NCBI GenBank assembly: GCA_016186495.1
Contig: JACPLO010000001.1
Coordinates: 11,907-75,906 of the forward strand
Source: Candidatus Niyogibacteria bacterium
GTDB lineage: Bacteria; Patescibacteriota; Minisyncoccia; JACROR01
Length of the DNA: 64,000 bases
Direction: 5' to 3'
In this document: positions 1 through 64,000 of the stretch, piece by piece
Layout of the letters: every line of letters starts with the position of its first letter
Numbering within the stretch: the stretch's first letter is position 1
Made by a program: the position numbers and the translations under genes
Notes under the pieces: model-generated
Database searches by the model: none
Seen by the model: only the letters and a program-made list of their open reading frames with translations
Told to the model about the DNA's origin: nothing

Positions 1-126
1 GGCGGGTCGGCGATGGCGGCGCTTTTCGGCGCGTTGGGAATTTTAGAAAGCATGCGGCGTTATTCTCTGGAAATGCCGGGCAACAACCATAAAAATATTT
101 TAGATGAACGGGAATTTCAAATTTGA
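1..126 (+). CDS. 3' end of an upstream CDS (partial, unknown function)
   Basis: Frame open from window edge to TGA at 124-126 (...NILDEREFQI*); no recognisable motif. Confidence 0.3.
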   Translation, partial: GGSAMAALFGALGILESMRRYSLEMPGNNHKNILDEREFQI

Positions 127-254
127 ATATATGAATCCCGTTAGAAATCGTGGACGCATAATTATAATATATAATGCCGATAAAACATTAAAATTTATAA
201 GTAATATCGTAGAACGCGCAGCGCTTTTAGTGTCCGCGTCCTATTTCTAATGGG

Positions 255-2669
255 ATGAAACAATACAATCATAAAGCAATAGAAAAAAAATGGCGCGAGA
301 AATGGCAAAAAAACGGGCTTTATAGAACCGAAGAGAATTTTAAAAAATCCAAAAGTTATGTTTTGGATATGTTTCCTTATCCTTCGGGCGAAGGACTTCA
401 TGTGGGGCATCCGAAGGGGTATATCGCGACTGATATTTATTCGCGCTGCCAAAAAATGAAAGGCAAAAATATCTTGCGGCCAATGGGGTGGGACGCGTTC
501 GGGCTGCCGGCGGAAAACTACGCTCTTGAACACAAGATTCATCCTAAAGCGGCGGTGGATAAAAACATAAAAAGATTTAAAAAACAGCTGTCTCTTTTAG
601 GCTTTAATTATGATTGGTCGCGCGAGATTAACACCACGGATCCGGATTATTACAAATGGACCCAGTGGATTTTTCTAAAACTTTTTGAAAAAGGATTGGC
701 TTACGAGTCAAATGAGCCGATTAATTGGTGTCCGTCGTGCCTGACCGGCTTGGCTAATGAGGATTTGGAAGGAAATGTTTGCGAGCGGTGCGGCAGCGCG
801 GTGGAAAAAAAACCTCTGCGGCAGTGGATGTTAAAAATCACCGATTACGCGGAGCGTTTATTGGAAGATTTGGAAGAACTAAATTGGCCGGAATCCATTA
901 AAGAATCGCAGAGGAATTGGATCGGAAAAAGTCAGGGAGCGGAAATAGATTTTGGCGTTGTCGGGAATAATGAAAAAATAACAGTTTTTACCACGCGTCC
1001 CGACACGCTTTTTGGCGCTACTTATTGCGTGCTTTCTCCGGAACACAAAATAATTAAAAATTTAAAATTTAAAATTAAAAATTACAGTGAGATCAATGAA
1101 TACATTGAAAAAGCGGCGGCTAAATCCGAAATTGAACGAATTGCCGAGGATAAAGAAAAAACCGGCGTGGAATTAAAGGGGATTAAGGCGATTAATCCGG
1201 CGAATAACGAAGAATTGCCGGTTTTCATCGCGGATTACGTGCTGATTCATTACGGTACGGGCGCGATTATGGCCGTGCCGGCGCATGATGAACGGGATTG
1301 GCAATTTGCCAAGAAATTCAATTTGCCGATTAAACAGGTAATCTGCCAGTTTTATCCGGAACCTAAATGTCCGGTTCTGGATAACGCTTATCTCGGCGGG
1401 GGAAAGCTGGTGCAATCCGGAAAGTTTAATGGAATGGATTCTGAAAAAGCAAAAAAAGAAATCACCAAGTTTGTCAACGGAAAAATTGCCGTTAAATATA
1501 AATTGCGCGATTGGGTATTTTCCCGCCAGCGTTATTGGGGCGAACCGATTCCGATTATCCATTGCGAAAAATGCGGGGCCGTGGCGGTGCCGGAAAAAGA
1601 TTTGCCGGTGAAGTTGCCTAAAGTCAAACATTATGAGCCGACAGGCACGGGAGAATCGCCGTTGGCGGGGATAAAAAATTGGATGAAAACAAAGTGCCCG
1701 AAGTGCGGCGGAAAAGGAAAAAGGGAAACCAACACGATGCCGCAATGGGCGGGCTCGTCCTGGTATTATCTTCGTTATCTTGATCCGAAGAATGATCAGG
1801 CGCTTGTTGACAAGAAAAAAGAAAAATATTGGTCGCCGGTTGACGTGTACGCGGGCGGAGCGGAGCACGCGACGCGCCATTTGATTTACGCGCGTTTTTG
1901 GCATAAATTTCTCTATGACCTCGGGGCGGTGAATTATTCCGAACCTTTTAAGCGCCTTCAAAACGTGGGATTGATTATTGCCGAAGACGGCCGAAAAATG
2001 AGCAAACGTTACGGTAATATCATTAATCCCGACGATATCGTGGAAGTTTACGGCGCCGACACTTTACGGATTTATGAAATGTTTATGGGGCAGTTTGATC
2101 AGGCGGCCAACTGGAACACCGAAAGCATTATCGGGGCAAGAAGATTTTTGGAAAAGATTTGGCGATTAGCGGAAAAAATCGGGAAGCCGGAACCGCGGAT
2201 TAAGAACAAAAGAATTGAATATTTAATTAATCAAACCATTAAGAAAGTCGGCGAGGATATTGAAGAATTTAAATTTAACACCGCGATCGCTCAAATGATG
2301 ATTTTATTAAATGAGCTGGAAAAAAGCGGAACAACGCCGAAAAATGTTTTTGAGCCGTTTCTTAAAATTCTCGCGCCGTTCGCGCCGCATCTTAGCGAAG
2401 AACTCTGGGAAAAAATGGGAAACAAAACTTCGGTTCATTCGGCAAAATGGCCGGAGTACGATCCAAAAATGATTAAGGAAAAAATTTTTGAATTGGTGAT
2501 TCAAATAAACGGCAAAGTGCGGGCAAAAATGGAAGCGCCGGTTGAAGCGAGCAAAACCGAACTTCAAGAGCTGGCGCTCAATCATCCCGTTATAAAAGAA
2601 AAATTAGCCGCCACCGCGCCTAAAAAAATAATCGTCGTCCCCGGCCGCTTGGTAAATGTGGTTGTTTAA
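255..2669 (+). CDS. leuS: leucyl-tRNA synthetase
   Basis: 804 aa; class I aaRS HIGH motif (PSGEGLHVGHPKGY), KMSKS (KMSKR), LeuRS editing/CP1 and anticodon-binding regions recognisable. Confidence 0.95.
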   Translation: MKQYNHKAIEKKWREKWQKNGLYRTEENFKKSKSYVLDMFPYPSGEGLHVGHPKGYIATDIYSRCQKMKGKNILRPMGWDAFGLPAENYALEHKIHPKAAVDKNIKRFKKQLSLLGFNYDWSREINTTDPDYYKWTQWIFLKLFEKGLAYESNEPINWCPSCLTGLANEDLEGNVCERCGSAVEKKPLRQWMLKITDYAERLLEDLEELNWPESIKESQRNWIGKSQGAEIDFGVVGNNEKITVFTTRPDTLFGATYCVLSPEHKIIKNLKFKIKNYSEINEYIEKAAAKSEIERIAEDKEKTGVELKGIKAINPANNEELPVFIADYVLIHYGTGAIMAVPAHDERDWQFAKKFNLPIKQVICQFYPEPKCPVLDNAYLGGGKLVQSGKFNGMDSEKAKKEITKFVNGKIAVKYKLRDWVFSRQRYWGEPIPIIHCEKCGAVAVPEKDLPVKLPKVKHYEPTGTGESPLAGIKNWMKTKCPKCGGKGKRETNTMPQWAGSSWYYLRYLDPKNDQALVDKKKEKYWSPVDVYAGGAEHATRHLIYARFWHKFLYDLGAVNYSEPFKRLQNVGLIIAEDGRKMSKRYGNIINPDDIVEVYGADTLRIYEMFMGQFDQAANWNTESIIGARRFLEKIWRLAEKIGKPEPRIKNKRIEYLINQTIKKVGEDIEEFKFNTAIAQMMILLNELEKSGTTPKNVFEPFLKILAPFAPHLSEELWEKMGNKTSVHSAKWPEYDPKMIKEKIFELVIQINGKVRAKMEAPVEASKTELQELALNHPVIKEKLAATAPKKIIVVPGRLVNVVV

Positions 2670-2727
2670 ATATCAATACTATTTGTTTTTACTGGTGTAA
2701 ATAAAGATATGACAAATAAGTAATTAA

Positions 2728-2752
2728 AAATGGCTTTAAATAAGCCATTTTT
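2728..2752 (+). terminator. weak intrinsic terminator after leuS
   Basis: 9-bp stem AAATGGCTT/AAGCCATTT with 5-nt loop followed by TTAAGTT; AT-rich, modest. Confidence 0.35.
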
Positions 2753-2782
2753 AAGTTATCCACAATTTTTGCAGAAAATACT

Positions 2783-2811
2783 TTGACAAAATAATAAAAA
2801 GTTTTTAAACT
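2783..2811 (+). promoter_or_regulatory. sigma70-like promoter, probably leaderless transcript for the TrmB-like regulator
   Basis: TTGACA (2783-2788), 17-bp spacer, TAAACT (2806-2811), ATG at 2818 with no convincing SD. Confidence 0.4.
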
Positions 2812-2817
2812 GGAAAG

Positions 2818-3573
2818 ATGCTTGCTAAAATAATTCCGCTCTTAAAATCTATCGGGCTTAATGATAAAGAAATAGCGGTTTATTCGGCGATTTTGCCTTT
2901 AGGTTCGGTTTCTATCCGCGTTATTGCCGAGAAAACCGGCATTAACCGCGGCACGGTCTATGATATTTTAGAATTGCTTTCCGCAAAAGGGCTGATTTCT
3001 TCGGAAAAGCGCGGCGCGAAAAGAAAATTTATTGTGGAATCTCCGGAAAAAGTTTTAGAAGAGTTGGAAAAAAAAGAAAAGATGATTCAGTTTCAAAAAC
3101 AAAAAGTTCAGGAAGCAATGCCAACTTTTTTGTCTTTTTACGCCAAGCAAGGCGGCCGGCCCACGGTGGAATATTTTGACGACGACCAGGGGATTAAAAT
3201 GATTTTGGAAGATGTTTTGGAAATTAACCGTAAATTGGAAGAAAAGATGACTTATGTTTATTCTTCGCGGCCGGTCAGGGATTATCTTTACCGCCTTTTT
3301 CCTGAATTTACCAAAGAAAAAATAAAACAAGGCATCAAAACAAAAGTCGTGGCGCTGGGAGCCGGCGGCGATCCTAAGAATTTAAAAATGGCGGAACGCC
3401 GATGGCTGAAAGACGAAGCGCCGGCTTATTTTTTGCTTTACGGCCCGAAAATCGCCTTAATTTCGGTCGCGGAAGATGAAAAGCCGTTTGGAGTGGTTGT
3501 CAGCGACGAAAAAATCGCCAAGACGCAAAAAATTATTTTTGAATCCCTTTGGGAAAGATTAAAAGAGAAGTAA
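2818..3573 (+). CDS. TrmB-family HTH transcriptional regulator
   Basis: N-terminal winged-HTH (IAVYSAILPLGSVSIRVIAEKTGINRGTVYDILELLSAKGLI) typical of TrmB sugar regulators, C-terminal effector-like domain. Confidence 0.6.
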   Translation: MLAKIIPLLKSIGLNDKEIAVYSAILPLGSVSIRVIAEKTGINRGTVYDILELLSAKGLISSEKRGAKRKFIVESPEKVLEELEKKEKMIQFQKQKVQEAMPTFLSFYAKQGGRPTVEYFDDDQGIKMILEDVLEINRKLEEKMTYVYSSRPVRDYLYRLFPEFTKEKIKQGIKTKVVALGAGGDPKNLKMAERRWLKDEAPAYFLLYGPKIALISVAEDEKPFGVVVSDEKIAKTQKIIFESLWERLKEK

Positions 3574-3618
3574 TACTATTATTGTGAAATTATAAAGTTT
3601 TAAATAAGCTTAAAGCTC

Positions 3619-3767
3619 GGAAATACCTGACTTTCAAGACACATTTTGCTCGCTCCTGCGGCTCGCTTCATTCTATCCTCGGCGAAAAAATTTTTTGTTA
3701 AAGAAATATTATAACAAAAAATACCAATCTTTTTCGCCTGCGGGCGGTCTTGAAAGTCAGTATTTCC
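3619..3767. repeat. 149-bp element bounded by 22-bp near-perfect inverted repeats (long hairpin / MITE-like), followed by a T-run
   Basis: GGAAATACCTGACTTTCAAGAC (3619-3640) vs GTCTTGAAAGTCAG-TATTTCC (3747-3767), 21/22 complementary; inner GGCGAAAAA/TTTTTCGCC pairing; CTTTTTTG follows. Confidence 0.6.
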
Positions 3768-3815
3768 TCGCTTTTTTGAATTTCATGATAAGTATAAGTA
3801 ATAAATATAAATAGC

Positions 3816-5648
3816 ATGTGCGGCATCGTAGGTTACATCGGCGATAAAAACGCGATTAAAATAGCGCTTGAAGGAATCAAGCGCTTGGAATATCGCGGTT
3901 ACGACAGCGCCGGAGTGGTTGGTTTGGCCAAAGCCGGCGGCAAGCCGTTTTTTAAAAAATCCGCGGGAAGAATTTCCGTTCTTGAAGCAAAAATCAAAAA
4001 AATTCCTCAAGCTTCCTGCGCTATCGCCCATACGCGCTGGGCCACCCACGGCGAGCCTACGGTTGCCAACGCCCATCCCCATTCTTGCTGCCGAGAAGAA
4101 ATTTTTGTGGTCCATAACGGCATTATTGAGAACCATAATTTTTTAAGAGGCGCGCTGGAGCGCGAAGGCCATATTTTCAAATCCGAAACTGACACGGAAG
4201 TTTTAGCTCATTTAATTGAAAGAAGTTCTGACGCGAATGGTTTAGAGAGCGCAGTTAGGGAAGCGCTCCGCCATGTTAAAGGAACTTTTGGCTTAGCGGC
4301 GGTCAGCCGCCGTTATCCGGACCGATTAGTGGCGGCTCGCCGCGGCTCGCCGCTTTTAGTGGGAGTGGGGGAAGGTGAATATTTTTTAGCTTCGGACGCG
4401 GCGGCTTTAGTCAATTATACGAAGCGGGTAATTTATTTAAATGACAATGAAATGGCGGTTTTAACTTCCAAAGGATGCGATATTTTTGATTTTTCCAAAA
4501 AGAAAATTTCCAAAACCATTGATACGATTGATTGGGATTTGGAAGAATCGCAAAAAGGCGGCTACGCTCATTTTATGGAAAAAGAAATTTTTGAAGCGCC
4601 GCAGGTTATAAAAAACACCATTGGCGGCCGGATCATCGCCAAAGAAGGCGAGGTAAAACTGGGCGGTTTAGAGCCGATTGAAGATCAGCTTTACGATATT
4701 AACCGTTTGGTGGTCGTTGCTTGCGGCACTTCTTATTATTCCGCTTTGATTGGAAAATATTTATTTGAAGAATTTGCCGGTTTGCCGGTAGAAGTGGAAT
4801 ATGCTTCCGAATTCCGCTATCATTCTTTGCCGCTCGGCAAACGTACGGCGGTTTTGGCGATTTCTCAATCCGGCGAGACCGCCGACACTTTGGAAGCGAT
4901 CAGAGAAGCTAATCGAAAAGGCGCTTTAACTTTAGGAATTGTTAATATAGTGGGTTCTTCCATCGCGCGCGAAGTAAGAGCCGGCGTTTATAATCACGCG
5001 GGGCCGGAAATCGCGGTTGCTTCCACTAAAGCGTTTTTATCGCAATTGACGGTTTTAACTCTGATGGCGGTTTATTTCGGCCGCTTGAGGTATTTGGAAA
5101 AAGAAGAAGCAAAAAAAATTCTGGCTGATTTACTTTCGCTTTCCGGAAAAATTGAATATCTTTTTCGCCAAGCCGGCGCCATTAAAAAAATCGCCGCGAA
5201 ATTCAAGGATTCTTTAAATTTTCTGTATTTGGGGAGAAAATATAATTGGCCCGTGGCTTTGGAAGGCGCGCTAAAATTGAAAGAAATTTCTTATATTCAC
5301 GCCGAGGGTTATCCGGCCGGCGAAATGAAACACGGCCCGATCGCGGTCATTGAGCCTTCTTTTCCGACAATCGCCATTGCTCTGAAAGACAGCGTTTACG
5401 AGAAAGTTTTATCCAACGTGGAAGAAATCAAAGCGCGCAAAGGAAAAGTGATTTTGATTTGCGAGGAAAAAGACCGGCGGGCGGCGGCGATCGCCGATGA
5501 AGCGATTTTTATTCCCAAAGTCAGCGAGCCGCTTTCGCCGATTCTTTCGGTGATTCCCCTCCAGCTCTTCGCTTATTATCTGGCGGTTTTAAAAGGGTAT
5601 GACGTTGATAAACCGCGTAATTTAGCCAAAAGCGTTACGGTTGAATAA
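3816..5648 (+). CDS. glmS: glutamine--fructose-6-phosphate aminotransferase (isomerizing)
   Basis: 610 aa; N-terminal MCGIVGY Ntn-amidotransferase start, two SIS domains, C-terminal ...KSVTVE. Confidence 0.95.
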   Translation: MCGIVGYIGDKNAIKIALEGIKRLEYRGYDSAGVVGLAKAGGKPFFKKSAGRISVLEAKIKKIPQASCAIAHTRWATHGEPTVANAHPHSCCREEIFVVHNGIIENHNFLRGALEREGHIFKSETDTEVLAHLIERSSDANGLESAVREALRHVKGTFGLAAVSRRYPDRLVAARRGSPLLVGVGEGEYFLASDAAALVNYTKRVIYLNDNEMAVLTSKGCDIFDFSKKKISKTIDTIDWDLEESQKGGYAHFMEKEIFEAPQVIKNTIGGRIIAKEGEVKLGGLEPIEDQLYDINRLVVVACGTSYYSALIGKYLFEEFAGLPVEVEYASEFRYHSLPLGKRTAVLAISQSGETADTLEAIREANRKGALTLGIVNIVGSSIAREVRAGVYNHAGPEIAVASTKAFLSQLTVLTLMAVYFGRLRYLEKEEAKKILADLLSLSGKIEYLFRQAGAIKKIAAKFKDSLNFLYLGRKYNWPVALEGALKLKEISYIHAEGYPAGEMKHGPIAVIEPSFPTIAIALKDSVYEKVLSNVEEIKARKGKVILICEEKDRRAAAIADEAIFIPKVSEPLSPILSVIPLQLFAYYLAVLKGYDVDKPRNLAKSVTVE

Positions 5649-5726
5649 AATGATTATATTTATTTAAAAAAACAAAACTGTTGCATTTTTTAATGAGGTA
5701 TGTTATTATATTTTTAGTATAGATTT

Positions 5727-5755
5727 TTGACAGTTAAATTTGACAGTTATAAAAA
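5727..5755 (+). promoter_or_regulatory. candidate promoter with duplicated TTGACAGTTA box upstream of 5791 gene pair
   Basis: Direct repeat TTGACAGTTA at 5727-5736 and 5740-5749 (13-bp period); TATAAAAAT at 5748-5756; strong SD AAGGAGGT at 5779-5786 before ATG 5791. Confidence 0.35.
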
Positions 5756-5790
5756 TGGCAATTATGCCTTAAATAATAAGGAGGTAAGCA

Positions 5791-6303
5791 ATGCGACAGT
5801 ATGAATTGGAAGATGTAAAGGCTTATACAAGATCATTTTTAGGTGTGATATGTGTCGGTTTTCTGTTTATTTTGTTTAGTCTTATTTTTAGATTGATATT
5901 TGTCAATTTCGTTGACAACTATGAAATTGGTTATAGATATGAGACTTTTGGTGAGAATGCTGGCAAGGTTTCGGCACTTTCCAGAACAGGTTATTTCATT
6001 ACTTGGCCATTCAAAACTAAAATTCACACAATTGACGGACGCCCAATGCAGGTTTGTATCAGTTCAATCAACCGCGTACTGAATTGCAAATTAGTCCAGT
6101 TTAATCCAAAGGGGGTTGACCTATTTATTTCTTGGCATGGGCGCGGCAATTACGATAATGTAAGCACAACTCATGGACCGTCGCTATTAAATCAGATCCT
6201 TATGGCTTATGCTTATGAGGGTAGCGGCAAGGAGTATCCGTTTCTTACTATTATCCGCGAGTTGAAACCATCTGAAATTCAAATTCAGGAGGTCAAAAAG
6301 TGA
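5791..6303 (+). CDS. hypothetical membrane-anchored protein (paralog A of tandem pair)
   Basis: 170 aa, N-terminal TM helix, strong RBS; shares motif block (PMQVCISS..RVLNCKLVQFN) with downstream ORF. Confidence 0.5.
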   Translation: MRQYELEDVKAYTRSFLGVICVGFLFILFSLIFRLIFVNFVDNYEIGYRYETFGENAGKVSALSRTGYFITWPFKTKIHTIDGRPMQVCISSINRVLNCKLVQFNPKGVDLFISWHGRGNYDNVSTTHGPSLLNQILMAYAYEGSGKEYPFLTIIRELKPSEIQIQEVKK

Positions 6304-6743
6304 AGAAATTGCGTGTCGCTGGGATTACTTGCTTGGCGGCGTTAGTTCTTTTTTGGCTTATCTGCGTTCATTATGCAGAAGTAAACCAGTTGGGCATCCG
6401 CTGGAATTTCGTTACCGGCGAAATAAGCGCAGATATTCATAAAGGAATTAATGTAACGCCGCCTTGGGTTCTTGTCTCTCTTATTAACACGCACCCAATG
6501 AGGGTGTGTGTTACAACCTCCGGAAGAGGATTTAACTGCCGCCTAATTCAGTTTCAATCGAAATATTACCGCGAATTTGTTGAAACTGAAGGTTTCCGTT
6601 ATTGGTGGTGGGCAAATCGTATTTCTTTCAATTTTGGATATTCCGAGGAGTATCGAGGAATGAAAGATCTCTTGCGAGGATATTCTTATGGTGTCAAACA
6701 ATATTCGTTTGTAAAAACTTTGAAAGAATATCAAGAAGAATAA
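6300..6743 (+). CDS. hypothetical membrane-anchored protein (paralog B), GTG start overlapping upstream stop
   Basis: 147 aa, N-terminal signal/TM; GTGA start-stop overlap; motif PMRVCVTTSGRGFNCRLIQFQ matches paralog A. Confidence 0.5.
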   Translation: MKKLRVAGITCLAALVLFWLICVHYAEVNQLGIRWNFVTGEISADIHKGINVTPPWVLVSLINTHPMRVCVTTSGRGFNCRLIQFQSKYYREFVETEGFRYWWWANRISFNFGYSEEYRGMKDLLRGYSYGVKQYSFVKTLKEYQEE

Positions 6744-6748
6744 ATATG

Positions 6749-6790
6749 AGCCTGGATTCGCTAACGCGACGCTCCAGGCTTTTTTATTTT
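6749..6790 (+). terminator. intrinsic terminator
   Basis: AGCCTGGA...TCCAGGCT stem followed by TTTTTATTTT. Confidence 0.6.
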
Positions 6791-6934
6791 ATGCTAAAAG
6801 TAACTATTGATTAAACTGAATTTTTATTTTAATATCTCAATCAGTAATCGCGCGCTTAAAATGCGCGTTTCAGCAAATTTAAAAACAATGGATTATCCAT
6901 TTATAAGGAAGAAAAAAATGAAAGGAGGAATAAA

Positions 6935-8035
6935 ATGATTCTGCCCTATCAGCATTTAATCAGCGCGGTGGACGGCAAAAAGCCGATAGTTTTAGCCGAG
7001 CCGAAGATTTTAAAAAAACAAATTCAAGCGGCGACGATTGACTGCCGTTTGGGAGAAAGAATTTTTCGGATAAGCACTTCAATGATTCCCCAATCAAATG
7101 AAAAAATCAGCGAGCTTATCAAGAAATATTGCATTTACGATTTTAAAATAAAAGAAGGCTCGGTTTTAGAGCCGAACGCCTGTTACCTTATTCCTTTAAG
7201 GGAAGAATTAAAGCTTCCGAAAGAGTTCTTCGCCGTGTTCAGCCCGAAAAGTTCAAGCGGCCGGGTGGATACTTTCATCAGAGTTTTAAGCGATAATTTT
7301 TCCAGATACGATATTGTTTCTTATGGCTATCAGGGAAAACTTTATCTGGAAATTATTCCGCTTTCCTTTCTTATCGGGATTGCGCCCGCCATTGAATTAG
7401 TTCAATTAAGGATCAAGAGCAGAGACAGTTTTCTTTCAAATGAAGAATTGCGTTTGGCGCACGTCAAACACGGCTTGGTTTATTCGAATAATGGAGAATT
7501 ATTAGATGCTGACGAAATAGTTTTGCAGAGTGGAAGCGTTCAGTTCAGCATTGATCTTAGCGGAAGGGAAATCGTGGGGTTTAAAGCAAAAAGAAATCCC
7601 ACTGATAAAATTGATCTTTTCCGCAAGAATTATTATGAAGCGGAAAATTTTTGGATTCCCATTCAAAGGCCGAAAAATCGCGAATTAGTTCTGACGCCCG
7701 GCGATTTTTATCTTTTAACGACAAAAGAAAAGATAAAAATCCCGCCGGAGTACGCCGCGGAAATTATGGTGTACGATGTTACTGCCGGGGAATTACGGAC
7801 TCATTACGCGGGATTTTTTGATCCCGGCTTTGGGGGAGAATTTGGCACAAACGTGGTTTTGGAGGTCAGGGCAAGGGACGTTCCTTTTCGGCTTTTTGAC
7901 GGCCAGCCGATTTGCCGGATGGTTTTTGAAAAAATGCTGGAAACGCCGGAAAAAATTTATGGAGAAGGATTTGGTTCCCATTATACCGGCAGCGGGCCTT
8001 CTTTAAGCAAGCATTTTAAAAAAGCATGGCGGTAA
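6935..8035 (+). CDS. long-form dCTP deaminase-like protein (tandem dUTPase-fold domains)
   Basis: 366 aa; C-terminal half has dCTP deaminase motifs (SIDLSG, HYAGFFDPGFGGE, VVLEV), N-terminal half a degenerate copy (ATIDCRLGE, SPKSSSGRVD). Confidence 0.6.
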   Translation: MILPYQHLISAVDGKKPIVLAEPKILKKQIQAATIDCRLGERIFRISTSMIPQSNEKISELIKKYCIYDFKIKEGSVLEPNACYLIPLREELKLPKEFFAVFSPKSSSGRVDTFIRVLSDNFSRYDIVSYGYQGKLYLEIIPLSFLIGIAPAIELVQLRIKSRDSFLSNEELRLAHVKHGLVYSNNGELLDADEIVLQSGSVQFSIDLSGREIVGFKAKRNPTDKIDLFRKNYYEAENFWIPIQRPKNRELVLTPGDFYLLTTKEKIKIPPEYAAEIMVYDVTAGELRTHYAGFFDPGFGGEFGTNVVLEVRARDVPFRLFDGQPICRMVFEKMLETPEKIYGEGFGSHYTGSGPSLSKHFKKAWR

Positions 8036-8046
8036 TTTTGCCGCAA

Positions 8047-8082
8047 AATCCGGATATTTCTAAAATATTCGGATTTTTTTTT
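8047..8082 (+). terminator. intrinsic terminator
   Basis: AATCCGGATATT / AATATTCGGATT stem followed by TTTTTTTTT. Confidence 0.55.
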
Positions 8083-8149
8083 GTTGTTTTACGGCTTAAT
8101 TATTGTTATAGTGTAATCAGGAAAATTCTTTCGCTAAACTGACATATAA

Positions 8150-10327
8150 ATGTCCAGAAAAAAATCACTTAAAGATCAAAATCAAAAATGGCATCACGTT
8201 TTAGAGCCGGAAACCAAACGTTCCATTTGGGCGATTATTTTTTTTGCCGTTGCCCTTGTTTTTACTTTGGCGGCCTTTGGAAAAGCGGGATTGGTCGGCG
8301 GGACGCTTTATGCCCTTTTTAACACTTTTTTTGGCGAGGCCTTTTTTTTGATTCCGGTTGTTTTTATTCTGATGGCTTTTTCTTTTCTTTTTGCTTTAAA
8401 AGATAAAATTCTGGCGGCCACGATTATCGGCGCTGTTTTATTCCTTTTAAGCTCTTTAGGCCTGACGGAAGCGATTTTTGGCGAAAAAACCGGCGGCTAT
8501 GTCGGATTTTTAACCGCTTATCCTTTACAGAAACTTTTTGATTTTTGGGCGGCGCTGATAATTTTTTCCTCTTTGATTATCGTTTCTCTTTTAATGATGT
8601 TGAATGTTCCTTTACGCTTATCGTGGATTTGGCGGCGCGCTAAAGAAGAAAAAGAAGAAGAACTGAAAATCAATCAGATTTATCTTGAAGGATCAACGCC
8701 GATTAAAAAAGAAACAAGCGAGATTTCCAAGCCGGAGATAATGACAGCCGAGAAAGAAAAAATAAAAGAAGATTCTAAAACAGGCTGGCTGCCCAAATTC
8801 AGCTGGCGTTTGGCTAAGAAATCCGACCTTGCTTCACTTTCGCAGATTCCGCTTGAACTTTTAGAAGGAGACCGCGGTAAGCCGGCGGGCGGGGATATTA
8901 AAGCCAATTCCAATATCATTAAGCGGACTCTTCAGAATTTTGGCATTGATGTGGAGATGGGCGAAGTAAGCATCGGCCCTTCCATTACTCAATATAGCCT
9001 TCGGCCGGCGGAAGGAATGAAGCTTTCCAAAATTCTGGCTTTGCAGAATGATTTAGCTTTGGCTTTGGCGGCCCATCCGATAAGAATTGAAGCTCCGATT
9101 CCGGGAAAATCTTTGGTCGGGATTGAAATTCCAAACCGAGCAATCGCGACCGTCGGCCTTAAAAATCTTTTATCAACGGAAGAATGGCGGAATTCTTTAA
9201 CTTCGCTTTTTCTGGCGCTGGGCCGAAATGTTTCCGGCCATCCCATTTACGCTGATTTGGCTAAAATGCCCCATCTTTTAATCGCCGGTTCAACCGGAGC
9301 GGGAAAATCAGTGTTTCTTCATTCTTTAATTATTAATCTTCTTTACCAGAATAATCCGGACCAATTGAAGTTTTTGCTGATTGATCCTAAAAGAGTGGAA
9401 TTGCCGGCTTACGAAGACATTCCCCATCTTTTATCGCCGGTTATTATTGACGCCAAAAAGGCGATTTTGGCTTTGCGCTGGGCGGCCAAAGAAATGGAAC
9501 GGCGCTACGATATTTTATCTTCGCATAAAATGCGCGACATCGCTTCTTATCATGAAAAAATAAGCGGCGATGAAAAAGCGGATTTTTTGCCTTTTATCGT
9601 GATTGTCATTGATGAATTGGCGGATATTATGGCGGCTTATCCGCGGGAGTTGGAATCGGCCATTGTCCGGCTGGCGCAGATGTCCAGAGCAGTCGGGATT
9701 CATTTGATTATTTCCACTCAACGGCCGGAAGTTTCCGTGATTACCGGATTGATTAAAGCTAATATTCCCACGCGGATTGCCCTTCGCGCCGCTTCGCAAA
9801 CAGACTCGCGCACTATTCTGGATGCCGCGGGAGCGGAAAAACTTTTAGGAAACGGCGATATGCTTTATCTTTCCGGCGACGCCTCAAAGCCGGTTCGCGT
9901 TCAGGGTGTTTTCGTGACCGCGAAAGAAGTAAAAAGAGTGGTGGAATACCTCAAAAAAGAATACGAGGATTTCGGTGAAGAAAAAGAAGTGAATTTTGAA
10001 AATAATAAGGTTAAGGATGTTTCGGCTGTTTTTGATGAATTGAAACCGATTTCTATTTTTGATGAGATGGAAGATGAGAAAGAAGAAGACGAGCTTTATG
10101 AACAGGCGCGGGAAATAGTGGTTCAGGCAAAACGAGCTTCCACTTCTTATCTTCAGCGCCGCCTGCGGCTCGGTTACGCGCGCGCCGCCCGTTTAATGGA
10201 TGTTTTGGAAGAAAAAGGAGTGGTTGGTCCGGCTGACGGCGCCAAACCAAGGGAAGTGCTGATAAAAAATACTTCATCCGATGCCGAAAGCGACAATCAA
10301 AAGCTGTTAAATGAATTCAAAAATTAG
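8150..10327 (+). CDS. ftsK: DNA translocase FtsK/SpoIIIE
   Basis: 725 aa; N-terminal TM segments, Walker A GSTGAGKS, FtsK motor motifs (IDELADIM, LIISTQRPEVSVITGLIKANIPTRIAL), C-terminal gamma winged-helix. Confidence 0.9.
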   Translation: MSRKKSLKDQNQKWHHVLEPETKRSIWAIIFFAVALVFTLAAFGKAGLVGGTLYALFNTFFGEAFFLIPVVFILMAFSFLFALKDKILAATIIGAVLFLLSSLGLTEAIFGEKTGGYVGFLTAYPLQKLFDFWAALIIFSSLIIVSLLMMLNVPLRLSWIWRRAKEEKEEELKINQIYLEGSTPIKKETSEISKPEIMTAEKEKIKEDSKTGWLPKFSWRLAKKSDLASLSQIPLELLEGDRGKPAGGDIKANSNIIKRTLQNFGIDVEMGEVSIGPSITQYSLRPAEGMKLSKILALQNDLALALAAHPIRIEAPIPGKSLVGIEIPNRAIATVGLKNLLSTEEWRNSLTSLFLALGRNVSGHPIYADLAKMPHLLIAGSTGAGKSVFLHSLIINLLYQNNPDQLKFLLIDPKRVELPAYEDIPHLLSPVIIDAKKAILALRWAAKEMERRYDILSSHKMRDIASYHEKISGDEKADFLPFIVIVIDELADIMAAYPRELESAIVRLAQMSRAVGIHLIISTQRPEVSVITGLIKANIPTRIALRAASQTDSRTILDAAGAEKLLGNGDMLYLSGDASKPVRVQGVFVTAKEVKRVVEYLKKEYEDFGEEKEVNFENNKVKDVSAVFDELKPISIFDEMEDEKEEDELYEQAREIVVQAKRASTSYLQRRLRLGYARAARLMDVLEEKGVVGPADGAKPREVLIKNTSSDAESDNQKLLNEFKN

Positions 10328-10646
10328 AAACACAGTTATTTTTTCCCTTTGGCTGATTTTCGCCGCCTATTTTTTTTATGAGGCTCGGGATTTATTTTTC
10401 GGTTTTTCGGCGGAAATTTTTTATCCAAAAGAAGGAATGTTTCTTGAGAATTCTGAATTAACGGTGGCGGGAAAGGTTAAGAACGCTTCTTATATTTTTT
10501 TGAACGGCCGCCGCATTTTTACCGATGAAAAAGGTTTTTTTAAAGAAAATTTTATAATGGCGACGGGCGTTAACGCCATCTCGTTGAAAGCGGAGAATAA
10601 GTACGGCCGAATTATTGGCGATCGGCGATTGATTGTGGTAAAATAA
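10311..10646 (+). CDS. hypothetical small membrane protein
   Basis: 111 aa, single N-terminal TM; overlaps ftsK stop; no known motif. Confidence 0.4.
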   Translation: MNSKIRNTVIFSLWLIFAAYFFYEARDLFFGFSAEIFYPKEGMFLENSELTVAGKVKNASYIFLNGRRIFTDEKGFFKENFIMATGVNAISLKAENKYGRIIGDRRLIVVK

Positions 10647-10677
10647 AAAGCGTATTGTTAATAATATATAAAGCGCA

Positions 10678-11688
10678 ATGTTTAAAAAAACAGTTAAAAA
10701 AGAAGTTAAAATTAAAAATGCTGGCGTGGAAGCCGCTTTGAAAGAAATTCAGGCAAAATACGGCGAAGGCGCGATTATGAAACTTGGCGAGGCCCCCCGG
10801 GTTGACGTGGATAGTATCCCGACCGGCTCTTTAGGTTTGGATTTGGCGTTGGGAATAGGCGGGATGCCGAGGGGGAGAATCGTGGAAATTTTCGGGCCGG
10901 AATCTTCCGGAAAAACCACTTTGGCTTTGAATGTGGTGGCGCAAGCTCAAAAAAAAGGCGGGCTTTGCGCTTTTGTTGACGCGGAACATGCTTTGGATCC
11001 GGAATACGCCAAAAAATTAGGCGTTAAAATAAATGACCTTTTAGTTTCCCAGCCGGATACCGGTGAACAGGCTTTGGATATTGTGGAAGGACTGGTGCGT
11101 TCGGGAAGCATTGATGTAATTGTTGTTGATTCCGTGGCCGCTTTGACGCCGCGGGCGGAAATTGAAGGAGAAATGGGCGCCCATCATGTCGGCACTCAAG
11201 CGCGGCTGATGTCCCAGGCCTTGCGCAAGCTTACGGCGATTTCCGCTAAAACCAAAACTATCGTTATTTTTATAAACCAAGTCAGGATGCAGATTGGCAT
11301 AATGTTCGGCAATCCTGAAACTACGCCGGGCGGCAAAGCGCTTAAATTTTATTCTTCGGTCAGAATTGACGTCCGGCGGCGGGCGCAGATTAAAAAAGGA
11401 GATGAAGTAATCGGCAACCGGGTGAATGCCAAGGTGGTTAAAAATAAAGTCGCCCCTCCTTTTAAAGCGGCGGAATTTGACATTATGTATAACGAAGGAA
11501 TTTCTTACGAAGGAGATATTATTAATCTTGGCGAGAAATACGGATTGATTAAAAAATCCGGCGCTTCATATTCTTATGGCGGAGAAAAAATCGGCCATGG
11601 TTATGAAAACGCGAAAAAATATCTGCGGGAAAATTCGAAAATTACTTCAGAAATCGTTAAAAAAATAAAAGAAGCGGCAAAATCTTAA
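10678..11688 (+). CDS. recA: recombinase RecA
   Basis: 336 aa; [36 protein letters not shown]2 loop region, classic RecA. Confidence 0.95.
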
Positions 11689-11692
11689 TTGG

Positions 11693-11896
11693 TCATCTGC
11701 TCGTATAAGGAATGACCGCTATTTCGCGGGCGTGTTTGATGGCCCGCGCCAATTTTCTCTGATGAATGGCGCAAACGCCGGTTTTACGGCGAGGCATAAT
11801 TTTTGATTGCGGATTAATGAATTTTTTTAGAGTTTCCGCGTCTTTATAATCAGCGATGATTGAGTTATTGACGCAAAAGTGGCATTGTTTTTTCAT
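11693..11896 (-). CDS. rpsR: 30S ribosomal protein S18
   Basis: 67 aa; CHFC...ADYKD...RRKTGVCAIHQRKLARAIKHAREIAVIPY; last gene of rpsF-ssb-rpsR operon. Confidence 0.9.
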   Translation of the reverse strand: MKKQCHFCVNNSIIADYKDAETLKKFINPQSKIMPRRKTGVCAIHQRKLARAIKHAREIAVIPYTSR

Positions 11897-11914
11897 TTTT
11901 TCGCGGCTTAATTT

Positions 11915-12364
11915 TTAAAAAGGAATATCTTCCGGATTAATATTTTCTTCGGGATATTCTATGGTGTCAAGTTTTTCTTCCGGCGGCGCTTGTCTTGTAA
12001 TTTCTGCCGGATCAACGGCGCTGGCCGCGAATTTTACGCTTTTCGGCCCCATTTGCATGGCATCGGCGATGATTTCCGTGGTATATCGCTTGACGCCGTC
12101 TTTTCCGTCCCAGGAACGGTTATTAATCCTTCCTTCAATCATGGTCAGCGAACCTTTTTTCAGATATTGATTGGCGATTTCCGCCAGTTTGCCGAACATC
12201 ACAATGTTATGAAATTGGGTGTCTTGCTGGCGCTCGTTGTTTTGGTTTTTCCATATCCGATTGGTCGCCAGTCCGAAATTAACCACTGATTTTCCGGAAG
12301 AAAGAGCCCGCATTTCCGGATCTCTTGTCAGATTGCCGATTAAAAATACTTTGTTTAGATTCAT
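11915..12364 (-). CDS. ssb: single-stranded DNA-binding protein
   Basis: 149 aa; OB-fold N-terminus (NKVFLIGNLTRDPE), acidic C-terminal tail ending DIPF. Confidence 0.9.
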   Translation of the reverse strand: MNLNKVFLIGNLTRDPEMRALSSGKSVVNFGLATNRIWKNQNNERQQDTQFHNIVMFGKLAEIANQYLKKGSLTMIEGRINNRSWDGKDGVKRYTTEIIADAMQMGPKSVKFAASAVDPAEITRQAPPEEKLDTIEYPEENINPEDIPF

Positions 12365-12374
12365 AAAATATCGG

Positions 12375-12875
12375 TTAGCCTAAAATTTCTTCTAATTTTT
12401 TATCCAATTCTTCTTCTTTGACTTCTTCTTTCTTTTCCGTTCTTTTTTCTGTTGGCGCCGGTTTTCTGATTATCCGTTTTTTAGAAATTTTACTTGATTC
12501 TTTCGGTATTTTAGACAACGAAAATCGTGTTATTTCTTCTATTTTTTTGAAACGTTCTTTTAATCCCGCTGTTTCTTCCGGCTTGATCATAAATTTAAAC
12601 CAACCCCGGCCTCCTTCCGTTATTTTGTTTATTTTATAAGCCAGCCGGCTGATTTGGGGCGGTTTTTCTCCGATAATGATTCCTTTTTGTTCCAGAATTA
12701 GATTTCTGACGGTTTCCAGTGTTTTTATAACTGCGTTTTCTTCCAGGCCAGCTTTGATAATATAAAAAAATTCGTAAAATCTCGGCTCTAAAGGAAGCTT
12801 AAATTCATCCTCAGCGATTGGCTGAATTTCTTCTTCAGTATTAATTTCCGCGATTGCGTTTTCCATTATTCCCAT
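12375..12875 (-). CDS. rpsF: 30S ribosomal protein S6 with N- and C-terminal extensions
   Basis: S6 core (RFYEFFYIIKAG...ISRLAYKINK...GWFKFM) flanked by ~35-aa N-extension and K/E-rich tail; operon position upstream of ssb. Confidence 0.75.
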   Translation of the reverse strand: MGIMENAIAEINTEEEIQPIAEDEFKLPLEPRFYEFFYIIKAGLEENAVIKTLETVRNLILEQKGIIIGEKPPQISRLAYKINKITEGGRGWFKFMIKPEETAGLKERFKKIEEITRFSLSKIPKESSKISKKRIIRKPAPTEKRTEKKEEVKEEELDKKLEEILG

Positions 12876-12902
12876 CTTATCTTAAATATAAAAATATCGC
12901 AA

Positions 12903-13934
12903 CTAAATTTTAAATTCCATTACATCGCCGTCCTGAACTAAATAGTCTTTACCTTCAAGGCGGAGAAGCCCTTGATTGCGGGCTTGGTTCCAACCGCCGG
13001 CTTTGATCAAGTCTTTCCAGAAAATAACATTGGCTTTGATGAATTTTTCTTCAAAATCGCTGTGAATGGCGCCGCCGGCTTTTTTCGCGGTCGCGTCCCG
13101 TTTTACGGTCCAGGCGCGCGTTTCTTTTTCTCCGGTCGTAAAAAATGAAATTAAACCCAGTATTTCATAAGCTTTTTTAATTATCAAATCTAAACTTGTT
13201 TCTGTCCGAAACTCCCGTTGCTCTTCATCGGAAAGAGCGTTCAGTTCCGATTCTTCTTTAATGTTAAGAGCCAGAGAATTTTCAAAATGTTCAGTTGCGG
13301 CGGACGGATCGCCGTTGAAAACATACATCAAAGGTTTGGCGGTCAGCAGATTTATGCTTTGGCCAATTTCTTTTTCTTCCGGCGGCCGCTGATTGGCCAA
13401 CTGGCCTCGGCTTAAACCGTTTTTTAACGATTCAAAAAGTTTAAGCCGATTATTGATTTTTTTTGCCGCTTCTTTATCAACCCCTCTTAATTCTTTTTCA
13501 ATTTTAGGCAAGTGATTATTGATTGTTTCCAGATCTTTTAAGATTAATTCAGTGGCAATGATTTCCATATCTCTTTTAGGGCTGACAGTTCCTTCTACAT
13601 GAGCGACGTCTGATTTTTCAAAAACGCGCACCACTTCCAGGATAGCGTCCGCTTCGCGGATATGGCGCAAAAATTGGTTGCCTAATCCCTCGCCTTGATT
13701 AGCGCCTTTAACCAGGCCGGCAATATCCACAAATTCCACAATCGCGGAGACTATTTTTTCTGAACGGGAAATTTCCGCCAGTTTAATTAATCTTTCGTCG
13801 GGCACCGGCACGACGCCGACGTTCGGCTCAATCGTGGCAAAAGGGTAATTGGAAGTATCCACCTCTCGCTTAGTCAAGGCTTGAAACAAAGTTGATTTTC
13901 CCACATTGGGCAATCCGACAATGCCTATTTTCAT
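12903..13934 (-). CDS. ychF: ribosome-binding ATPase YchF (Obg-family GTPase)
   Basis: 343 aa; G1 GLPNVGKST, coiled insert, C-terminal TGS domain. Confidence 0.9.
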   Translation of the reverse strand: MKIGIVGLPNVGKSTLFQALTKREVDTSNYPFATIEPNVGVVPVPDERLIKLAEISRSEKIVSAIVEFVDIAGLVKGANQGEGLGNQFLRHIREADAILEVVRVFEKSDVAHVEGTVSPKRDMEIIATELILKDLETINNHLPKIEKELRGVDKEAAKKINNRLKLFESLKNGLSRGQLANQRPPEEKEIGQSINLLTAKPLMYVFNGDPSAATEHFENSLALNIKEESELNALSDEEQREFRTETSLDLIIKKAYEILGLISFFTTGEKETRAWTVKRDATAKKAGGAIHSDFEEKFIKANVIFWKDLIKAGGWNQARNQGLLRLEGKDYLVQDGDVMEFKI

Positions 13935-13970
13935 ATCTGTTTTATATTAGAACATGCTAAAATAAAAACA

Positions 13971-15323
13971 ATGCCGATTAACGCCAAAATTTTTAAAGAA
14001 TATGATATTCGCGGAGTTTATCCCAATGAAATAAATAAGGAAGCGGCTTATAAAATCGGCCGCGCTTTTTGCGTTTATCTTGGCAAAAAAAATCCAAAAA
14101 TAATAATGGGCCGCGATGTTCGTCTTTCTTCGCCGGAGTTGAGCGAGGCTTTTATCAAAGGATGTTTAATCCAAGGCGGCGAAGTAAGCGATATTGGAAT
14201 TGTTACCACTCCCGCGCTTTTTTTCTCCGTTAATCTTTTAAAAGCCGATGCGGGCGCGATTATTACCGCTTCTCATAATCCTTCCGAATATAACGGCATT
14301 AAACTGGTTGGGAAAAAAGCGGTTTCCATTTTGCCAAAAGAACTTTTAAATTATTTGAAAGCCGAATTTTTAAATAAATCCCCGCAATTAAAAAAGCAGG
14401 GTTTTTTAAAAAAAGTGGATATTATTTCCAGTTATGTTGATTTCCTTTCTTCTTTTGCCAAAAAAGAAATTAACGGCCAATTTCGGTTAGTGGCGGACGC
14501 TTCCAACGGCGCGGCCGGAGAAATGCTTAAACTTCTTTTAAATAAATTAGAGATTTCTTATTGGCCTTTATTTTTTGAGTTGGACGGCAATTTCCCCAAC
14601 CATTCGCCAAATCCTCTTGAAAAAAAATCTCAACAAAAAGCTAAAGAGCTGATTATCCATCGGGGCGCGGATTTCGGTTTTGTTTTAGACGCGGACGGCG
14701 ACCGGATAGTTTTTCTGGATGAAAAAGGCAAAGAAATACGCGGCGATTTGATCATCGCCTTTTTAGCCGATTATTTGGTGAAAAAAGGCGATCGCGTTTT
14801 AACGGATTCGGCGGCCAGCCGGATTGTTTTTGACGTGGCTAAAGAAAAGGGCGCTGAAGCTGAGCGCGCCAGAACCGGCCATTTGAATATTGAAGACGCG
14901 ATGCGGAAAAAAAGAGCGCCTTTCGGCGGCGAAGTTTCCGGCCATTATTATTTTAAGGATTTCTTTTTTTCCTCCTCCGCTCTTTTTACGCTGATTTGCG
15001 TTTTAAATATCTTAAGCGGATTAAGAAAAACTCTTTCTTGCGCTCTTGAGCCTTATGAAAAATATTTCCATTCCCGCGAATATAATTTTAAAATTAAAGA
15101 CCAAAAAACCGCGGAAAAAATTATCGTTGTTCTGAAAAAGAAGTATCTTGGCGGTAAGCAAAGTTTTATTGACGGCTTGACCGTGGAATATCCGGAATGG
15201 TGGTTTAATATCCGCCCTTCGCATACCGAACCGATAATTCGCTTAAATATAGAAGCTGATGAAAAATTCCTGCTTCAAGAAAAGATTAAAGAACTTACTT
15301 CTTTAATAAACGCATTTCATTAA
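13971..15323 (+). CDS. phosphoglucomutase/phosphomannomutase family protein
   Basis: 450 aa; active-site serine loop TASHNPSEYNG, Mg loop DADGDR, sugar-binding GEVSGH. Confidence 0.85.
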   Translation: MPINAKIFKEYDIRGVYPNEINKEAAYKIGRAFCVYLGKKNPKIIMGRDVRLSSPELSEAFIKGCLIQGGEVSDIGIVTTPALFFSVNLLKADAGAIITASHNPSEYNGIKLVGKKAVSILPKELLNYLKAEFLNKSPQLKKQGFLKKVDIISSYVDFLSSFAKKEINGQFRLVADASNGAAGEMLKLLLNKLEISYWPLFFELDGNFPNHSPNPLEKKSQQKAKELIIHRGADFGFVLDADGDRIVFLDEKGKEIRGDLIIAFLADYLVKKGDRVLTDSAASRIVFDVAKEKGAEAERARTGHLNIEDAMRKKRAPFGGEVSGHYYFKDFFFSSSALFTLICVLNILSGLRKTLSCALEPYEKYFHSREYNFKIKDQKTAEKIIVVLKKKYLGGKQSFIDGLTVEYPEWWFNIRPSHTEPIIRLNIEADEKFLLQEKIKELTSLINAFH

Positions 15324-16324
15324 ATTCCGATTGTTTTTTTAATTTCAGCCAGAGTCCGGTTGGCGATTTTTCGGGCTGTTTTTGAACCGTTTTCCAGAAT
15401 TTTTCGGATTTTATCCGTATTTTCCATCAATTTTTGATAGCGTTTTTGCAAAGGCGTTAAAAATCCGATAATTTCTTCAGCCATTTCTTTTTTGAATTCT
15501 TTATAGCCAAGCCCTTCAAATTTTTTTTCAATTTCTTCTCTGTTTTTATCCGCGGCAAGCTGATAAAGCGCGATTAGATTGGAAAGCGCCGGTTTTTGGG
15601 CGGAATATTTAATTTCCCGGCCGGAATCCGTCACTGCCCGTTTTATTTTATGCCGGATTTTTTCCGGCAAATCTAAAAGCGAGATGTAAGAATTTTCATC
15701 GGCGGATTTGGACATTTTTTTGGTTGGGTCCTGGAGCGACATTATTTTAGCCGTTTTTTCAAAAAGCGCGGCTGGTTTTTTTAATACTTCGCCGCCTATT
15801 CCTCCTTTAGGGGAAAAACGGCGATTAAAGCGGCGGGCCAGTTCGCGCGCCAGTTCCAGATGCGGCGCCTGGTCTTGGCCGATAGGAACCCGTTCCGCTT
15901 TGTATAAAAGAATATCCGCGGCTTGCAGGACCGGATAAGAGAGAAGTCCGAGCGTGTTTGATTTTGGATGTTCCGCTTTCATTTCTTTGTAAGTCGGATT
16001 CAGTTCCAGCAGAGAAAGAGGAGAAATCATTCCTAAAATCACCGCCAATTCGCTGTGTTCCGGAACTTTGGATTGGATAAAAAGCGTTGATTTTTTAGGA
16101 TTAAGTCCGGCCGCCAGCCAGAGCGCGGCCATTTTAACGGTGTTTTTTTTGATTTGAGCGGTGTCTTCAAAAGTGGTAAGGGCGTGCAGATCGGCGATCA
16201 TATAAAAACATCGGTAAAAATCCTGGAGTTTTACCCAATTTTTCAGCACGCTGAAATAATGCCCTAAATGAAGTTCGCCCGTGGGGCGCATAGCTGAAAG
16301 GATAATTTGTTTGTTTTTAATCAT
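15320..16324 (-). CDS. trpS: tryptophanyl-tRNA synthetase
   Basis: 334 aa; HIGH-type GELHLGHY, KMSKS motif KMSKSADE. Confidence 0.9.
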   Translation of the reverse strand: MIKNKQIILSAMRPTGELHLGHYFSVLKNWVKLQDFYRCFYMIADLHALTTFEDTAQIKKNTVKMAALWLAAGLNPKKSTLFIQSKVPEHSELAVILGMISPLSLLELNPTYKEMKAEHPKSNTLGLLSYPVLQAADILLYKAERVPIGQDQAPHLELARELARRFNRRFSPKGGIGGEVLKKPAALFEKTAKIMSLQDPTKKMSKSADENSYISLLDLPEKIRHKIKRAVTDSGREIKYSAQKPALSNLIALYQLAADKNREEIEKKFEGLGYKEFKKEMAEEIIGFLTPLQKRYQKLMENTDKIRKILENGSKTARKIANRTLAEIKKTIGI

Positions 16325-16377
16325 TGTTTAGATTGTAGCAAAACTTGTTTAAAATTAAAAATTCGCTATAATATAAT

Positions 16378-16843
16378 TATGGACAATCTGCCTCAAATTC
16401 GTAAAAAAGGATATTTAAAAGAAGTTTTCAGATTTTATTTTAAACCGAATTGGCAATCGGCGGTTTTGACCACGTTTTATCTTTTTTTCTTTTCATATTT
16501 TGCCGTTTTTTATATCGGTAATGTCTGGTTAGCCATTAAATTCATCTGGTACACAATGATTCATTCCGGCTCTCTTTTAGGCCTTTCTTATCTTTTTTGG
16601 GGAGTATTATTTTTAATCACTTTGATTGTGCCTTTTTCCGTCAGCGTTTACGCCTTGATTTTGCTTTATGAAATTTGGCTGAAAGACTGGGAAAAAAAGG
16701 ATAAAGTTCTAGGCACGATTCTTTTGATAATCTCGGTGCCAGTCTTGATTATTTTGACGGATGAAATTGTCAGAGTGGCCGCTTCCCGGGATGTTTTAAG
16801 GGAATTTTCTCAACTAAATAGTCTTAATATAAAGGGGAAATAA
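16378..16843 (+). CDS. hypothetical polytopic membrane protein
   Basis: ORF 16307-16843; likely start ATG 16378 (MDNLPQIRKKGY); 3-4 predicted TM helices; divergent from trpS. Confidence 0.4.
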
Positions 16844-16851
16844 GGAGAGGG

Positions 16852-18636
16852 TCAAACTTCAATAATCACGGGCAGCACCATCGGCCGTTTTTCGGTTTGG
16901 GTGAACAAAAATTTTCCGAGCCGTTCTTTCAAGACTTCCTTCACATAATCCCAATTTATAGGATGGATATTGGAAGCGGTTTCTTCAATGATTTTCAGAG
17001 TCAATTGGCGCGTGTGATAAAGAAGTTTTCTGGATTCCCGGAGATAAATGAAGCCGCGCGAAATAATATCGGGTGAACCTTTTACTTTTCCGTTCTGGCT
17101 GTCCACCACCGCGATAATGACAAAAATGCCGTCCTGGGCCAGAGCTTGGCGGTCTCTTAGGACCACTTCCTGCATGTCGCCCACGCCCAAACCATCCACC
17201 ATTACGTAGTTGGCGGGCACATATTCTTTGGTTAGTTGAACTTTGTTTTTTGAGGCCTCAACAATTTGTCCGTTGTCCGAAACGATAATTTGATCTTCTT
17301 TTAAGCCGGCTTGGCGGCCGATTTTTGCGTGAATTTTTAAGAAAGAATGATTTCCTTCAATCGGCATCAGGTAGCGGGGCTTGATCATTTGAATCATTTC
17401 TTTTAAGTCTTCCTGCTTGGCGTGGCCGCCCGCGTGAATGTCCAGCATCCGGTAGTTGATTACTTCGGCGCCGTCGCGATAAAGTTTATCGGTCAGATGC
17501 TGGACCGAACGTTCGTTTCCGGGAACGACCGACGATGAAAATACCACCGTGTCGGTCGGCTGGATCCGCAGATATTTGTGCCTTTTATTCACGATTCTCA
17601 TTAAAACGGCATTGTCTTCCCCTTGGGCGCCGGTGGCTAAAATTATAATTTTATGAGGCGGGTAATTGGCCGCGGCGCTTATCGGAATAACGGTTTTTTT
17701 ATCAAATTTCATGTAGCCGAGTTGGGTGGCAATTTCAATATTTGTTTTCATGGAGTAGCCCTCAATGATGATTTTTTTATCGTGTTTTTCCGCGATTTGA
17801 ATAATTTCATTAAGCCGGCCCAAAAGAGAAGCAAACGTTCCGATGATCAATCGGCCGGTGGCGTTTTTAATTATTGATTCTATTTCCAGAGTAATTTCTT
17901 TTTCACTGAATTGATGTCCCGCGGATGAAGCGTTAGTGCTGTCAGCCATCAAAAGAAGAACATTTTTTTCGCCGAGGGCTTTGATTTTTTCAATTTCTGT
18001 TTTACCGGCGATATCTGATTTAAGATCCAGTTTAAAATCGCCGGTGTGAATCAAAATGCCGACTGGCGTATTGATGATTATTCCCACGGAAGCGGGGATG
18101 TTATGCGAAATGCCGAAAAATTCCAGCTGAAAAGGGCCGGCTTTGACTTTTTTTTCGGTATTTATTTCTTTAAGGTTAAGAGGCGTGGCGGGTTTGTAGT
18201 CAGTCTGCCTTTTTTTTATGATCGCCAGAGTAAGATCCGTGCCAAGAATCGGGATATTCCGGCCAAGTTTAGGCATTAAATGGGGGATTCCTCCGATGTG
18301 GTCGAAGTGGGCGTGAGTAATGATAATACCCTTGATTTTTTCCCGTTTAGGAATCAGGGAAGAAACATTAGGGATGATATAGTCAATGCCCGGCATATTT
18401 TCTTCTGGAAATTGAAGACCCATGTCAATGATAATAATGTCTCCGTGCTGGGGCGAGCCGGGATTATGGTATTCCAAATACATCATATTGCGGCCGACCT
18501 CCTCTAATCCTCCCAAAGGCACAATTTTAATATGCTCATTTTTTTGGCCGACTATTTTTTGCGCGTGGCGAAAAACCGTTCGCCGGGGACGGGAAGGAGA
18601 AACAGCTCTTTCTCTGTATTTTTTTGTCATAATCAT
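16852..18636 (-). CDS. rnj: ribonuclease J (metallo-beta-lactamase/beta-CASP)
   Basis: 594 aa; HxHxDH motif IITHAHFDHIGG, beta-CASP and C-terminal domain. Confidence 0.9.
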   Translation of the reverse strand: MIMTKKYRERAVSPSRPRRTVFRHAQKIVGQKNEHIKIVPLGGLEEVGRNMMYLEYHNPGSPQHGDIIIIDMGLQFPEENMPGIDYIIPNVSSLIPKREKIKGIIITHAHFDHIGGIPHLMPKLGRNIPILGTDLTLAIIKKRQTDYKPATPLNLKEINTEKKVKAGPFQLEFFGISHNIPASVGIIINTPVGILIHTGDFKLDLKSDIAGKTEIEKIKALGEKNVLLLMADSTNASSAGHQFSEKEITLEIESIIKNATGRLIIGTFASLLGRLNEIIQIAEKHDKKIIIEGYSMKTNIEIATQLGYMKFDKKTVIPISAAANYPPHKIIILATGAQGEDNAVLMRIVNKRHKYLRIQPTDTVVFSSSVVPGNERSVQHLTDKLYRDGAEVINYRMLDIHAGGHAKQEDLKEMIQMIKPRYLMPIEGNHSFLKIHAKIGRQAGLKEDQIIVSDNGQIVEASKNKVQLTKEYVPANYVMVDGLGVGDMQEVVLRDRQALAQDGIFVIIAVVDSQNGKVKGSPDIISRGFIYLRESRKLLYHTRQLTLKIIEETASNIHPINWDYVKEVLKERLGKFLFTQTEKRPMVLPVIIEV

Positions 18637-18690
18637 AATGCTGGGAGGGAGATTTGAACTCCCACTCTCTCGCGAGAACTAGCTCCCTTG

Positions 18691-18799
18691 TCCCGTTAGA
18701 AGTGTCGGAGATGGGATTTGAACCCATACAGTCTTGCGACTACTAGCTCCTGAAGCTAGCGCGTCTGCCAATTCCGCCACTCCGACACTTCTAACGGGA
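18691..18799. repeat. palindromic element copy (13-bp perfect TIRs TCCCGTTAGAAGT / ACTTCTAACGGGA) whose cargo is the tRNA-Leu(CAG) gene
   Basis: Inverted repeats abut both ends of the tRNA acceptor stem; same CCCGTTAGAA core as repeats at 24261, 27370, 40571 and variant at 20556. Confidence 0.7.
18704..18786 (-). tRNA. tRNA-Leu (anticodon CAG)
   Basis: 83 nt read by eye: GTCGGAG TG GCG GAATTGGCAGA CGC G CTAGC TTCAGGA GCTAG [var arm TAGTCGCAAGACTGT] ATGGG TTCAAAT CCCAT CTCCGAC, discriminator A; no encoded CCA. Confidence 0.85.
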
Positions 18800-18849
18800 T
18801 GAACTAGCGCGTCTGCCAATTCCGCCATCCCAGCTTTTTCAACCGGAGA

Positions 18850-20553
18850 TTAATCCGTTAAAAATTTCCATACTTTTTTGGTATCAATATACCATTCATT
18901 TACTTGAGTAAAGCGATCTGAAGGAACGGTAATGTGGGAAATATCCATACCTTTTAAACGTTCAGGGAGAATGTATAAATAGTGCGGCGCATAAAGGAAG
19001 ATTGCCGGAATATCTTTTTGGACTTCTTTTTGGAAAGCGACGTAGTTTTTAGCGCGTTTTGCCGGATCGGCGATACTTCTCGCTTTCTCTAAAAGATCAT
19101 CCGCAGTGATGTTGGCATAAAGGGCGATATTTAAACCCGGATCGTTCCTTTGGGAAGAATGCCAGAAAGCGAACGGATCAGGATCAAATCCTGTTATTTC
19201 TCCGAAAAGAAGAGCATCGTAGTCCCGCGGCCGGATAATATTTTTTTCAAAATCGCCAATTTCAAATATTTTAACATCAGTTTTCACGCCGATGTCTTCC
19301 CACATTGTTTTTAAAAGTTCCGCGGTTTTGACCAATTCCGGCGCCATTGAAGTAGACAAAGAAAGGGTCAGAAGGATTGTTTCTTTTTTAATTTTCTTTT
19401 CCATTATTCCCGATTTTTCGTTTAATTTCCATCCTGATTTTTCAATCAGGATTTTGGCTTGTTCCGGGTCATAATCGTTGTTATTTTCTTCTTTGATAGA
19501 ACCAAGCGTGTCCGGCGGAATAGGATGGTCAATGGCCGATCCGTAACCGGCCAACGCTTCTTCAATAATTTTTCTTTTATCAACGGCCAGTTTCAGGATT
19601 TTTCTGACTGCGGCATCGGCCAGGATTTTATTCTTATTTTGATTTAAAAAAACGCCAAAAACGCGGGAAAGAGTCATTGTTTGAAGCCGGGATTCTTTTC
19701 TAAGAATAGCCGATATTTTTTGGGAAGAAACCGCTCCAATGCTGTCAATAATCCGATTTTCATAAGCCGCCAAGAGATCAGCTTCCGAGTTGTAGAATTT
19801 AAAAATTATCTTTTTTAAATAAGGTTTTTTTAAGGCGTAATCTTCAAAAGATTCCAAAGTGTAAGAATTGATGATTCCCGATGAATTCCGTGATATTTTT
19901 TTAACGCGGTAGGGGCCGGCGCCGATCGGTTCAATGTTAAATTGGCTTAAACTGATTTGTTCGGGCTTAAGGTCGGCCCATAAATGGTAAGGAAGGATTT
20001 CCAAAGTAGTATTTTCCAGAAACGGAGCGTAGGGTTTTTTGAGAATGAATTTAACGGCGCGGGAATTAATAATTTTCGTTTCCACTCCCTCCCAATTAGC
20101 TCTTTTCGGGCTTTTAGTAAAAGGATCTTGAGCAAGTTTGACGGTAAAAATAATATCTTGAGCGGTAATCGGCTGGCCGTCTGACCAGCGCAAATTTTCT
20201 TTCAGAAAAAAAGTATAAGTAAGATTGTCTTCGCTGATTTCATATTTTTCCGCTAATTCCGATTTTAATCCGCCTTGGCCGTCTGATTTTAAAAGGCCGG
20301 CGTAGATAAGTTCAGTCAGATCGTGGTCTGCTTCGGAGACGGCGATCAAAGGATTGATAAAACGAGGAAAACCGATGACTCCTTCGTAAAGGACGCCGCC
20401 GTCAACCGGCGTTTCAACGGCGATTCGGTCATTGATAATCATTGAAAGGCCGATTATTCCCGTAAAAAACAGCAAGGCGAAAAACGCAAAAGCGGCTTTT
20501 TCTTTGATATTCAGCGTGCGGATAATAAAGCGGATTTTGGTAAAAGACGGCAA
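18850..20553 (-). CDS. ABC transporter substrate-binding protein, family 5 (peptide/nickel type), orphan
   Basis: SBP_bac_5-like sequence; N-terminal signal anchor; ORF extends to 20670 but probable start is TTG at 20553 preceded by GGGG SD, leaving the tandem repeats in the 5' leader. Confidence 0.7.
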   Translation of the reverse strand: MPSFTKIRFIIRTLNIKEKAAFAFFALLFFTGIIGLSMIINDRIAVETPVDGGVLYEGVIGFPRFINPLIAVSEADHDLTELIYAGLLKSDGQGGLKSELAEKYEISEDNLTYTFFLKENLRWSDGQPITAQDIIFTVKLAQDPFTKSPKRANWEGVETKIINSRAVKFILKKPYAPFLENTTLEILPYHLWADLKPEQISLSQFNIEPIGAGPYRVKKISRNSSGIINSYTLESFEDYALKKPYLKKIIFKFYNSEADLLAAYENRIIDSIGAVSSQKISAILRKESRLQTMTLSRVFGVFLNQNKNKILADAAVRKILKLAVDKRKIIEEALAGYGSAIDHPIPPDTLGSIKEENNNDYDPEQAKILIEKSGWKLNEKSGIMEKKIKKETILLTLSLSTSMAPELVKTAELLKTMWEDIGVKTDVKIFEIGDFEKNIIRPRDYDALLFGEITGFDPDPFAFWHSSQRNDPGLNIALYANITADDLLEKARSIADPAKRAKNYVAFQKEVQKDIPAIFLYAPHYLYILPERLKGMDISHITVPSDRFTQVNEWYIDTKKVWKFLTD

Positions 20554-20555
20554 AT

Positions 20556-20633
20556 TTACCCCGTTAAATAGTTGCGAGGCGAATTTAACGGGGTTTACCC
20601 CGTTAAATAGTTGCGAGGCGAATTTAACGGGGT
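20556..20633. repeat. two tandem 39-bp units each containing palindrome CCCCGTTAAAT-N13-ATTTAACGGGG
   Basis: Units at 20559-20597 and 20598-20636 nearly identical; related to the CCCGTTAGAA palindromic family; would encode PVKFASQLFNGVN x2 if translated. Confidence 0.75.
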
Positions 20634-20695
20634 GAACGCGCTGCTTAAATAATGAGAATATTTTTTTCACAATGATTTTATGGTGATAACGGGAA

Positions 20696-20923
20696 TTATT
20701 TAAGAAGAAGATTTAAGAAAGCGGAAAACAAGAATAATCCGGCTAAAATAATAGTGGCGTTGAAAATGATTTTTTCCAAACCTCTTTTTGTGGCGTAAGA
20801 GCCGCCATCCGCGCTTCCGCCGAAAGCCGCGCTTAATCCGGCGCCTCGCTTTTGCAGAAGGATAGAGGCAATCAGCAGAATAGAAACAATTATCTGGAAA
20901 TACGGGAGAACAGTTAACAGCAT
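20696..20923 (-). CDS. secG: preprotein translocase subunit SecG
   Basis: 75 aa; two TM helices with LLQKRGAGLSAAFGGS loop characteristic of SecG. Confidence 0.75.
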   Translation of the reverse strand: MLLTVLPYFQIIVSILLIASILLQKRGAGLSAAFGGSADGGSYATKRGLEKIIFNATIILAGLFLFSAFLNLLLK

Positions 20924-21007
20924 ATTTTATAGTATATAAAGCAATGCGGCCGGTTGTCAAGCCGAATAAAAAAGAGCAATCAATGATTGCTCTTTTTCTT
21001 TTAAAAT

Positions 21008-22630
21008 TTAATCTTCATCTTCTTTCATTAAATTATCGGCATTTGGATCCTCGGCACTGGAAAGCACTTGGATTTTTCTAAAATACACCGAAGGGCAAAG
21101 GCCGCTTACTCTGACATAGCCGGAATTAGAACCGCAGTGGCCAACGCACTCCGTAAGATTATTCCCAACCGCTTTTACCTGATTAAGGGTTTCATAAGCG
21201 CTGCCGCTGATGAAGGCGCTTGAAACCGGTTCTATTTTACCGTCAGGATAAATTTTATAAAATTCACTTACGTATATCTTGAATTGGCCGCTTTCAACTT
21301 CCACTTCGCCCGAACGGCCATTGATGTAAAGCCCGAACGGCTCCTTATGGTATTTTAAATCTTCAATTATCATCTTTATAAGTTTATCGGAGGAAACGGA
21401 TTTTTTTGATGAGACAATCATATTCGCGGTTCTTGCTTCCGGAATTTCTCCGAATTCGGCTCTGGAGTGGCCGTTTGAAATGATGTTGTCGCGGCCGGCG
21501 CTGATCCGATCATGGAGATAGCTTTTTAAGATTCCGTTCTCAATTAAAACAACTTTTTTTGCCGGCTGGCCGTCATCGTCAAATTTATAAGATCCGAAAT
21601 AATTTTCCATCGTGGGATCGTCTATTATGTCTATATTATCCGGCAAAATTTTTTGGCCCAATTTTGCTTTAAAAGCGGTGGCCCCTTTCTCGTCAATCAA
21701 TCTGGCGGAAGCCAGATGCGCGCCGAATCCTTCATGGAAAATCGTATAAGTCGTTTCCGGAGAAAGCACCGCCCGATAAAGGCCGGATTCAAGTTCCGGC
21801 GCCTGATGAAATTTTTCCGCGAGATTTCCCATTATTTTTTGAAGATCATCCGTTTCTTTTTTACAATTAAAACCGTCGGTTAATTTTCTTGTTTCATAAA
21901 ATTTTATATCTCGGCCTTTAATGTCTTTTACGGTTATCATCCAGCTGATAAAACCGTAAATCTCGGAAGTAAAAATTTGATTTTCCGATTCTTGGCCGTC
22001 CATTCGTTTTTCAAAAGAAGCAAACCAGCAATTTTCTTCGGTGATTGAAAATTCAAGCTCCGAATGTTTAATTTTTTTATTTTTTGAAATTAAATTATCC
22101 GCCTCCTCAATAACGCCGGCGATTTTCTTAAAATCACAAATTAATCGTTTTTCCGCTTCGGAATAATTCGTTGATTTTCCTTTTGAAAGTTTCTGAAATT
22201 CTTTATCTTTTTTATATTCGGAAATTTGGGAGTGATGCTGAAAATATTCGCTTAAAGCCATTTTAAACGCGCCGTCAATCGCTTTATTGATATTTTTTTT
22301 AAGCGCGTTTGATTTTAAAGAAGTTCTGTCCGTATAATGGCCGATGCCCAAGCCGTTGGCCTTGGGATGGTTAAAATCGCCGACGCCGATTGTAACGCAA
22401 AAGCCGATATTGGCGTACTCATTCGGTTTTTTTAAATCATTGACAAGGCCGCCATTTTCCGAAATTATGCTGAGATTTCTAATCTTCTTTAAATTGATTC
22501 CCATGTATACCGGACTAAAAATTATTTCTTTATCCACGATAAACCGCCTGACCCTGACTTTTTTCCATTTTTCAAAAAGTTCGCGGGTTAAAATTAAAAT
22601 TTCGTCTTTTTCCAAAGATTTATCATTCAT
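21008..22630 (-). CDS. TldD/PmbA-family metallopeptidase-like protein
   Basis: 540 aa; HEGFGAH metal-binding-like motif, C-terminal GHCGSNSGYVRVSG resembling the TldD/PmbA G-x-C-G-K-G motif. Confidence 0.5.
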   Translation of the reverse strand: MNDKSLEKDEILILTRELFEKWKKVRVRRFIVDKEIIFSPVYMGINLKKIRNLSIISENGGLVNDLKKPNEYANIGFCVTIGVGDFNHPKANGLGIGHYTDRTSLKSNALKKNINKAIDGAFKMALSEYFQHHSQISEYKKDKEFQKLSKGKSTNYSEAEKRLICDFKKIAGVIEEADNLISKNKKIKHSELEFSITEENCWFASFEKRMDGQESENQIFTSEIYGFISWMITVKDIKGRDIKFYETRKLTDGFNCKKETDDLQKIMGNLAEKFHQAPELESGLYRAVLSPETTYTIFHEGFGAHLASARLIDEKGATAFKAKLGQKILPDNIDIIDDPTMENYFGSYKFDDDGQPAKKVVLIENGILKSYLHDRISAGRDNIISNGHSRAEFGEIPEARTANMIVSSKKSVSSDKLIKMIIEDLKYHKEPFGLYINGRSGEVEVESGQFKIYVSEFYKIYPDGKIEPVSSAFISGSAYETLNQVKAVGNNLTECVGHCGSNSGYVRVSGLCPSVYFRKIQVLSSAEDPNADNLMKEDED

Positions 22631-22755
22631 CGGCCGTTCTCTCCTTTTAATTATAATTATTAATTTTTCAAAAAACTGATTTTAATTTAAAGCAAATCAT
22701 CAAATCGCGCAAGTTTGCCTAATAAACAATATAGTATATTATTTGTTATAATTAT

Positions 22756-22827
22756 GTCGGTGTAGCTCAGTGGTAGAGCGAGGGACTCATAAACCCTAGG
22801 CCGGAAGTCCGATTCTTCCCACCGACA
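22756..22827 (+). tRNA. tRNA-Met/fMet-like (anticodon CAT) with atypical T-loop
   Basis: GTCGGTG TA GCTC AGTGGTA GAGC G AGGGA CTCATAA ACCCT AGGCC GGAAG TCCGATT CTTCC CACCGAC A; T-loop has C at position 55 instead of U; 31:39 A-A mismatch. Confidence 0.65.
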
Positions 22828-22850
22828 CAAAGACATGCGGCATAAATTTT

Positions 22851-23951
22851 ATGAAAGTTCTAAGCATTAGTTCGGATAGAAACATTTTTAACGAAAATTC
22901 TGAAGTCAGGCAGAGAACGATTGAATACGGCCGTTTGGCGGAAGAATTGCATATCATCGTCTTTACAAAACGGAAATTGGAAACAAATCCTAAAATTCAA
23001 ATTTCCGAAAATACTTTTTTTTATCCGACAGATTCATTTAGTCGATGGAGTTATATTTTTAACGCGGTAAAAATCGCCAAAAAAATAATTGGAAATTATC
23101 CTGATAAGTTTCTTGTCACAAGTCAGGATCCTTTTGAAACTGGATTGGCCGGCTGGCTAATCGCACGCCAGTTCAATTTTCCGCTTCAGCTTCAAATTCA
23201 CACTGATTTTCTCTCTTCGTATTTTCGGCGCGAATCTTTTTTGAATAAAATCCGCGTTTGGCTCGCTAAATTTTTGATTTTTCGCGCCGCTTGTCTCCGC
23301 GTCGTTTCCGAAAGGATAAAAAAATCATTGGCGGCCATCGGTTATCCTTTAAATTTCGTAACAGTTTTGCCGATTTTCGTTGATGTTGGAAAAATAAAAA
23401 ACGCGCCGATTAAAACCGATCTCCGGCAAAAATATCCGCAATTTGATTTCATTATTTTGACGGCGTCGCGCCTGACGCGCGAGAAAAATATCGGCTTAGC
23501 CGTTGAAGTGATGGCTGAAATTATAAAAGAATATCCTCAAACCGGCTTGATTATTGTCGGCAACGGACCGGAAGAGCTTGATTTAAAATTTAAAATTAAA
23601 AATTTAAAGTTGGAAGAAAATGTTATTCTTGAAGATTGGACGGAGGATCTCGCGTCATATTATAAAACCGCGGATTTGTTTCTCCTTACTTCCAATTACG
23701 AAGGATACGGCCGGACTCTTATTGAAGCTGTTTTCTCGGGATGCGGCGCGATTTCCGCCAATGTCGGCATTGCCGATGAAATTTTGGCTAAAGAAAATAT
23801 TTTTGAGCCGGACGATAAAAAGGCCCTTGTGGAAAAAATAACAAAAGCAATGAAAGGCGAACTTCTTCAAATTAAGTTTAGGGCAGAAATACGGACAAAG
23901 GACCAGTATTTAGAAAAATATAAAAAATCATGGGAAACATGCAGCTATTAA
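22851..23951 (+). CDS. glycosyltransferase family 1 (GT4-type)
   Basis: 366 aa; C-terminal GT-B motif EGYGRTLIEAVFSGCGAIS. Confidence 0.8.
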   Translation: MKVLSISSDRNIFNENSEVRQRTIEYGRLAEELHIIVFTKRKLETNPKIQISENTFFYPTDSFSRWSYIFNAVKIAKKIIGNYPDKFLVTSQDPFETGLAGWLIARQFNFPLQLQIHTDFLSSYFRRESFLNKIRVWLAKFLIFRAACLRVVSERIKKSLAAIGYPLNFVTVLPIFVDVGKIKNAPIKTDLRQKYPQFDFIILTASRLTREKNIGLAVEVMAEIIKEYPQTGLIIVGNGPEELDLKFKIKNLKLEENVILEDWTEDLASYYKTADLFLLTSNYEGYGRTLIEAVFSGCGAISANVGIADEILAKENIFEPDDKKALVEKITKAMKGELLQIKFRAEIRTKDQYLEKYKKSWETCSY

Positions 23952-25075
23952 TTTTGACTCAAAAAATAGATATAAATGACGATAATCTTGGTTTTTTTGT
24001 GCGTTGGGTTGAAGAATTCGCTAAAAATGTTGAAGAGGTTTTTGTAATCGCGAATTTCACCGGCGAACGCCATTTGCCGGACAAGGTAAAAATTTTTTCT
24101 TTGGGAAAAGAAAAAGGATTCGGAAGAATCAGGCGGTATTTTAATTTTTTCCGTTATCTTTTTGAGATTTTGCCGAAATCGGACGCGGTGTTCGTCCATA
24201 TGATTCCCGTTTGGGTGGTGGCGGGCTGGCCGCTTTATAAAATTTTCAGAAAAAAAGTTTATCCCGTTACATTTTTAAAACCCCGCGGTCTTGCCGCAGG
24301 GGTATCACAACAATATTTTAACATTTTTGCGTGGTTTAATGCTCTGTTGAAATGTAACGGGATTTATTTATGGTACACGCATAAGTCCGTCACTTTTTCT
24401 TTGCGGATGGCGGAAAAAATAGTTGAAAAAATATTTACCGCCTCGCGCGAAAGTTTTCGCTTGCCGTCCAAAAAGGCGGAAATTTTAGGCCATGGCATTG
24501 ATATAGAAAAATTTAAACCGGCGGTTAATTATCAATCATCCGCCAGCTATCAAATTATTACGGCGGGCCGAATCGCGCCGAGCAAGAATTTGGATATTTT
24601 GATTGAGACCGCGGAAATTTTAAAAAAACAGAAGATGAATTTTGAGATGAAAATTGCCGGCGCACCGATCACCGCGGCTGACGACCAATATTTTAAAAAG
24701 CTGAAAGATTTAATTGTAAAAAATAATTTAAAAGATACCATCAGATTCAGCGGCGCGATTCCTTACGGCGAAATTGAAAAATTTTATCAAAAAGGGGATT
24801 TATTCGTGAATTTAAGCGCCACCGGTAGCTTGGATAAGTCTGTTCTTGAAGCGATGGCGTGCGGCGTGAATGTTCTTGTTTCAAACGAGGCCTTTTCTAA
24901 TATCCTGCCGGAGGAAAATTTTATTAAAAATTCAACAGTCGGACAAATTACTGAAAGAATAAAATATTTTATGGATAATCGGGATTCGGCGAATAAAACG
25001 ATTTTGCGCGAAATAATCGTTAAGAATCATAATCTGAAAAATTTAATCAAGAAATTGGTTGAAAATATAAATTGA
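23930..25075 (+). CDS. glycosyltransferase family 1 (GT4-type) carrying an in-frame palindromic element
   Basis: 381 aa; GSLDKSVLEAMACGVNVLVSN; residues ~111-145 encoded by repeat 24261-24363. Confidence 0.8.
   Translation: MGNMQLLILTQKIDINDDNLGFFVRWVEEFAKNVEEVFVIANFTGERHLPDKVKIFSLGKEKGFGRIRRYFNFFRYLFEILPKSDAVFVHMIPVWVVAGWPLYKIFRKKVYPVTFLKPRGLAAGVSQQYFNIFAWFNALLKCNGIYLWYTHKSVTFSLRMAEKIVEKIFTASRESFRLPSKKAEILGHGIDIEKFKPAVNYQSSASYQIITAGRIAPSKNLDILIETAEILKKQKMNFEMKIAGAPITAADDQYFKKLKDLIVKNNLKDTIRFSGAIPYGEIEKFYQKGDLFVNLSATGSLDKSVLEAMACGVNVLVSNEAFSNILPEENFIKNSTVGQITERIKYFMDNRDSANKTILREIIVKNHNLKNLIKKLVENIN
24261..24363. repeat. palindromic element copy inside GT1 CDS (14-bp TIRs ATCCCGTTACATTT / AAATGTAACGGGAT, 75-bp core)
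   Basis: Perfect 14-bp inverted repeats; translated in-frame as YPVT...KCNGI within the protein. Confidence 0.7.
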
Positions 25076-25102
25076 AATAAAATAATTAAAGGTAATAAAA
25101 AT

Positions 25103-25822
25103 ATGAGCCAAGAAGCCAAGAAAATATCAATTGTTATTCCGGCATACAATGAAGAAGAACTTTTGGAAAGAGAGCTGGAAAAAATCATATCCAAAACTAA
25201 TGAAGTGATTGAAAACAGAAACTATGAAATAGTAATAGTAGAAAATGGCAGTACTGATAAAACATTGGAGATAGCGCGCGAATTATCAGCCCGCTATCCG
25301 CAGATTTTTGTTATTTCTTTAACGATCGCGAATTACGGCAGTGCTTTAAAAAATGGAATTTTTAGCAGCCAAGGAGAATTAGTCGCTGTTTTTAATGTTG
25401 ATTTTTGGGACGTTGGCGCGATGAAAAAGGCTTTGGATATTCTTTTAAACGAGAATTGCGATATTGTGGTTTGTTCAAAATCAATGAAAGGAGCGCGAGA
25501 TTTAAGGCCTCTTTTAAGGAGAATTGTCACCCGAGGATTTAATCTGATGCTTTGTTTATTTTTTGGATATCGCGGCACGGACACGCATGGAGTTAAATTT
25601 TTTAAAAAGGAAAAAATATTGCCGATCATTAAACAATGCGTAAATGAGCGGGATTTATTGGATACGGAACTTTTGATCCGCGCGCAAAAAGCGGGGCTTG
25701 TGATAAAAGAAATTCCGATTGTTTGCGAAGAAAAAAGGAAAAGCGTTTACGGCCTTTTTGGAAAAACGCCGAGAATCTTAAAAGATTTGATTCTTCTTTT
25801 CGTTTCTATCCATAAGCGATGA
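25103..25822 (+). CDS. glycosyltransferase family 2
   Basis: 239 aa; ISIVIPAYNEE... GT-A fold, DxD-like region. Confidence 0.8.
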   Translation: MSQEAKKISIVIPAYNEEELLERELEKIISKTNEVIENRNYEIVIVENGSTDKTLEIARELSARYPQIFVISLTIANYGSALKNGIFSSQGELVAVFNVDFWDVGAMKKALDILLNENCDIVVCSKSMKGARDLRPLLRRIVTRGFNLMLCLFFGYRGTDTHGVKFFKKEKILPIIKQCVNERDLLDTELLIRAQKAGLVIKEIPIVCEEKRKSVYGLFGKTPRILKDLILLFVSIHKR

Positions 25823-25823
25823 T

Positions 25824-27308
25824 ATGAATAATAAGATAACAATATCGGTTACCGCCTTATTTGATATTTTTGAAAAATATTTTTTGATATTGCTTATCGG
25901 ATTGGTTTTTGGAATGGCTCTTTGGAATTTTCAAACAAGTCCGGGTTTTTGGTTTGACGAAGGAATTATCGCGCAGGCCGCGAAGAATATAGCGGAACAC
26001 GGAATATACGGAATTCAAACCGCGCCGGAACAATTTTATACCGATAATTTTTGGATTACCACGAGTTATTCTCTGATCTGGCCGGTTGCTTTATTCATAA
26101 AAATTTTCGGCGCGTCAATCTGGGCCGCCCGTTTAGCCCCCTTGTTGTATTTGGTTTTTTTCGTTCTCGTTTCTTATTTTTTCATAAAAAAACTTTACGG
26201 TTTCAGAATTGCCGTCCTGTCGTCTTTTTTACTCGCGACTTTTTCTCCTTTGTATGGAAACGGCAAAGCGGTTTTAGGAGAAGTGCCGGGACTTTTTTGG
26301 TTAATATCCGGAGCTTTGATTTATCTGGCGTATCAAGAAAGCAAAGAAAGAAAATTTTTATTTTTTAGCGCGTTTTTTTGGGGGATTGCCGTAAGCACGA
26401 AGCCGTATTATTTGCTTTTTGGCTTAAGCGTTTTGTTTATTCTTGTTTTTTTATGGTTGAAACAGAAAATCATTGATTTAAAAACCGTGATTTTATTTTG
26501 TTTTATTTTTTCTCTACCTGTTTTTTTGTGGATTTTTTTATCGTTTGATTTTTCTTCATTGAACGGATTTCAGAAAACGTTGGTGTTTTTCTCCAATTCC
26601 TACGGTGTTTCGTCATTTGAGCCGCTGAAAAATCTTTTACGGTTCGTGACTGAATCAACGCCGATTCATTTTACATTTTTAATGATTTTTATTTTCGCGG
26701 CGCTATTTGTCCAAAAAGGCGGCTGGCGAAGCGTTAATTCCGCGGTTGGCGGATTTTTAATTTTTATGCTTATTTCATTTTTATGGTATTTAAAAACACC
26801 GGGCTGGTACCGTTATTTTTTTTCCATCCATGTTTTGGCGATTTTATTTTTTCCCGCTTCGCTGATGATTGTCGTCGAACGAACCGGCGCTTATTTTCAA
26901 AAGGAAAGAATGATAAAAATACTGGGAAAAGCGATAATCGGCGCGCTGATAATTTTTCAAGCGGGATTTTTGATCATAAATTATAATCAGTTTTTCCGCG
27001 ACGATTTATTGCGGCTTAAAGATTACGCTGAAAAAAATATTTCCGATGATTCGTCCGTTTTTATAATGAACTTGCCGGAAGCGGCGTTTCTGTTAAATGA
27101 TAAAAATTTATACCAATATATTTTTATCAATGAAAATTTAGCGATAAAATCCGACCGCCCGAAACGTTTAATGGATTATATTATCGTCGGATCGTCCGAT
27201 GATAAATTTATTCTTGGCAATAAAAACTTAATTGATTTTGAATATGTTTTGGAACAAAAAATCGGCCATTATAATATTTACAAAAATATTACTCGTAAAA
27301 TTTCTTAA
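25824..27308 (+). CDS. GT-C fold membrane glycosyltransferase, ArnT/PMT_2-like
   Basis: 494 aa, ~11 TM; first-loop acidic motif FWFDEGIIAQAAKNIAEHGIYG typical of PMT/ArnT family. Confidence 0.55.
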   Translation: MNNKITISVTALFDIFEKYFLILLIGLVFGMALWNFQTSPGFWFDEGIIAQAAKNIAEHGIYGIQTAPEQFYTDNFWITTSYSLIWPVALFIKIFGASIWAARLAPLLYLVFFVLVSYFFIKKLYGFRIAVLSSFLLATFSPLYGNGKAVLGEVPGLFWLISGALIYLAYQESKERKFLFFSAFFWGIAVSTKPYYLLFGLSVLFILVFLWLKQKIIDLKTVILFCFIFSLPVFLWIFLSFDFSSLNGFQKTLVFFSNSYGVSSFEPLKNLLRFVTESTPIHFTFLMIFIFAALFVQKGGWRSVNSAVGGFLIFMLISFLWYLKTPGWYRYFFSIHVLAILFFPASLMIVVERTGAYFQKERMIKILGKAIIGALIIFQAGFLIINYNQFFRDDLLRLKDYAEKNISDDSSVFIMNLPEAAFLLNDKNLYQYIFINENLAIKSDRPKRLMDYIIVGSSDDKFILGNKNLIDFEYVLEQKIGHYNIYKNITRKIS

Positions 27309-27369
27309 ATAATTTAATCTCTTTCTCTTTTTATTTTTTTCTGTTATCATTGCTCTTAAGTTTGAATTT

Positions 27370-27449
27370 ACCCCGTTAGAAAGTTATTTTTAAACTATAT
27401 GAATAAGATTTATTTCTGGATGTTTACGAAGCGAGCTTTCTAACGGGGT
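27370..27449. repeat. intergenic palindromic element copy (14-bp TIRs ACCCCGTTAGAAAG / CTTTCTAACGGGGT, 52-bp core)
   Basis: Perfect inverted repeats with the CCCGTTAGAA core. Confidence 0.75.
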
Positions 27450-27491
27450 TTAGAACATTAATAATCTTTTTATTATAAATAAGGAGGCAGG

Positions 27492-28424
27492 ATGAAAATT
27501 TTAATTACCGGCGGAGCTGGATTTCAAGGAAGCCATCTGACTGAATTTTTATTAAGAATCGGACATCAAATTTCCGTTCTTAACACTTATTCTGAAAAAT
27601 CAGTTTTTAATCTCGCGGCCGTATTGGATAAAATAAATTTGATTTGGGGGAGCATCACCGATAAAGAGCTGGTGGATAAAAGCGTGCGCGGGCATGAAGC
27701 GGTGATCCATATGGCGGCGCGCATCAATGTTGACGAGTCGCTTAAAGATCCTTTAGCGTTTTTTTATTCCAATATTCTTGGCGCTTACAATATTTTAGAA
27801 GCGGTTAAGAATTATGGCTCAAGGCTTATTTTTGTTTCTACCTGCGAAGTATACGGCGATGGCCATGATCTTAAAGACGGAGAACTGCTGGATGAATCAG
27901 CGGAATTAAAGCCTAACAGCCCTTATGCTGCGTCCAAAGCGTCCGCGGACAGGATTTGCTACGCTTATTTCAGGTCTTTTGGTCTGGACGTGACGATTGT
28001 CCGGCCGTTTAATATTTACGGCGAACGCCAGAAGAGCGGATTATTCGGAGCATTAATTCCCATTTTAACCGCGAAGGCCCTGAAAGGAGAAAATTTGACG
28101 GTCTTCGGAGACGGAAGCGCGACTCGCGATTACACTCACGTCAGCGATATTGTGCGGGCATATAATCTGATTTTGGAAAATTCTTCTTTAAAAGGCAAGA
28201 CGATTAATTTTGCCAGCGGCCGGAATGCCAAAATAAAAGAAATAGCGGAGTATATCGCGAAAAAATTCGGAGTCCGGGTTGTCCACGGCCCCTCAAGGCC
28301 CGGTGAAGTAATGAGATTTCCCGCGGATATCTCTTTTGCCAGAAGTTTGGGATATGTTCCCAAAATTAATATCTGGGAAGGAATTGACAGATATTTGGAA
28401 TGGGCCAAATTAAATTTAAAATGA
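27492..28424 (+). CDS. NAD-dependent NDP-sugar epimerase/dehydratase (extended SDR)
   Basis: 310 aa; TGGAGFQGSHL Rossmann motif, catalytic YAASK. Confidence 0.85.
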   Translation: MKILITGGAGFQGSHLTEFLLRIGHQISVLNTYSEKSVFNLAAVLDKINLIWGSITDKELVDKSVRGHEAVIHMAARINVDESLKDPLAFFYSNILGAYNILEAVKNYGSRLIFVSTCEVYGDGHDLKDGELLDESAELKPNSPYAASKASADRICYAYFRSFGLDVTIVRPFNIYGERQKSGLFGALIPILTAKALKGENLTVFGDGSATRDYTHVSDIVRAYNLILENSSLKGKTINFASGRNAKIKEIAEYIAKKFGVRVVHGPSRPGEVMRFPADISFARSLGYVPKINIWEGIDRYLEWAKLNLK

Positions 28425-28484
28425 ATCTTAACATAAAATAATTCATTATTTAGACACTCTGCGAAAATCGCAGGGTGTTTTATT

Positions 28485-29849
28485 TTGGCCGCAAATGCTG
28501 TTAAAATAAGCGTATCATTTATGATGGATAAAAATAAAATTATAATTATAACGGCAGTCGTGCTCGCGGCTTTTATTTTATCGCTGGCTTATTCTTTTTA
28601 TTTTAAAATTAATCCGGCGGTGGATGCCGCGGCTTACGATAAAATCGCCTGGAATCTGGTTCAGGGAAATGGTTATAAAGAGTCGGCGGATTTGCCGTTT
28701 GATAAGGATATCGCGATTTTGCGGGTCGGTCCGGGTTATGAATTTTTTCTGGCGCTGATTTATTATGTTTTCGGGCATTATCTTTGGGTTGTCTGGATTA
28801 TTCACGCTCTTTTAAGCGCGGCTGCGGCTTATCTGGTGTTTTTGCTTTCCAAAGAAATTTTCAAAGAAAGCCGGAATTTTTTCATCGGCGTGGCGGCGGC
28901 GTCTTTCATGGCATTTTCTCCCGATTTGATTACAATGAGCGGAATGATAATGACCGAGATTCTGGGCGTTTTTTTGATAATTTTAAGCGTTTATTTATTT
29001 TTTAAATATATAAACAGCGAAGCCAAGTCGGTTTATCTTGTTATTTTGGCGGCGTTGGCGTTTGGCGCGGCGGTTTTGGTCCGAACGCCGATCGCCCTGC
29101 TTTTTTTGCCTTTTGCCGGCTATTTTATTTTTCATAAAAATTGGCGGCATTTTTTATTTTTTTCTTTCGCGCTGATTTTAATTTTTCTGCCCTGGACTTT
29201 AAGAAATTATCAAACTTATCATTCATTCATTCCGACTAACTTGGCTTTTGGCTATGATCTTCTGGCCGGAAATCATTCAGGCGCGACCGGCGAACTGGAA
29301 CCGTATTATTTAAACGAACAATTTATGGAGCAGGGAAGAATTGAAGGGAATAAACTTGCCCTTAAAGAAGCCCTGTTTTTTATTTTTGCCAACCCGCTGG
29401 AATTTTTAAAAATTACTTTTTACCGGATTTCCATTTATTTCAGCTTCGCGCGGCCGACCGGATTTTGGTTTCATTTGGAAGGCGCGAGCCGGGCATTGAC
29501 TTTGGCTCTTTCCGCTTTATATTCTGTTTTACTTTTTGTTTTTGGATTTTTTGGGATTTATGGGATAAAAGAATTGCCGCCAACAGACAAAAAAAGAGCA
29601 AAATTTTTTATTTGGACGCTTTTAGCGATGCCTTTGGCCGTCGTTTGGATTATCGTGGAAACGCGCTATCGTTTTCTCGTTTATCCTTTTTTCGCGGTTT
29701 TCGCGGGCTATGGATTGTGGACATTGTTTAATAAAAAAATTGCCCTTAAAATATTGCTTGGCATCTTCGGAATTTTATTTTTGAACACCGCTTTTGACGC
29801 TTGGCGAAATTCGGAAAGAATAATAGAAAGAATCGCGGAGTTATTATGA
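28485..29849 (+). CDS. GT-C fold membrane glycosyltransferase, ArnT/PMT_2-like
   Basis: 454 aa polytopic; loop motif DAAAYDKIAWNLVQGNGY; start may be the downstream MMDKNK. Confidence 0.5.
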   Translation: MAANAVKISVSFMMDKNKIIIITAVVLAAFILSLAYSFYFKINPAVDAAAYDKIAWNLVQGNGYKESADLPFDKDIAILRVGPGYEFFLALIYYVFGHYLWVVWIIHALLSAAAAYLVFLLSKEIFKESRNFFIGVAAASFMAFSPDLITMSGMIMTEILGVFLIILSVYLFFKYINSEAKSVYLVILAALAFGAAVLVRTPIALLFLPFAGYFIFHKNWRHFLFFSFALILIFLPWTLRNYQTYHSFIPTNLAFGYDLLAGNHSGATGELEPYYLNEQFMEQGRIEGNKLALKEALFFIFANPLEFLKITFYRISIYFSFARPTGFWFHLEGASRALTLALSALYSVLLFVFGFFGIYGIKELPPTDKKRAKFFIWTLLAMPLAVVWIIVETRYRFLVYPFFAVFAGYGLWTLFNKKIALKILLGIFGILFLNTAFDAWRNSERIIERIAELL

Positions 29850-30538
29850 AACTTTCAATCATTATTCCCGTTTATAACGAAAAAAACACCGTTCAAGAAC
29901 TTATTAAAAAAGTTCAGAATGTTTTTTTGCCGGATATGGAAAAAGAAATCATTATCGTTGACGATGGTTCAACTGACGGGACGCGCGATATTTTAAAAAA
30001 AGTAAGCGGCATTAAATATATTTTTCACGACAAAAATCTCGGCAAAGGCGGAGCGATAAAGACCGGTTTTCAGCGGGCGACCGGCGATATTATCCTTATT
30101 CAGGACGCGGATTTGGAATATGATCCGAATGAATACGGCCGGCTGATCGCGCCTATTTTTTCCGGTCGCGCCGATGTGGTTTATGGCTCTCGTTTTGTCG
30201 GCAATGATCCTCACCGCGTTCTTTATGTTTGGCATTATCTGGCCAATCGTTTTTTGACGATTTTATCAAATATTCTGACCGGTTTTAACTTATCCGATAT
30301 GGAAACTTGTTATAAAGTATTTAGAAAAGAAGTGGTTGATTCTTTTAAAGAAAAACTAAAATCAAAAAAATTCGGCATTGAGCCGGAATTGACGGCCAGA
30401 ATCGCCAAAGGCCGGTGGCGGATTTACGAAGTCGGCATTTCTTATTACGGCCGAACTTACGAGGAAGGCAAAAAAATAAATTGGAAAGACGGCTTAGCCG
30501 CGATTTGGCACATTATTCGTTTTAATTTATTTAATTAA
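29845..30538 (+). CDS. glycosyltransferase family 2, dolichyl/polyprenyl-phosphate sugar synthase-like
   Basis: MKLSIIIPVYNEKNT...IVDDGSTDGT...QDADLEYDP; ATGA overlap with upstream gene. Confidence 0.8.
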
Positions 30539-30557
30539 ATTTGCGGTAGAAATTCAT

Positions 30558-32393
30558 ATGTGCGCGATTAACGGATTTAATTTTAAAGACGAAAAATTGA
30601 TTGTTCAAATGAATGCCGTTACTCGCCGCCGCGGACCGGATGGGACGGGCGTTTTTACGGATGAGGGTATTTCTTTAGGCCACAATCGTTTAAGCATCAT
30701 TGATTTGACTGATGCCGCTTCCCAGCCAATGCAAAATAATGACGGCAATTTAGTCATTGTTTTTAACGGGGAGATTTATAATTTTTTGGAATTAAAGCGC
30801 GAGCTTGCCGGCAGTTATCAATTTAAGACATTAAGCGATACCGAGATTATTTTGGCGGCTTATCAGAAATGGGGCGCGGAATGCGTTAAAAAATTCAACG
30901 GCATATTTGCTTTTGTTATTTGGGATAAGTTAAAGCGGGAATTATTTTTGGCGCGCGATCCGATCGGCGTCAAGCCTCTTTATTATTTTTGGGATAGCCG
31001 AAAATTTATATTTTCTTCCGAAATAAAAGCGATTTTGGAACATAATGTTTCCCGTGTTCTGGATAAAGAAGCGTTTAACCATTATCTGCGGCTGTTGTAT
31101 GTGCCGGAACCCTTGACAATGTTTGAAGGTGTGAGAAAATTTCCGCCAGCCAGCTATGCGTTGTTAAAAAACAATAAATTCACAACTTATAATTATTGGG
31201 ATTTAAAAACAAAAGAGAAATTTTTTGGAACAAATAAAAAATTAGCGGTTGAACTTCGGGAAAAAGTGGAACAGGCGGTAAAAAGCCAGTTGATTTCCGA
31301 CCGGCCTTTGGGAATTTATCTTTCCGGCGGTATAGATTCAAGCGTGGTTTTAGATTGCGTGGCAAAAGTGCGCGATAATATAGATACTTTTTCCGTTGGT
31401 TTTAACCTTAAAGAAAAAGAACAGAAAGAAAAATTTAACGCGGATTTTAATCTGGCGCGGCGGACGGCCGAGTATTATGGCACGAATCACCATGAAGTTT
31501 TGTTATCTCCGCAAGATGTTTTGGATTTGCTGGATAGAGTTGTCTGGCAAATGGACGAGCCGATTTCCAATCCCACGGCGATCGCGATGATGAAGCTGGC
31601 CGAGTTCACTAAAAATAAAGCCGATGTGGTTTTAGGCGGGGACGGCGGCGACGAGCTTTTTGGCGGTTATGACCGATATCGGTTGAGTTTGGCGGCGAAT
31701 TATTATCAAAAATTGCCAAAATTGTTTCGTGGAGCGATTGCTAAATTCAGCCAAAAAGCGGGGAAACTGAATGTGCCCGCTGGCATAGAACGTTACGCGC
31801 TTTTTATGTTTCAGAAAGACGAGATTTTACGAAAGAGTATAAGTGAAGAATTTTTAGATTTTAATCTTACCAAGAATTTTTTTAACAAAAAATTCAAATT
31901 TAACGATCGTTCCGCCGCGTTTGAGGAGATTTTAATGGAGGTAGACAGAAAAAGCTGGTTGGCTGATTTTTCGCTCATCCTGACCGATAAAATGTCAATG
32001 GCTTTCGGTCTTGAAGCCAGAGTGCCTTTTTTGGATAAAAATCTGGTGGAATTTGCCGCGAAAATACCTCTTAAATATAAAATAAGTTTGTTCAATAACA
32101 AGATTATTCTGAAAGAGGCCTTTTACGGGAGAATTCCGAATTTTCTTTTTAATCAGCCGAAAAGAGGCTGGTTTTCGCCGGCGGCCAAATGGCTGAGATA
32201 TCCGGAAATGCAAAAAATGATCAAAGAGGTTTTATCGGAAAATTATTGCGAAAGCACGCGCCGGATTTTTAGATGGCGGAAATTGCAGGATATTTTTGAA
32301 GGGCACTGTTTTCGCGGCGAATATAATTTAAATATAATTTGGGCAATTTTAACTTTTCAAATCTGGGCCAAGCAATATAAGATTCAAATATGA
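30558..32393 (+). CDS. asnB: asparagine synthetase (glutamine-hydrolysing) family amidotransferase
   Basis: 611 aa; N-terminal MCAINGF Ntn nucleophile, PP-loop SGGIDSS. Confidence 0.85.
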   Translation: MCAINGFNFKDEKLIVQMNAVTRRRGPDGTGVFTDEGISLGHNRLSIIDLTDAASQPMQNNDGNLVIVFNGEIYNFLELKRELAGSYQFKTLSDTEIILAAYQKWGAECVKKFNGIFAFVIWDKLKRELFLARDPIGVKPLYYFWDSRKFIFSSEIKAILEHNVSRVLDKEAFNHYLRLLYVPEPLTMFEGVRKFPPASYALLKNNKFTTYNYWDLKTKEKFFGTNKKLAVELREKVEQAVKSQLISDRPLGIYLSGGIDSSVVLDCVAKVRDNIDTFSVGFNLKEKEQKEKFNADFNLARRTAEYYGTNHHEVLLSPQDVLDLLDRVVWQMDEPISNPTAIAMMKLAEFTKNKADVVLGGDGGDELFGGYDRYRLSLAANYYQKLPKLFRGAIAKFSQKAGKLNVPAGIERYALFMFQKDEILRKSISEEFLDFNLTKNFFNKKFKFNDRSAAFEEILMEVDRKSWLADFSLILTDKMSMAFGLEARVPFLDKNLVEFAAKIPLKYKISLFNNKIILKEAFYGRIPNFLFNQPKRGWFSPAAKWLRYPEMQKMIKEVLSENYCESTRRIFRWRKLQDIFEGHCFRGEYNLNIIWAILTFQIWAKQYKIQI

Positions 32394-33034
32394 AAGACGC
32401 GGTAATTTTTATAAAAGAATTATGGCGAGGCAAGGATTTGTGCAGAATTTTAATGAATTTAGAATGCAGGAAGTTCGCGCTTGAAGGACATGTTTTGGAT
32501 ATTGGAAGCGGATTAAATCGGGCCAGTTATCATCGTTTTTTCAAAATTTCGCCGGATGCCGAAATTTTTTCTTTGGACCAGGCCGTATCAGAAATTGATT
32601 TTGAAAAAGATAAATTACCTTACAAAGATAATAGCATGGACGCGATTTTAATTTTTAATCTTTTAGAGCATATTTATAATTATTCTTTTTTACTCGCGGA
32701 AATAAAAAGAGTTTTAAAGCCCGGCGGGCAAATGATCGGCGCCGCGCCTTTTTTGGTCGGCTATCATCCGGACCCGCATGATTATTGGCGATACACGAAT
32801 GAAGCGCTTTTTAAAATTTTTAAAGGGCAGAATTTTAAAAATATCGAAATTAAACCGATTGGCCGAGGGCCTTTTACGGCCGTTTATTCGCAAGTGGAAT
32901 TTATGCTGCCGCGGGTTTTAAAAATAATTAAATTGCCGGTTGTTTTGTTTTTAGATCGGCTGATTTTTAAAATTAAGCCGAATTTTAACCGTGAAAAATT
33001 TGCTCTTGGATTGTTTTTTTCTGGAATCAAATAA
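32390..33034 (+). CDS. class I SAM-dependent methyltransferase
   Basis: 214 aa; motif I VLDIGSGLN, post-I LKPGGQMI. Confidence 0.6.
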   Translation: MKDAVIFIKELWRGKDLCRILMNLECRKFALEGHVLDIGSGLNRASYHRFFKISPDAEIFSLDQAVSEIDFEKDKLPYKDNSMDAILIFNLLEHIYNYSFLLAEIKRVLKPGGQMIGAAPFLVGYHPDPHDYWRYTNEALFKIFKGQNFKNIEIKPIGRGPFTAVYSQVEFMLPRVLKIIKLPVVLFLDRLIFKIKPNFNREKFALGLFFSGIK

Positions 33035-33114
33035 ATCAAATAATCATTGTTTGGTTTGTCATGATGGATAAAATTTGATAATCAGATAATAATGCCAAGA
33101 TAGGTAATAAGCGT

Positions 33115-34110
33115 ATGATTGATGAAAAAGCAAGAAAAAATCCGGAATTATCGGTGATTATTCCCGTTTATAATTCCAGAAAAACGATTAATCAATGCCT
33201 GAACGCGGTTTTTTCGTCTGATTTTAAAGAATTTGAAGTGATTATGGTTGATGATTGTTCAACCGATGATACCTTAGAAATGGCAAAAAAATATCCTTGT
33301 AAAGTTATTAAGCTTAAAAGAAACTCCGGGCCTTCATCGGCGAGAAATCAAGGAGCAACGGCGGCCAGCGCGGAGATATTATTTTTTATTGATTCCGATG
33401 TCATTTTAAACAGTAACGCGCTTCGCGAAGTATTTAATTTTTACAAAGATGAGAAAATTCACGCGGCAATCGGGATGTACGCGAAAGAATCGGCGAATAA
33501 CGGCTTTTTCCATGAATATATGGCTCTTTGGAAATATTATACTTGGATGTATCCTCAAGCTCCGGAATATTTTAGTTTTTTTATCGCCTCCTGCGGTTCA
33601 ATGCGCCGGAAAGTTTTTTTTGAATTGAACGGTTTTAACACCGAGTATCGGGGAACCGATGTTGAGGATTATGAGCTTGGCTATCGCTTAAGGGAAAAAT
33701 ATAAAATTTATTTTAATCCAAAAATTCAGGGCAAACATTATCATCCGGATTTTATGACCTGCGCGAGAAATTATTATAAAAGAGCGTCATTATGGTTTAA
33801 TCTTTTTATGAAGCAAAATTCGTTTGATAACGGCGCCGCGTCAGCTTCGCGAGGCGTCTCGTCGCTGATCGGATTTTTAATTCCGGTTTTAATATTATTC
33901 GCAATCTTCTTTCCGTTGTTATGGATAGCGGTTGTTTCTTTAAGCGTGATTTTTGTGATAATGAATATGAAATTCTATCTGCTGGCTTTTGAAGAAAAAG
34001 GATTATGGTTTATGATGTTTTCAATCGCCGCCAATTTGATTTTGTCAATTTTTATCAGCGCGGGCGTTTTTAAATCAATTATTTCAATATCTTTTTTAAA
34101 ATGGATCTAA
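33115..34110 (+). CDS. glycosyltransferase family 2 with C-terminal TM helices
   Basis: LSVIIPVYNSRKT...VDDCSTDDT...DSD. Confidence 0.75.
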   Translation: MIDEKARKNPELSVIIPVYNSRKTINQCLNAVFSSDFKEFEVIMVDDCSTDDTLEMAKKYPCKVIKLKRNSGPSSARNQGATAASAEILFFIDSDVILNSNALREVFNFYKDEKIHAAIGMYAKESANNGFFHEYMALWKYYTWMYPQAPEYFSFFIASCGSMRRKVFFELNGFNTEYRGTDVEDYELGYRLREKYKIYFNPKIQGKHYHPDFMTCARNYYKRASLWFNLFMKQNSFDNGAASASRGVSSLIGFLIPVLILFAIFFPLLWIAVVSLSVIFVIMNMKFYLLAFEEKGLWFMMFSIAANLILSIFISAGVFKSIISISFLKWI

Positions 34111-35174
34111 AAAAATATTATCACATCGGAAAAGTGTTTTTTAATAAGATGCCGTCTTATCTTATATTTTTTGTGACAGCCAGATGCAATTCCCGCTGCC
34201 GAATGTGTTTTTATTGGAAAAATATTGAAAATCCCCAAAAAGAATTAAGTTTGGAAGAGATAAAAAAGATATCAAAAGGATTCGGGCATTTGCAGTATCT
34301 GACGGTATCAGGAGGAGAGCCTTTTTTGAGAACAGATTTATCGGAAATTATTCAAACATTTGTCAAACAAAATAATTTGCAGTTTGTCAGTATTCCGACC
34401 AACGGATTATTGCCGGATAGAATAGCCAGCGTTTCGGAAGATATGTTTAAGAAATGTCCGAATACGTTTTTTAGAATTGCGTTGTCGCTTGACGGTATTG
34501 GCCAGGATCACGACGAGATCAGAGGAATTCCCGGTAATTTTGAAAAATTAAAAGAGTCTTACGCGCGATTGAATGAATTAAGGAAAAAGTACGGTAATTT
34601 TAACATTGATTCAACAACGGTTTTTACCAATTTCAATCATCGCAAGATTAAAGGTATATTTGAATGGGTGGATAAAAATATAAATATTGACAATCATGTG
34701 CTTCTTTTGGCGCGCGGTAACGCGAGGGAATCTATTGCTAAGCAAGTGTCAATTGACGAATATGCTGAAATGGCGGATTATGTTGAACAAAAAACATTTG
34801 CCAAATCGCCAAGGAAAAAGCAATTTTATCTGAAAGCCTTGAAAGCGGTTAAATTGGTGATGAGGGATGTGATTGTCAGGACGGTTAAAGAAAAAAAGAT
34901 GATCCTGCCGTGCGTGGCGGGAAAGAAAATGGTGATAATCAGTGAGACGGGCAAAGTGTATCCCTGCGAACTTTTGCCCAAGGAAATGGGGGATTTGCGG
35001 AAGAATAATTATGATATAAAAAAGATACTTTTTTCGCAGGCGGGAAAAGATATCAAGCGGCAGATTAAAGAAACTAAATGCCATTGTACTTTTGAATGTG
35101 CGATCCAAAATAATATTTTTTATAATCCTTTGGCTTACCCTTCAATTATTAAAAAACTTTTTCGTTTAAAATGA
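34101..35174 (+). CDS. radical SAM protein (possible SPASM-type C-terminus)
   Basis: 357 aa; CxxxCxxC cluster motif TARCNSRCRMCFYW; C-terminal Cys-rich CHCTFEC. Confidence 0.7.
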   Translation: MDLKKYYHIGKVFFNKMPSYLIFFVTARCNSRCRMCFYWKNIENPQKELSLEEIKKISKGFGHLQYLTVSGGEPFLRTDLSEIIQTFVKQNNLQFVSIPTNGLLPDRIASVSEDMFKKCPNTFFRIALSLDGIGQDHDEIRGIPGNFEKLKESYARLNELRKKYGNFNIDSTTVFTNFNHRKIKGIFEWVDKNINIDNHVLLLARGNARESIAKQVSIDEYAEMADYVEQKTFAKSPRKKQFYLKALKAVKLVMRDVIVRTVKEKKMILPCVAGKKMVIISETGKVYPCELLPKEMGDLRKNNYDIKKILFSQAGKDIKRQIKETKCHCTFECAIQNNIFYNPLAYPSIIKKLFRLK

Positions 35175-36136
35175 ATATGGCCTTAAAACCCGAAGCTAAA
35201 ATATCAATCGTGATTCCGGTCTATAACGAAGAAAATTCGGTGGCTGAATTGCACCGGGAAATAGTGGAAGTTTTTCAAGGCCTGAAACACGATTATGAAA
35301 TTATTTTTATTGATGATGGTTCAACGGATAAGACGTTGGCTGAACTGAAAAAACTTGTTTTCGTCCGGATTATTTCTTTTGCCAGAAATTTTGGAAAATC
35401 CCAAGCTTTGCAAGCCGGTTTTGATGAAGCGCAGGGAGACTATATTATTACGCTTGACGGCGATTTGCAGGATGATCCCCATGAAATTCCTAAATTTTTG
35501 GAAAAATTAGAGGGCGGATTTGACCTTGTTTGCGGTTGGAAACAAAAAAGAGCGGATTCCTTATCGCGGAGGTTTGCTTCTAAAATTGCCAACAGTATAG
35601 CTCGAAAAATGACCGGCATAGATATTCATGATATGAATTGCTGCTTTAAAATTTATAAAAAAGAAACGGCTAAAAGCCTTTCTCTCTACGGCGATATGCA
35701 TCGCTATATTCCGTCTATTGTTTCGGGAATGGGGTTTTTGGTCGGCGAAACGGCAATCAATCATCGTCCGCGCCGCTACGGAGATTCAAAGTACGGATTT
35801 GGCCGGTTTGCCAGCAGTATTTTTGATTTTATTACTTTGATTTTTTTGCGGCGATTCACTGATCGGCCCATGCATTTTTTCGGCTTGATAGGAATTATTC
35901 TTTCTTCGGCCGGAGTGATTATTTTAGCGTTTTTAAGCTGGCGGAAAATTTTTTACGGGCTTTTGCTCGCCGGCCGGCCATCTTTGCTTTTAGGCATTTT
36001 AATGGTGATTGTCGGTTTGCAATTGTTTTTATTAGGTTTCATCAGCGAATTAATAATCCGGCAATCTTCATCGGAAAAAAGAAATTTTGTCGTTAAAGAA
36101 AAAATAATCAGGAATCAGCGTGAAAATATTTCTTGA
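35171..36136 (+). CDS. glycosyltransferase family 2, polyprenyl-phosphate glycosyltransferase (GtrB/ArnC-like)
   Basis: 321 aa; ISIVIPVYNEENS...FIDDGSTDKT...LDGDLQDDP; two C-terminal TM helices. Confidence 0.8.
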   Translation: MNMALKPEAKISIVIPVYNEENSVAELHREIVEVFQGLKHDYEIIFIDDGSTDKTLAELKKLVFVRIISFARNFGKSQALQAGFDEAQGDYIITLDGDLQDDPHEIPKFLEKLEGGFDLVCGWKQKRADSLSRRFASKIANSIARKMTGIDIHDMNCCFKIYKKETAKSLSLYGDMHRYIPSIVSGMGFLVGETAINHRPRRYGDSKYGFGRFASSIFDFITLIFLRRFTDRPMHFFGLIGIILSSAGVIILAFLSWRKIFYGLLLAGRPSLLLGILMVIVGLQLFLLGFISELIIRQSSSEKRNFVVKEKIIRNQRENIS

Positions 36137-37481
36137 CGTTATAAAAAAACGAAAAAGCGTCCGCAGTTTTCTCGCGAAAACCGTAGATCTTGCTTTAATT
36201 AAAGAAATAATCGCTCTCGCCACTTACGCTCCCACCAGCTGCAATCAGCAATTGTGGAATTTTATCGTTATTGACGATGCTCTAACGAAAGAAAAACTGA
36301 TTAAAGAAGCCGCCGCCAACACTTTAATAAGAAGAGCGCCGGTTGTTATTGCGGTTACTTATGACGGCTGGAATTATAAAGAAGCGCTTCAGGGGGCAAG
36401 TTTAGCCGTGGGACATATTTTATTGGCGGCGGAATATTACGGCCTCGGCGCTTTGCCGATTAATAGTTACGGGGCGGATTGCAAAGTCAAAAAAATTTTA
36501 AACATTCCCGTTAAAGAAAAAATTTGCTGTTTTATCGCTCTGGGGCATCCTGATGAGCGGGCGCAGCAATCTCCTCTGGTTTCCCGAAGGCCGGTTGAAG
36601 AAGTATTTCATCAAGGAAAATTTCGGGATAATAATGCTCCTCCTTTTACTTATGATCCTAATGATTGGAGTTTGGAAAATTTGCGCAATCATCAGAAATA
36701 TTATTGCCGGAAAACTTTTTTAGGAAAAGAAATGGATATAATGAACCAACGGGAAAGGGAATTGATAAAAAATACTCTCGGCGATATAAAAAATAATTTG
36801 CTTGATTTATTTTCTTACGATGGAAGTTTTTTAAAAGAATTTCCTCTTCTGCCGATTATCGCCATGGATTTGACTCAAGAAACATCCGCTTATACCAGAG
36901 CGGCCGTCCGGTTGTTTGCCAAAAATAAATTATTAAAAGCGGCTCATATTATTTATGATGATAAAAAAAAAGCATTTACGGAAAATCAACAGGCCGCCAT
37001 CAGCCTTATTTATAAATTAGAGAGAATATCCGACGCCTTAAAGGAAAATTTATTCATTCAAGCGTACAATACTTTGCGAAAAGAAGGAGAATTTATTATT
37101 ATCGCGAGGAAATCAAACATATTTTTGTCTTTTTTCTTTTTTGCCGTAAGATTAATCTTCGGCCAGGATGTCAGAAAAACGGGAATTTACAGCTTTTTCG
37201 GGCCGTATCAGCCCGTCAGTTTGCGTAAAACAAAACAACAATTAAAGAAAGCGGGCTTCCGGGATATTTCATGGTCCGGATATTTTTTCATTCCTGTATT
37301 TTATGAACAAATCTATCAGATGATCAAGCAATATATCCGCAGCGGAGGCACAAGTTATTTGCATCGGGAGCCGAAGGAAGACGCGATAAGCAAATTTCTT
37401 TCTTTTATTATGAAAATTCAAGGTCTGCGTAAATTTGGTTTATTGGGATCGGTCGCGGTAATAATATGCCGCAAGCAATAA
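36120..37481 (+). CDS. nitroreductase-family domain fused to a C-terminal methyltransferase-like region
   Basis: 453 aa; N-terminal nitroreductase fold (KRKSVRSF...APTSCNQQLWNFIVIDD); C-terminal ~200 aa resembles degenerate class I MTase. Confidence 0.55.
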   Translation: MKIFLDVIKKRKSVRSFLAKTVDLALIKEIIALATYAPTSCNQQLWNFIVIDDALTKEKLIKEAAANTLIRRAPVVIAVTYDGWNYKEALQGASLAVGHILLAAEYYGLGALPINSYGADCKVKKILNIPVKEKICCFIALGHPDERAQQSPLVSRRPVEEVFHQGKFRDNNAPPFTYDPNDWSLENLRNHQKYYCRKTFLGKEMDIMNQRERELIKNTLGDIKNNLLDLFSYDGSFLKEFPLLPIIAMDLTQETSAYTRAAVRLFAKNKLLKAAHIIYDDKKKAFTENQQAAISLIYKLERISDALKENLFIQAYNTLRKEGEFIIIARKSNIFLSFFFFAVRLIFGQDVRKTGIYSFFGPYQPVSLRKTKQQLKKAGFRDISWSGYFFIPVFYEQIYQMIKQYIRSGGTSYLHREPKEDAISKFLSFIMKIQGLRKFGLLGSVAVIICRKQ

Positions 37482-39097
37482 AAAATAACGTATTTTTACG
37501 TTCGGTTATTTGTGAAATTCCGCGTTTATTGGGCCAGTTAAATCGAAATCCATCTTCCCGTTCCTACGGATCTTTTGATCGGGCTTATTGGCATTATCGG
37601 ACGAATGATATAAGCTCCGCCCGTTATCAAGAGGCGGTTTTAACTTTAACGCTGCTTTATTCTTCGCCGTTTGAGGGGAATATTTATTATCAGGATAAAA
37701 ATATTTTGGAGTGGATTAACGCGGCTTTAAATTTTTCTTGCTCTATTCAAAATAAAGACGGTTCTTTTGATGAGTGGTATCCGTATGAGGGATCGTTTGT
37801 GGCCACTTCTTTTGTGGTTGCCGCCTTGGCCAAGGTTTTATCGCTTTTAGGAGAAGATAATATTCCTTCTTATAAAATCATCCGCGCGAGGCTTGAACGG
37901 GCGGCTGATTGGATTATTTGCCATGAAGAAAGTTTGGTTTTAAATCAAACCGCGGGAAGCGCTCTGGCTTTGCTGAATGTTTTTCTTTTAAACGGAGATA
38001 TTTTTTACAAGCAAGCGGCCGAAAAAAAAATTCAATTTATTCTTAAAAGTCAAACTAAAGAAGGATGGTGGAATGAATATGGCGGTCCGGACGCGGGTTA
38101 TTTGTCGCTGACGGTTGATTATCTGGTTAAATATTATCGTCAAACTGACGATCAAGATGTTTTATCAGCCGTTAAAAACGCGATATCGTTTTTTATTCAT
38201 TTTCTTCATCCTAATTTTACCGTTGGCGGAGAATATATGTCCCGCAATACCGAGTATTTGATTCCTTCCGGTTTTGCTTATTTTTCATCCTTTGACGAGA
38301 CGGCAAAAATTATCACTGCTTTCAGCGCGGCTTCGTTGGAGTTGAAGCAAGGAGTTAATCCGCAAAATCTTGATGACCGGTATCTTTGTTACATTCTTTA
38401 CAATTGGCTTGAAGCCGGCCTGATTTTTAACAATGAAAATTTTCTTAAGGAAAGCGAAGTTTATTTCCAAGAAAGGAGATTTGACGTATTTTTTAAGGAA
38501 GCAGGCATAAGGGTTATCCAAAATAAAAAATATTATTTTGTCGTTAATCTGCGAAAAGGCGGAGTTTTCAGGATATATTCAAAAGGGGCGGCTTATTTTG
38601 ATTCCGCCCTGGAAGTTGATTTTTCGGGAAAGGTTTACATTGCCAACGCACTTGATAAAAAAAATGAAATTGAATCAGGGCCGGATTTTTTGCGGGTGCG
38701 CGGCGCGTTGAAACCTGTTCAAGAACCGTTGCTGCGCGCTTTTACGATGATTGCGTTCAAGGCCTTTCAAATCACTTTAGGGAGAATGAACGTTTTTCAG
38801 AAATTGATGAAGAAATTTTTAAGAAAAAAGATGATTATTTACGAAAATTCAACTTCTTTGATTTTTGAGAGGTTATTGAAGATTTCTCATAACAATATTA
38901 AAATAAAAGATGTTCTTCATAAAGAAATATCCGGCAAGCATCTTCGTTTCGGTTTGAAATCTTCATACGCGTTTATTCCCAGCTCTAAATATTTTACGGT
39001 TCAGGAATTGGAGGCTGGTTCTCTGAAACCTTCCGAAGAAAAATGTTTTATTGAAAAAGGCAAAACTGTTGTCAGCCGGACTTTCTTTTTTGATTAA
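37466..39097 (+). CDS. hypothetical protein (soluble, ~543 aa)
   Basis: No recognisable catalytic motif; embedded in the glycan locus. Confidence 0.4.
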   Translation: MPQAIKNNVFLRSVICEIPRLLGQLNRNPSSRSYGSFDRAYWHYRTNDISSARYQEAVLTLTLLYSSPFEGNIYYQDKNILEWINAALNFSCSIQNKDGSFDEWYPYEGSFVATSFVVAALAKVLSLLGEDNIPSYKIIRARLERAADWIICHEESLVLNQTAGSALALLNVFLLNGDIFYKQAAEKKIQFILKSQTKEGWWNEYGGPDAGYLSLTVDYLVKYYRQTDDQDVLSAVKNAISFFIHFLHPNFTVGGEYMSRNTEYLIPSGFAYFSSFDETAKIITAFSAASLELKQGVNPQNLDDRYLCYILYNWLEAGLIFNNENFLKESEVYFQERRFDVFFKEAGIRVIQNKKYYFVVNLRKGGVFRIYSKGAAYFDSALEVDFSGKVYIANALDKKNEIESGPDFLRVRGALKPVQEPLLRAFTMIAFKAFQITLGRMNVFQKLMKKFLRKKMIIYENSTSLIFERLLKISHNNIKIKDVLHKEISGKHLRFGLKSSYAFIPSSKYFTVQELEAGSLKPSEEKCFIEKGKTVVSRTFFFD

Positions 39098-39103
39098 AAT
39101 AAT

Positions 39104-39400
39104 ATGTTTGGTTTTGATATAAATTTTTGGCTTATCTTGGGCTTTTTTGGGCAATTCCTGTTTTTTATGAGATTTTTTGTCCAATGGATCGCTTCCGAAA
39201 AAAGAAGGGAAAGTTTTTTCCCGGTTGCTTTTTGGTATTTTAGCATCGGCGGCGGCGTTATTCTTTTAATTTACGCCGTGTCCATTAAAGATCCGGTTTT
39301 TATTTTAGGGCAGGGCGCCGGATTGTTAATTTACATCAGAAATTTAGTTTTGATTCGGAAAAAAAATATTTTAAATAAATCTCACGCTCCGCAAATATGA
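39104..39400 (+). CDS. lipid-A-disaccharide synthase N-terminal (LAB_N) domain membrane protein
   Basis: 98 aa, 3 TM; RFFVQWIASEK...FWYFSIGGGVILLIYAVSIKDPVFILGQGAGLLIYIRNL matches LAB_N pattern as recalled. Confidence 0.5.
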   Translation: MFGFDINFWLILGFFGQFLFFMRFFVQWIASEKRRESFFPVAFWYFSIGGGVILLIYAVSIKDPVFILGQGAGLLIYIRNLVLIRKKNILNKSHAPQI

Positions 39401-41166
39401 ATTTATTAAGTTTAAAAAACATATTTAGCGCGGATTTTTTGGAGAAATACGGCCTAGTTTTTATTCTCGCGCTTTTTGTCGCGTTTGGCATAGTCGGAAT
39501 TTTTTATAATTATTCAATTTCCAATACGATTGGCGAAGAGTCTATTTTGATGGCGGCCACCTTAAAAATGATCGCCGAATTATCATTAAGGCCGAATTAT
39601 CCGACTATGTATCATATGCCGTTCGGGACATATTTTTATTTGCCGTTTTTTATTGTTTTGCTTGTTTTTTTAAGGCTTTCCGGCTTATTTGCCAGCTTAG
39701 AGGAATTGAAAGTTTTTGGAATAACAGATTATGAAAAATTATTGCCGATGGCAAGATTTATTTCAATATTTTTAGGAGTAGCCTCGGTATATATGGTTTA
39801 TAGAATTTGTGAAAAATTATTCAATAATAAATTTATTTCTCTAGTCGCTTCATTTTTGCTTGCCACCAATCTAATATTCGTGCAGATGTCCCATTTCGGC
39901 AAAGTTTGGATTATCCAGATATTTATTGTTCTGTTAACTTTTTATTTTATTGTTGCTTTATATCAAAAAGAACGGCCCGGATTTAAGGATTATTTTTATC
40001 CCGCGCTTTTGACGGCAATTTCTTTCGGCGTCCATTTTATCGGCATATTGATTTATCTGCCATTTTTAACGGCGCATTATTTGAAAAATAAAGAAAAGAA
40101 ATTTAGGGAGATTTTTATAACAAACAGGAATTTTTGGCTCTCTAATTTAGTGATCGCGATTATATTATTGTTTATTTTTTATTTAAACCCTTATGGATTT
40201 GCCAATTACGGCCTGCGATCCGTGGCGGCGGCCGCGGCTATTATTCAGGAGAGCGCCGGCGCCAGCGGCGGTTATGATTTTTGGTTAATGTTCAGCAATT
40301 ACGGAAAAGTATTGTTTGAAAACGGTCCGGCTCTGACCATAATATTTGTTTTCAGTTTAATTCCCTTATTTTTGCGAAGGAGAGATTTATTTTTTATATT
40401 CAACTCTTTTATATTCGGCTACTATATTATTATAGGCCCGATCCTCGGCCCGACAATCGGAATTAACGGCCGAGGATTTTATATCTCGCCTATTATACCG
40501 TTTATGGCTGTTGTGTCCGCTTTTGGTATTTATGTGTTTTATAAAAGTGATTTATTAGGCAAAAGGATAAATCCCGTTAGAAATATTATTTCTAACGGGA
40601 TAAAGATTTTCTTACTGGCTTTGGTTTTTCTTTTTTCCGCGTACATTCCGATTTTATGGAATTATAAGCTGATTCAGCCCAGCGCCTGGATTTTGGCTAA
40701 AGATTGGATTTATAATAATCTACCGTCGGGAGTAAGCATAATCAATCTCAATACCGAGCTTCCCATTAATGAAAATAAGGAGTCTGTGGAAGATACCAGA
40801 GTTTATACGCCGAATTTTTTTACAAAAAAACAGGATTATTTGTCGTCAGTCGGCGATAATCAATATCCCAAGCCCAATTATTACGTTTTAAAGTTCGCCG
40901 ATTATAGAGAGGGTATTCCTAAGGCCGTTTTAGATAGAGGTTTTGATTATATGGTTATAGAATGGTGGGATCAGGCGAGATATGAAAAAACTATGCAAGA
41001 TGTCCGTCAACTTAATTTAGAAGAAATAAATTTAATTAAAATATTTCCGGCTGGCGCCTCTTCCACTACCTTAAATATGGATATGGAAAATATAAAGAAT
41101 CCCCTTATTAATTTGCGAAAAATAGACCATACGGGACCGGTTATCGCTATTTATAAATTAAAATAA
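39397..41166 (+). CDS. GT-C fold membrane glycosyltransferase-like protein (ArnT/PMT_2-like)
   Basis: 589 aa, >10 TM; loop motif IGEESILMAATLKMIAE; contains in-frame palindrome at 40571-40601. Confidence 0.45.
   Translation: MNLLSLKNIFSADFLEKYGLVFILALFVAFGIVGIFYNYSISNTIGEESILMAATLKMIAELSLRPNYPTMYHMPFGTYFYLPFFIVLLVFLRLSGLFASLEELKVFGITDYEKLLPMARFISIFLGVASVYMVYRICEKLFNNKFISLVASFLLATNLIFVQMSHFGKVWIIQIFIVLLTFYFIVALYQKERPGFKDYFYPALLTAISFGVHFIGILIYLPFLTAHYLKNKEKKFREIFITNRNFWLSNLVIAIILLFIFYLNPYGFANYGLRSVAAAAAIIQESAGASGGYDFWLMFSNYGKVLFENGPALTIIFVFSLIPLFLRRRDLFFIFNSFIFGYYIIIGPILGPTIGINGRGFYISPIIPFMAVVSAFGIYVFYKSDLLGKRINPVRNIISNGIKIFLLALVFLFSAYIPILWNYKLIQPSAWILAKDWIYNNLPSGVSIINLNTELPINENKESVEDTRVYTPNFFTKKQDYLSSVGDNQYPKPNYYVLKFADYREGIPKAVLDRGFDYMVIEWWDQARYEKTMQDVRQLNLEEINLIKIFPAGASSTTLNMDMENIKNPLINLRKIDHTGPVIAIYKLK
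40571..40601. repeat. 31-bp perfect palindrome ATCCCGTTAGAAATA-T-TATTTCTAACGGGAT inside CDS
   Basis: 15-bp arms with single-base centre; translated as NPVRNIISNGI; minimal member of CCCGTTAGAA family. Confidence 0.8.
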
Positions 41167-41172
41167 ATAGCC

Positions 41173-41832
41173 ATGCAAATTTTAAATGGCGCGCAATTCA
41201 AAAAAATGGATTTTTGGAAAGCAATGGCGGCCGGAGAAGGTATTGCGATTTTAGCTTTACCGGTAATTAACAACTTAAATTTTTTCGGAGCGGTTTCTGT
41301 AAAAAATAGTTTTATTTTACCGGTGTTTTTGATTGCCTGGATGATTATTTTGCCTTTTGCCGCTGCTGTCGGGCTTTATCTGGTTTATTTGCTCACCGCG
41401 CATAAATGGCCGATTGTTTTCCAAATAGGCAAATATGGCGTTATCGGCATTCTAAATACTGTTATGACGGCGGGTATTTTTAATTTTTTTATATGGATGA
41501 CCGGCAGAGCAACGGGTTTAATGGTGGATTTTTTTATTTTTATCGCTTTTGTCGTGACCGTGACCCATAGTTTTTTTTGGAATAAGTTTTGGACATTTGG
41601 CGCCAATCACAGAGACGGCGCGGAAATGGAATATGTAAAATTTTTTTCCGTTACCGGATTCACGGCATTGCTGGAGGTTGTCATAATGCATATTTTTATA
41701 AATACGATCGGCGCGCCTTCCGGCATTGATCCTAAAATTTGGGCGAATGTGGCGTTTGCTATTTTGATTCCCATGGCGTTTCTTGGAAATTTTTTCGGTT
41801 ATAAAATTTTTGTTTTTAAAAAATATCCTTAA
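41173..41832 (+). CDS. GtrA-family membrane protein with extra N-terminal TM segments
   Basis: 219 aa; GtrA-like core (KYGVIGILNTVMTAGIFNFFIW ... HSFFWNKFWTFG). Confidence 0.55.
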   Translation: MQILNGAQFKKMDFWKAMAAGEGIAILALPVINNLNFFGAVSVKNSFILPVFLIAWMIILPFAAAVGLYLVYLLTAHKWPIVFQIGKYGVIGILNTVMTAGIFNFFIWMTGRATGLMVDFFIFIAFVVTVTHSFFWNKFWTFGANHRDGAEMEYVKFFSVTGFTALLEVVIMHIFINTIGAPSGIDPKIWANVAFAILIPMAFLGNFFGYKIFVFKKYP

Positions 41833-41847
41833 TTTTTACCATCGTTT

Positions 41848-42882
41848 ATGGAAAAAGAATTTAAAAAATTTTTCAAAAATAAAACTTTTTTAGTGTGCGG
41901 CGGATGTGGTTTTATGGGATCCAATTTTATTCATTATGTTGCGCGAAATTTTAACGAAGCGAAGATTATAAATCTTGATTTGTTGACCTACGCGGGAAAT
42001 AAAGACAATTTATCAGGCATCAAAAGGACGGGATATAAGTTTATCAGGGGTGATATTTGCGATGTCGCGTTGGTAAAAAAATTAATGCGCGATGCTGATT
42101 TTGTGATTAATTTTGCGGCTGAAACGCATGTTGACAGGTCGGTTCATTCCGCGGCCGATGATTTTATTCGCACGAATATTTTAGGAGTCCACTCTCTTAT
42201 AAAGGCATTGCAGTCATCAGTCGGCGTTAGTAAGATGGTGCATATTTCTACCGACGAAGTTTGGGGTGATTTGCCGCTTAAATCAAAAGCCAAATTTAAT
42301 GAAGATTCCGCGATCAGACCGAATTCTCCGTATGCCGCGTCCAAAGCCGCGGGTGATGCTTTGATCAGGGCGTATGTAAAGACACACGGATTGCCTGTCA
42401 TAGTTTCGCATTCCGTCAATAATTTCGGGCCAAGGCAGTTTCCGGAAAAACTCATTCCATTTTTTGTTTTGCGCGCGATGCGCGATAAGCCGCTGCCGTT
42501 GTACGGAGACGGAAAAAATGTCCGCGATTGGATTTACGTTGATGACCACACTACGGCAATTTTAACGATTCTTTATCGGGCGCAAGCCGGAGATATTTAT
42601 GCCATCTCCAGAGATGAGGAATGTTCCAATATAGAAATAGCCGATAAAATTCTTAAAATTTTACAAAAACCAAAAACTTTGATAACTTTTGTCAAAGACA
42701 GACCCGGGCACGACCGAAGATATTCCGTAGATTCATCAAGATTAAAGCGTCTTGGCTGGAAGCCGCGGTATTCCTTGGACAGCCAAATCGTAGAAACGAT
42801 AAAGTGGTATGAGGAAAATAAATTATGGGTCAATAATATAATCAAGAAAAGCAGTGGCATAAATACTCATCTTAGCGTATAA
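41848..42882 (+). CDS. rfbB: dTDP-glucose 4,6-dehydratase
   Basis: 344 aa; GGCGFMGSNF, YAASKAAGD, DRPGHDRRYSVDSSRLKRLGWKP. Confidence 0.9.
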   Translation: MEKEFKKFFKNKTFLVCGGCGFMGSNFIHYVARNFNEAKIINLDLLTYAGNKDNLSGIKRTGYKFIRGDICDVALVKKLMRDADFVINFAAETHVDRSVHSAADDFIRTNILGVHSLIKALQSSVGVSKMVHISTDEVWGDLPLKSKAKFNEDSAIRPNSPYAASKAAGDALIRAYVKTHGLPVIVSHSVNNFGPRQFPEKLIPFFVLRAMRDKPLPLYGDGKNVRDWIYVDDHTTAILTILYRAQAGDIYAISRDEECSNIEIADKILKILQKPKTLITFVKDRPGHDRRYSVDSSRLKRLGWKPRYSLDSQIVETIKWYEENKLWVNNIIKKSSGINTHLSV

Positions 42883-42892
42883 TTTCAGCGTT

Positions 42893-44341
42893 ATGAAAGG
42901 AGTTATTCTTGCCGGAGGTAAGGGGACGCGACTGCATCCCTTTACTCATATTACTAATAAGCACCTTTTGCCGGTATACAATAAGCCGGTTATTTATTAT
43001 GCGGTTGAAAAACTGGCTTTAGCCGGTATTGAGCAGATTATGATCGTGACGTCTCCAGAACACGTAGATAATTTTATAAAAATTTTAGGTTCGGGTGAAA
43101 ATTTTATTTTCAAAAAAACGGCAAAACCCGTTAAGATAAATTACGGCATACAAAAAACTCCGGGCGGCATAGCCGAAGGCCTGCATATTGCCAAGGATTA
43201 TGTGGGTAAGGACGACTGCATTCTTTATCTCGGGGATAATGTTATAGAAGAAGACATAAGCGAGCATATAAAAAATTTTAAGGATGGAGCCACGGTTTTT
43301 CTGAAAGAAGTTAACGATCCGTGGCGTTTTGGCATAGCGACTGTCGCTTCGACTGGCGCGATTACCGAAATTATCGAAAAGCCGAAAAACCCTCCGACTA
43401 ATCTCGCGGTTGTTGGAATTTATATTTACGATAATTCTGTTTTTAAAAAAATGGTTGGACAGCCCAAGTCGGACAGAGGCGAGTATGAGATAACATATAT
43501 TAATAATAAATATATTGAAGAGGGAAAGCTTAAATCGGTGCTGCTTGAGAAAAAATGGTTTGATATCGGAACAATAGACAGTTTATTGGAAGCGGGGAAT
43601 TTTATACGCAGCCGCAATTTGCTTTGCGCCAAGGTAAAATCGCTTTCCATTCTTTTAACTTGTTTCAACGATAAAGGAACGGCCGCGAGCGTTATATTAG
43701 AAGCAAAAAAAATAGCTCAATCTTTGACGGACGATTTTGAAATTATAGTTGTTGACGATGGATCATCTGACGGAAGCCGTGAACTTTTTATGGGACTCGC
43801 GAAGAACATTCCAGAGCTAAAACTCGTCTTTCACGAAAGTCCCAAAGGACACGGCGCGGCTTTGAGAGACGGCTTTCGGTTCGCGGCTAAAGACATTGTT
43901 TTTTACACCGACGGCGATGGACAATACGATATTAATGAACTGTATCTTTTGGTGGAAAAACTTGACGACAATGTTGATATGGTTAATAGTTATAAAGTAA
44001 AAAAGATTGATCCTTTGCGCCGTATTGTCATCGGTTATATTTATCAGCAGGTTGCGAAATGGTTTTTTTGGCTTCCGATTAAAGACCCTGATTGCGATTT
44101 TCGTCTTATTCGCCGTAAAGTTCTTGATTCTGTTGAGTTAAAAAGCGACAGCGGAACCATTACCATAGAGCTTATTAAAAAAATTCAAAGAGCGAACTTT
44201 CGTTTAGTTGAAGTCGGGATTTCCCACTATAGCCGCACATGCGGACCGTCCCAGTTTTTTACGCCGAAACGCATTGCAAAAGCGTTTTATCGCCTTGCCG
44301 TACTCTGGTTTGACTTATTTTTAAAAAGAGGAACGATATGA
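42893..44341 (+). CDS. fusion: glucose-1-phosphate nucleotidyltransferase (RfbA-like) + family 2 glycosyltransferase
   Basis: 482 aa; N-term MKGVILAGGKGTRLHPFT...; C-term GT2 (IIVVDDGSSDGS...YTDGDGQYD) paralogous to ORF 45072-45806. Confidence 0.75.
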   Translation: MKGVILAGGKGTRLHPFTHITNKHLLPVYNKPVIYYAVEKLALAGIEQIMIVTSPEHVDNFIKILGSGENFIFKKTAKPVKINYGIQKTPGGIAEGLHIAKDYVGKDDCILYLGDNVIEEDISEHIKNFKDGATVFLKEVNDPWRFGIATVASTGAITEIIEKPKNPPTNLAVVGIYIYDNSVFKKMVGQPKSDRGEYEITYINNKYIEEGKLKSVLLEKKWFDIGTIDSLLEAGNFIRSRNLLCAKVKSLSILLTCFNDKGTAASVILEAKKIAQSLTDDFEIIVVDDGSSDGSRELFMGLAKNIPELKLVFHESPKGHGAALRDGFRFAAKDIVFYTDGDGQYDINELYLLVEKLDDNVDMVNSYKVKKIDPLRRIVIGYIYQQVAKWFFWLPIKDPDCDFRLIRRKVLDSVELKSDSGTITIELIKKIQRANFRLVEVGISHYSRTCGPSQFFTPKRIAKAFYRLAVLWFDLFLKRGTI

Positions 44342-44373
44342 TTAAAAATCAGATTTTTATCTTATGTTAACTT

Positions 44374-45093
44374 TTGTATATGAGACACGACGAATATCAA
44401 AATATAGCCGATCAGGATGAAAAGCATTGGATGTGTTTAGGTCGGGCCGAAATAATGAACAAGGTTTTGAATAGATTTAACGCCGGCGGATCAATTTTAG
44501 ATGTGGGATGCGGGACAGGTTATATCAGCAAATTATTAAAGCAAAGAGGCGATGTTAAATGCTTAGATATAAACAATGAGGCCATAAGGATATGCCGTGA
44601 GCGGGGATTAAATATTGAAAAAGGAGGCGTTGAGAACATTCCTTATCCGGAAAACAGCTTTGATTTAGTCGTTTGCATGGATGTTTTATACCATCGGGAA
44701 GTAAAAAACGAAGAAGCGGCTTTAAAAGAATTGAAAAGGGTTTTAAGGCCGGGCGGATACTTGTTGATTTTTTTGCCTGCGCACATGTATTTATTTGGCA
44801 GTCATGACCGCGCCGAATTCACCCGCAGGCGTTATGAAAAAAATGACGTATTGGAATTATTCAAAAAAACAGGACTTGAAATGAAATATTTTACTTTCGC
44901 GAATTTCTTTTTATTTCCCGTTGTTTATTTTAGGCGGAAATTTATGGGCGAGTCCGAACAATCGGACTTTGTGGAGATGCCAAGAATTATAAATTGGTTA
45001 TTGTTGACTATTTTAAGACTGGAAGCTTGGTGGATATCAATGTTTTCTTTTCCTAACGGAGTCGCCATAGTTTGTTTGGGCAAAAAAATATGA
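44374..45093 (+). CDS. class I SAM-dependent methyltransferase
   Basis: 239 aa; ILDVGCGTGYIS, RVLRPGGYLLI. Confidence 0.6.
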   Translation: MYMRHDEYQNIADQDEKHWMCLGRAEIMNKVLNRFNAGGSILDVGCGTGYISKLLKQRGDVKCLDINNEAIRICRERGLNIEKGGVENIPYPENSFDLVVCMDVLYHREVKNEEAALKELKRVLRPGGYLLIFLPAHMYLFGSHDRAEFTRRRYEKNDVLELFKKTGLEMKYFTFANFFLFPVVYFRRKFMGESEQSDFVEMPRIINWLLLTILRLEAWWISMFSFPNGVAIVCLGKKI

Positions 45094-45806
45094 AAATCAA
45101 CAGCTTATCTATATTTTTTCCTTGTTATAATGATAAGGGCACTATTCAAGGATTGATAGAAAAATCCATTAAAACCGTTAAGGATCTTGGAATAGAAGAT
45201 TATGAAATAATCGTTGTTGACGATGGCAGCGCTGATGGTGCTCGTGAATTGCTTTTGTCTTTGCAAAATGCCATTCCGAAACTTAAAGTCGTATTTCATG
45301 AAAAAAATCGCGGATATGGCGAGGCGTTAAAAAGCGGATTTGCAGCCGCCGGCAAAGAATGGGTATTTTATACGGACGGCGACGCTCAATACGACGTTGG
45401 AGAACTGTCTTTGTTAGTTAATGCCTTGAAGGAGGAAATAGATGTGGTAAATGGATATAAAATTAAACGCCGAGATCCGCTAAACAGAATTATAATCGGA
45501 AAAATATATCAATGGGTCATTAAAATCGTTTTTTTTCTGAAAGTTCGCGATGTGGATTGCGATTTTCGTCTTATTAGAAAGTCAAAAATTGATGAAATTA
45601 GATTAACGAGCGATGGAGGAAGCGCTTGCATGGAGTTGTCAAAAAGATTACAGAACGCCGGAGCAAGATTAGCCAATGTTCCTGTTCATCATTACAAGCG
45701 CGTATACGGACAATCGCAGTTTTTTAAAGTTTCCAGGATTACCAGCACGCTTATCATGTTAATTAAGCTTTGGTGGGAGTTGGTTTTACTCGGTAAATTC
45801 AAATAA
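45072..45806 (+). CDS. glycosyltransferase family 2 (paralog of C-terminal domain of 42893-44341)
   Basis: 244 aa; IIVVDDGSADGA...YTDGDAQYD...DCDFRLIRK; ~45% identity by eye to the fusion's GT2 domain. Confidence 0.75.
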   Translation: MFGQKNMKINSLSIFFPCYNDKGTIQGLIEKSIKTVKDLGIEDYEIIVVDDGSADGARELLLSLQNAIPKLKVVFHEKNRGYGEALKSGFAAAGKEWVFYTDGDAQYDVGELSLLVNALKEEIDVVNGYKIKRRDPLNRIIIGKIYQWVIKIVFFLKVRDVDCDFRLIRKSKIDEIRLTSDGGSACMELSKRLQNAGARLANVPVHHYKRVYGQSQFFKVSRITSTLIMLIKLWWELVLLGKFK

Positions 45807-45820
45807 AGCGTTATTGCATT

Positions 45821-46408
45821 ATGAGTTTTATTCAAAATTTAACTGCTAAGCCCGCTATCCTTGATTTTTTAAGAAAGCTTTTGGAGAACAATCATCGTGG
45901 CGAAAAACAGGTTATTTTAAATGAGCTTCCTGATAGAATTTCTAAAAAAGTGCTTGATTTGGGCTGCGGCACTGGCGCGTTTTCTCCGTTTTTTGGTCCG
46001 GATTATATCGGAATGGATATTTCAGAAAAATATATTGAATATGCGCGCCATAAATATAGCGATAGAACTTTTTTGGCGGGGGATGCGCAAACACTGGATT
46101 TTCCCGCCAGCTTTTTTGATATTATTTTCGTCAACGGAGTTTTGCATCATTTAGATGATGACACGGTGTTGAAAATAACGCGAGAAATAAATAGGGTGTT
46201 GCGGCCGGAAGGCCGAGCGCTTATTATGGAAAATATTTTGAACGAAACATTATTGTCTAAATTAATTGCTATGCTGGATTTAGGAAAATATATCCGCCCT
46301 TCCGGCGGCTATCGCCGTCTTTTGGCTGAATATTTTAATATTGCCGATACTTATCCGATAAGAATGGGAATTTGCGATTACCAGGTTTTTGTTTTAACCA
46401 AAAATTAA
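45821..46408 (+). CDS. class I SAM-dependent methyltransferase
   Basis: 195 aa; VLDLGCGTGAFS, RVLRPEGRALI. Confidence 0.6.
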   Translation: MSFIQNLTAKPAILDFLRKLLENNHRGEKQVILNELPDRISKKVLDLGCGTGAFSPFFGPDYIGMDISEKYIEYARHKYSDRTFLAGDAQTLDFPASFFDIIFVNGVLHHLDDDTVLKITREINRVLRPEGRALIMENILNETLLSKLIAMLDLGKYIRPSGGYRRLLAEYFNIADTYPIRMGICDYQVFVLTKN

Positions 46409-46412
46409 TATA

Positions 46413-46844
46413 ATGGCAAAAATTAAGGTGAAAAACGCGAATTTTATCAAGTTGCCGATTTTTAGCAATTACCCGCATGGCGATTTGGGCGTTGGTGAGA
46501 TTAAGAAAAACATTCCCTTTGCGATCAAGAAATTTTATTTTATTAATCATATGTTTGATCCGAAAACCATTCGCGGCAGGCACGCCCATAAAAAATTACA
46601 GCAGGCGCTTTTTTGCATTAACGGTTCTTTTGAATTGCATTTGGATGACGGATACAAAAAGCAAAGAATTTTAATGAATGATCCGTCATCGGGCGTGTTT
46701 TTGGGAGCAAAACTTTGGCGCGTTATGAAAAAATTTTCGCGCGATTGCGTTATTTTGGTGCTTGCCGGCGATTATTATAAAAAAAACGATTACATTAGGG
46801 ATTACGAGAGTTTTTTAAGATATGTGAAAAATAAAACAAAATAA
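46413..46844 (+). CDS. WxcM/FdtA-like cupin (NDP-sugar 3,4-ketoisomerase-like)
   Basis: 143 aa; IRGRHAHKKLQQALFCINGSFELHLDDG pattern of FdtA/WxcM C-domain. Confidence 0.5.
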   Translation: MAKIKVKNANFIKLPIFSNYPHGDLGVGEIKKNIPFAIKKFYFINHMFDPKTIRGRHAHKKLQQALFCINGSFELHLDDGYKKQRILMNDPSSGVFLGAKLWRVMKKFSRDCVILVLAGDYYKKNDYIRDYESFLRYVKNKTK

Positions 46845-48641
46845 ATGAAAATTAAAGATTATTTTAAAAATCATTATTTAGCCATTTTTTTTGCAGTATT
46901 AGTCGGTTTTATTTATCTGGCGCCGAATTTATTTTTTGTTTTATCTTTAGGCGGCGATTATCAGGGCATCCCGATCATGCGGACCGCCAACGAAGATTAT
47001 TATTTGGCGAGGATTCAGGAAATTTTAGACGGGCATTTCTTGGTGGCTTCCCATGGGTTTTATGAGTACAAAGATCAGCTTCCGACAGCGCCGCCGGTGG
47101 GGGAATTTTTCTATGCCTTGCCCGCTCTGCTTTTCGGCGTATCGCCGGCCAATGTTTTGATGGCGAGCCGATTTATTTTGCCGTTCATTCTATTTCTTTT
47201 GGTTTATTTTTTAATGCGGAAGCTGACTGGCGATGCGGAAATTTTTTCAAATAAAATCAATGCCGTCGCGGGGGCGCTTTTTGTAACTTTAGGGTATGAT
47301 CTTGCGGATTTTCGCGGAATTTTTAAGTTTTTATCCGGAGGAGATTTTATCGGTTCTAATTTTTTAATGTGGGCGCGTCCGGTCAATCCGATTTTAGGAG
47401 CGATTTTTTTGTTTTCTTTTCTGATTTTGATTTGGAAAATAATTGAACAATCAGGACGGCGGGCGATAAATATATTCGGCGCGTCTATTTTTTTAGCTTT
47501 AATGATAGGCAGTTATTTTTTCAGCTGGGGTATTGCTTTGTCGGTTACGGCAATGCTCATTCTTATTTATTTTTTGAGGAAAGAATATAAGGCGGCAAAA
47601 AATTTGATATTTGTTCTTTTGTCGGCCTTCGTATTTTCCGCGCCTTATTGGTATTTGATGTGGCGGTCCAGCCAAAGTCCGTGGTATGAAGAATCTCTTT
47701 TAAGAAGCGGAATGTTTTATACGCATTATCCGCTTTTAAATAAAATTATGCTGGCGGTTTTGGCCGTGTATATTCTTATGTTATTTTTTGAAAGTTGGAA
47801 ATGCAAAAAATCCAACATGGTTTTTCAGTTTAAAAATTGGCATATATTTTGCTTAGCGTTTATTTTGGGGTCTTTGTGGGTCTATAGTCAGCAGATTGTC
47901 ACGGGACGCACGGTCTGGCCGTATCATTTTCCGCAGTACACCATACCTCTGGCGATGATTGTTCTGATAACCCTTTTTTATAATATTTTAAAGAAAGAGT
48001 CGGCATATTTATGGAGAGCTGGAATTTTTATTATAGTATTTTTTTCTTTGGCAATCGGTATATATACTCAAGCGTATGTTTATCAAAAGTTTTTTTATGA
48101 ATATGCGGCAAGGCAGTCTTACGTAGAGATTTTTAATTGGCTCAATAGCCGGAAAAAGGATTGCGTTGTGTTAGTCAGGCAAAATGGAAGAGAGGCGTCT
48201 AAAATAGAAGGTCTTATTCCCGCCTTTACTCATTGCAATGTTTATGCTTCCTCATGGATTTATACTCTTATGCCGAGCGATCGCCCGCAATTTAATTATA
48301 TGGTGATTTTGCGTTTGAACGGGATAACGGGCGAGGAAATAGACCGGTATATGGCGGAGCATAAAGGGCAAGAAAATGGCTATCTTTTTTCCAATTGGAA
48401 GGGACTTTATGGCGTAAAAGATTTCCCTGATTTTTCAGATTCGCTTTTGGCGGAACAATCCAAACAATTTTCGGAAAATTACAAAGCGTTTATGAAAAAA
48501 GATTTTAGAGCAGAGCTTGAAAGATATAAGATTGATTACATTCTTTCTCTTGGCCCGCTGGATGAATTAATGTCTTCTTCCTTGCGTGACGTCCATGAAA
48601 TTTTTAAGATGAAAAATGTTTTTATATACTCTTTTAATTAA
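46845..48641 (+). CDS. polytopic membrane protein, GT-C/ArnT-like
   Basis: 598 aa, many TM; loop motif EDYYLARIQEILDGH. Confidence 0.4.
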   Translation: MKIKDYFKNHYLAIFFAVLVGFIYLAPNLFFVLSLGGDYQGIPIMRTANEDYYLARIQEILDGHFLVASHGFYEYKDQLPTAPPVGEFFYALPALLFGVSPANVLMASRFILPFILFLLVYFLMRKLTGDAEIFSNKINAVAGALFVTLGYDLADFRGIFKFLSGGDFIGSNFLMWARPVNPILGAIFLFSFLILIWKIIEQSGRRAINIFGASIFLALMIGSYFFSWGIALSVTAMLILIYFLRKEYKAAKNLIFVLLSAFVFSAPYWYLMWRSSQSPWYEESLLRSGMFYTHYPLLNKIMLAVLAVYILMLFFESWKCKKSNMVFQFKNWHIFCLAFILGSLWVYSQQIVTGRTVWPYHFPQYTIPLAMIVLITLFYNILKKESAYLWRAGIFIIVFFSLAIGIYTQAYVYQKFFYEYAARQSYVEIFNWLNSRKKDCVVLVRQNGREASKIEGLIPAFTHCNVYASSWIYTLMPSDRPQFNYMVILRLNGITGEEIDRYMAEHKGQENGYLFSNWKGLYGVKDFPDFSDSLLAEQSKQFSENYKAFMKKDFRAELERYKIDYILSLGPLDELMSSSLRDVHEIFKMKNVFIYSFN

Positions 48642-48672
48642 TATTTAAATGATTTTAGTCAAACTTTTTTTA

Positions 48673-49917
48673 TTATACGATTCTTGGTTTAGGCAGAGGA
48701 ATAATAAATTTACCTTTATAGCCTTGCGTTCTTAATTTTTGCGTGAGTTCTTCTCCGATATGCCAAGCAAGGATAAGCGCATATTCGGGTTGGTCTTCAA
48801 AAAGTTGCTTTTCCTCAATTACCGGTATATGCGTTCCCGGAGTAAAAAGGCCGATTTTTGGCGACCCTTTTTTTTCACAGATATAATCCAGTATATCTTT
48901 ATTTATTTTTGCAAACCCCATCAGTATATTTGATCGTGCGGAAGAACCGATAGCCGCGATCCGGCCTTTTTTCTTACAATTAATTAGTAAAGATAAGAGA
49001 TCATATTTTGCAGTTTTTGCTTGTTCTGAGAATTTTTTTAATCTTTTGATATCATATAGCCCTGCTTTTTTCTCAGCCGTAATTAATTCAACTACGCGCT
49101 TGCCGGGCGTTCGTTTTCCTTTCATGGCATATGCCCGGATTGATCCTCCGGCTGCCGGTATTATTTCAGCGTCTATCAAAGTAAAGCCAGCCCGTGAAAA
49201 TAGATATGCCAGAGGTTTTAAGGAATAAAAGCGAAGATGTTCGTGATAAATACAATCAAAAGCGCCTTTTTCAATAGTATTTAGAAGGTATTGAGATTCG
49301 GAAACAAAAACACCTTTGTTGCTTAAAAGATGCTTAACGCCTTGAAGCAGATCAAAGAGCTCGTTAACATGGGCAAAGGCGTTTGTCATAGTAATAATTT
49401 TTGCCTTTCCTTTTTTTATGACTATGTTTTTTGCCACCTCTTTGTTAAAGAATTTTTGAATCGTAGGGATACCGTTTTTTATAGCGATTTTTGCAACATT
49501 AGTAGGTTCAACCCCCAGTACCCGCATGCCATTTTTTTTAAATCCTTTTAGAAGAGTTCCGTCATTTGAACCTATATCAACAATAAGATCATCGCTTTTT
49601 AATTTATAATTTTTGATTAATAATTCCGCCAAAGAGCAGAAATTTTTTATAAGCATATTGGTCATTCCTGTCTGATAAGGATAAGCTTTATGGAAGGCGG
49701 TTTGAGGTTCAACAATGTAATCAAGTTGCAGTAAGCCGCATTTTGCGCAACGGCAAAAATTAAGCGGATAGGTCATTTCCGATTTTTGAAGTTCTTCTTT
49801 GCTAAGGTAAGAAGAAACAAGCGCTTGATGGCCAAGAGAAAGAATATTTTCCAGTTTGTTGTCAGAGCATATTTGGCACTTTTTTATTGCGCCGATTAAA
49901 GCAGTTTGTTTTTTCAT
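48673..49917 (-). CDS. NDP-sugar C-methyltransferase-like (TylCIII/Methyltransf_13-12-14 architecture)
   Basis: 414 aa; N-terminal zinc ribbon CQIC...CAKCGLLQL, central SAM fold DIGSNDGTLL, C-terminal C-MT domain. Confidence 0.6.
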   Translation of the reverse strand: MKKQTALIGAIKKCQICSDNKLENILSLGHQALVSSYLSKEELQKSEMTYPLNFCRCAKCGLLQLDYIVEPQTAFHKAYPYQTGMTNMLIKNFCSLAELLIKNYKLKSDDLIVDIGSNDGTLLKGFKKNGMRVLGVEPTNVAKIAIKNGIPTIQKFFNKEVAKNIVIKKGKAKIITMTNAFAHVNELFDLLQGVKHLLSNKGVFVSESQYLLNTIEKGAFDCIYHEHLRFYSLKPLAYLFSRAGFTLIDAEIIPAAGGSIRAYAMKGKRTPGKRVVELITAEKKAGLYDIKRLKKFSEQAKTAKYDLLSLLINCKKKGRIAAIGSSARSNILMGFAKINKDILDYICEKKGSPKIGLFTPGTHIPVIEEKQLFEDQPEYALILAWHIGEELTQKLRTQGYKGKFIIPLPKPRIV

Positions 49918-50103
49918 AGCGTAAAGTAATTAATATTGATATTGATTTTTACTATATTTATAATGTTAATTTTTTAACGCTTACTTTGTCAATGTTTGTT
50001 AATCGGCAATGTCTGCGGACATTATCCATTTAACTTGAATTTTAAATAAAAATACACTATGATAAATAAAATCTTAAATTAAAGCTTTTAAGGATTAGAA
50101 TAT

Positions 50104-51171
50104 ATGGTAAAAAAAGCGCTTATTACGGGTATCACTGGCCAGGACGGATCGTATTTGGCGGAATTTTTGCTGGAAAAAGGATACGAAGTTTACGGTATTC
50201 AGAGGCGAGCGAGTATGTCAAATACCCAGCGTATTGATCATATTTTGCATTCCAATCTGTTTATTATGTACGGCGATTTGTCAGACGCTTCTAATTTGAC
50301 GCGCATTTTGCATAAGGTTCAGCCGGATGAAATTTATAATCTTGCCGCTCAGAGCCATGTCAGAGTAAGTTACGATAAGCCGGAGTATACGGTAAATATC
50401 AACGCGTTGGGACCACTCCGTATTTTAGAGACAATTCGCACGCTGGGTTTGCCTGCTAAATATTATCAAGCAAGTTCGTCCGAGATGTTCGGAAAAGTTT
50501 TAGCCACCCCGCAGAATGAAAAGACGCAATTTAATCCCCAGTCGCCATACGGCCTGTCTAAGGTTTTTGCTTTTTATATTACGAAAATTTTTCGCGAGGG
50601 TTACGGCATATTTGCTTCCAACGGCATACTTTTTAATCATGAATCTCCGCGCCGAGGATTTAATTTCGTAACGCGAAAAATTACTTTAGGGCTTTCTAGG
50701 GTAAAGCTTGGTTTACAGCCGATTCTTAAATTGGGCAATATGGATGCGAAGCGCGATTGGGGCCATTCTAAAGATTATGTGGAAGCAATATGGAGGATTT
50801 TGCAGCATGACAAACCGGATGATTTTGTGATCGCGACTGGCGAAAATCACACTGTAAGGGAATTTGTGGAGGAGGTGGCTAAACATTTAGAAATGAATAT
50901 TGAATGGACAGGCAGCGGATTAAAAGAAAAGGGTGTTGATAAGAAAACCGGCAAAATTATTATTGAAATAGACCAAGAGCATTTTAGGCCGAATGAAGTT
51001 GATTTATTGCTGGGTGATTCTGCTAAGGCGCGCCAGATTTTAGGGTGGCAGCCAAAAGTGACTTTCAGCGAGTTGGCGCGGATAATGGCAAAAGAAGATT
51101 TTGATTATGCAAATCGTGAGGCGCGATTAAAAAGTCCGATTGGAAACAAGCATAGATTTCATATTGCATGA
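50104..51171 (+). CDS. gmd: GDP-mannose 4,6-dehydratase
   Basis: 355 aa; [36 protein letters not shown] catalytic, classic Gmd. Confidence 0.9.
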
Positions 51172-51569
51172 TTGCAAATAGTGCCGGATTAGATAAAATT
51201 TTTTATAAAAATATTTTATTTGGAATTTGTTTAAAGAATTTTTCTCAAGGTTCTGTTCCTATAACTGGAGAAATGGAATCTTTACAATTACTTACTTTAA
51301 AATACAAAAAAGGGTATTTGATTAAGCCGCATACGCATGCCTTCAAAAAAAGAATGACTAAAACGCTGCAAGAATGTTTAGTGGTAAAAAAAGGAAAGAT
51401 CAGGGTGGATTTTTATGCGCCGGATAAAAAAATCTTTAAATATATTTATGTTAAAGCGGGCGAAGCCTTGATTATATTGCGGGGAGGCTATGGCGTCCGC
51501 GTTATGCAAAACGCGGAAATATTTGAGTTGAAGAACGGCCCGTTTAAAGAAGATAAAATGCTAATATAA
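51168..51569 (+). CDS. hypothetical small protein (possible cupin, WbuC-like)
   Basis: 133 aa; His-rich beta-strand region HTHAFKKRM; weak. Confidence 0.3.
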
Positions 51570-51574
51570 ACATT

Positions 51575-52678
51575 TTATCTTTCGGCATAAAACTCCCGTA
51601 TATATTTAGAAACAGTTAAAATATCTTTATTAGATAAAGTAAATGCTGAAGGCAGCCATATAGATTTTGAGCACAATTTTGTACTGTTGGGAAATTGGCT
51701 ATCCGGCAAACGATAAGGAGGTTGAGTATGGAGCGGCTGCGAGTATGGCCTGCAAAAAACATTTTTTGCTTTAAGAAATTCATTTAAGGCATCTCTGTTT
51801 TCTACGATAGCATCCGTCCACTGGGGTATTTCACCCCGATTGACGCCTGTTTTATACATTGTTACTCTTTTTACATTTTTTAAATTATCCGCATATAATC
51901 TATAGATTTTTTTCATGCGCTGGATCCTTTTATTAAGATAACAGAGTTGTCCGAGTCCCAAGGCCGCCTGAATATCTGTAAATTTAAAGTTGTATCCGAT
52001 AATATTATGCCGGCGATCATCTTGCGCTCCTCCGAATGGCCGGCCTTGATTTTTTAGTTCTTTGATGCGTTGATATAAAGTTTTATTATTAGTTACTATC
52101 ATCCCTCCTTGGCCTGTTGTGATCGTTTTATTTGGTGAAAAAGAAAAGCAACCCGCATCGCCAATGGCGCCTAAATAGCGGCCATTATATTGTGACATAA
52201 AACTTTCTGCCGCATCCTCTACGACATATATATTATATTTTTTTGCAATCGCAAGCATTGATTTCATGTTAGCGGCTCTTCCGGTCATGTGCACGGGAAT
52301 AATCGCTTTGGTTCTCGGAGTGATGGCATGTTGCGCGCTCTTGCTGTTGATATTCGCAGTTTCGGGATCAATATCAACAAGTATTGGTTTAGCGCCTGTC
52401 AGATGAACGGCATTCGCGGTCGCAATGAAAGTAAAGTCCGGGACGATCACTTCGTCTCCATGTCCTATATTTAAACCTTTTAGCACCAAGAAGAGGGCGG
52501 TTGTCCCGCTCGTAGTGGCTACCGCATAAGATACGTTTAATAATTGAGCTACTTTTTGTTCAAATTTATAAGTCAGAGGGCCTTCATTGATAAAATTTGT
52601 ATCAAGCACTTTTTTAATTAATTTACGTTCTTGATTGCCGATTTGAGGCATCCACCAGGGAATTTTTTTGTTTTTCAT
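51575..52678 (-). CDS. DegT/DnrJ/EryC1/StrS-family PLP-dependent sugar aminotransferase (perosamine-synthase-like)
   Basis: 367 aa; PLP-lysine region FSFSPNKTITTGQGGMIV; adjacent to gmd. Confidence 0.8.
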   Translation of the reverse strand: MKNKKIPWWMPQIGNQERKLIKKVLDTNFINEGPLTYKFEQKVAQLLNVSYAVATTSGTTALFLVLKGLNIGHGDEVIVPDFTFIATANAVHLTGAKPILVDIDPETANINSKSAQHAITPRTKAIIPVHMTGRAANMKSMLAIAKKYNIYVVEDAAESFMSQYNGRYLGAIGDAGCFSFSPNKTITTGQGGMIVTNNKTLYQRIKELKNQGRPFGGAQDDRRHNIIGYNFKFTDIQAALGLGQLCYLNKRIQRMKKIYRLYADNLKNVKRVTMYKTGVNRGEIPQWTDAIVENRDALNEFLKAKNVFCRPYSQPLHTQPPYRLPDSQFPNSTKLCSKSIWLPSAFTLSNKDILTVSKYIREFYAER

Positions 52679-52847
52679 ATACGTTTGATTATTTTTGGTT
52701 TCAGTAATGACATTATGAATTTGTCTTTAAATAATTTTTAAGATAGCATTTTCGTTGGTATATGACAAACTTGTTATTGTAATTATTTTAATTGTTGTTT
52801 ATTATAAATTATGTTCTTTTATGATTAATGTTAAGGGAGGGTATATT

Positions 52848-53420
52848 GTGAGCACAAATCATAATAAATTAAATTCACCGCAATACGACAAGTCTTTGTT
52901 GAAATTTGTGGGCGAAGACGTATTTATTAGCGTTAATGTGGAAATTCGCAGACCTCAATTGGTATCCATAGGAAATCATGCAGCGATTGATACGGGATTT
53001 TATCTTACTGCGCAAGCGGATATTGGCAGTTATTTACACATAGGTCCTTATGTAAGCATTATTGGCGGCGCTAAAGGATTTTTCAAGATGGGTAGCTTCA
53101 CTAATATAGCGGTTGGCAGCAGAATTATCTGCGCTTCAGATACCTTTACTGGAGAAGGACTAATCACCGCTCCCGGCATACCGGAGGAGTTAACTAAATT
53201 AAAAATCAAGCCGGTGATTTTTGAAAATTTTGTAAATGTGGGGGCGAATGCGGTTATAATGCCGGGTGTAACGCTAAGAGAAGGTTCAGTTATCGGGGCA
53301 TGTTCATTGGTGATTAAAGATACTGAACCATGGACAATATACGCCGGCATTCCGGCAAAACCAATTAAAAAAAGACCCAAGGAAAAAATGTTGCAATATG
53401 CGAAAAAATTAGGATACTAA
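52848..53420 (+). CDS. hexapeptide-repeat (LbH) sugar N-acetyltransferase
   Basis: ORF open from 52755; preferred start GTG 52848 behind strong SD AAGGGAGGG; repeated [LIV]G-x4 hexapeptides (NVGANAVIMPGVTLREGSVIGACSLV). Confidence 0.65.
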   Translation: MSTNHNKLNSPQYDKSLLKFVGEDVFISVNVEIRRPQLVSIGNHAAIDTGFYLTAQADIGSYLHIGPYVSIIGGAKGFFKMGSFTNIAVGSRIICASDTFTGEGLITAPGIPEELTKLKIKPVIFENFVNVGANAVIMPGVTLREGSVIGACSLVIKDTEPWTIYAGIPAKPIKKRPKEKMLQYAKKLGY

Positions 53421-53431
53421 CCTGATTCTTA

Positions 53432-53458
53432 AACAGCCGTAAAGCGGCTGTTTTTTTG
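53432..53458 (+). terminator. intrinsic terminator
   Basis: AACAGCCG-TAAAG-CGGCTGTT followed by TTTTTT. Confidence 0.7.
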
Positions 53459-53528
53459 TTTGCGCAATTTTTTTAATTTGGCTTGCAATGCAGTTGATTA
53501 TACGGCTTAGAAGCATTATATTTATTTT

Positions 53529-54722
53529 ATGAAAATTGTTTTTATTACCTCTAAATTAAATTTTACTGGAGCGGGAGGTTCGGTTGAGGAGATTGATATT
53601 ATTGCCAGAACTTTAATGAAGCTGGGAAATGAGGTCGTGGTGATCACTGCCTTTTCGCATTTCAATGATATTAACCAAATTCTGCCATATAAGGTCGTTG
53701 AAGAACGGATTTCGTCAGGCCGTATGCTGGGCATTCAGAGGGGCGTTTTTGAGCTTTTAAAAAAATATGAAGATCAGGCGGATTTTTTTCATGTTGACCA
53801 CCTCTTTTTATATGGGGCGGGATTTTATCGGAGGATTGGCGGTAAGATTCCGATCGTTTTGTTGTTTAATCAGTTTATGACCTGTTTGCCCGATATTGCT
53901 CCCACGCTTTTTCCCAGAAAGAAAAGTTTTTTTGTCAGGTTAAAACAAAAAATCCGTTTTTATGTTGAAAAATATATTGGCGTGCCGATAGCTAACGGCA
54001 TTGATATTTTTGCGATAGTCAGCCCGCCGCTCAAAAAAATGTACGAAGATTTTGGCATACGAGGACGGCTTTGCAACATTGTGTTGGGCGATCCGACTGA
54101 TTTTCGGCAAATTATGACAGAGGGCGGGACAGAAAAAGATTCATATATTAAGAGAAATAAGCGCCAAGGCTCTTTTATCATTTTTTATTCCAGCAGAATG
54201 GTTTCGGGTAAAGGATTTGATTTGCTTTTAGACGGATTTTCAAAAGTGAAAAATAAAGATAATTTCAGGTTGATTTTGGGCGGTTCCGGTCCGGAAGAGA
54301 AAATAATTCATAAGATGGCGTTTGATTTAAATCTTGAAAAATACGTCACTTTTCCCGGCTGGGTCTCCAGAAAACAACTTTTTAGCTATTATAAGAATGC
54401 CGATATATTTATTCAGGTTGGATGGAGGCCGGAAGGGACATCAATTTCTTTGCAATATGCTATGGCTTTTGGGATTCCTTCAATATTGCCCGGCGGAGGA
54501 GGGCTTGAATGGGTCGCGAAAGACAGCGCGATTTATGTAAAGAACGGCGATCCTTATGATTTGGCGGAGAAGATAGAAAAGCTCGCCGGTGATTATGATT
54601 TAAGAGCAACACTTTCGCGTAATTGTTATAGGCGCATATCGGATGACGAAATGAATTATGAGATGAATATAAGAAGATTATTTGAAAAAATGAAAGAGCT
54701 CGTGAATTTAAAAACCCCATAA
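53529..54722 (+). CDS. glycosyltransferase family 1 (GT4-type)
   Basis: 397 aa; GT-B C-terminal domain (EGTSISLQYAMAFGIPSI). Confidence 0.8.
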   Translation: MKIVFITSKLNFTGAGGSVEEIDIIARTLMKLGNEVVVITAFSHFNDINQILPYKVVEERISSGRMLGIQRGVFELLKKYEDQADFFHVDHLFLYGAGFYRRIGGKIPIVLLFNQFMTCLPDIAPTLFPRKKSFFVRLKQKIRFYVEKYIGVPIANGIDIFAIVSPPLKKMYEDFGIRGRLCNIVLGDPTDFRQIMTEGGTEKDSYIKRNKRQGSFIIFYSSRMVSGKGFDLLLDGFSKVKNKDNFRLILGGSGPEEKIIHKMAFDLNLEKYVTFPGWVSRKQLFSYYKNADIFIQVGWRPEGTSISLQYAMAFGIPSILPGGGGLEWVAKDSAIYVKNGDPYDLAEKIEKLAGDYDLRATLSRNCYRRISDDEMNYEMNIRRLFEKMKELVNLKTP

Positions 54723-54748
54723 TAAATATTTATTATGGGGTTTTTTTT
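54711..54748. terminator. bidirectional intrinsic terminator between convergent genes
   Basis: Perfect palindrome AAACCCCATAATAAATA/TATTTATTATGGGGTTT flanked by A-run and T-run. Confidence 0.7.
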
Positions 54749-54767
54749 ATATTTTAATTTATTTAGA

Positions 54768-56792
54768 TTAAATTGGTTTAAATTCAGCCCAAAACGGACT
54801 AAACCCTTTAGCATCATAATCGGTGAATATCTTGCTGACGACAAAAAAAAGATCATCGCCGTACAGATTTTTACCGTTTTTAATAATTTCAGCCACTTTT
54901 TGCTTGTTATAAACGACTTCATAACATACAAATCCGGCGTAAGATGTTAATGGTTTTACGCCTTTGTTTTTGTACCAGGCGCTTACATCATAAGCCAGAC
55001 TTAGGTTGTTTTTGGTTGGTTCGTTCCGCACAACGGCGTTTATATCCCGGCCAACCATTGCCCATTTTTTAGCAGAGTCAAGGGAGTTTTTTACTTCCGC
55101 GGTGATTTTATGCGCGCCAACTTTTGCGATAACATCATACGCCAGCTCAAAAGTTTCCGCGCATCTTTCAAGAATAATTTTCGTTTTATGCTTTCTTATA
55201 AGATTGTCCCCCAGTTTTCCGGAAAGCAATTTTTCATAATTTTCCGATTTTGAAAAATACTCATAAAGTTCTTTTTTGGAATCCCAAAGTTCTTCTTTAG
55301 TTTCCCGGATGTATTCATAATAGGCCGCAGACAGTTCAGTATCGCCTGATTTGGCTATTTTCCAAAAACGGATCAAATAGTCATAGGTGTTGATTTCCAA
55401 TTCTTTGAGGTGGCGATGGATGATGTCAAATTGGTCGTGGGATAATAAGGCTGAAATCAGTCCGAAACCGCGGCATTCCAAATATTCCTCAAAAGACAAA
55501 GTATTCGTTTCAATGCAGACTTCTTCGGTTTCAAAGCACTTTTGCCCCGCGTAAGCGCCAAATTGCCTTGGGATGAGGCGGTATTTTGTTTTCATCGCGT
55601 AAGCTTTTCTGGATTCTTGGGAGGCAAGCGGAGTTCCTTTCAGCATCATCGTGGTATAGGGCACGATATGGTCCACTTTTGCGTTTAAAAATGTTTTGAT
55701 TCCTTCAAAAAAAGAAGATTTTGTTTCTTTTGGCATTGGCACAATAAGTTCGGAGCCGAATGGCAGGCCGAGTTCTTGAATGCGGCGTCCGAATGCCAGA
55801 TATTTTTCCAGTGAAATATTTTGTCTTTTAATGATTTCTAATGTTTCCGGATTGGTTGATTGTAAGGATCCTCCGATCGGCATCTTGTTTTGCAGAATGG
55901 AGGATATGCGAAGCACTCTGTTATGGTTGGTTTTGCTGGTTGTGACATCAAAAGCGTTAGGCCAGCCAAACATGTTTTGTAAATCGCGAATATGCTTTGC
56001 TATTTCTTCGTCCCGAGGGAGTATTCCGAAATTGGAATCGTATATCGCTAACAGCGTATTGGAATATGGCTGCATTTTTCGCGCAATATAGTTAAGCTCC
56101 GTTTTTATTCTTTCTATGCTGAATTTTGCGATAGGAGAATACCAAGCCTGCGATGCCTTGCAAAAGGCGCAGGTAAACGGGCATCCTTTGGCGGTCAGCA
56201 AAGAAGGAGCATAATGTCCGTCAAACCATTTATCCATCATGCCGCTTAAATAAGGGGATGGTATTTGATCCAGGTCCATTATGCGCGGAATCGGTCCACC
56301 GACAATTAAATTGCCGGCCGCGCTAATTGACATTATGCCTTTTTGCGCGCGGTTTTTTAAGTCGGGAAGTTTTTCTCTTGCGATGATTTTTCGGATTAAT
56401 TCCGTAAAAGCGATTTCACCCTCTTGATAGGCATAGAAATCAATATTTTTTCTGCTTGAAAGATAATCTTCGCATTCTTTGTTTTCGCGCGGGAATTCCG
56501 GTCCGCCGGCAATGCAAAAGATATTCGGATTAATTTTTTTCGCATAGCCGAAAACTAAATGAGACAGTTCCGCGTTCCAGCAGTAATTGGAGAGCGCGAT
56601 TATATCCGGATGCCATGCCTTTATATCTTTTAAGATGGCGTTAGCATCAACATAAAAATGAAGTTCAATATCATTATGATCAGGCACATTAGCCAGCATA
56701 TATGAAGCGATGTAGCTTATGCCAAGCGGCATAAAACTTGAATGTATGCCGGCGGTTTTGTGTTTAAGGTCGCCCATTGCGATTTTCAGCAT
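54768..56792 (-). CDS. B12-binding domain radical SAM protein
   Basis: 674 aa; N-terminal cobalamin-binding-like domain, CxxxCxxC motif KGCPFTCAFCKAS. Confidence 0.65.
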   Translation of the reverse strand: MLKIAMGDLKHKTAGIHSSFMPLGISYIASYMLANVPDHNDIELHFYVDANAILKDIKAWHPDIIALSNYCWNAELSHLVFGYAKKINPNIFCIAGGPEFPRENKECEDYLSSRKNIDFYAYQEGEIAFTELIRKIIAREKLPDLKNRAQKGIMSISAAGNLIVGGPIPRIMDLDQIPSPYLSGMMDKWFDGHYAPSLLTAKGCPFTCAFCKASQAWYSPIAKFSIERIKTELNYIARKMQPYSNTLLAIYDSNFGILPRDEEIAKHIRDLQNMFGWPNAFDVTTSKTNHNRVLRISSILQNKMPIGGSLQSTNPETLEIIKRQNISLEKYLAFGRRIQELGLPFGSELIVPMPKETKSSFFEGIKTFLNAKVDHIVPYTTMMLKGTPLASQESRKAYAMKTKYRLIPRQFGAYAGQKCFETEEVCIETNTLSFEEYLECRGFGLISALLSHDQFDIIHRHLKELEINTYDYLIRFWKIAKSGDTELSAAYYEYIRETKEELWDSKKELYEYFSKSENYEKLLSGKLGDNLIRKHKTKIILERCAETFELAYDVIAKVGAHKITAEVKNSLDSAKKWAMVGRDINAVVRNEPTKNNLSLAYDVSAWYKNKGVKPLTSYAGFVCYEVVYNKQKVAEIIKNGKNLYGDDLFFVVSKIFTDYDAKGFSPFWAEFKPI

Positions 56793-56977
56793 TTTTTCTC
56801 CTTTCGTTTTTTGATTTTTAAAGTCCTTAATTTTAAATAATTCATAGCATAAAAAATGCGCGGTGACAATATTTCGTCAAGAAGGAAATAGTGGAAATGA
56901 GTGTGAAGATGAACGAAATACATACCGAATTTTAACATAATTCGTTGCGGTGTGAAAAAAATACCTAAAATAAATAA

Positions 56978-57021
56978 AAAGAGGGGTTGAGTTTTTAAAT
57001 CTGAATAACTCAACCCCTTTT
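56978..57021. terminator. intrinsic terminator downstream of flotillin-like gene (minus strand), palindromic/bidirectional
   Basis: AAAAGAGGGGTTGAGTT...AACTCAACCCCTTTT with flanking A/T runs. Confidence 0.7.
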
Positions 57022-57026
57022 ATTTA

Positions 57027-58385
57027 TTATTTTGATGACGATGTTTTTTTAACAATCGTCATATCAAGGCCAAGGTCTTTGAGAACCTTGGCAGTAAATA
57101 GATCTATAAGAATGTTGGCTTCATTTCCTTTGGCGCCAGCATTAGCATTGTTTATTTGAACTTCTGGCACCCATTTCTGTTTTGAAAGCTCTTCAAAAGC
57201 TTTGCTCATGATGTTCTCATAAGTTGTAAGCTTTTGTTCAAGAGCTCCATCAGCTTGAAGTACCATCTGTTTGCGTTTTGCATCGCCTTCTCCCCGAAGG
57301 ATCTGCTCCATTTTATATTCAGTCGCTGCCAGTTTCTTCTGTTCAGCTTCTAATTTTACTTGTTGAGCTACTTCTACAAGCTGTGTGGCGTTTATTACCG
57401 CCACTTCTTTTATTTTTTGAGCGTCAACAACCGCCTGAACTTTTTCAACTTCCTTGCCATATTTCGCCGTCATTACGTTTGCTTGTCCTTGAGCTTCTGC
57501 CGTAATCTTTATTTGTTCCGCTTTTTCAGCCTCGGCTTTAGCTTGAACTATAGCCATCAGCGCTTCTCTTTTTCTCTGAATTTGTTCAAGTGTTTTTGGC
57601 TCATATGTCCAGTTAACAATCTGACATTGGGTTACCATAACCCCATATTCTTTAAATGGACTTTTACCATGCATAGGTTCGTTTTGATCTTCATCTTTAT
57701 ACATAATAGTGGCTCTTTGGACTTCTTCTGTTCTGCCGGATTCTCCGGAAACTTTTAACGTAACTAATTTGGTTTTATAAGGGCCATTTATCATCTGATC
57801 TTCGGCCCAACGTTGGAATTTTTCTTTTGCCGTGGTATAACTTTCCTCGCTTGACATAAGCGAGGCAGTCAAATTCATAACATTTTGAGCAGTTACTTTG
57901 ATTAATGATTCAACAGTATGGTCATAGCTGCGAAAAGCGTTATGAATTTTTAAATCATTTCCACTATCAGCAGGCATTCTAAAACGAATTTTCCCGTAAA
58001 TATGGCCAGTGCCTCCGTCATTGTAACGAACCGGAAGCGCCTGACTGTTAGTTGAACCTAGTAGTTCTTCATCGGAAGGATTAATAACAGACTGCTGAAT
58101 AGTTATTTTTTTGCCATCAGCAGTCGTCATTTCCACTGGCTGCATATCCTGATCAACGGGAATTATGAACGAATATGTTCCCTCTTTTTTATACTCTGTG
58201 ATTTTTCCGCCATATTGCCCAAACATTCCCGGGTTATAAAAAATATCAAGTGTGCCGGTCACCGGCATCTGTCTGATCTTATAATATCCCGCGAAGTTGG
58301 TTTCAACAATTGATTTCGTTAAAATCCCACACAAAACTACAACAGCAAAAAATCCTATACTTAATATCTGTTTTTTCGTCATCAT
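57027..58385 (-). CDS. SPFH/band-7 (flotillin-like) membrane protein
   Basis: 452 aa; N-terminal TM, long Ala/Glu/Lys/Gln-rich coiled-coil (AKAEAEKAEQIKITAEAQG...). Confidence 0.5.
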   Translation of the reverse strand: MMTKKQILSIGFFAVVVLCGILTKSIVETNFAGYYKIRQMPVTGTLDIFYNPGMFGQYGGKITEYKKEGTYSFIIPVDQDMQPVEMTTADGKKITIQQSVINPSDEELLGSTNSQALPVRYNDGGTGHIYGKIRFRMPADSGNDLKIHNAFRSYDHTVESLIKVTAQNVMNLTASLMSSEESYTTAKEKFQRWAEDQMINGPYKTKLVTLKVSGESGRTEEVQRATIMYKDEDQNEPMHGKSPFKEYGVMVTQCQIVNWTYEPKTLEQIQRKREALMAIVQAKAEAEKAEQIKITAEAQGQANVMTAKYGKEVEKVQAVVDAQKIKEVAVINATQLVEVAQQVKLEAEQKKLAATEYKMEQILRGEGDAKRKQMVLQADGALEQKLTTYENIMSKAFEELSKQKWVPEVQINNANAGAKGNEANILIDLFTAKVLKDLGLDMTIVKKTSSSK

Positions 58386-58663
58386 TATTTTTCCTCCTTT
58401 TTCTGAAAAATGCCCTGTTTTTTTAAATTTTCATCAAGATTTTCTTCTAAATTTTGAGAGGTTTTACCGCCATATTTTTTCCTAATGTTTTTTAATAGCG
58501 ATATGGCATCCCGCAAAATTTCACTTTTTCTTTTCTCTTTTTCTACTTTATCAAATTTTTTTCTGATTTTTTTGATATCGCTATCTTCTTTTTTAAAAAG
58601 CTGATAAACGATATAAATCAGCACGACAAAAATCGTTAATTCTAAAATAATGTCAAAAATCAT
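58385..58663 (-). CDS. hypothetical small membrane protein (TM + K/E-rich tail), co-transcribed with flotillin-like gene
   Basis: 92 aa; stop overlaps downstream start. Confidence 0.35.
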   Translation of the reverse strand: MIFDIILELTIFVVLIYIVYQLFKKEDSDIKKIRKKFDKVEKEKRKSEILRDAISLLKNIRKKYGGKTSQNLEENLDENLKKQGIFQKKEEK

Positions 58664-58784
58664 TCTTTTTTACCTCCTTTCTTTTACAGTTTTTCTAATT
58701 GACATTATATAAATATGGATTAGTTTGTCAAGAGCAACAGGTAATCTGCACACACATATGGCGGTTTTCTCCTAACATGGAGAA

Positions 58785-59736
58785 ATGGCTATATCTATGT
58801 CAAAAACAATTAAAGAAGAGCGTTTACGATGGGTACTGCCCCTCATTCAAAAAGAGATAAGGTTAGTTGATGCGGCAAAAGTGTGTCCGTATGGTAAACG
58901 AAGCCTCGAACGATGGGTTGTTGCATATCGCGAAGGCGGCGAGAAGGCCCTGGAACCGAAGTCAACAGAACCGAAGCGTTATCGAACCGAAACCCTGATC
59001 TGGCTCAAAGAGAAGATCCTCGCCATCCGAACCGAAACCAAGAAATGCGCCCGGGAGATTCATTGGCAGCTCGAGAAAGAAGGAATTAAGATTGATACGC
59101 GCACAATCGGAAAAATCTTGAAAAAAGAGGGGCTCGTGCGGAAGTACCGGGTGAAAAGAACCAAATACAAATATTTCAAAGCTGAACTTAAATCCGGAGA
59201 ACTGGTCGAAATCGATGTGAAATATGTACCCGGAATGATCGCCGGACAGCAATATTTTCAATATACGGCGGTGGATCGGGCATCCAGATGGCGACACCTG
59301 GAAATATATGACGAGCAGATAAACCTCCATAGTGTTTTGTTTCTTGAAACGGTGATCGGTCGAGCGCCATTTACGATTCAAGCCATCAAAACAGACAATC
59401 ATGCTACGTTTACGAATTACTACACCGGAACCAATAAAAGAAGCGACCTTCTGGTAAAGTCGCTGCATGCTCTGGATGAGGAGTGCCGCAAACGCGGCAT
59501 CAAAACACTACTTGATCGATCCGGGCAAGCCGGCGCAGAACGGAACCGTAGAACGGAGCCACCGCGAAGACCAGGAAAAATTCTACGAAAGAAATAAATT
59601 CAGAAATTTAAAAGAGTTGGAAAGAAAAATTAAAATGTGGAATAATGAATACAATAATTTAGAGCACTGTTGCCTGAATGGATTATCACCTAACGAATTC
59701 CTTAGGTTGTCAGAAGTGCAAAATGTCCGTGGTTAA
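58785..59736 (+). mobile_element. IS481-family transposase gene interrupted by a frameshift (pseudogene or sequencing error)
   Basis: N-terminal HTH, rve core (DVKYV...TDNHATF); C-terminal LIDPGKPAQNGTVERSHR lies in +1 frame (ORF 59467-59736); shift maps to the A-run in GGCATCAAAACACTAC (~59497-59505); GC-richer than the rest of the window. Confidence 0.7.
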
Positions 59737-59766
59737 AACAGTGTTTTAACCACGGACATTTTCAAT
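59722..59766 (+). terminator. perfect 19-bp-arm palindrome / terminator at transposase 3' end
   Basis: AATGTCCGTGGTTAAAACA|GTGTTTTAACCACGGACATT followed by TTCAATT. Confidence 0.6.
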
Positions 59767-59793
59767 TGATAATGTTCGTGTTATTTTAACCAT

Positions 59794-60768
59794 ATGAATT
59801 TACGAAGAAGCAATAAATTTCGGGTGTCTTTCCCTTCCGGTAAATTTTATCTTAATTTTAAGACGGCGATTATCACCGGCGTTTGTCGGTCTGGAAAAAC
59901 CACTTTAGGCAATTTGCTTGCCACTTATAAAAATGTGGAACACGCAGAAGAGCCGTGGACTCTTAATTTATTGCCCACCATGATAAAAATGGGCGTTATC
60001 AAGAGAAAAATAGGAGCAGAAATGTTTAACGCTTATTTGCATGAATTGATGGTTCATACGGTGCTTTTGCGCCAAGCTAATTTTCGGCCCGGAGATTTAA
60101 GCGCTATTTGGACAAAAAAGCCGGAGAAAGAAATTTTATCAAGGCTGATAAATCTTAAAACTCGCGCGGATGTTCTTAATTTCGTAAAAAAAAATAAATC
60201 TGTCTTTCTTTTGATTATGCCGGAATCTCTGCTTTTTAATTTACCGGCTATATTTGATGCTGTGCCGGACGCCAAAATTATTCACGTGGTTAGAAAAGGA
60301 ACGGACGTGGCGCATCTTTTAAGCGGCAAAGAATGGCTTTCTGACAAACAACTTACCCGGCCTCCGCACGCGCGAATTTATTACGAGACGATACGCCGAA
60401 GTTATCCGTTTTATCTGCCCTGTTGGATAAAATTAAAAGACGCAGAACGATTTATCGCATCCTCTGAATATGAGAGAGGACTTTTATATTGGTGCTCGCT
60501 TATGGAAAATATGATTGAATCATTGAAAAAATCGGATAATAAAAAGCGATGCATGACTGTAAAATTTGAAGATCTTGTGGCAAATCCCGGAAAGACAACG
60601 GAAAAGGCGGCCGCGTTTTTAAATGTAAAGCCGTCATCAATGACCGGACCGATTTTGCGCGAGGTGAAAAATTATAAAAATATCCGCGCAGAAGTCCCTG
60701 TTTTGCCGGAAGAGCTGATTGCGAGAGTTAAAAAAATATATAAACATTTTGGATATGAGTGGAGTTAA
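59794..60768 (+). CDS. sulfotransferase-family protein
   Basis: 324 aa; PAPS 5'-PSB-like ITGVCRSGKTTLGNLL and 3'-PB-like IHVVRKGTDVAHLLSG. Confidence 0.5.
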   Translation: MNLRRSNKFRVSFPSGKFYLNFKTAIITGVCRSGKTTLGNLLATYKNVEHAEEPWTLNLLPTMIKMGVIKRKIGAEMFNAYLHELMVHTVLLRQANFRPGDLSAIWTKKPEKEILSRLINLKTRADVLNFVKKNKSVFLLIMPESLLFNLPAIFDAVPDAKIIHVVRKGTDVAHLLSGKEWLSDKQLTRPPHARIYYETIRRSYPFYLPCWIKLKDAERFIASSEYERGLLYWCSLMENMIESLKKSDNKKRCMTVKFEDLVANPGKTTEKAAAFLNVKPSSMTGPILREVKNYKNIRAEVPVLPEELIARVKKIYKHFGYEWS

Positions 60769-61699
60769 AAAATATTTTGAAGATAACGCTGAACAATGGA
60801 TATTAAACGGCTATGGCGACGACGGATACAATTATCCCACGGCTTTTCATCGCGTAAGGATAGTTTCGCGGTTTATTTCTTCTTTGAATAAAAAGAAGCT
60901 AAAGATTATTGATCTTGCCTGCGGCGGGGGAGATTTAGCTTGTCGTTTGGCGAGCGACGGACACATAGTGACCGGCATTGATCAGTCTCAAAAAATGCTG
61001 GATATCGCGGAAAGCAGGCGAAAGGAATTGCCAAAGAAAATTCAGAATAATATCAAATTTTTGCGGGGAGAAATAGGAAATAAACTTGATTTGGGCGGGC
61101 AATTTGACGCGGTTGCCGCTATGGGCATTATCGGCTATTTGCCGAATGATAAAATTATTTTTAATGCCGCGAATAGCCTGCTGAAATCGGGCGGCTATTT
61201 TTTAATTTCTTGCCGGAATCGTTTATTTAATATGGTAAGCATCGGCAAACGAACGGAAAAAGAGGTTAAAAACAAAGGAGCTATAAAACTTATAAGAGAA
61301 ATCGGCGCGCTCTACGATAAAGTGTCCGCTAAAGACGCGGAAAGATTTGTTAAAAATTTTAAAAAAATAGCCGCTGGTTTGCCGGAGAAGATGTCTTTTG
61401 ACAAAAAATCAATGCTTTCTCCAGCGGAAAAATACGCTCCCTATATTTCAACTTTAGATGTCGAGCCCAGACAAAATATGCCGGATGAATTAAAGAAGAC
61501 CGCTTTAAAGTGCGGATTTAAACATCGCGCATATTACGGCGTGCATCCGCATTTGATGGATCCTAATTTAAATAAAATGCTTCCGCCCCGGCTTTTTAAT
61601 AAAATATCGGGATGTCTGGAAGCGCTGGAGCATTTGCCGATGAGTCTCGCGTGGAGCTCGGTTTTTATCGGCGTGTTTCAGAAGAGCAAGCGCCGCTAA
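60755..61699 (+). CDS. class I SAM-dependent methyltransferase
   Basis: Motif I IIDLACGGGDLACRL; start ATG 60755 overlapping upstream gene end (ORF opens at 60719). Confidence 0.6.
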   Translation: MSGVKKYFEDNAEQWILNGYGDDGYNYPTAFHRVRIVSRFISSLNKKKLKIIDLACGGGDLACRLASDGHIVTGIDQSQKMLDIAESRRKELPKKIQNNIKFLRGEIGNKLDLGGQFDAVAAMGIIGYLPNDKIIFNAANSLLKSGGYFLISCRNRLFNMVSIGKRTEKEVKNKGAIKLIREIGALYDKVSAKDAERFVKNFKKIAAGLPEKMSFDKKSMLSPAEKYAPYISTLDVEPRQNMPDELKKTALKCGFKHRAYYGVHPHLMDPNLNKMLPPRLFNKISGCLEALEHLPMSLAWSSVFIGVFQKSKRR

Positions 61700-61707
61700 A
61701 CCGTTTT

Positions 61708-62574
61708 TCATATTTCTTTTTCGCAGTATAAATTAACAAATTGGTTATACGCGGTTCCGTCGCGCGATTCAGGAATAAATTTTTCGTAATCGCTGTCATT
61801 GTCGGATTTAATTTTTTCCATTGCATCAGGCAGAACGGCGAAGATTTCAAAACCGTACGCCGAAATTTTTTTCAGAAAATCAAGCGGATTTAAGGTTTTT
61901 TTTATCCAAGCCGGAGCAAACTCAAGCACCATTTTTATATTTTGATTTTTATTCAGTAAATTCTGCATGCCGGCAATGGCTTTAGGTTCTCCTCCTTCAA
62001 TATCCATTTTTATGATATTGATCCGGTTTATTTTTTCGCGCGCGATTATATTGTCCAAAGTGTCGGCTGGGACGCTTATTTTTCTCATTTTAAAATTCAA
62101 AGGTTGGTCGGGAAGCGTGCTGTGGCAGCCGGCCTTCTCTTCGCAGTGATAAAAATCAATTTCTCCGGCATGATCGGATATTGCCAGCCGGCAGATTTTT
62201 ATATTTTTGAGATGTTTCGTGTTTTTTTGCAATAATTCAAAATTTTCCGGGTCCGCTTCAAACGCGTAAACCACGCCGTTTTTTCCGGCTAACCGAGAGA
62301 ATATGCGCGTAAAATATCCGACATGCGCTCCGATGTCCACGATTACCATTCCGGGCTTGATTATTTTTTTAAACAAAGCGGCAGTCTCCGGCTCGTATAA
62401 TTCCCAAAGCATATCCAGTTTCCATCGCCTGATATAGTTCTTGGGAAATGAATAATGCCTGGAATACGCGTAAATATTTGTAATTGTATCTAATATTTTA
62501 TAAATTAATTTATCTAACCACGGCGAGCGTATAAATTTTCTATAGATTTTTCTAATAATTGAAACTATTGCCAT
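61708..62574 (-). CDS. FkbM-family methyltransferase
   Basis: 288 aa; VVDIGAHVGYFT and FkbM-like core. Confidence 0.65.
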   Translation of the reverse strand: MAIVSIIRKIYRKFIRSPWLDKLIYKILDTITNIYAYSRHYSFPKNYIRRWKLDMLWELYEPETAALFKKIIKPGMVIVDIGAHVGYFTRIFSRLAGKNGVVYAFEADPENFELLQKNTKHLKNIKICRLAISDHAGEIDFYHCEEKAGCHSTLPDQPLNFKMRKISVPADTLDNIIAREKINRINIIKMDIEGGEPKAIAGMQNLLNKNQNIKMVLEFAPAWIKKTLNPLDFLKKISAYGFEIFAVLPDAMEKIKSDNDSDYEKFIPESRDGTAYNQFVNLYCEKEI

Positions 62575-62619
62575 CTTATTTTAAGATTAAATTATTGCCA
62601 TAAATTTGTCTATTTTTAA

Positions 62620-64000
62620 ATGAAAAACGAAATTAAAAAAAATACTTCCAATAAAATAAAATTGGCCTTTTTTCTGGGCAGGAGGTTTACTTATATCGGG
62701 CACACAATCGCCATACTGTTAAAAGAAAGGCATGGATTGAATAATTTTTGCGCGTACGTGGCGATGCGTTCGGGATTTAATTTTTTAAAATCACAAAAGG
62801 ATATTCAATATAATCAGCTATTTCTGGCAGAAGATGTTTTCGCAAAATACAAGAATGAAAAGATTGATTTAGATTATATCAAATCACTTGAGCATGAATT
62901 TGGTTTGCCCAGTCTGTGGCCGTATATAGTGCTGGACAGAGTGCTAATTTCTAATTTATTTCTTCGTGCCTATCCTTCGGATACTCCAAAATATTCTCAT
63001 GAAGATATGCTTAAGATTTTTCAGGTGATCGCAAGAACAGTCATTGAATTTTTTGATAAAGAAAAGCCTAATTTTATACTTTTTTCGGCAATTACCGATC
63101 TGGGCACATTATTGCTATACGAGGCAGCGAAAAAGAGAAATATCAAAACTCTTTTTATCTGTTCTGTAAGGATAGATAATTTTTACATTCTTAGCGAGCG
63201 ATATGATAATTATAGCGACTTGAATGAATTATTTATAAAGATGCGCCAGAACATGGATAGTTTGGAAAATCAGCAGTATAAAAAAATGGCTAAGAATTTT
63301 TTAATAAGTTTTCAAAATAAACCGACATATTATGTAGAGAAGTCCAAAGCCGCTTCTTATTTTTTGGAAGATTATGCGAGTCTTATTTATCATTTTCGTT
63401 TTTTGTCGCCTTTTAGGATTGGCCAAACAATTCGTTGGTTTTTAAAAACACATTATGACTATTTCATAAATAAGGCCGGGGATAGAGATGATTTTACCAC
63501 TAAAAAGCCGTGGTGGGAGGCGTGGGATAAATTAGTCAGGAAAATCAGGGTGTTGGTTGGTTACGGAGATTTGTATGACAAGGAAAAAGACGGCGAAGAT
63601 TACGCATATTTTGCTCTTCATCTTGAACCTGAATCTCTTCCGACTCTAGTGGCGCCTTTCTATACGGATCAAAAATGGCTGATTAAGCAGATTGCTCGTT
63701 CGTTGCCTGTTCATTATAAGTTATATGTTAAAGATCATTCTAAAATGCTGGGTCTTCGCACGCGTTCGTATTATAAAGAGCTCAAAAAAAATCCTAATGT
63801 TAAACTGATTGATCCCGCGGTTTCCAGTTTTGAACTTATCAAAAAAAGCAAACTTGTTATTAATATTGTTGGCACTGCCAGTTTGGAAGCGGCTCTAATG
63901 AAAAAGCCCGTCATTATGTTCGGCAATATCTTTTTTGATAAACTGTCTATGGTTAAAATTTGCCATAATATTCAAGATTTGCCATCTTTGATTAAGAGCC
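62620..64000 (+). CDS. capsule-polysaccharide-biosynthesis-like protein (KpsS/LpsZ Capsule_synth-like), 5' portion; runs off window end
   Basis: ATG 62620, open to window end (not in ORF track because no stop); FALHLEPESLP and LVINIVGTASLEAALMKKPVIMFGN resemble Capsule_synth family. Confidence 0.4.
   Translation, partial: MKNEIKKNTSNKIKLAFFLGRRFTYIGHTIAILLKERHGLNNFCAYVAMRSGFNFLKSQKDIQYNQLFLAEDVFAKYKNEKIDLDYIKSLEHEFGLPSLWPYIVLDRVLISNLFLRAYPSDTPKYSHEDMLKIFQVIARTVIEFFDKEKPNFILFSAITDLGTLLLYEAAKKRNIKTLFICSVRIDNFYILSERYDNYSDLNELFIKMRQNMDSLENQQYKKMAKNFLISFQNKPTYYVEKSKAASYFLEDYASLIYHFRFLSPFRIGQTIRWFLKTHYDYFINKAGDRDDFTTKKPWWEAWDKLVRKIRVLVGYGDLYDKEKDGEDYAYFALHLEPESLPTLVAPFYTDQKWLIKQIARSLPVHYKLYVKDHSKMLGLRTRSYYKELKKNPNVKLIDPAVSSFELIKKSKLVINIVGTASLEAALMKKPVIMFGNIFFDKLSMVKICHNIQDLPSLIKS

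Follow-up and report, generated by a model that had tools for sequence, protein, structure and literature searches.

Phages, ICEs and archaeal viruses integrate into tRNA genes and bring with them a replacement for the part that they displace (attP/attB). These elements measure kilobases, encode an integrase and restore a hybrid gene composed of a host 5′ part and an element 3′ part. Structural RNAs interrupted by long helices are also known. Bacterial rRNA intervening sequences are cut by RNase III without re-ligation and the fragmented rRNA works, whereas in archaeal split, permuted and multi-intron tRNAs, which simple finders miss, the halves are joined by a long helix near the anticodon stem. 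In Patescibacteria, group I introns of about 200 nt or more occupy position 35/36 of tRNA-Asn, Asp and Tyr genes, with U35 at the splice site, and self-splice precisely in vitro (Nakagawa et al. 2026, PMC13011429). Rickettsia palindromic elements (RPEs) are repeats of 100-150 bp found in intergenic and coding regions (PMC1779305).

The locus described here recalls several of these systems. It lies in a stretch of DNA of 64,000 nucleotides, hereafter the window, whose host is a groundwater CPR bacterium, Niyogibacteria-like. On the minus strand, at 18834-18639, two halves of a tRNA-Leu gene enclose an intact tRNA-Leu(CAG) (18786-18703), between an SBP_bac_5 gene and rnj (RNase J), whose ATG is found 2 nt past the outer tRNA 3′ end (Table 1). 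The insert, of 110-114 nt (the cassette being ~114 nt when CAAG is counted), is made of the tRNA and two 13-nt arms and contains no ORF. As with tRNA-integrating elements, the target is a tRNA gene at its anticodon loop, function would be restored and tRNA pieces are duplicated as direct repeats; here, however, ~114 nt without any protein carry a complete and independent tRNA, leaving both host halves orphaned. Integrase-mediated integration was rejected in view of the ORF-free insert and of its neighbours, SBP_bac_5 and RNase J. In what follows, WIN designates the window's own allele, L-numbers the loci or contigs compared and P-numbers protein homologues; three complete filled alleles and a partial one were compared.

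Table 1. Components of the nested tRNA-Leu locus and further copies of the palindromic element in the window.
Feature	Position	Strand	Description
Outer tRNA-Leu 5′ half	18804..18834	-	acceptor GCTGGGA, U8/G9, D-arm, G26, anticodon-stem 5′ strand CTAG
TTCA	18800..18803	-	outer anticodon-loop positions 32-35 (from comparison of filled and empty alleles)
Left inverted-repeat arm	18787..18799	-	TCCCGTTAGAAGT; adjoins the inner tRNA 5′ end directly
Inner intact tRNA-Leu(CAG)	18703..18786	-	84 nt including discriminator A73; CCA not encoded
Right inverted-repeat arm	18691..18703	-	ACTTCTAACGGGA; first base is the inner discriminator
CAAG	18687..18690	-	CAAA in L023; missing in empty alleles; no copy of TTCA
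Outer tRNA-Leu 3′ half	18639..18686	-	G36 G37 A38, GCTAG anticodon-stem 3′ strand, variable arm, T-arm, acceptor TCCCAGC, discriminator A (18639)
Second element copy	132..259	+	arms 136-148 / 243-255 (one mismatch), ~94-nt AT-rich interior; direct repeats TGAA at 132-135 and 256-259
Third element copy	27367..27452	+	intergenic; CCCCGTTAGAAAG / CTTTCTAACGGGG at 27371-27383 / 27436-27448, 52-nt interior; direct repeats TTTA
Fourth element copy	40568..40604	+	minimal 29-nt hairpin, arms 40572-40585 / 40587-40600; direct repeats TAAA

This architecture is found in independent data. The same 195 nt are present, identical, in the Logan contig L016 (SRR4343430), the 3′ junction is seen in four further contigs, among them L017-L019 from three other runs, and sequence variants of this arrangement were assembled independently (JGI, ENA, NCBI: L008, L023-L025, L027, L002). 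A chimeric assembly of two tRNA-Leu genes, raised in the original prediction, would find an argument in the 24-31 nt direct repeats (D-arm) that break de Bruijn contigs here, L017-L019 and L027 starting inside the inner tRNA. But different samples, assemblers and projects have yielded the full structure in L016, its variants in L008, L023-L025 and L002, and the 3′ junction in the four other contigs. Since independent assemblies and sequence variants reproduce the structure, misassembly is excluded and we give it practically no weight.

ARAGORN calls one tRNA-Leu(CAG) at 18786-18703 (-), and this inner tRNA scores 57.5 bits against Rfam RF00005, for a gathering score of 29. It displays the cloverleaf, the conserved D- and T-loop residues, a 7-nt anticodon loop with U33, a long variable arm and A73, and its variable-arm and T stems have undergone compensatory changes among WIN, L023 and L002. 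On sequence grounds, the inner gene has everything of a good tRNA. It is indeed the complete tRNA-Leu(CAG) announced at the outset, and spans 18703-18786, or 84 nt with the discriminator.

A repeat search returns a 20-nt inverted repeat, 100% complementary, at 18691-18710 / 18780-18799, which consists of the 13-nt arms TCCCGTTAGAAGT / ACTTCTAACGGGA and the 7-bp inner acceptor stem. The perfect 13-bp arms therefore lengthen this stem into a 20-bp helix, as had been predicted. The predicted fold of the 195-nt RNA combines the acceptor and T arm of the outer gene with an anticodon-type helix of 8 bp, the helix of 20 bp and the cloverleaf of the inner tRNA, and places a 1-nt / 5-nt internal loop between the 8-bp and 20-bp helices; its minimum free energy of -96.3 kcal/mol (z = -7.1) is matched by none of 200 shuffles. 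Between WIN and L023 the arms differ only by two compensatory double changes (chance ~1e-3), which could reflect a role of the helix at the RNA level rather than a passive repeat. For these comparisons helix pairs were counted by script, MAFFT having misplaced gaps in the longer L002 arms.

The outer halves read GCTGGGA, D-arm and GCTAG on the 5′ side, and GGAGCTAG, a 15-nt variable arm, GGGAG-TTCAAAT-CTCCC, TCCCAGC and A on the 3′ side. Over positions 1-30, the 5′ half does not differ from the uninterrupted tRNA-Leu(CAG) of L030, L026 and L001, and the two halves together match the L030 gene at 75/76 comparable positions, the single difference sitting in the 3′ half. This agreement upholds the proposal that they form one tRNA gene, with the correction that the outer discriminator A is 18639 and not 18640. 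Similarly, what had been taken for the start of an anticodon stem is a stem whose 5′ strand is complete save C31, CUAGU pairing with GCUAG via a U.G pair. The insertion point is 35/36, i.e. after anticodon position 35. With ARAGORN, Rfam, the repeat search and the L030 comparison in agreement, the nesting of a tRNA-Leu(CAG) within a split tRNA gene is real.

A bacterial tRNA intron that is itself a tRNA had also been envisaged: the inner tRNA would be removed with its helix, and ligation of the outer exons would give a second functional tRNA-Leu. Group I introns of Patescibacteria tRNAs favour the same position, 35/36 (PMC13011429), and the outer acceptor halves are perfectly complementary. 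Yet an exhaustive enumeration of joins in three alleles gave no canonical anticodon arm (5-bp stem, 7-nt loop, U33), in line with the initial failure to derive a 7-nt loop by any simple splice; the sole CAG solution has a 4-bp stem and a 15-nt arm. The outer gene was reported neither by ARAGORN with intron search nor by Rfam at E<=1, which see the inner gene alone, so that the intron-mode check suggested with the original prediction revealed no intron-bearing outer tRNA. When intron modes and lowered thresholds were applied to a 280-nt region, ARAGORN returned, besides the inner tRNA, a spurious call on the reverse strand at ps70. With good acceptor, D and T arms present, ARAGORN calls nearly any join; its output on 650 artificial joins was uninformative and an explicit stem/loop test was used in its place.

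Known intron classes fare no better. A group I intron was rejected on size, 110 nt being too short for the catalytic core of a group I intron (P3-P9), which usually takes 200 nt or more, on the lack of any Rfam Intron_gpI match (gathering score or E<=1), and on a 5′ flank that ends in A35 and not in U. The locus shares with the Patescibacteria group I introns the phylum, the unusual 35/36 position and the escape of interrupted genes from standard tRNA finders, but its insert is 110-114 nt long, consists of a tRNA and a helix, follows A35 and leaves no canonical loop. An archaeal/eukaryal-type intron was rejected as well: the bulge-helix-bulge motif is absent from sequence and fold, with no 3-nt bulges around a 4-bp helix in the latter, and there is no canonical ligation product. 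As in archaeal split, permuted or multi-intron tRNAs, the halves are joined by a long helix near the anticodon stem and the gene is missed by simple finders; unlike them, the host is bacterial, no mature anticodon arm is possible, the intervening sequence is a tRNA of the same isoacceptor and uninterrupted alleles coexist in the population. Moreover, the empty alleles already encode this isoacceptor; the locus encodes one tRNA-Leu(CAG) either way, and splicing would therefore gain nothing. As the outer gene is, in addition, decayed in other lineages, a spliced tRNA intron has in our judgement a very slim chance of being right. The best reading of the outer halves is that of a disrupted gene which would be unable to yield a decoding tRNA.

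Comparison of the orthologous locus in relatives, which had been put forward as a check, decides for disruption. The empty allele L026 and the filled L023-L025 have 100% identical rnj DNA and otherwise identical flanks of 4.7 kb, and the L026 outer gene is unbroken (GCTGGGA...CTAGCTTCAGGAGCTAG...TCCCAGCA); presence/absence polymorphism at the orthologous tRNA site is thus directly visible. L030, the closest relative of the window (94.6% rnj DNA), carries an uninterrupted, ordinary tRNA-Leu(CAG), L001, L031 and L032 are also uninterrupted, and L020-L022, from the other clade, are empty versions of the L004/L005 outer gene. Among six loci of RNase J relatives from a metagenome scan, L008 is nested, L009, L011, L012 and L013 have a single uninterrupted tRNA-Leu(CAG) and L010 ends short of the tRNA site. 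Empty alleles evidently exist, and they point to a recent, replaceable insertion and not to a new kind of tRNA intron. The original prediction had leaned towards disruption by a tRNA-carrying palindromic element; the uninterrupted L026, L030, L001, L031 and L032, together with the element family found in the window (see below), bear this out. The strain-level polymorphism, the element family and the horizontal spread of the cassette go beyond what that prediction could draw from the sequence alone. Species-representative genomes, a set from which the window's own genome is absent, were also scanned with AACGGGACAAGGGAGCTAG and the only match was the L002 contig, so the junction is rare.

In the distant lineages L002 and L004/L005, the same nesting is accompanied by a visibly decayed outer gene. 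In L002 the acceptor halves are unpaired and G18 is lost, and GC-rich hairpins have been inserted into the D-arm, T-loop and acceptor stem of the outer genes of L002, L004 and L005; in all three the outer gene clearly appears degenerate. A slighter change is seen in L023: a C.A mismatch has arisen in the stem of its outer variable arm, where the empty counterpart L026 has none.

The inner tRNAs of WIN, L023 and L002 show 6 to 12 differences in 84 positions, while the resident tRNAs of those hosts differ at 32/82 positions and identity in rnj DNA is as low as 72%. WIN and L002 share the junction strings GCGCTAGTTCATCCC and CTAACGGGACAAGGGAGCTAG without a difference. Inner tRNAs far more alike across hosts than the resident ones evidently do not track host phylogeny, which argues for horizontal transfer of the cassette. 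Compared with the empty tRNA of the same lineage, the outer halves show a difference at 1/76 positions, while 4-fold sites differ by 17-26%; judging from these near-intact halves, arrival in the window lineage is recent. Between WIN and L023, the outer halves differ at 3/76 positions where ~20/76 would be expected under neutral and vertical descent (P ~3e-7), and this may result from recent independent arrival, from repeated conversion by empty alleles or from selection on the outer halves.

Under the last hypothesis, the outer halves and the long helix would be kept for a non-decoding role, either as a processing platform punctuating the SBP-tRNA-rnj transcript or as a two-piece leucine-accepting tRNA-like RNA, bacterial LeuRS being known not to read the anticodon. 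The 3/76 differences set against 26% at 4-fold sites, the perfect co-variation of the arms, the clean folding of the outer acceptor and T arm in both alleles and the distance of 2 nt between the outer 3′ end and the rnj ATG would all fit such a role. We nevertheless consider it quite improbable, since identical backgrounds with empty alleles manage without these structures, the outer gene is ruined in L002, L004 and L005, the L023 variable-arm stem has the mismatch absent from L026, and recent arrival or conversion from empty alleles would account for the conservation just as well.

The repeat arms (TCCCGTTAGAAAT) form the termini of palindromic elements that belong to a dispersed family, three further copies of which are present in the window (Table 1). 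Arm pairs follow the pattern [TC]CCCGTTAGAA...TTCTAACGGG[AG], with CCCGTTAGAA as core. The 13-mer arm motif has 7 matches in the 64-kb window at <=2 mismatches, against 0.92 expected, and none of 100 shuffles reaches 7; with one arm pair from a relaxed search, these matches make up four inverted pairs. Three of the four have a perfect direct repeat of 4 nt on either side, TGAA, TAAA or TTTA (chance ~1e-7), and 4-bp direct repeats also border the IMG/VR copies L038, L033 and L040. There is no direct repeat at the tRNA copy (TTCA / CAAG or CAAA), nor at L041 and L035. The repeats at the three other window copies appear to be target-site duplications. TTCA precedes an element arm in L001, L031 and L041 too, and CAAG also follows the arms in L041 and L035.

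The second copy touches leuS, whose ATG (255-257) is formed by the last A of the arm and the TG of the direct repeat, the downstream ORF encoding LeuRS. The idea that this copy splits an overlapping stop/start codon pair was dropped, the upstream frame having stop codons. In the fourth copy, the hairpin and one repeat add 33 nt in frame to a GT39/PMT_2 glycosyltransferase ORF and code for INPVRNIISNG. Exactly these 11 residues are missing in the closest homologue P0130 and in P0133, P0134, P0137 and P0139, and deletion of the 29-nt hairpin with one TAAA predicts K-R-I-K-I, the exact P0130 sequence; the 589-aa PMT_2 protein (family assigned by Pfam) is found, identical and with the insertion, in an NCBI MAG. 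The family therefore has the terminal inverted repeats common to several dispersed copies that define MITEs, as well as an RPE-like, in-frame palindromic repeat that leaves its ORF intact (40568-40604). Like RPEs and bacterial MITE/REP-type repeats, its members are short, non-coding, palindromic and dispersed in a small reduced genome, and like RPEs they are inserted both in intergenic DNA and in frame in protein genes. They are distinguished from RPEs by a much shorter size, down to the 29-nt minimal hairpin, by clear 4-bp direct repeats and by a variable interior, which in one copy takes the form of a whole tRNA gene that looks functional.

Neither a transposase nor an autonomous copy came to light in the 64-kb window and the short loci. 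In the window no longer-range arm pair stood out and single arm-like 9-mers are at chance level. The core CCCGTTAGAA resembles the Neisseria uptake sequence, GCCGTCTGAA; a DNA-uptake sequence was rejected, as all real occurrences come in pairs and single arms are no more frequent than expected by chance. Among matches in the viral collection, L014 and L015, which match the 16-mer junction, have no tRNA and were put down to chance, and L045 and L046 (75-105 nt spacing; GC 0.62) are unrelated hairpins.

We consider it likely, from the sequences compared, that the locus is a self-complementing insertion allele: tRNA-Leu(CAG) would come from the inner gene, and the outer halves would be those of the disrupted gene. 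The resident gene would have been a single tRNA-Leu(CAG) between the SBP_bac_5 gene and rnj, invaded between anticodon positions 35 and 36 by a cassette composed, in order, of the left arm, a complete tRNA-Leu(CAG), the right arm and CAAG. The arms would serve as terminal inverted repeats in a family of short palindromic elements, MITE- or RPE-like, scattered through the genome. Because the cassette brings a working copy of the tRNA that it destroys, the cell would suffer no loss; the allele would segregate in populations, filled and empty forms occurring on identical backgrounds, would have moved between Niyogibacteria lineages, and its outer halves would decay with age. Transcription of the locus may yield a single precursor, which probably includes the neighbouring genes. 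Its 20-bp helix would then be unwound or cleaved by an RNase III-type activity, after which RNase P and 3′-end processing would free the inner tRNA, leaving the outer pieces as by-products. There is here a parallel with bacterial rRNA intervening sequences, where a long perfect helix also occupies a structural-RNA loop, and cleavage of the helix would likely leave fragments in both cases; but a fragmented rRNA works, whereas a tRNA cut at the anticodon cannot decode and the inserted gene would take over.

As for the insertion itself, the transposition machinery of the family may have made it, or an allele that was nested beforehand may have entered through short-homology recombination. Given its missing C31 and its lack of a target-site duplication, the tRNA copy is not a textbook transposition product. 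The latter feature would also suit a local rearrangement, by which the nest would have arisen once here and spread by homologous or short-homology recombination after DNA uptake. Two alleles would have undergone microhomology duplication or recombination at the shared TTCA, fold-back copying of the leader would have produced the right arm, and the arms would resemble the family only because the native tRNA leader is an old family arm. The native leader in L001, L031 and L032 is TTCA+TCTCGTTAGAAATAA, almost that of the inner gene, and the WIN outer leader is a degenerate version of it; the odd junction (C31 loss, CAAR) is common to all filled alleles and suggests a single origin. The perfection of the arms could in this case persist without selection, template-switch correction being able to keep arms perfect, as in quasi-palindrome mutagenesis. 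However, fold-back copying predicts GGGA then TGAA, and not CAAG; the unrelated IMG/VR copy L041 has TTCA...CAAG flanks and the L035 copies end in CAAG, so that these bases seem to travel with the element; and the lineage-matched variable arms in WIN and L023 would need crossovers within ~15 nt. Such a rearrangement is in our opinion unlikely, and insertion of a cassette in a resident tRNA gene stays our preferred reading.

A bolder form of the insertion scenario, which we find conceivable though rather doubtful, would make of the cassette an actively mobile, protein-less ‘selfish tRNA’ that inserts site-specifically at 35/36 of the host's own tRNA-Leu(CAG). If so, by knocking out the resident copy the element would make itself indispensable, and independent events in several Niyogibacteria lineages would account for the same junction, with diverged cassettes and young backgrounds. 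Use of the helix and outer halves at the RNA level, in processing or as a leucine-accepting two-piece RNA, would be a further step in that direction.

The self-complementing allele would mean that an essential single-copy tRNA gene can be invaded cost-free when the invader carries the replacement. Once the outer gene had decayed, the insertion could not be lost by simple deletion, in what would be a minimal, protein-free form of genetic addiction. The element family would itself represent a very short palindromic mobile-element family of a CPR genome, occupying intergenic, in-frame protein-gene and RNA-gene sites. Our literature searches yielded no account of such a family in Patescibacteria, and none of a tRNA-bearing RPE- or MITE-type element lodged in the cognate tRNA gene; nothing relevant came up on nested tRNA genes, on Patescibacteria MITEs or on the arm sequence. 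Nested genes also confuse the tRNA inventories of CPR bacteria, where an insertion allele may lie behind an ‘extra’ half-tRNA or a missing isoacceptor, and they break short-read assemblies at the duplicated D-arm. Finally, the polymorphism between filled and empty strains on identical backgrounds offers a natural system for measuring the movement of these elements.

ARAGORN and Rfam call a single tRNA-Leu(CAG) at this locus (18786-18703, minus strand), and this inner gene is well formed, with stems showing compensatory evolution. It is bordered by two 13-nt arms which, together with its 7-bp acceptor stem, constitute a 20-nt inverted repeat with 100% complementarity, and beyond the arms lie the two halves of an outer tRNA-Leu gene. 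The structure described in the original prediction was right overall, only the outer discriminator being off by one (it is at 18639). In the predicted fold of the 195-nt RNA (-96.3 kcal/mol, z = -7.1), the outer acceptor and T arm are followed by an anticodon-type helix of 8 bp, which a 1/5-nt internal loop separates from the 20-bp helix that leads into the inner cloverleaf; the same fold is predicted for the allele of contig L023. The nested structure is real and unusual, and its core explanation is ordinary: a disrupted gene and its replacement.

Components of the nested tRNA locus and the other copies of the palindromic family in the window
Feature	Coordinates	Strand	Arms	Sequence, flanks or context
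Outer 5' half	18834-18800	-		GCTGGGA + D-arm + GCTAG + TTCA
Left arm of inner gene	18799-18787	-	TCCCGTTAGAAGT	
Right arm of inner gene	18703-18691	-	ACTTCTAACGGGA	
CAAG and outer 3' half	18690-18639	-		CAAG + GGAGCTAG + variable arm + T-arm + TCCCAGC + A
Copy upstream of leuS	132-259	+	136-148 / 243-255	TGAA on both sides
Intergenic copy	27367-27452	+	27371-27383 CCCCGTTAGAAAG / 27436-27448 CTTTCTAACGGGG	TTTA duplication
Copy in glycosyltransferase	40568-40604	+	40572-40585 / 40587-40600	TAAA flanks; within ORF 39397-41166

Misassembly, initially considered as an option, does not account for this architecture. The window's exact RNase J protein is present on six Logan contigs. Logan contig L016 is identical to the window over the 195 nt, contigs from three other runs (L017-L019) begin within the inner tRNA and include the 3' junction, and variant forms of the nested architecture were assembled independently by other groups from other samples (L008, L023-L025, L027 and L002, the same as L007). 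In several projects, short-read contigs (L017, L018, L019, L027, L004) begin at the duplicated D-arm within the inner tRNA. Contig breaks at this repeat are the expected behaviour of de Bruijn assemblers, and metagenome assemblies will often lose or split nested alleles such as this one.

The gene order is SecG, SBP_bac_5 solute-binding protein (SBP), tRNA, RNase J (rnj) and TrpRS, the top RNase J relatives being Candidatus Niyogibacteria / Parcubacteria MAGs, and the SecG-SBP-tRNA-RNase J order is kept in all related contigs retrieved. The comparison with related genomes put forward in the original prediction revealed one locus with two alleles, filled and empty. Contig L026 shares with the filled L023-L025 the same RNase J protein and 100% identical rnj DNA, and over 4.7 kb of flanking sequence it shows no other difference from L024 and L025, and one further SNP relative to L023; despite this, its outer gene is uninterrupted and forms a normal tRNA-Leu(CAG). 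The outer gene is likewise uninterrupted in L030, the nearest relative of the window (94.6% rnj DNA identity), and in L001, L031 and L032. In a second clade (~72% rnj DNA identity), L020-L022 carry an uninterrupted GGGCAGG-type tRNA-Leu(CAG), and L002, L004 and L005 carry an inner tRNA followed by the remains of that gene. The empty allele reads ...GCGCTAGC TTCA GGAGCTAG... and the filled one ...GCGCTAG TTCA (arm-tRNA-arm) CAAG/CAAA GGAGCTAG..., which places the insertion point after A35; the filled form has gained the cassette and four bases, and C31 is absent. Each allele encodes exactly one tRNA-Leu(CAG), thus the inner gene simply takes the place of the outer one. The A-run before the tRNA differs in length by two bases between L023 and L026.

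All possible joins of the outer halves were enumerated in three alleles. As the first failure to derive a canonical 7-nt anticodon loop had announced, none combines a 5-bp stem with a U33-bearing 7-nt loop, and CAG is obtained in one way only, from a 15-nt arm whose stem has 4 bp. A spliced outer tRNA was rejected, since these joins yield no usable anticodon arm. The proposal of an intron that is itself a tRNA is likewise not supported: there is no canonical join, and the inner gene is all that ARAGORN's intron mode and an Rfam search at E<=1 recover at the locus. A bulge-helix-bulge intron was rejected because the motif is absent from the locus, as was a group I intron, the insert being 110-114 nt long with no Rfam match. 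Position 35/36, where the insert lies, is nevertheless the typical position of tRNA group I introns in Patescibacteria (Nakagawa et al., PMC13011429).

The arms belong to a dispersed palindromic family. With up to two mismatches the 13-mer has 7 matches in the window against 0.92 expected, and a relaxed search of the window found four inverted pairs. Arms vary among copies (tip T or C; GAAAT, GAAAG, GAAGT or AAAAT) yet pair within each copy, and the probability of three exact 4-nt flank matches by chance is ~1e-7. The copy preceding leuS (LeuRS) is 120 nt long (the 123-nt span 136-258 counted with the flanking base), its interior is AT-rich with TATAAT-like strings, and the leuS ATG (255-257) consists of the last A of the arm and the TG of the duplication. 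The copy of IMG/VR contig L038 is similarly placed, before a radical-SAM gene (GGGA/TGAA/ACC). The intergenic copy lies between another PMT_2 gene and one for an NAD-dependent epimerase; its arm tips are unlike those of other copies, yet perfectly complementary to each other. The last copy is a bare 29-nt perfect hairpin which, with its duplication, adds 33 nt in frame, hence 11 residues (INPVRNIISNG), to a PMT_2/GT39 glycosyltransferase. In silico removal of both predicts K-R-I-K-I, the exact sequence in the closest homologue, one of the 5 out of 10 homologues without the insert. In homologues P0131 and P0132 the corresponding position is occupied by an insert that is also 11 residues long and similar in pattern, and which may be an older copy.

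IMG/VR contigs classed as viral (L033, L035, L038, L040, L041, L042; GC 0.42 to 0.52) also contain hairpins built on the CCCGTTAGAA core. In L038 and L042 the 14-nt arms match those of the window exactly and TTCA is duplicated; L033 and L040 have CTCA duplications. The flanks of L041, TTCA...CAAG, are those of the tRNA copy, and L035 carries two copies 60 nt apart, both ending in CAAG; this recurrence suggests that CAAG belongs to one class of element. The remaining IMG/VR hairpins with this core resemble ordinary terminators.

The family has several copies with common terminal repeats and is polymorphic for presence/absence, as MITEs are; target duplications border the three other window copies, unlike the tRNA copy, which has none. 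In its working the locus resembles a MITE/RPE-type palindromic insertion to which the ‘bring your own replacement’ principle of integrative elements that target tRNA genes has been added. What is unusual is a protein-less palindromic element with a tRNA as cargo, and strain-level polymorphism combined with horizontal spread. The literature searched contains no palindromic element with a complete tRNA in the anticodon loop of a same-isoacceptor gene, an absence which is no proof of novelty.

In L001, L031 and L032 the uninterrupted tRNA has TTCA + TCTCGTTAGAAATAA as its native leader, a near-match to the inner leader, and the last SBP codons are similar to the other arm. ‘Arm + tRNA’ would therefore be an old feature of this very locus, and the cassette may have been born here before moving, either through fold-back copying or when two arms captured the tRNA between them. 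Alternatively, its origin could be wholly local, with spread via short-homology recombination; we consider this main rival unlikely. The native leader (L001 2290-2316; L031/L032 1390-1415) is a solo arm of the family. The window's outer leader (18835-18862, minus strand; TCTCCGGTTGAAAAA) and last SBP codons (AAATTTTTAACGGAT) resemble degenerate arms, back-to-back, and the leader of L030 (1380-1415) holds GATTAATCTCCGGTCGAA in tandem duplicate.

Inner tRNAs differ at 6/84 positions between the window and L023, 8/84 between L023 and L002, and 12/84 between the window and L002. The resident tRNAs of these hosts differ at 32/82, their rnj DNA is 72% identical, and junction strings are the same in the window and L002. 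The uninterrupted tRNAs of the outer type in L030, L026 and L001 show only 0-1/84 differences, so that the inner genes of the window and L023 are more diverged than vertical inheritance at the locus would give. With 26% divergence at 4-fold sites between the window and L023, their outer halves differ at 3/76 positions versus ~20/76 expected under neutrality from a common filled ancestor (P = 3e-7). Recent cassette entry into each background, repeated conversion of the outer halves by empty alleles, or selection on these halves remain. We favour the first two over selection, because empty alleles exist on identical or near-identical backgrounds and older lineages show decay.

The outer halves of the window and L023 are near intact: each departs from the empty tRNA of its own lineage at 1/76 positions, a change that in L023 puts a C.A mismatch into the stem of the variable arm. 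L002 has unpaired acceptor halves and has lost G18, and GC-rich hairpins occupy its D-arm and T-loop; L004 and L005 have a T-loop double hairpin, and L004 one more in the acceptor stem. This series is the pattern expected if a disrupted gene decays over time. The decayed remnants that carry these GC-rich palindromic insertions lie at L002 2700-2960, L004 60-190 and L005 1-50. L002 and L004/L005 share a homologous double hairpin in the T-loop that has undergone compensatory changes, and a CCTGCC-N4-GGCAGG hairpin, resembling the acceptor-stem sequence of that tRNA, occurs in either orientation. L004 and L005, with the same RNase J protein, are one such insertion apart. In L001 and L028/L013, whose rnj DNA is 95.7% identical, the tRNA-Leu(CAG) genes at the locus differ at 23/82 positions and the leaders differ too; tRNA exchange between lineages seems to take place at this locus even where there is no nesting.

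In the modelled precursor, the inner leader pairs along its whole length with the trailer, U-1 with A73 included. RNase P requires a free leader, so the 20-bp helix, stacked on 8 further pairs, would first be opened, either by breathing or through cleavage by an enzyme of the RNase III type. Maturation would continue with RNase P and 3' trimming, then CCA addition, expected because the gene encodes no CCA, and would leave the outer pieces over as a by-product resembling a nicked tRNA. Within the 64-kb window, the extent of that search, no RNase III gene is present. The SBP stop codon is separated by 15 nt from the start of the outer gene, and the outer discriminator by 2 nt from the rnj ATG, so processing of the tRNA would also determine where the RNase J message begins. 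No strong promoter-like site was seen between SBP and the tRNA, and a TTGACA-18-TATACT site lies upstream of secG; the tRNA is thus probably co-transcribed with its neighbours. The SBP-tRNA-rnj packing is very tight (18634-18640 and 18835-18852, minus strand).

Follow-up and report, generated by a model that had tools for sequence, protein, structure and literature searches.

A dense glycan-biosynthesis locus in a Candidatus Niyogibacteria genome, probably built on four transmembrane glycosylation modules

The region at 22851-56792 of the window, the 64,000-nt stretch of DNA analysed here, is probably the main cell-envelope glycan locus of this Niyogibacteria genome and appears to be built on four multi-component transmembrane glycosylation modules. 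Candidatus Niyogibacteria (Parcubacteria, Patescibacteria) is a groundwater bacterium with a tiny genome, in which at least 50 kb is given to surface decoration with unusual sugars. The preliminary description of this DNA was confirmed in what it had observed, while its interpretation was supported in part.

Extent and content of the locus

The identities of all 31 ORFs of the region were taken from Pfam and NCBIfam profile searches (window ORFs of at least 80 aa; Table 1). The region is 97.6% coding with numerous 4-nt overlaps, and 22 of its 31 genes encode glycosyltransferases, NDP-sugar enzymes or GtrA/LAB_N proteins, so that the clustering exceeds chance by far; the other nine are plausible tailoring enzymes. 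The super-locus had been described with six GT2 proteins, one of them fused, a GtrA-like and a LAB_N protein, all of which we recovered in place: Glycos_transf_2 in g3, g7, g10, g12, g21 and g19 (here fused to NTP_transferase), GtrA_DPMS_TM in g17 and LAB_N in g15. The proteins that had been counted as three GT1 do match Pfam Glycos_transf_1 (g1, g2, g30), but this family corresponds to CAZy GT4 and not to GT1.

At the left boundary, G+C falls from ~0.41-0.44 upstream of the tRNA-Met to ~0.35-0.41 within the locus, and a repeat search found no att-like copy of the tRNA-Met end downstream. On the right, the content is as described up to 56792, but glycan genes carry on to at least window-equivalent 72574, as read from L051, which matches the window without a difference over 9,285 nt and extended the inspected DNA by 8.6 kb to 72.6 kb in total. 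Past the Capsule_synth-like gene, a B12-rSAM, a GT2, an rSAM, a CMP-sugar synthetase (CTP_transf_3), two GFO_IDH_MocA, NeuB and a NeuC-like 2-epimerase follow; a nonulosonic-acid pathway is thus encoded among the genes past the window end. Since the locus measures at least 50 kb, the earlier remark on a large investment was, if anything, an understatement.

Table 1. Features of the glycan locus and its continuation.
Feature	Position	Strand	Assignment	Basis or remark
tRNA-Met	22756..22828	+	tRNA-Met (CAT)	left boundary
g1	22851..23951	+	GT-B glycosyltransferase, Glycos_transf_1 (CAZy GT4 type)	102 bits; NCBIfam: generic GT4 relatives only
g2	23930..25075	+	GT4-type glycosyltransferase	Glycos_transf_1 80.9 bits
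g3	25103..25822	+	soluble DPMS-like GT2, may make polyprenyl-phosphate hexose; forms module 1 with g4	Pfam, NCBIfam, PDB
g4	25824..27308	+	GT-C (PMT_2), 494 aa	PMT_2 43.9 bits, cut-off 26.1
g5	27492..28424	+	SDR NDP-sugar 4,6-dehydratase/epimerase	Pfam, NCBIfam
g6	28485..29849	+	GT-C, PMT_2 and PMT	PMT_2 47.2 bits
g7	29801..30538	+	soluble GT2, AglJ/PpgS/DPMS/ArnC-like candidate polyprenyl-phosphate sugar synthase, module 2 with g6	
g8	30558..32393	+	glutamine-hydrolysing asparagine-synthase-type amidotransferase	TIGR01536 465 bits, cut-off 267
g9	32390..33034	+	SAM methyltransferase	Pfam
g10	33115..34110	+	ordinary GT2, C-terminal TM segments, EpsD/MftF-like	Pfam, NCBIfam
g11	34101..35174	+	radical SAM/SPASM enzyme	Pfam, NCBIfam
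g12	35171..36136	+	full-length ArnC/GtrB-type polyprenyl-phosphate glycosyltransferase, two C-terminal TM helices, module 3	
g13	36120..37481	+	nitroreductase-family domain, C-terminal ~280 aa without family	Pfam, NCBIfam
g14	37466..39097	+	(alpha/alpha)6 toroid and beta-sandwich, epimerase/lyase-like fold	NCBI name 'terpene cyclase/mutase'
g15	39104..39400	+	stand-alone LAB_N small membrane protein	LAB_N 106.8 bits
g16	39397..41166	+	GT-C (PMT_2), 589 aa	PMT_2 37.2 bits
g17	41173..41832	+	small membrane protein of the GtrA family, may flip polyprenyl-phosphate sugars	GtrA_DPMS_TM 52.8 bits
g18	41848..42882	+	dTDP-glucose 4,6-dehydratase (RmlB)	TIGR01181 408 bits, cut-off 365, equivalog
g19	42893..44341	+	glucose-1-phosphate thymidylyltransferase (RmlA; residues 2-239) fused to Dpm1/ArnC-like GT2 (252-412), module 4	
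g20	44374..45093	+	SAM methyltransferase	Pfam
g21	45072..45806	+	Dpm1/ArnC-like GT2	best solved relative ArnC, 1e-18
g22	45821..46408	+	SAM methyltransferase	Pfam
g23	46413..46844	+	FdtA-type dTDP-4-keto-6-deoxyhexose 3,4-ketoisomerase	142 bits
g24	46845..48641	+	GT-C-fold membrane protein (predicted)	MBI2627861.1, 'hypothetical protein'
g25	48673..49917	-	NDP-hexose C-methyltransferase (Methyltransf_13/14)	Pfam
g26	50104..51171	+	GDP-mannose 4,6-dehydratase (Gmd)	TIGR01472 501 bits, cut-off 415, equivalog
g27	51168..51569	+	133-aa protein without family	4-nt overlap with g26
g28	51575..52678	-	DegT/DnrJ/EryC1 sugar aminotransferase	LegC family 287 bits, below cut-off
g29	52755..53420	+	hexapeptide-repeat acyltransferase	public gene call begins at 52848
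g30	53529..54722	+	GT4-type glycosyltransferase	Glycos_transf_1
g31	54768..56792	-	B12-binding radical SAM enzyme, KedN5-family C-methyltransferase-like	Pfam, NCBIfam
	58785..59736	+	IS-type transposase (HTH + rve), two overlapping ORFs	interrupts glycan region
	59794-60768	+	sulfotransferase	locus continuation
	60719-61699	+	SAM methyltransferase	locus continuation
	61708-62574	-	FkbM methyltransferase	locus continuation
	62620..64000	+	Capsule_synth-like protein, 521 aa	start only in window; runs off its end

Four GT-C proteins and their partners

While four PMT/ArnT-like GT-Cs had been proposed, PMT_2 was found above the gathering score in g4, g6 and g16 only. The g6 protein also matches PMT (PF02366; 35.2 bits, cut-off 22.7) and is named 'glycosyltransferase family 39 protein' by NCBI, and g16 has a sub-threshold TMEM260-like Pfam match. 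No Pfam match even at E<=1 and no NCBIfam match was obtained for g24, which is a GT-C by predicted fold only; the solved folds nearest to its predicted structure are oligosaccharyltransferases and AftA, and AftA, Pmt4 and ArnT, all using monosaccharide donors, match almost as well as the oligosaccharyltransferases. It represents a Patescibacteria-wide family that no database names yet. The term paralogous does not hold for the four proteins, among which no pairwise BLASTP match was seen at E<=1 and profile comparisons were non-significant. Their acidic first-loop motifs are present verbatim in all four translations and conserved among homologues. DE of the g4 motif W[FY]DE[GA] is kept in 5/5 homologues, D47, Y51 and D147 of g6 are invariant over 33 sequences with D52 in at least 90%, the g16 motif is (D/E)E, and the conserved acids of g24 include D51/D62. 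An in-frame palindromic insert lies inside g16 at 40573-40599.

Polyprenyl-phosphate-sugar donors had been suggested for GT-Cs acting at the outer face, and this is supported by the gene neighbourhood: each GT-C adjoins a GT2 with ArnC, GtrB or DPMS as its best solved relatives, and on this ground we read the locus as four transmembrane glycosylation modules. In the first, g3 (NCBIfam dolichyl-phosphate hexose transferase model, 54 bits; best PDB match DPMS 5mlz, 2e-15) is separated from g4 by 1 nt. The second joins g6 and g7 by an ATGA overlap, the true start of g7 probably being the ATG at 29846; g7 scores 114 bits with the NCBIfam AglJ model (cut-off 325), its solved relatives are DPMS (2e-19) and ArnC (9e-18), and the order g6-g7-g8-g9 is kept in the relative L055. 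For g12 of the third module, the NCBIfam ArnC model gave 180 bits over residues 9-298 and the PgfS model 147 bits, with ArnC 9hwj (7e-48) and GtrB 5ekp (2e-38) as solved relatives. A LAB_N gene, which overlaps g16 by 4 nt here, also directly precedes the g16 homologue in all loci examined (L025, L054, L055), the order GT2 - LAB_N - GT-C - GtrA is kept in all three, and a g17-like GtrA comes after the g16 homologues of L054 and L055. In the fourth module, the RmlA-GT2 fusion of g19 recurs in L013 and L015, while L014 and L022 have its two parts as adjacent genes, which ties dTDP-sugar synthesis to the Dpm1-like GT2. The GT2 domain of g19 and g21 (51% identity) are the only clear paralogue pair within the locus, g23 and g24 abut (gap 0), and a Dpm1-like GT2 was found within 8 kb of the g24 homologue in 36 of 47 species genomes. 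Because all ArnC, AglJ and PgfS NCBIfam scores of the GT2s stay under the equivalog cut-offs, their sugar specificities are not fixed.

Some observations count against the four-module reading. The four modules come with a single GtrA and a single LAB_N, a clear TM anchor is missing from g3, g7, g19 and g21, and the window and the next 8.6 kb yielded neither an initiating phosphoglycosyltransferase nor an LCP-type ligase, a polymerase or any acceptor gene, for the GT4 enzymes included. The reading rests on domain identities, the predicted fold of g24, gene adjacency and the conservation of modules among relatives; donor type, flipping, topology and acceptor are inferred from these.

Proposed route and acceptor

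We infer a route in which the Dpm1/ArnC/GtrB-type GT2s (g3; g7; g12; g19C with g21) would charge polyprenyl phosphate from nucleotide sugars at the cytoplasmic face, the lipid-linked sugar would be flipped, with g17 and perhaps g15 as the only candidates, and the adjoining GT-C (g4; g6; g16; g24) would hand it on outside the membrane via its first-external-loop acids. As donors, dTDP-glucose may be converted via dTDP-4-keto-6-deoxyglucose to a 3,4-isomerised, aminated, acylated and/or C-methylated 6-deoxyhexose (g19N, g18, g23, g28, g29, g25), g26 and g27 may yield a GDP-6-deoxyhexose, and CMP-nonulosonic acid could be supplied from further downstream. The g27 protein, which co-occurs with Gmd among relatives, is possibly a GDP-keto-sugar isomerase/epimerase. 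For g5, the NCBIfam models for dTDP-Glc dehydratase (218 bits), LegB (193) and GalE (150) all remain below cut-off; a strong hairpin lies 3' of this gene (28452-28480). A cytoplasmic glycan part would be built by g1, g2, g10 and g30 and tailored by methyl-, amido-, sulfo- and radical-SAM enzymes, g8 probably amidating a sugar carboxylate. Near g24 homologues, a g9-like gene (within 8 kb) occurs in 27, a g30-like gene in 23 and a g25-like gene in 20 of 47 loci. As acceptor, a wall-associated glycopolymer or a lipoglycan is the most likely candidate, with surface proteins as a possible addition.

Alternative readings and known systems

The preliminary description had favoured S-layer, pilin or lipid glycosylation. 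In the protein version of this, the GT-Cs would be PMT-like O-glycosyltransferases attaching polyprenyl-phosphate-linked sugars to S-layer proteins or pilins, in the manner of Ppm1/Pmt in actinobacteria or PgfS/GT-C in streptococci. The PMT and GT39 assignments of g6, the TMEM260-like match of g16 and the likeness of g12 to PgfS point this way, GtrB-type and GT-C enzymes are documented to glycosylate proteins in streptococci (PMC12041528), and glycosylated S-layers have been speculated upon for Parcubacteria (PMC5220378). However, the window holds no S-layer, pilin or Ser/Thr-rich candidate acceptor, PMT_2 equally covers ArnT and the wall-polymer GT-Cs GacL, GtsC and CsdD (PMC8035078), and the cytoplasmic GT4/GT2 enzymes and heavy sugar tailoring fit an oligo- or polysaccharide better than O-linked single sugars. 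We consider this reading unlikely.

Lacking any evident Wzx/Wzy/Wzz or ABC exporter, the locus had been set apart from classical O-antigen clusters, and indeed neither the window ORFs of at least 80 aa nor the called genes of the next 8.6 kb matched Wzx, Wzy, Wzz, ABC-2 or phosphoglycosyltransferase families. In the distant relatives L035 and L046, the equivalent cluster includes Polysacc_synt, a MOP flippase of the Wzx-like type, together with the GT-C YfhO, so that a flippase or polymerase may sit elsewhere in this genome. Conceivably, a conventional PGT plus Wzx/Wzy or ABC pathway encoded there makes the backbone, and the locus contributes sugars, cytoplasmic glycosyltransferases and GT-C side-branches added after polymerisation. 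Our inspection covered 72.6 kb, a part of the genome, which leaves room for such a pathway. Within this part, none of these genes was met in an otherwise self-contained locus, and four decoration modules without nearby backbone machinery would be unusual; this possibility, too, is unlikely. Rather improbable is a lipoglycan or glycolipid in the style of lipomannan/LAM, in which a (scavenged) membrane lipid would first receive sugars from GT4s in the cytoplasm and several GT-Cs would then lengthen and branch it on the outside, drawing on polyprenyl-phosphate sugars, so that neither Wzy nor an ABC exporter would be needed: the GT4 matches are generic, inositol and lipid-anchor genes are absent from the window, and g24 matches AftA no better than oligosaccharyltransferases or Pmt4. 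The fold of g24 makes a diphosphate-linked oligosaccharide donor possible, but that this protein transfers en bloc to protein or polymer, as in archaeal Agl, an oligosaccharide assembled on polyprenyl (di)phosphate by a Dpm1-like GT2 (AglJ-like initiation) and then GT4/GT2 enzymes, and flipped, is highly improbable given that WWDxG, the defining motif of STT3/AglB/PglB, is absent in 38/38 family members, no PGT or Wzx/PglK-type flippase was found nearby, monosaccharide-using enzymes match almost equally and the match to the AglJ model falls well short of the cut-off.

The four-module reading agrees with the GT2/GT-C glycosylation systems established in Gram-positive bacteria, which include Pfam-less GT-Cs and soluble GT-A partners (PMC8035078; PMC11127046). 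In the Gtr, Gac, Csd and Gts systems, GT-C modules decorate a separately made backbone with side-branches (PMC11127046; PMC8035078), the same working mode as that considered above for a backbone made elsewhere. As a whole, the locus belongs to a known type of system, here at unusual density and with new members.

Extent and content of the glycan locus

The 31 ORFs g1–g31 fill the locus at a coding density of 97.6%; 4-nt overlaps are frequent, and 27 of these genes lie on the plus strand. Pfam agrees almost item by item with the gene content that the preliminary description had called from the sequence, and the four first-loop motif strings quoted there for the membrane glycosyltransferases (GT-Cs) occur verbatim in the translations. 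The three proteins labelled GT1 are indeed Glycos_transf_1 proteins, but their family is of the CAZy GT4 type. Three proteins exceeded their NCBIfam equivalog cut-offs: g8 (the amidotransferase), g18 (RmlB) and g26 (Gmd). A tRNA-Met gene ends 23 nt before the locus start, and the G+C content changes from about 0.41–0.44 upstream to about 0.35–0.41 inside. Although both features would fit an integrase-type genomic island, a direct repeat of the tRNA end was not found, leaving such an island unsupported. Scans for promoters and terminators yielded no excess over shuffled controls, and only three strong hairpins worth noting.

The end of the locus had been placed at position 56792; glycan genes, however, run on past this point and beyond the window. 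A Band-7 gene and an IS-type transposase come first, then a sulfotransferase and two methyltransferases, all within the window. The same sequence was recovered by independent assembly from several sequencing runs. One of the resulting contigs, L051, shares the last 9,285 nt of the window without a single mismatch and is thus its true continuation for another 8.6 kb. Encoded there are a Capsule_synth-like protein of 521 aa, a second B12-radical SAM enzyme, a GT2, a radical SAM protein, a CMP-sugar synthetase, two GFO_IDH_MocA oxidoreductases, NeuB and a NeuC-like 2-epimerase. NeuB, the epimerase, the CMP-sugar synthetase and the two oxidoreductases constitute a nonulosonic-acid pathway. Given the glycan genes past 56792, the glycan region spans at least 49.7 kb, i.e. 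at least about 50 kb. The reported absence of Wzx, Wzy, Wzz and ABC-2 families holds for every ORF of at least 80 aa in the window and for the called genes of the next 8.6 kb, and phosphoglycosyltransferase families, too, had no match there; with the defining genes not found in this range, the region is not a Wzx/Wzy- or ABC-dependent O-antigen or capsule cluster.

Features of the locus, its surroundings and related loci (L numbers, loci of relatives, except L051; coordinates refer to the window unless a locus is named)
Feature	Coordinates	Annotation
Housekeeping genes upstream		LeuRS, GlmS, dCTP deaminase, FtsK, RecA, SSB, S6, YchF
Further housekeeping genes upstream		phosphogluco/mannomutase, class Ib aminoacyl-tRNA synthetase, RNase J, SBP_5 solute-binding protein, TldD/PmbA peptidase
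tRNA-Leu, upstream	18702–18786	
CCCGTTARAW sites	137; 18692–18798; 20555–20632; 27372–27447; 40573–40599	palindromic 10-mer
g1–g31	22851–56792	glycan locus
g1, g2, g30		Glycos_transf_1 (Pfam)
g3, g7, g10, g12, g21		GT2 (Pfam)
g19	42893–44341	GT2 (Pfam), fused to RmlA-type nucleotidyltransferase
g4, g6, g16		PMT_2 (Pfam), above gathering threshold
g15		LAB_N (Pfam)
g17		GtrA (Pfam)
NDP-sugar enzymes		two SDR dehydratases/epimerases, FdtA, C-methyltransferase, Gmd, DegT aminotransferase, hexapeptide acyltransferase (Pfam)
Tailoring enzymes		three SAM methyltransferases, AsnB-type amidotransferase, radical SAM/SPASM, B12-radical SAM, nitroreductase-fusion protein (Pfam)
g13	36120–37481	nitroreductase-family fusion
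g14	37466–39097	NCBI name 'terpene cyclase/mutase family'
g24	46845–48641	GT-C candidate
g27	51168–51569	133 aa
g31	54768–56792	B12-binding radical SAM
Transposase	58785–59736	HTH_28/HTH_32 and rve, rve_3
Sulfotransferase	59794–60768	Sulfotransfer_3
Continuation	L051 1–9955 (= window 62620–72574)	
Second B12-binding radical SAM	L051 6191–8251	
RmlA-GT2 fusions in relatives	L013 4293–5765; L015 5569–7017	
Distant g24-type clusters	L035 12559–19307; L046 12495–20077	
Polytopic proteins without family in relatives	L005 6661–7860; L011 339–2543; L032 1695–3110; L048 2278–4041	

Several single genes deserve mention. The transposase, which lies beside the Band-7 gene inside the glycan region, is split into two overlapping ORFs and could reflect a programmed frameshift or a pseudogene. 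The sulfotransferase, also inside the region, hints at a sulfated glycan; no gene for PAPS synthesis was seen in the window. Sulfated glycans are uncommon in bacteria. Both B12-binding radical SAM enzymes of the region resemble C-methyltransferases of the KedN5 family and match each other with a phmmer score of 162 bits. The name given to g14 was rejected as a function because the fold search points to epimerase- and lyase-like folds: its confident model combines an (alpha/alpha)6 toroid with a beta-sandwich, with dermatan-sulfate epimerase, PL35 chondroitinase and heparinase II/III-like lyases as the best full-length matches and AGE-type 2-epimerases as those of the toroid alone. An epimerase/lyase-like activity on sugars or glycans is probable for this protein. 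Its homologues occur widely among Patescibacteria, with one labelled Heimdallarchaeota. In g13, the nitroreductase-family domain (residues 8–143) is followed by a C-terminal region of about 280 aa without family; the gene is kept with g12, g14, g15 and g16 in a Taylorbacteria locus (L025). The small protein g27 has no Pfam or NCBIfam family, its gene overlaps that of Gmd by 4 nt, and both occur together in 14 of 47 relatives; here we infer a candidate GDP-4-keto-6-deoxymannose isomerase/epimerase.

The 10-mer CCCGTTARAW occurs in 12 copies versus 1.2 expected, and all but two of the copies are arranged as five inverted pairs. One pair flanks tRNA-Leu exactly, two make up a perfect 39-nt tandem located either immediately upstream of the SBP_5 gene or just within it, and another lies between g4 and g5. 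The pair within g16 encodes INPVRNIISNG, an in-frame insert absent from the homologues in L054 and L025. These pairs look like a small REP/MITE-like element.

Four GT-C proteins and the family of g24

The four GT-Cs had been described as paralogous and ArnT/PMT-like. Profile support for the latter exists for three of them, with scores for PMT_2 (CAZy GT39/GT83 type) of 43.9 (g4), 47.2 (g6) and 37.2 bits (g16) versus a gathering threshold of 26.1; g6 also matches PMT (35.2 versus 22.7 bits) and carries the NCBI name 'GT39'. No such support was obtained for g24, which matched no Pfam family even at E ≤ 1, no NCBIfam model and, as a profile of 38 family sequences, no PDB sequence. A paralogous origin is not supported by the comparison of the four proteins, which give no pairwise BLASTP match at E ≤ 1; hhalign of the g24 family profile with g4, g6, g16 and a 33-sequence profile of the g6 family was likewise non-significant. 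An alignment of Y53/E87/D152 of g24 with Y51/E86/D147 of g6 was discarded as evidence, given its probability of 0.5%. Judged by sequence, the four GT-Cs appear to be separate lineages of one superfamily and not duplicates. The sole real paralogue pair of the locus consists of g21 and the GT2 domain of g19 (51% identity). The loop-1 motif is W[FY]DE in all five homologues of g4 and (D/E)E in all four of g16, while in the g6 family all 33 homologues keep D47 and at least 90% keep D52. Searches of PDB sequences by phmmer with g4, g6 and g16 and with the g6 family profile gave no match.

The g24 protein is identical to MBI2627861.1, 'hypothetical protein HYW71_00285', of a Candidatus Niyogibacteria bacterium, whose lineage is Patescibacteria group, Parcubacteria group, Candidatus Niyogiibacteriota. 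The predicted model shows a GT-C fold with a polytopic N-terminal transmembrane module and a helical first external loop. Acidic residues of this loop are conserved among the 38 family members (E/D50 in 37, D51 in 28, D62 and E74 in all), as are a second acidic cluster (D152 in 38, D155 in 37) and R178. Together with the K-rich N-terminus, the model would place the acidic loop outside the cell. By predicted fold and by motif, g24 is a GT-C, in a family described by no library. Its members share 46–67% identity across Niyogi-, Taylor-, Lloyd-, Falkow-, Komeili- and Portnoybacteria and fall into 1,769 clusters (50% identity) at E ≤ 1e-3, 548 of them at E ≤ 1e-30; a GTDB-based collection holds homologues in 47 species genomes. 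As far as names are given, the family is confined to Patescibacteria, bar a few automatically labelled MAGs, and the other sources are unclassified. Distant g24-type clusters (34–36% identity) contain a YfhO GT-C, a Wzx-like Polysacc_synt protein and further polytopic proteins without Pfam family, and polytopic proteins without family are also encoded by four other relatives (Table). Since the g24 family is invisible to current HMM libraries, the number of GT-Cs in CPR genomes is underestimated.

Synthase modules, proposed mechanism and acceptors

Five of the six GT2s in the locus are of the Dpm1/ArnC/GtrB kind, the exception being g10, an ordinary EpsD/MftF-like enzyme. ArnC (E 7e-48) and GtrB (2e-38) are matched by g12 over its full length, both C-terminal transmembrane helices included. 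The best solved relatives of g7 are DPMS (2e-19) and ArnC; its top NCBIfam model is AglJ, and it resembles PpgS with 79 bits. DPMS is matched by g3, and ArnC by g21 (solved structure and NCBIfam) and the GT2 domain of g19 (NCBIfam). With neighbouring GT-Cs, these synthases form four modules. In the first two, g3 and g4 are separated by 1 nt, and g6 and g7 overlap in ATGA; the third runs from g12 to g15 (LAB_N), g16 and g17 (GtrA), and the fourth from g19 and g21 to g23 and g24, which adjoin without a gap. A metagenome scan with g16 gave two loci only. In L054 and L055, an ArnC-like GT2, (a methyltransferase), LAB_N, the g16 homologue and GtrA follow in this order, and in L055 this unit is directly preceded by g6-g7-g8-g9. 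The Taylorbacteria locus has the entire g12–g16 block after its g24 homologue. Of the 47 genomes with g24 homologues, 36 encode a Dpm1-like GT2 no more than 8 kb from the homologue, and the neighbourhood also includes a g9-like methyltransferase (27), a DegT aminotransferase (27), the GT4 g30 (23), Gmd (20) and a C-methyltransferase (20). These conserved orders and neighbourhoods indicate that the modules are units. The RmlA-GT2 fusion of g19 recurs in two relatives among the Parcubacteria (L013, L015), while in L014 and L022 both parts are separate adjacent genes, a Rosetta-stone link between dTDP-sugar synthesis and the Dpm1-like GT2. The fusion predicts a polyprenyl-phosphate sugar synthase that would be fed directly by a dTDP-sugar.

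We consider it probable that a multi-component ('three-component') transmembrane glycosylation scheme, whatever its acceptor, is present here four times. Such schemes are established (PMC11127046, PMC8035078), with precedents for GT-Cs without Pfam domain, for soluble GT-A enzymes dependent on a membrane partner and for several GT-A/GT-C pairs per genome (PMC8035078). The GT2 would load a sugar onto polyprenyl phosphate inside the cell, the lipid-linked sugar would then be flipped across the membrane, and the GT-C would pass it on outside. While gene identity, fold, adjacency and conservation are observed, we infer donor type, flipping, topology and acceptor; the adjoining Dpm1/ArnC-type genes suggest a lipid-phosphate-linked sugar donor for g4, g6, g16 and g24. 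Candidate flippases for the four modules are one GtrA (g17) and one LAB_N (g15), with MATE/Wzx absent from the Pfam matches. Read from the enzymes encoded, the sugars would derive from dTDP-Glc, converted to dTDP-4-keto-6-deoxy-Glc by the RmlA domain of g19 and by g18, followed by 3,4-isomerisation (g23), amination (g28), acylation (g29) and/or C-methylation (g25, g31). A GDP-6-deoxyhexose may come from g26, perhaps with g27. For the dTDP-3-amino-3,6-dideoxyhexose route, RmlB scores 408 against a cut-off of 365, FdtA 142 bits with Pfam, and the RmlA domain, at 221 bits, stays below its cut-off of 320; the DegT aminotransferase and the hexapeptide enzyme are matched at family level.

Several acceptors fit this scheme. 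The modules may decorate a conventionally made polymer, as known systems do; a flippase or backbone pathway could lie elsewhere in the genome, because the equivalent clusters of L035 and L046 carry Wzx-like Polysacc_synt and YfhO. A LAM-like lipoglycan fits the combination of GT4, Dpm1-like and multiple GT-C enzymes as well as the structural match of g24 to AftA. Protein O-glycosylation, the acceptor first proposed, agrees with the PMT match and name of g6 and with the likeness of g12 to PgfS, but PMT_2 is equally the family of ArnT and of wall-polymer GT-Cs (PMC8035078). An oligosaccharyltransferase-like en bloc role of g24 fits its top fold matches (STT3/AglB/PglB), but the defining WWDxG motif is missing from all 38 family members. 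That the g24 family, with AglJ-like GT2, GT4 and dTDP/GDP-deoxysugar genes, performs an archaeal-style en bloc transfer of a polyprenyl-(di)phosphate-linked oligosaccharide to surface proteins or a wall polymer in Parcubacteria is very unlikely; if true, it would be a core envelope-building step in organisms with an uncharted envelope. A weaker reading is more probable, if still tentative, namely that g24 represents a new CAZy-level GT-C family moving a dTDP-derived 6-deoxyhexose from polyprenyl monophosphate.

Significance and comparison with known systems

Patescibacteria account for a large part of bacterial diversity and live attached to other cells; next to nothing is known of what their envelope consists of (PMC5220378). 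With at least 50 kb given over to one locus in such a genome, the cell spends heavily on surface glycans, which by this token are likely to mediate attachment to hosts, resistance to phages or immune-like recognition. CPR genome papers have remarked on numerous glycosyltransferases, on several 'dolichol-phosphate mannosyltransferases' and on an envelope of unknown nature (PMC5220378, PMC4736985, PMC6031116). The kind of system is thus already known, and the novelty is at member level only: a large, unnamed GT-C family (g24), the conserved pairing of LAB_N with a PMT_2 GT-C, the RmlA-GT2 fusion, and four modules with exotic tailoring concentrated in one locus of a reduced genome. Our literature search yielded nothing relevant on LAB_N/PF07578 and, for GT-C or three-component systems of Patescibacteria, annotation-level remarks only. 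The result is sound and useful, though no surprise to a specialist.

The GtrA/GtrB/Gtr* systems of Shigella and Salmonella and CsbB/GtcA/YfhO, GtlA/GtlB, GacI-L, GtsABC and CsdAB.. of Firmicutes (PMC8035078, PMC11127046) share with this locus the GtrB/ArnC-type GT2 adjoining a GT-C, the small GtrA-family membrane protein, the acidic motif of the first loop, GT-Cs with PMT_2 or without Pfam domain and soluble GT-A partners. Unlike these systems, the locus brings four modules together, includes a stand-alone LAB_N as a further conserved partner and has RmlA joined to one synthase, implying a dTDP-sugar donor; backbone pathway and acceptor genes were not found in the 72.6 kb inspected, and the organism is a Patescibacterium. 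Actinobacterial extracytoplasmic assembly (Ppm1/Pmt; PimE, MptA/B, AftA-D, EmbA-C; PpgS/Rv3779) likewise employs several mutually dissimilar GT-Cs, which here too would use polyprenyl-phosphate sugars, with cytoplasmic GT4 steps and no Wzy; g24 has AftA among its top structural matches, and g7 resembles PpgS. In contrast, genes for decaprenyl-phospho-arabinose are absent, no sequence-level link to GT85, GT87, GT53 or similar families emerged, and the sugars would be 6-deoxy-amino or methyl hexoses and nonulosonic acid.

The Arn pathway of lipid A modification (ArnC/ArnT/ArnE/F) is echoed by the full-length ArnC alignment of g12, by PMT_2 as the family of ArnT and by LAB_N, named after lipid A biosynthesis proteins. 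However, ArnA, ArnB and ArnD are absent, as are formyltransferase and deformylase from the Pfam matches of the locus, and g12 reaches 180 bits with the ArnC model against an equivalog cut-off of 529. Lipid A synthesis is reported to be missing in Parcubacteria (PMC5220378). STT3/AglB/PglB and the archaeal Agl enzymes provide the best fold matches of g24 and the counterpart of the AglJ-like GT2, but g24 lacks WWDxG and any detectable sequence similarity to them, and no PGT or flippase lies nearby. The dTDP-3-acetamido-3,6-dideoxyhexose (Fuc3NAc/Qui3NAc) route employs RmlA, RmlB, FdtA, FdtB and FdtC, and C-methyl deoxysugars are made by TylC3-type C-methyltransferases. The RmlA domain, RmlB (at equivalog level), FdtA, DegT aminotransferase, hexapeptide acyltransferase and C-methyltransferase of the locus would correspond to these pathways, with the difference that RmlA is fused here to a Dpm1-like GT2.

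Follow-up and report, generated by a model that had tools for sequence, protein, structure and literature searches.

We found seven copies, at six loci, of a short inverted-ended DNA element in the 64-kb window analysed here (the whole stretch of DNA taken from a Candidatus Niyogibacteria genome), and these copies are probably a non-autonomous mobile element that is defined only by its ends. The element resembles both MITEs and the palindromic elements of Rickettsia (RPEs), and the insertions, the empty sites in relatives, the direct repeats, the frame bias, the presence/absence differences and the occurrence in phage contigs described below were all directly observed. The genomes of CPR/Patescibacteria are very small, so that in-frame palindromic insertions in their genes are notable, and our literature searches retrieved no report of MITEs, in-frame palindromic insertions or nested tRNA genes in CPR/Parcubacteria. 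Selfish DNA would here be reshaping proteins, start codons and even a tRNA gene although the genome is reduced, something that came as a surprise in Rickettsia.

An element family defined by its termini

The copies end in inverted termini of about 13 nt with the consensus (A)YCCCGTTA(G/A/C)A(A/T)N, the arms measuring 12-15 nt in all seven window copies: they are perfect in five, carry a single mismatch in the copy at 135-256 and are 13 nt long in the copy that holds a tRNA gene. Copy length ranges from 31 to 122 nt, with anything from 1 nt up to a 95-nt core between the arms, and a strand is assigned to the tRNA copy only. The window contains 20 occurrences of the motif CCCGTTA, where 7.2 +/- 2.6 would be expected, and a count of at least 20 was reached in 0 of 100 shuffles. 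Twelve of these 20 matches form six inverted pairs, one belongs to the seventh copy, whose opposite arm is mismatched, and the leftover seven solo matches equal the number expected by chance. Moreover, among the approximately 13 perfect inverted repeats of the window with arms of at least 12 nt, six have the CCCGTTA core in common. A previous sequence-only reading of this DNA had listed five loci and made recurrence beyond chance a test of the family; the recurrence is clear from these counts and all five loci are present, but the count was too low, as the copy at 135-256 had been missed, and the element placed at 20556-20633, although a family member, consists of two tandem 37-nt copies. The DNA searched for copies amounts to about 64 kb of the source genome and a few tens of kb of relatives.

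Direct repeats of 4 bp flank the copies at four loci (TTTA/TTTA at E1 and E2, TAAA/TAAA at E3 and TGAA/TGAA at E6) and also the first tandem copy E4a (TTTA/TTTA), and unclean flanks were found for the tRNA copy (E5, TTCA/CAAG), for the second tandem copy E4b and for a copy in FtsK of the related locus L006. The interiors are unrelated, since pairwise local alignments of the cores score no higher than shuffled sequence, and the full-length homology expected between the copies of a MITE was accordingly not found. Three other hallmarks of MITEs are present: a size below ~600 bp with no capacity to encode a transposase, terminal inverted repeats shared by the seven window copies and by the copies in L006 and L025, and target-site duplications with matching empty sites, save in the unclean copies (tRNA, second tandem, L006 FtsK). 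The arms are not self-complementary, and they are perfect within each copy yet unlike between copies. Four of the seven copies are coding, at three loci, and the copies have no common placement relative to genes.

In-frame insertions in protein-coding genes

Copy E1 (24261..24363; 103 nt, 14-bp perfect arms ATCCCGTTACATTT, 75-nt core, TTTA on both sides) lies within a family 4 glycosyltransferase gene on the plus strand (23930..25075; Pfam match to Glycos_transf_1), to which it adds a net 105 nt, that is, 35 aa in frame. NCBI annotates a 378-aa form of this protein, starting 3 codons downstream of the start of the 381-aa ORF, and the protein P0001 (Candidatus Niyogibacteria) is 100% identical to it. 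As the sequence-only reading had proposed, the ORF continues unbroken through the element (...KKV YPVTFLKPRGLAAGVSQQYFNIFAWFNALLKCNGI YLWYTHK...). That reading had also asked for a comparison with orthologues, and in a 12-sequence alignment a 35-column gap falls precisely at E1 in all 11 homologues, down to 53% identity, while the DNA of the nearest syntenic relative (L016) has an empty site reading AAA AAA ATT TAT TTA TGG. All 119 other homologues among the matches listed measure 257-362 aa, compared with 378/381 aa here. Judged by these alignments, the 35-aa segment is an insertion and not ancestral sequence. The GT4 gene is absent from L006, hence no filled/empty comparison was available there.

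The idea that the insert forms a surface loop fits the AlphaFold model, in which residues 108-139 have a pLDDT below 50 and are placed between a helix (93-107) and a strand (145-148); outside the insert the pLDDT is mostly above 90 and the GT-B fold is kept, the insert being the sole low-confidence segment of an otherwise confident model. At the RNA level E1 is predicted to fold with -39.5 kcal/mol (z = -5.6).

Two other loci with coding copies, whose in-frame placement is an addition to the earlier reading, show the same arrangement. The minimal copy E3 (40571..40601; 31 nt, 15-bp arms ATCCCGTTAGAAATA separated by 1 nt, TAAA on both sides) adds a net 33 nt, or 11 aa (INPVRNIISNG), in frame to a GT39/PMT_2 membrane glycosyltransferase gene (39397-41166). 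Exactly these 11 aa are missing from the closest homologue (P0272, 70% identical) and from most other GT39 homologues, and the L024 DNA has the empty site AGA ATA AAG ATT. Representatives of 50% clusters had suggested a 5-aa difference with a partly homologous right arm, a reading that we rejected because closer homologues gave a clean 11-aa insertion. The tandem 37-nt copies E4a and E4b (20558-20594 and 20597-20633; 12-bp arms ACCCCGTTAAAT) are inserted near the N-terminus of an SBP_bac_5 solute-binding protein encoded on the minus strand (18850-20670), and together they add 78 nt (2 x 39), which is 26 aa in frame (PVKFASQLFNGVN twice). This segment is missing from the orthologues in L011, L025, L026 and L001, and the copies are present in L006 with arm changes.

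Every coding copy adds a stop-free multiple of 3 nt (105, 33, 39+39, and 54 in UvrA of L025), whereas the intergenic copies add 82 and 124 nt, which are not multiples of three. E3 and the E4 copies are read in one and the same frame, CCC GTT ... AAC GGG, giving 'PV...NG'. Insertion in frame in a way compatible with the fold, as described for RPEs, is thus seen in GT4 (35 aa), GT39 (11 aa), the solute-binding protein (26 aa) and UvrA of L025 (18 aa), and we infer that the inserts are translated as extra peptide segments. For annotation this is a warning, as extra segments of 11-35 aa, and likewise the 'second' tRNA-Leu described below, are products of insertion.

Copies in a spacer and at a start codon

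Copy E2 (27370..27449; 80 nt, 14-bp arms ACCCCGTTAGAAAG, TTTA on both sides) lies in the spacer that separates a PMT_2 gene from an epimerase gene, where it amounts to a net insertion of 82 nt (RNA fold z = -5.2), and the corresponding empty site was found in L016 (AAATTCAGAACATTAATAAT). Copy E6 (135..256; 122 nt, arms ATCCCGTTAGAAAT and ATTTCTAATGGGAT with 1 mismatch) is flanked by TGAA on both sides, for a net 124 nt, and reaches into the start codon of the gene for LeuRS, a protein identified by its Pfam families tRNA-synt_1 and Anticodon_1. The A of the LeuRS ATG is the last base of E6 (..GGGA followed by TGAAACAA), and the old ATG, which was duplicated, now begins an upstream ORF of 38 codons, whose stop is a TAA within the right arm of E6. 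Insertion at a start codon would be tolerated at such a TGAA target because the terminal ...GGGA rebuilds an ATG on it.

A tRNA-Leu gene nested in a tRNA-Leu gene

Copy E5 (18691..18799, minus strand; 109 nt, 13-nt arms TCCCGTTAGAAGT) carries a complete 85-nt tRNA-Leu(CAG) gene (18702-18786, minus strand), and its tRNA-Leu cargo, noted before, was called as tRNA-Leu(CAG) by both ARAGORN and Rfam. The 20-bp perfect arms of 18691-18799 are made of 13 bp of element and the 7-bp acceptor stem of the cargo tRNA, and the RNA of E5 is predicted to fold with -59.9 kcal/mol (z = -8.5). E5 is itself nested in another, outer tRNA-Leu gene, whose anticodon loop it interrupts, an observation added to the earlier reading. 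This resident tRNA-Leu(CAG) (18639..18834, minus strand; 5' half 18834..18800, 3' half 18690..18639) is split after the TTCA of its anticodon loop, at position 35/36. The flanks form no clean duplication: the left one is TTCA and the right one CAAG, or CAAA in L006, and the host tRNA lacks its base C31. An uninterrupted tRNA-Leu gene, 93% identical to the joined outer halves, is found in L027, and copies orthologous to E5 in L006 and L025; the first 8 arm nt are conserved among these orthologues, in genomes whose RNase J is 79% identical.

Could the nested tRNA be an intron of a still functional outer tRNA-Leu, and the elements in general be intervening sequences removed from RNA, their stem directing where the RNA is cut and rejoined? 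Patescibacteria are documented to have group I introns at tRNA position 35/36 (PMC13011429), and E5 interrupts its host at this very position. Furthermore, in the window and in L006 the outer tRNA-Leu retains a perfect acceptor stem, T arm and variable arm, and L001 has a second nested tRNA-Leu, with a different stem, at a locus from which the CCCGTTA motif is absent and which has no repeat family of its own. The Rfam matches in the window are only two tRNAs, with no intron family among them, and at 109 nt the unit is too small to be a group I intron. At the junction a 1 x 5 internal loop, and not a bulge-helix-bulge, lies beside a 13-bp helix, and by inspection the outer halves cannot be joined in any way that would restore a canonical 7-nt anticodon loop with U33, so that none of the features expected of a tRNA intron was found. 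The outer tRNA-Leu was seen neither by ARAGORN nor by Rfam, and ARAGORN with introns allowed likewise made no call; in a grid of 126 artificial excisions ARAGORN called almost any anticodon, and such an excision test is therefore uninformative. A functional tRNA-Leu(CAA) with an intron at 33/34 was considered and rejected, since it needs an anticodon stem of 7-8 bp and lengths that differ between the window and L001. In L025, moreover, the outer gene is wrecked, with acceptor halves that are unpaired and an insertion of two GC-rich palindromes, and the inner tRNA has stayed intact; the coding copies are all stop-free multiples of 3, a constraint to which a spliced sequence would not be subject. 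We therefore regard removal from RNA as highly improbable, and the outer tRNA-Leu is most likely a disrupted relic.

The insertion of E5 in the anticodon loop would be tolerated because the copy brings along a tRNA-Leu(CAG) that is predicted to work. It can be considered a natural case in which an essential tRNA gene was disrupted and replaced, at the level of predicted function, by a 109-nt unit.

The same ends in phage contigs

The sequence-only reading was not aware of such a family in CPR-type genomes. The family is present in a CPR genome but is not confined to CPR, as its ends were matched 18 times in genuine phage contigs, among them IMGVR_UViG_3300038429_000794, with 12 of the matches at the shorter spacing; a composition-matched control, which was run only at that shorter spacing, gave 2 matches compared with the 12 of the element ends. 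The phage copies share bases outside the searched pattern (TCCCGTTAGAAAT) and have the flanks TTTA, TTCA and CTCA, and one of them lies in frame within a small ORF, where it reads CPVRNWISNGV. When the minimal element was compared by BLAST with annotated phage and plasmid collections, the matches were all insignificant. An element shared in this way links CPR and phage genomes, and could potentially be used to trace contact between phage and host.

Empty sites and differences among relatives

Empty sites were found in relatives for five of the six loci (GT4, the 27370 spacer, GT39, the solute-binding protein and tRNA-Leu(CAG)). The related genomes also differ in the sites that they have filled. 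L006, with RNase J 97% identical and DNA 85-89% identical, has a copy at the 3' end of FtsK and the window does not; L025 has a copy in UvrA (54 nt, 18 aa) and L026 does not; L027 (93%) has neither the tRNA copy nor the solute-binding-protein copies. The interrupted-tRNA allele is thus present at 97% and 79% RNase J identity and absent at 93%.

Orthologous copies keep their arms paired through two-sided changes, which is unexpected for the end of a dead transposon unless there is hairpin-templated repair or selection on the hairpin. Template switching during replication is an established bacterial mutation mechanism that perfects imperfect inverted repeats, and palindromes made in place by such switching at quasi-palindromes, with no movement, could account for arms that are perfect within copies and different between them, and for both arms changing together in orthologues. 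The process cannot explain the 10-13 nt sequence and the tetranucleotides that six unrelated loci and phages have in common, nor the clean empty sites of relatives with neither arm. Template switching may explain how the arms stay perfect after insertion; as a sole explanation it is already contradicted by the end sequence common to the loci, and we consider it scarcely credible.

Selection on the hairpin leads to another reading, in which the hairpins are RNA or DNA structures selected by the host (processing sites, terminators, translational regulators) that do not move. This would agree with the strong predicted hairpins (RNA fold z = -5 to -8.5), with the location of several copies, in the window and in phages, at gene borders, at start codons and just 5' of ribosome-binding sites, and with those phage matches that are plain A-run/hairpin/T-run terminators. 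It would also agree with the conservation of the first 8 arm nt at 79% RNase J identity, accompanied by two-sided compensatory changes. It does not account for the four copies at three loci that are lineage-specific in-frame coding insertions, or for flanking direct repeats with exact empty sites in relatives; the copies have no common position relative to genes, and a regulator has no need to break the anticodon loop of a tRNA. We find this explanation very unlikely.

Possible mode of insertion and candidate enzyme

With insertion of a mobile element as the preferred reading, we infer both an enzyme and a mode of movement. The enzyme would be encoded elsewhere, most likely as a DDE-type transposase, and would recognise both ends; the unit would be inserted at short T/A-rich sites, mostly TNNA, leaving a 4-bp direct repeat, for which a 2-bp repeat with a terminal A...T pair is an equally good description. 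A coding insertion would be tolerated when the added length is a stop-free multiple of three. The palindrome is open in two of three frames, and a coding copy would then give rise to an extra loop of the protein. A search of the 64-kb window and of about 0.4 Mb of related and phage loci turned up no transposase with matching ends, and no pair of ends 0.3-4 kb apart was found flanking a gene in the related and phage loci examined. The only transposase-like ORF of the window is a degenerate rve-type gene (58785-59597), which was rejected as a partner since its surroundings have no YCCCGTTA ends. Once an enzyme is found, the tiny recognition sequence together with a free cargo would make the element a candidate minimal substrate for transposition.

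A different enzyme is conceivable. The unit could fold as one DNA hairpin on the lagging strand, and an HUH/Y1 enzyme could cut this hairpin at the base, beside a short tetranucleotide, as in palindrome-associated derivatives of IS200/IS605 or in REPIN-RAYT systems. The hairpin stem is the only conserved part while the loops vary freely, the minimal 31-nt copy is almost pure hairpin, arm complementarity is kept in orthologues, and in many copies, phage ones included, the same tetranucleotide (TTTA or TTCA) stands on just one side. On the other hand, the clean two-sided repeats vary from copy to copy (TTTA, TAAA, TGAA, CTCA, TTCA, CGCG) and look like target duplications, which IS200/IS605 elements are not known to make. 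The known REP sequences are extragenic units, each of them a palindrome in its own right with a GTAG-type head; here four of the seven copies, at three loci, lie inside coding sequences, the arms are not self-palindromic and the window contains no Y1_Tnp or RAYT-like gene, so that the features of REP or REPIN units were not found. We consider single-strand movement of this kind quite unlikely, and transposition between two recognised ends is retained as the preferred reading. Among other classes of repeats, integron attC sites were discarded by inspection, as the order of the GTT.../...AAC cores is reversed, and XerC/D dif-like sites and CRISPR repeats bear no resemblance to the element.

A more far-reaching possibility, which is speculative and in our opinion unlikely, is that two 13-nt YCCCGTTAGAA ends constitute a minimal and promiscuous cassette system, including a self-rescuing 109-nt tRNA-replacement element shared by phages and CPR bacteria. 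If this were true, anything between two YCCCGTTAGAA ends would get moved, and the tRNA-Leu cassette would target the resident anticodon loop and replace the function of the tRNA. Being common to phages and CPR bacteria, the system could therefore be carried between hosts by phages; the interrupted-tRNA allele would spread between lineages by recombination, and the nested tRNA-Leu of L001 would be a further product of the same process.

Relation to known elements

The element works like RPEs, by analogy, in that short palindromes lie in frame in protein genes, where reading continues through them and yields extra peptide, are found as well in the RNA genes and spacers of a small reduced genome, and, as the GT4 insert suggests, behave as tolerated loops. 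A consensus of ~100-150 bp runs through the whole length of RPE copies, whereas here only about 13 nt per end are shared and the interiors measure 1 to 95 nt; the visible 4-bp flanking duplications, the tRNA-carrying copy and the phage occurrence are further differences. The earlier suggestion of an RPE- or Correia-like family that makes in-frame peptide insertions is supported, with qualifications that concern the sharing of termini only, the target-site duplications, the nested tRNA copy and the occurrence outside CPR. Since the organism is a Candidatus Niyogibacteria and the copies have no interior consensus with each other, we do not claim membership of the RPEs, or of the Correia elements.

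With MITEs and Correia elements the copies have in common a small size, terminal inverted repeats and target-site duplication; like them, they encode no transposase, are present in some strains and absent from others and, when transcribed, give strong RNA hairpins. Classical MITEs, like RPEs and Correia elements, share their interiors. In Correia elements the repeats measure 26 bp, the duplication is TA, the conserved interior includes an IHF site and the location is mostly intergenic. The present element differs in its ~13-nt ends, a 4-bp (or 2-bp) duplication, unrelated interiors and the coding location of about half of its copies. A lead to the nature of the enzyme could come from piggyBac, with the end CCCTAGAAAG and the target TTAA, and from the IS1380 family, whose ends start with CC and whose duplications measure 4-5 bp. 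The ends of our element begin CC(C)...TAGA, with a 4-bp duplication at T/A-rich tetranucleotides (TTTA, TAAA; TTAA once, on one side), a resemblance that involves about 10 bases and general consensus sequences; no transposase of the IS1380/piggyBac type was found in the window or in the related and phage loci examined.

Genomic islands and prophages that integrate in tRNA genes use a tyrosine integrase, replace only the 3' part of the tRNA and leave a direct repeat. E5 likewise enters a tRNA gene and supplies a replacement, by which the host would keep a working tRNA-Leu(CAG), as predicted; it differs in placing a whole 85-nt tRNA with 13-nt inverted arms inside the anticodon loop, with no integrase and an entire unit of 109 nt. 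The group I introns of Patescibacteria (PMC13011429) are found in the same phylum and at the same point of the anticodon loop, after position 35; E5 differs from them in having no group I signature, in its length of 109 nt, in containing a tRNA and in the degenerate outer tRNA of L025.

Inverted-repeat elements on a CCCGTTA core

All five palindrome loci claimed by the sequence-only reading are present at its coordinates, and their arms are perfectly complementary over 12-15 nt and built on CCCGTTA / TAACGGG; at the tRNA locus the arms reach 20 nt, made up of 13 nt of element and the 7-bp acceptor stem. A search allowing up to 3 mismatches found a copy overlooked by that reading, at 135-256, with arms ATCCCGTTAGAAAT / ATTTCTAATGGGAT and adjoining the start codon of leucyl-tRNA synthetase (LeuRS), so that the window holds seven copies at six loci. 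The motif also recurs well beyond chance, with 20 occurrences of CCCGTTA in the 64-kb window against 7.2 ± 2.6 expected, a count reached by 0 of 100 shuffles. Twelve of the 20 form six inverted pairs and one more lies in a copy with a mismatched other arm; the seven solo occurrences equal the number predicted by chance. The window contains about 13 perfect inverted repeats with arms of at least 12 nt, six of them with the CCCGTTA core. Every copy is predicted to fold as a strong hairpin (z = -5 to -8.5), while the cores, 1 to 95 nt long, have no sequence relationship with each other.

Genes for RNase J, PmbA/TldD and a family-5 solute-binding protein, together with a long cluster for cell-surface glycosylation, mark the window as part of a bacterial genome. 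NCBI entries named Candidatus Niyogibacteria match its GT4 and GT39 proteins at 100% identity. Relatives were found through RNase J among Niyogibacteria and other Parcubacteria: L006 (97% identity, with DNA 85-89% identical), L027, L003 and L011 (about 77-93%), L025 (79%), L026 (77%) and L001 (71%). Two more loci, to which RNase J identity is not applicable, are syntenic with the GT4 region (L016) and the GT39 region (L024). L006 has about 3 kb of extra DNA (4632-7652, corresponding to 20961-21026 of the window) between the secG-side spacer and the PmbA/TldD gene, and lacks the GT4 gene beside the first glycosyltransferase; the surface-glycosylation region thus varies among strains with 97% RNase J identity.

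Empty sites, target duplications and reading frame

The 35-residue segment of the GT4 protein, which had been read as an insertion (24261-24363), indeed behaves as one: 11 aligned homologues have a 35-column gap over YPVT...CNGI, and the protein measures 378/381 aa compared with 257-362 aa in 119 other homologues among the matches listed. The empty site in L016 reads AAA AAA ATT TAT TTA TGG and the window AAAAAAGTT-T[103 nt]T-TATTTATGG, a net insertion of 105 nt. In the AlphaFold model (mean pLDDT 87.5) confidence falls below 50 only at residues 108-139, between helix 93-107 and strand 145-148, a placement that leaves the GT-B fold of the model undisturbed. The spacer copy at 27370-27449 likewise has an empty counterpart in L016, AAATTCAGAACATTAATAAT vs GAATTT[80 nt]TTAGAACATTAATAAT in the window (82 nt net). 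In the GT39 gene (40571-40601) the segment INPVRNIISNG is absent exactly from the closest homologue (70% identical) and from most others, and L024 has the empty site AGA ATA AAG ATT, giving a net insertion of 33 nt. Two GT39 homologues with 62% identity have an 11-aa segment at this position, INAAGNTIAYG and INFTVSVIFYG, either old decayed copies or independent insertions; no palindromic DNA was found at this position for the second (P0274).

The N-terminus of the solute-binding protein reads KQRVH[PVKFASQLFNGVN x2]LPSF in the window, from a tandem pair of copies (20558-20633); the 26 aa are missing in L011, L025, L026 and L001, and both copies are present in L006 (7984-8057). The tetranucleotide between them on the coding strand is TAAA in the window vs TTCA in L006. 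Because the window copies are identical to each other and the L006 pair differ at 6 positions, comparison of the two pairs suggests gene conversion or unequal exchange within the tandem pair after the strains diverged.

With boundaries set at YCCCG...CGGGR, left and right flanks are equal at six copies: TTTA at the GT4 copy, the spacer copy and the first tandem copy, TAAA at the GT39 copy, TGAA at the LeuRS copy and CGCG at a copy in the UvrA gene of L025. These flanks would represent a 4-bp target duplication or, equally, a 2-bp duplication with a terminal A...T (or G...C) pair, readings that are indistinguishable because the strings are identical under both. Copies in coding sequences add 105, 33, 39+39 and 54 nt, all multiples of three and without a stop codon; the two intergenic ones add 82 and 124 nt. 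The TTAGAA arms meet TAG/TAA in one of three frames; the coding copies of the window are read as CCC GTT...AAC GGG, and that in UvrA is read in the remaining open frame.

Two copies stop exactly at a start codon, that of LeuRS and, in L006 (18539-18646), that of the gene after ftsK. At both, ATGAA combines the terminal A of the element with the flank TGAA, which rebuilds the downstream ATG. The displaced original LeuRS ATG opens an upstream reading frame of 38 codons that terminates within the right arm, 4 nt ahead of the new ATG, and this might affect LeuRS translation.

Differences among relatives point to movement. The L006 copy located after the end of ftsK and before the following gene (108 nt, arms TCCCGTTAGTAATT) faces uninterrupted sequence in the window (...CTGTTAAATGAATTCAAAAATTAG), and the UvrA copy of L025 is absent from L026. 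L027 has neither the tRNA copy nor those of the solute-binding protein. Within the same organism, the GT4 copy was present in 4 of 4 assemblies from other samples and the 27370 spacer copy in both of the 2 that reach that far, all unchanged.

A tRNA gene nested within a tRNA gene

On the minus strand, at 18639-18834, a 109-nt element (18691-18799) holding a complete tRNA-Leu(CAG) interrupts an outer tRNA-Leu gene in its anticodon loop, after TTCA. ARAGORN and Rfam did not call the outer gene, whose 3' end lies 2 nt from the RNase J start codon. L027 has this gene uninterrupted (GCTGGGATGGCGGAATTGGCAGACGCGCTAGCTTCAGGAGCTAGTTCTCGCAAGAGAATGGGAGTTCAAATCTCCCTCCCAGCA); it matches the outer halves, once joined, at 93% identity, and the sequence downstream is also the same. 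The L027 allele did not arise from the filled one by simple excision, because host-tRNA base C31 is missing in the latter. The tRNA copy occurs with identical junctions in L025, though L027 is nearer to the window by RNase J; given the intact L027 gene and the loss of C31, either recombination between lineages or lineage sorting has therefore shaped the history of the locus.

Between the window and L006 the inner tRNA shows three two-sided compensatory changes in its variable and T stems and, judged from these substitutions, it is evolving as a working tRNA. The element arms have also changed on both sides (TCCCGTTAGAAGT / ACTTCTAACGGGA vs TCCCGTTAAAAAT / ATTTTTAACGGGA in L006), and one L006 tandem copy now has arms ACCCTGTTAAAT / ATTTAACAGGGT; selection on the hairpin could account for such changes, as could hairpin-templated correction. 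The outer tRNA looks intact in the window and L006 save for its loop. In L025 (GCA_016214345.1, 9706-9945) its acceptor halves are unpaired, and the D region has gained one GC-rich palindrome, CTGCCTACCGGCAGGCAGG, and the T loop a second, CGCCCAGGGCGGACCCGCCCTGGGCGG; both may belong to another small palindromic insertion family. Since the L025 outer gene is broken, the outer gene is probably a disrupted relic and the inner one the functional tRNA-Leu(CAG).

The junctions show no clean duplication, with TTCA on the left and on the right CAAG in the window and CAAA in L006. The left TTCA is consistent with a TNNA target and native to the loop C-TTCA-GGA. In L027 a solo arm, TTCA-TCTCGTTAGAAAT (2298-2315), is separated by 2 nt from the intact tRNA-Leu(CAG) downstream and provides the final codons and the stop (…ADSSR*) of the gene for the solute-binding protein; its window counterpart, the homologous spacer ATCTCCGGTTGAAAAA, is a weaker match. 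This solo arm suggests that the ends at one time flanked the tRNA gene, which they could have moved as cargo. A further tRNA-Leu(CAG), with encoded CCA, lies inside an outer tRNA-Leu-like gene in L001 (JACOVJ010000063, Ca. Niyogibacteria, 5735-5925). Its closing stem of 11 bp, TCCTTCACCTT / AAGGTGAAGGA, takes in the outer anticodon stem and has no CCCGTTA motif; the arrangement is either the same ancient event or a second one.

Element ends on phage contigs

Scanning IMG/VR for CCCGTTAGAA-N(1-31)-TTCTAACGGG gave 12 loci, compared with 2 for a composition-matched control at that spacing, and at N(32-62) 6 loci, 4 of them new, including one on an already-matched contig. Among the matches are ordinary terminators made of an A-run, a hairpin and a T-run. 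Other matches agree beyond the searched pattern: three contigs contain TCCCGTTAGAAAT. Four phage copies are flanked by TTTA, and equal flanks TTCA/TTCA and CTCA/CTCA were also seen; one copy lies at a start codon, with TGAA, as at LeuRS, and another is read through as CPVRNWISNGV within a small open reading frame. The TTCA...CAAG flanks of the window tRNA locus recur at a copy on a phage contig (L036, 3962-3990); at another (L030, 2557-2586) only CAAG recurs, after the right end. Terminases and head and tail proteins show the element-bearing contigs to be real phages. IMGVR_UViG_3300038429_000794 (L030, L036 and L045) is a Mu-like phage with MuA- and MuB-type proteins. Within 30 kb it carries at least 6 hairpins with YCCCGTTAGAR ends, in its early-gene region; several lie where two genes meet, and one is read in frame within a small open reading frame for a membrane protein. 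No significant matches came from annotated phage and plasmid collections.

Relation to known systems and mobilisation

Taken together, the interpretation first proposed, of a dispersed palindromic family making in-frame peptide insertions in the manner of Rickettsia palindromic elements (RPE), is supported. The likeness to RPE is functional, in that palindromes code for protein, and the likeness to MITEs is structural (inverted ends, target duplications, empty sites, no transposase); unlike MITEs, the copies do not have homologous interiors. We do not assign the family to RPE or to the Correia elements. Its most unusual features are the tRNA-in-tRNA copy and the ends common to phages. Literature searches turned up no description of MITEs or nested tRNAs in CPR or Parcubacteria; the closest paper describes group I introns at tRNA position 35/36 in Patescibacteria and mentions nothing comparable (PMC13011429).

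No candidate mobilising enzyme was found within the 64-kb window: the other reading frames scanned, each 120 aa or longer, belong to housekeeping or glycosylation genes or lack a Pfam match (for three at the 3' end, Pfam families come from one separate search only), and no locus examined has end pairs 0.3-4 kb apart enclosing a gene. Movement by a single-strand HUH enzyme would fit a hairpin-only architecture with loops free to vary, but flanking repeats that are equal yet variable between copies argue against it. The ends CC...TAGA and the 4-bp T/A-rich duplication presumably resemble those of IS1380-family and piggyBac-type elements, a lead and not a result. The sole transposase-like open reading frame, a degenerate HTH-rve gene (58785-59597), was rejected, its surroundings lacking the motif. 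This IS3/IS481-like gene (region 58785-59762) is probably frameshifted and is followed by a perfect 21+21-nt palindrome, AAAATGTCCGTGGTTAAAACA/TGTTTTAACCACGGACATTTT (59720-59762), unrelated to the CCCGTTA family. Elsewhere, at 3619-3767, a stem of about 21 bp, GGAAATAC-CTGACTTTCAAGAC ... GTCTTGAAAGTCAG-TATTTCC, its inner 14 bp perfect, surrounds about 106 nt just upstream of a glmS-like gene (3816-5648); it has no Rfam match and may be either a structured leader or an inverted-repeat element of another type.
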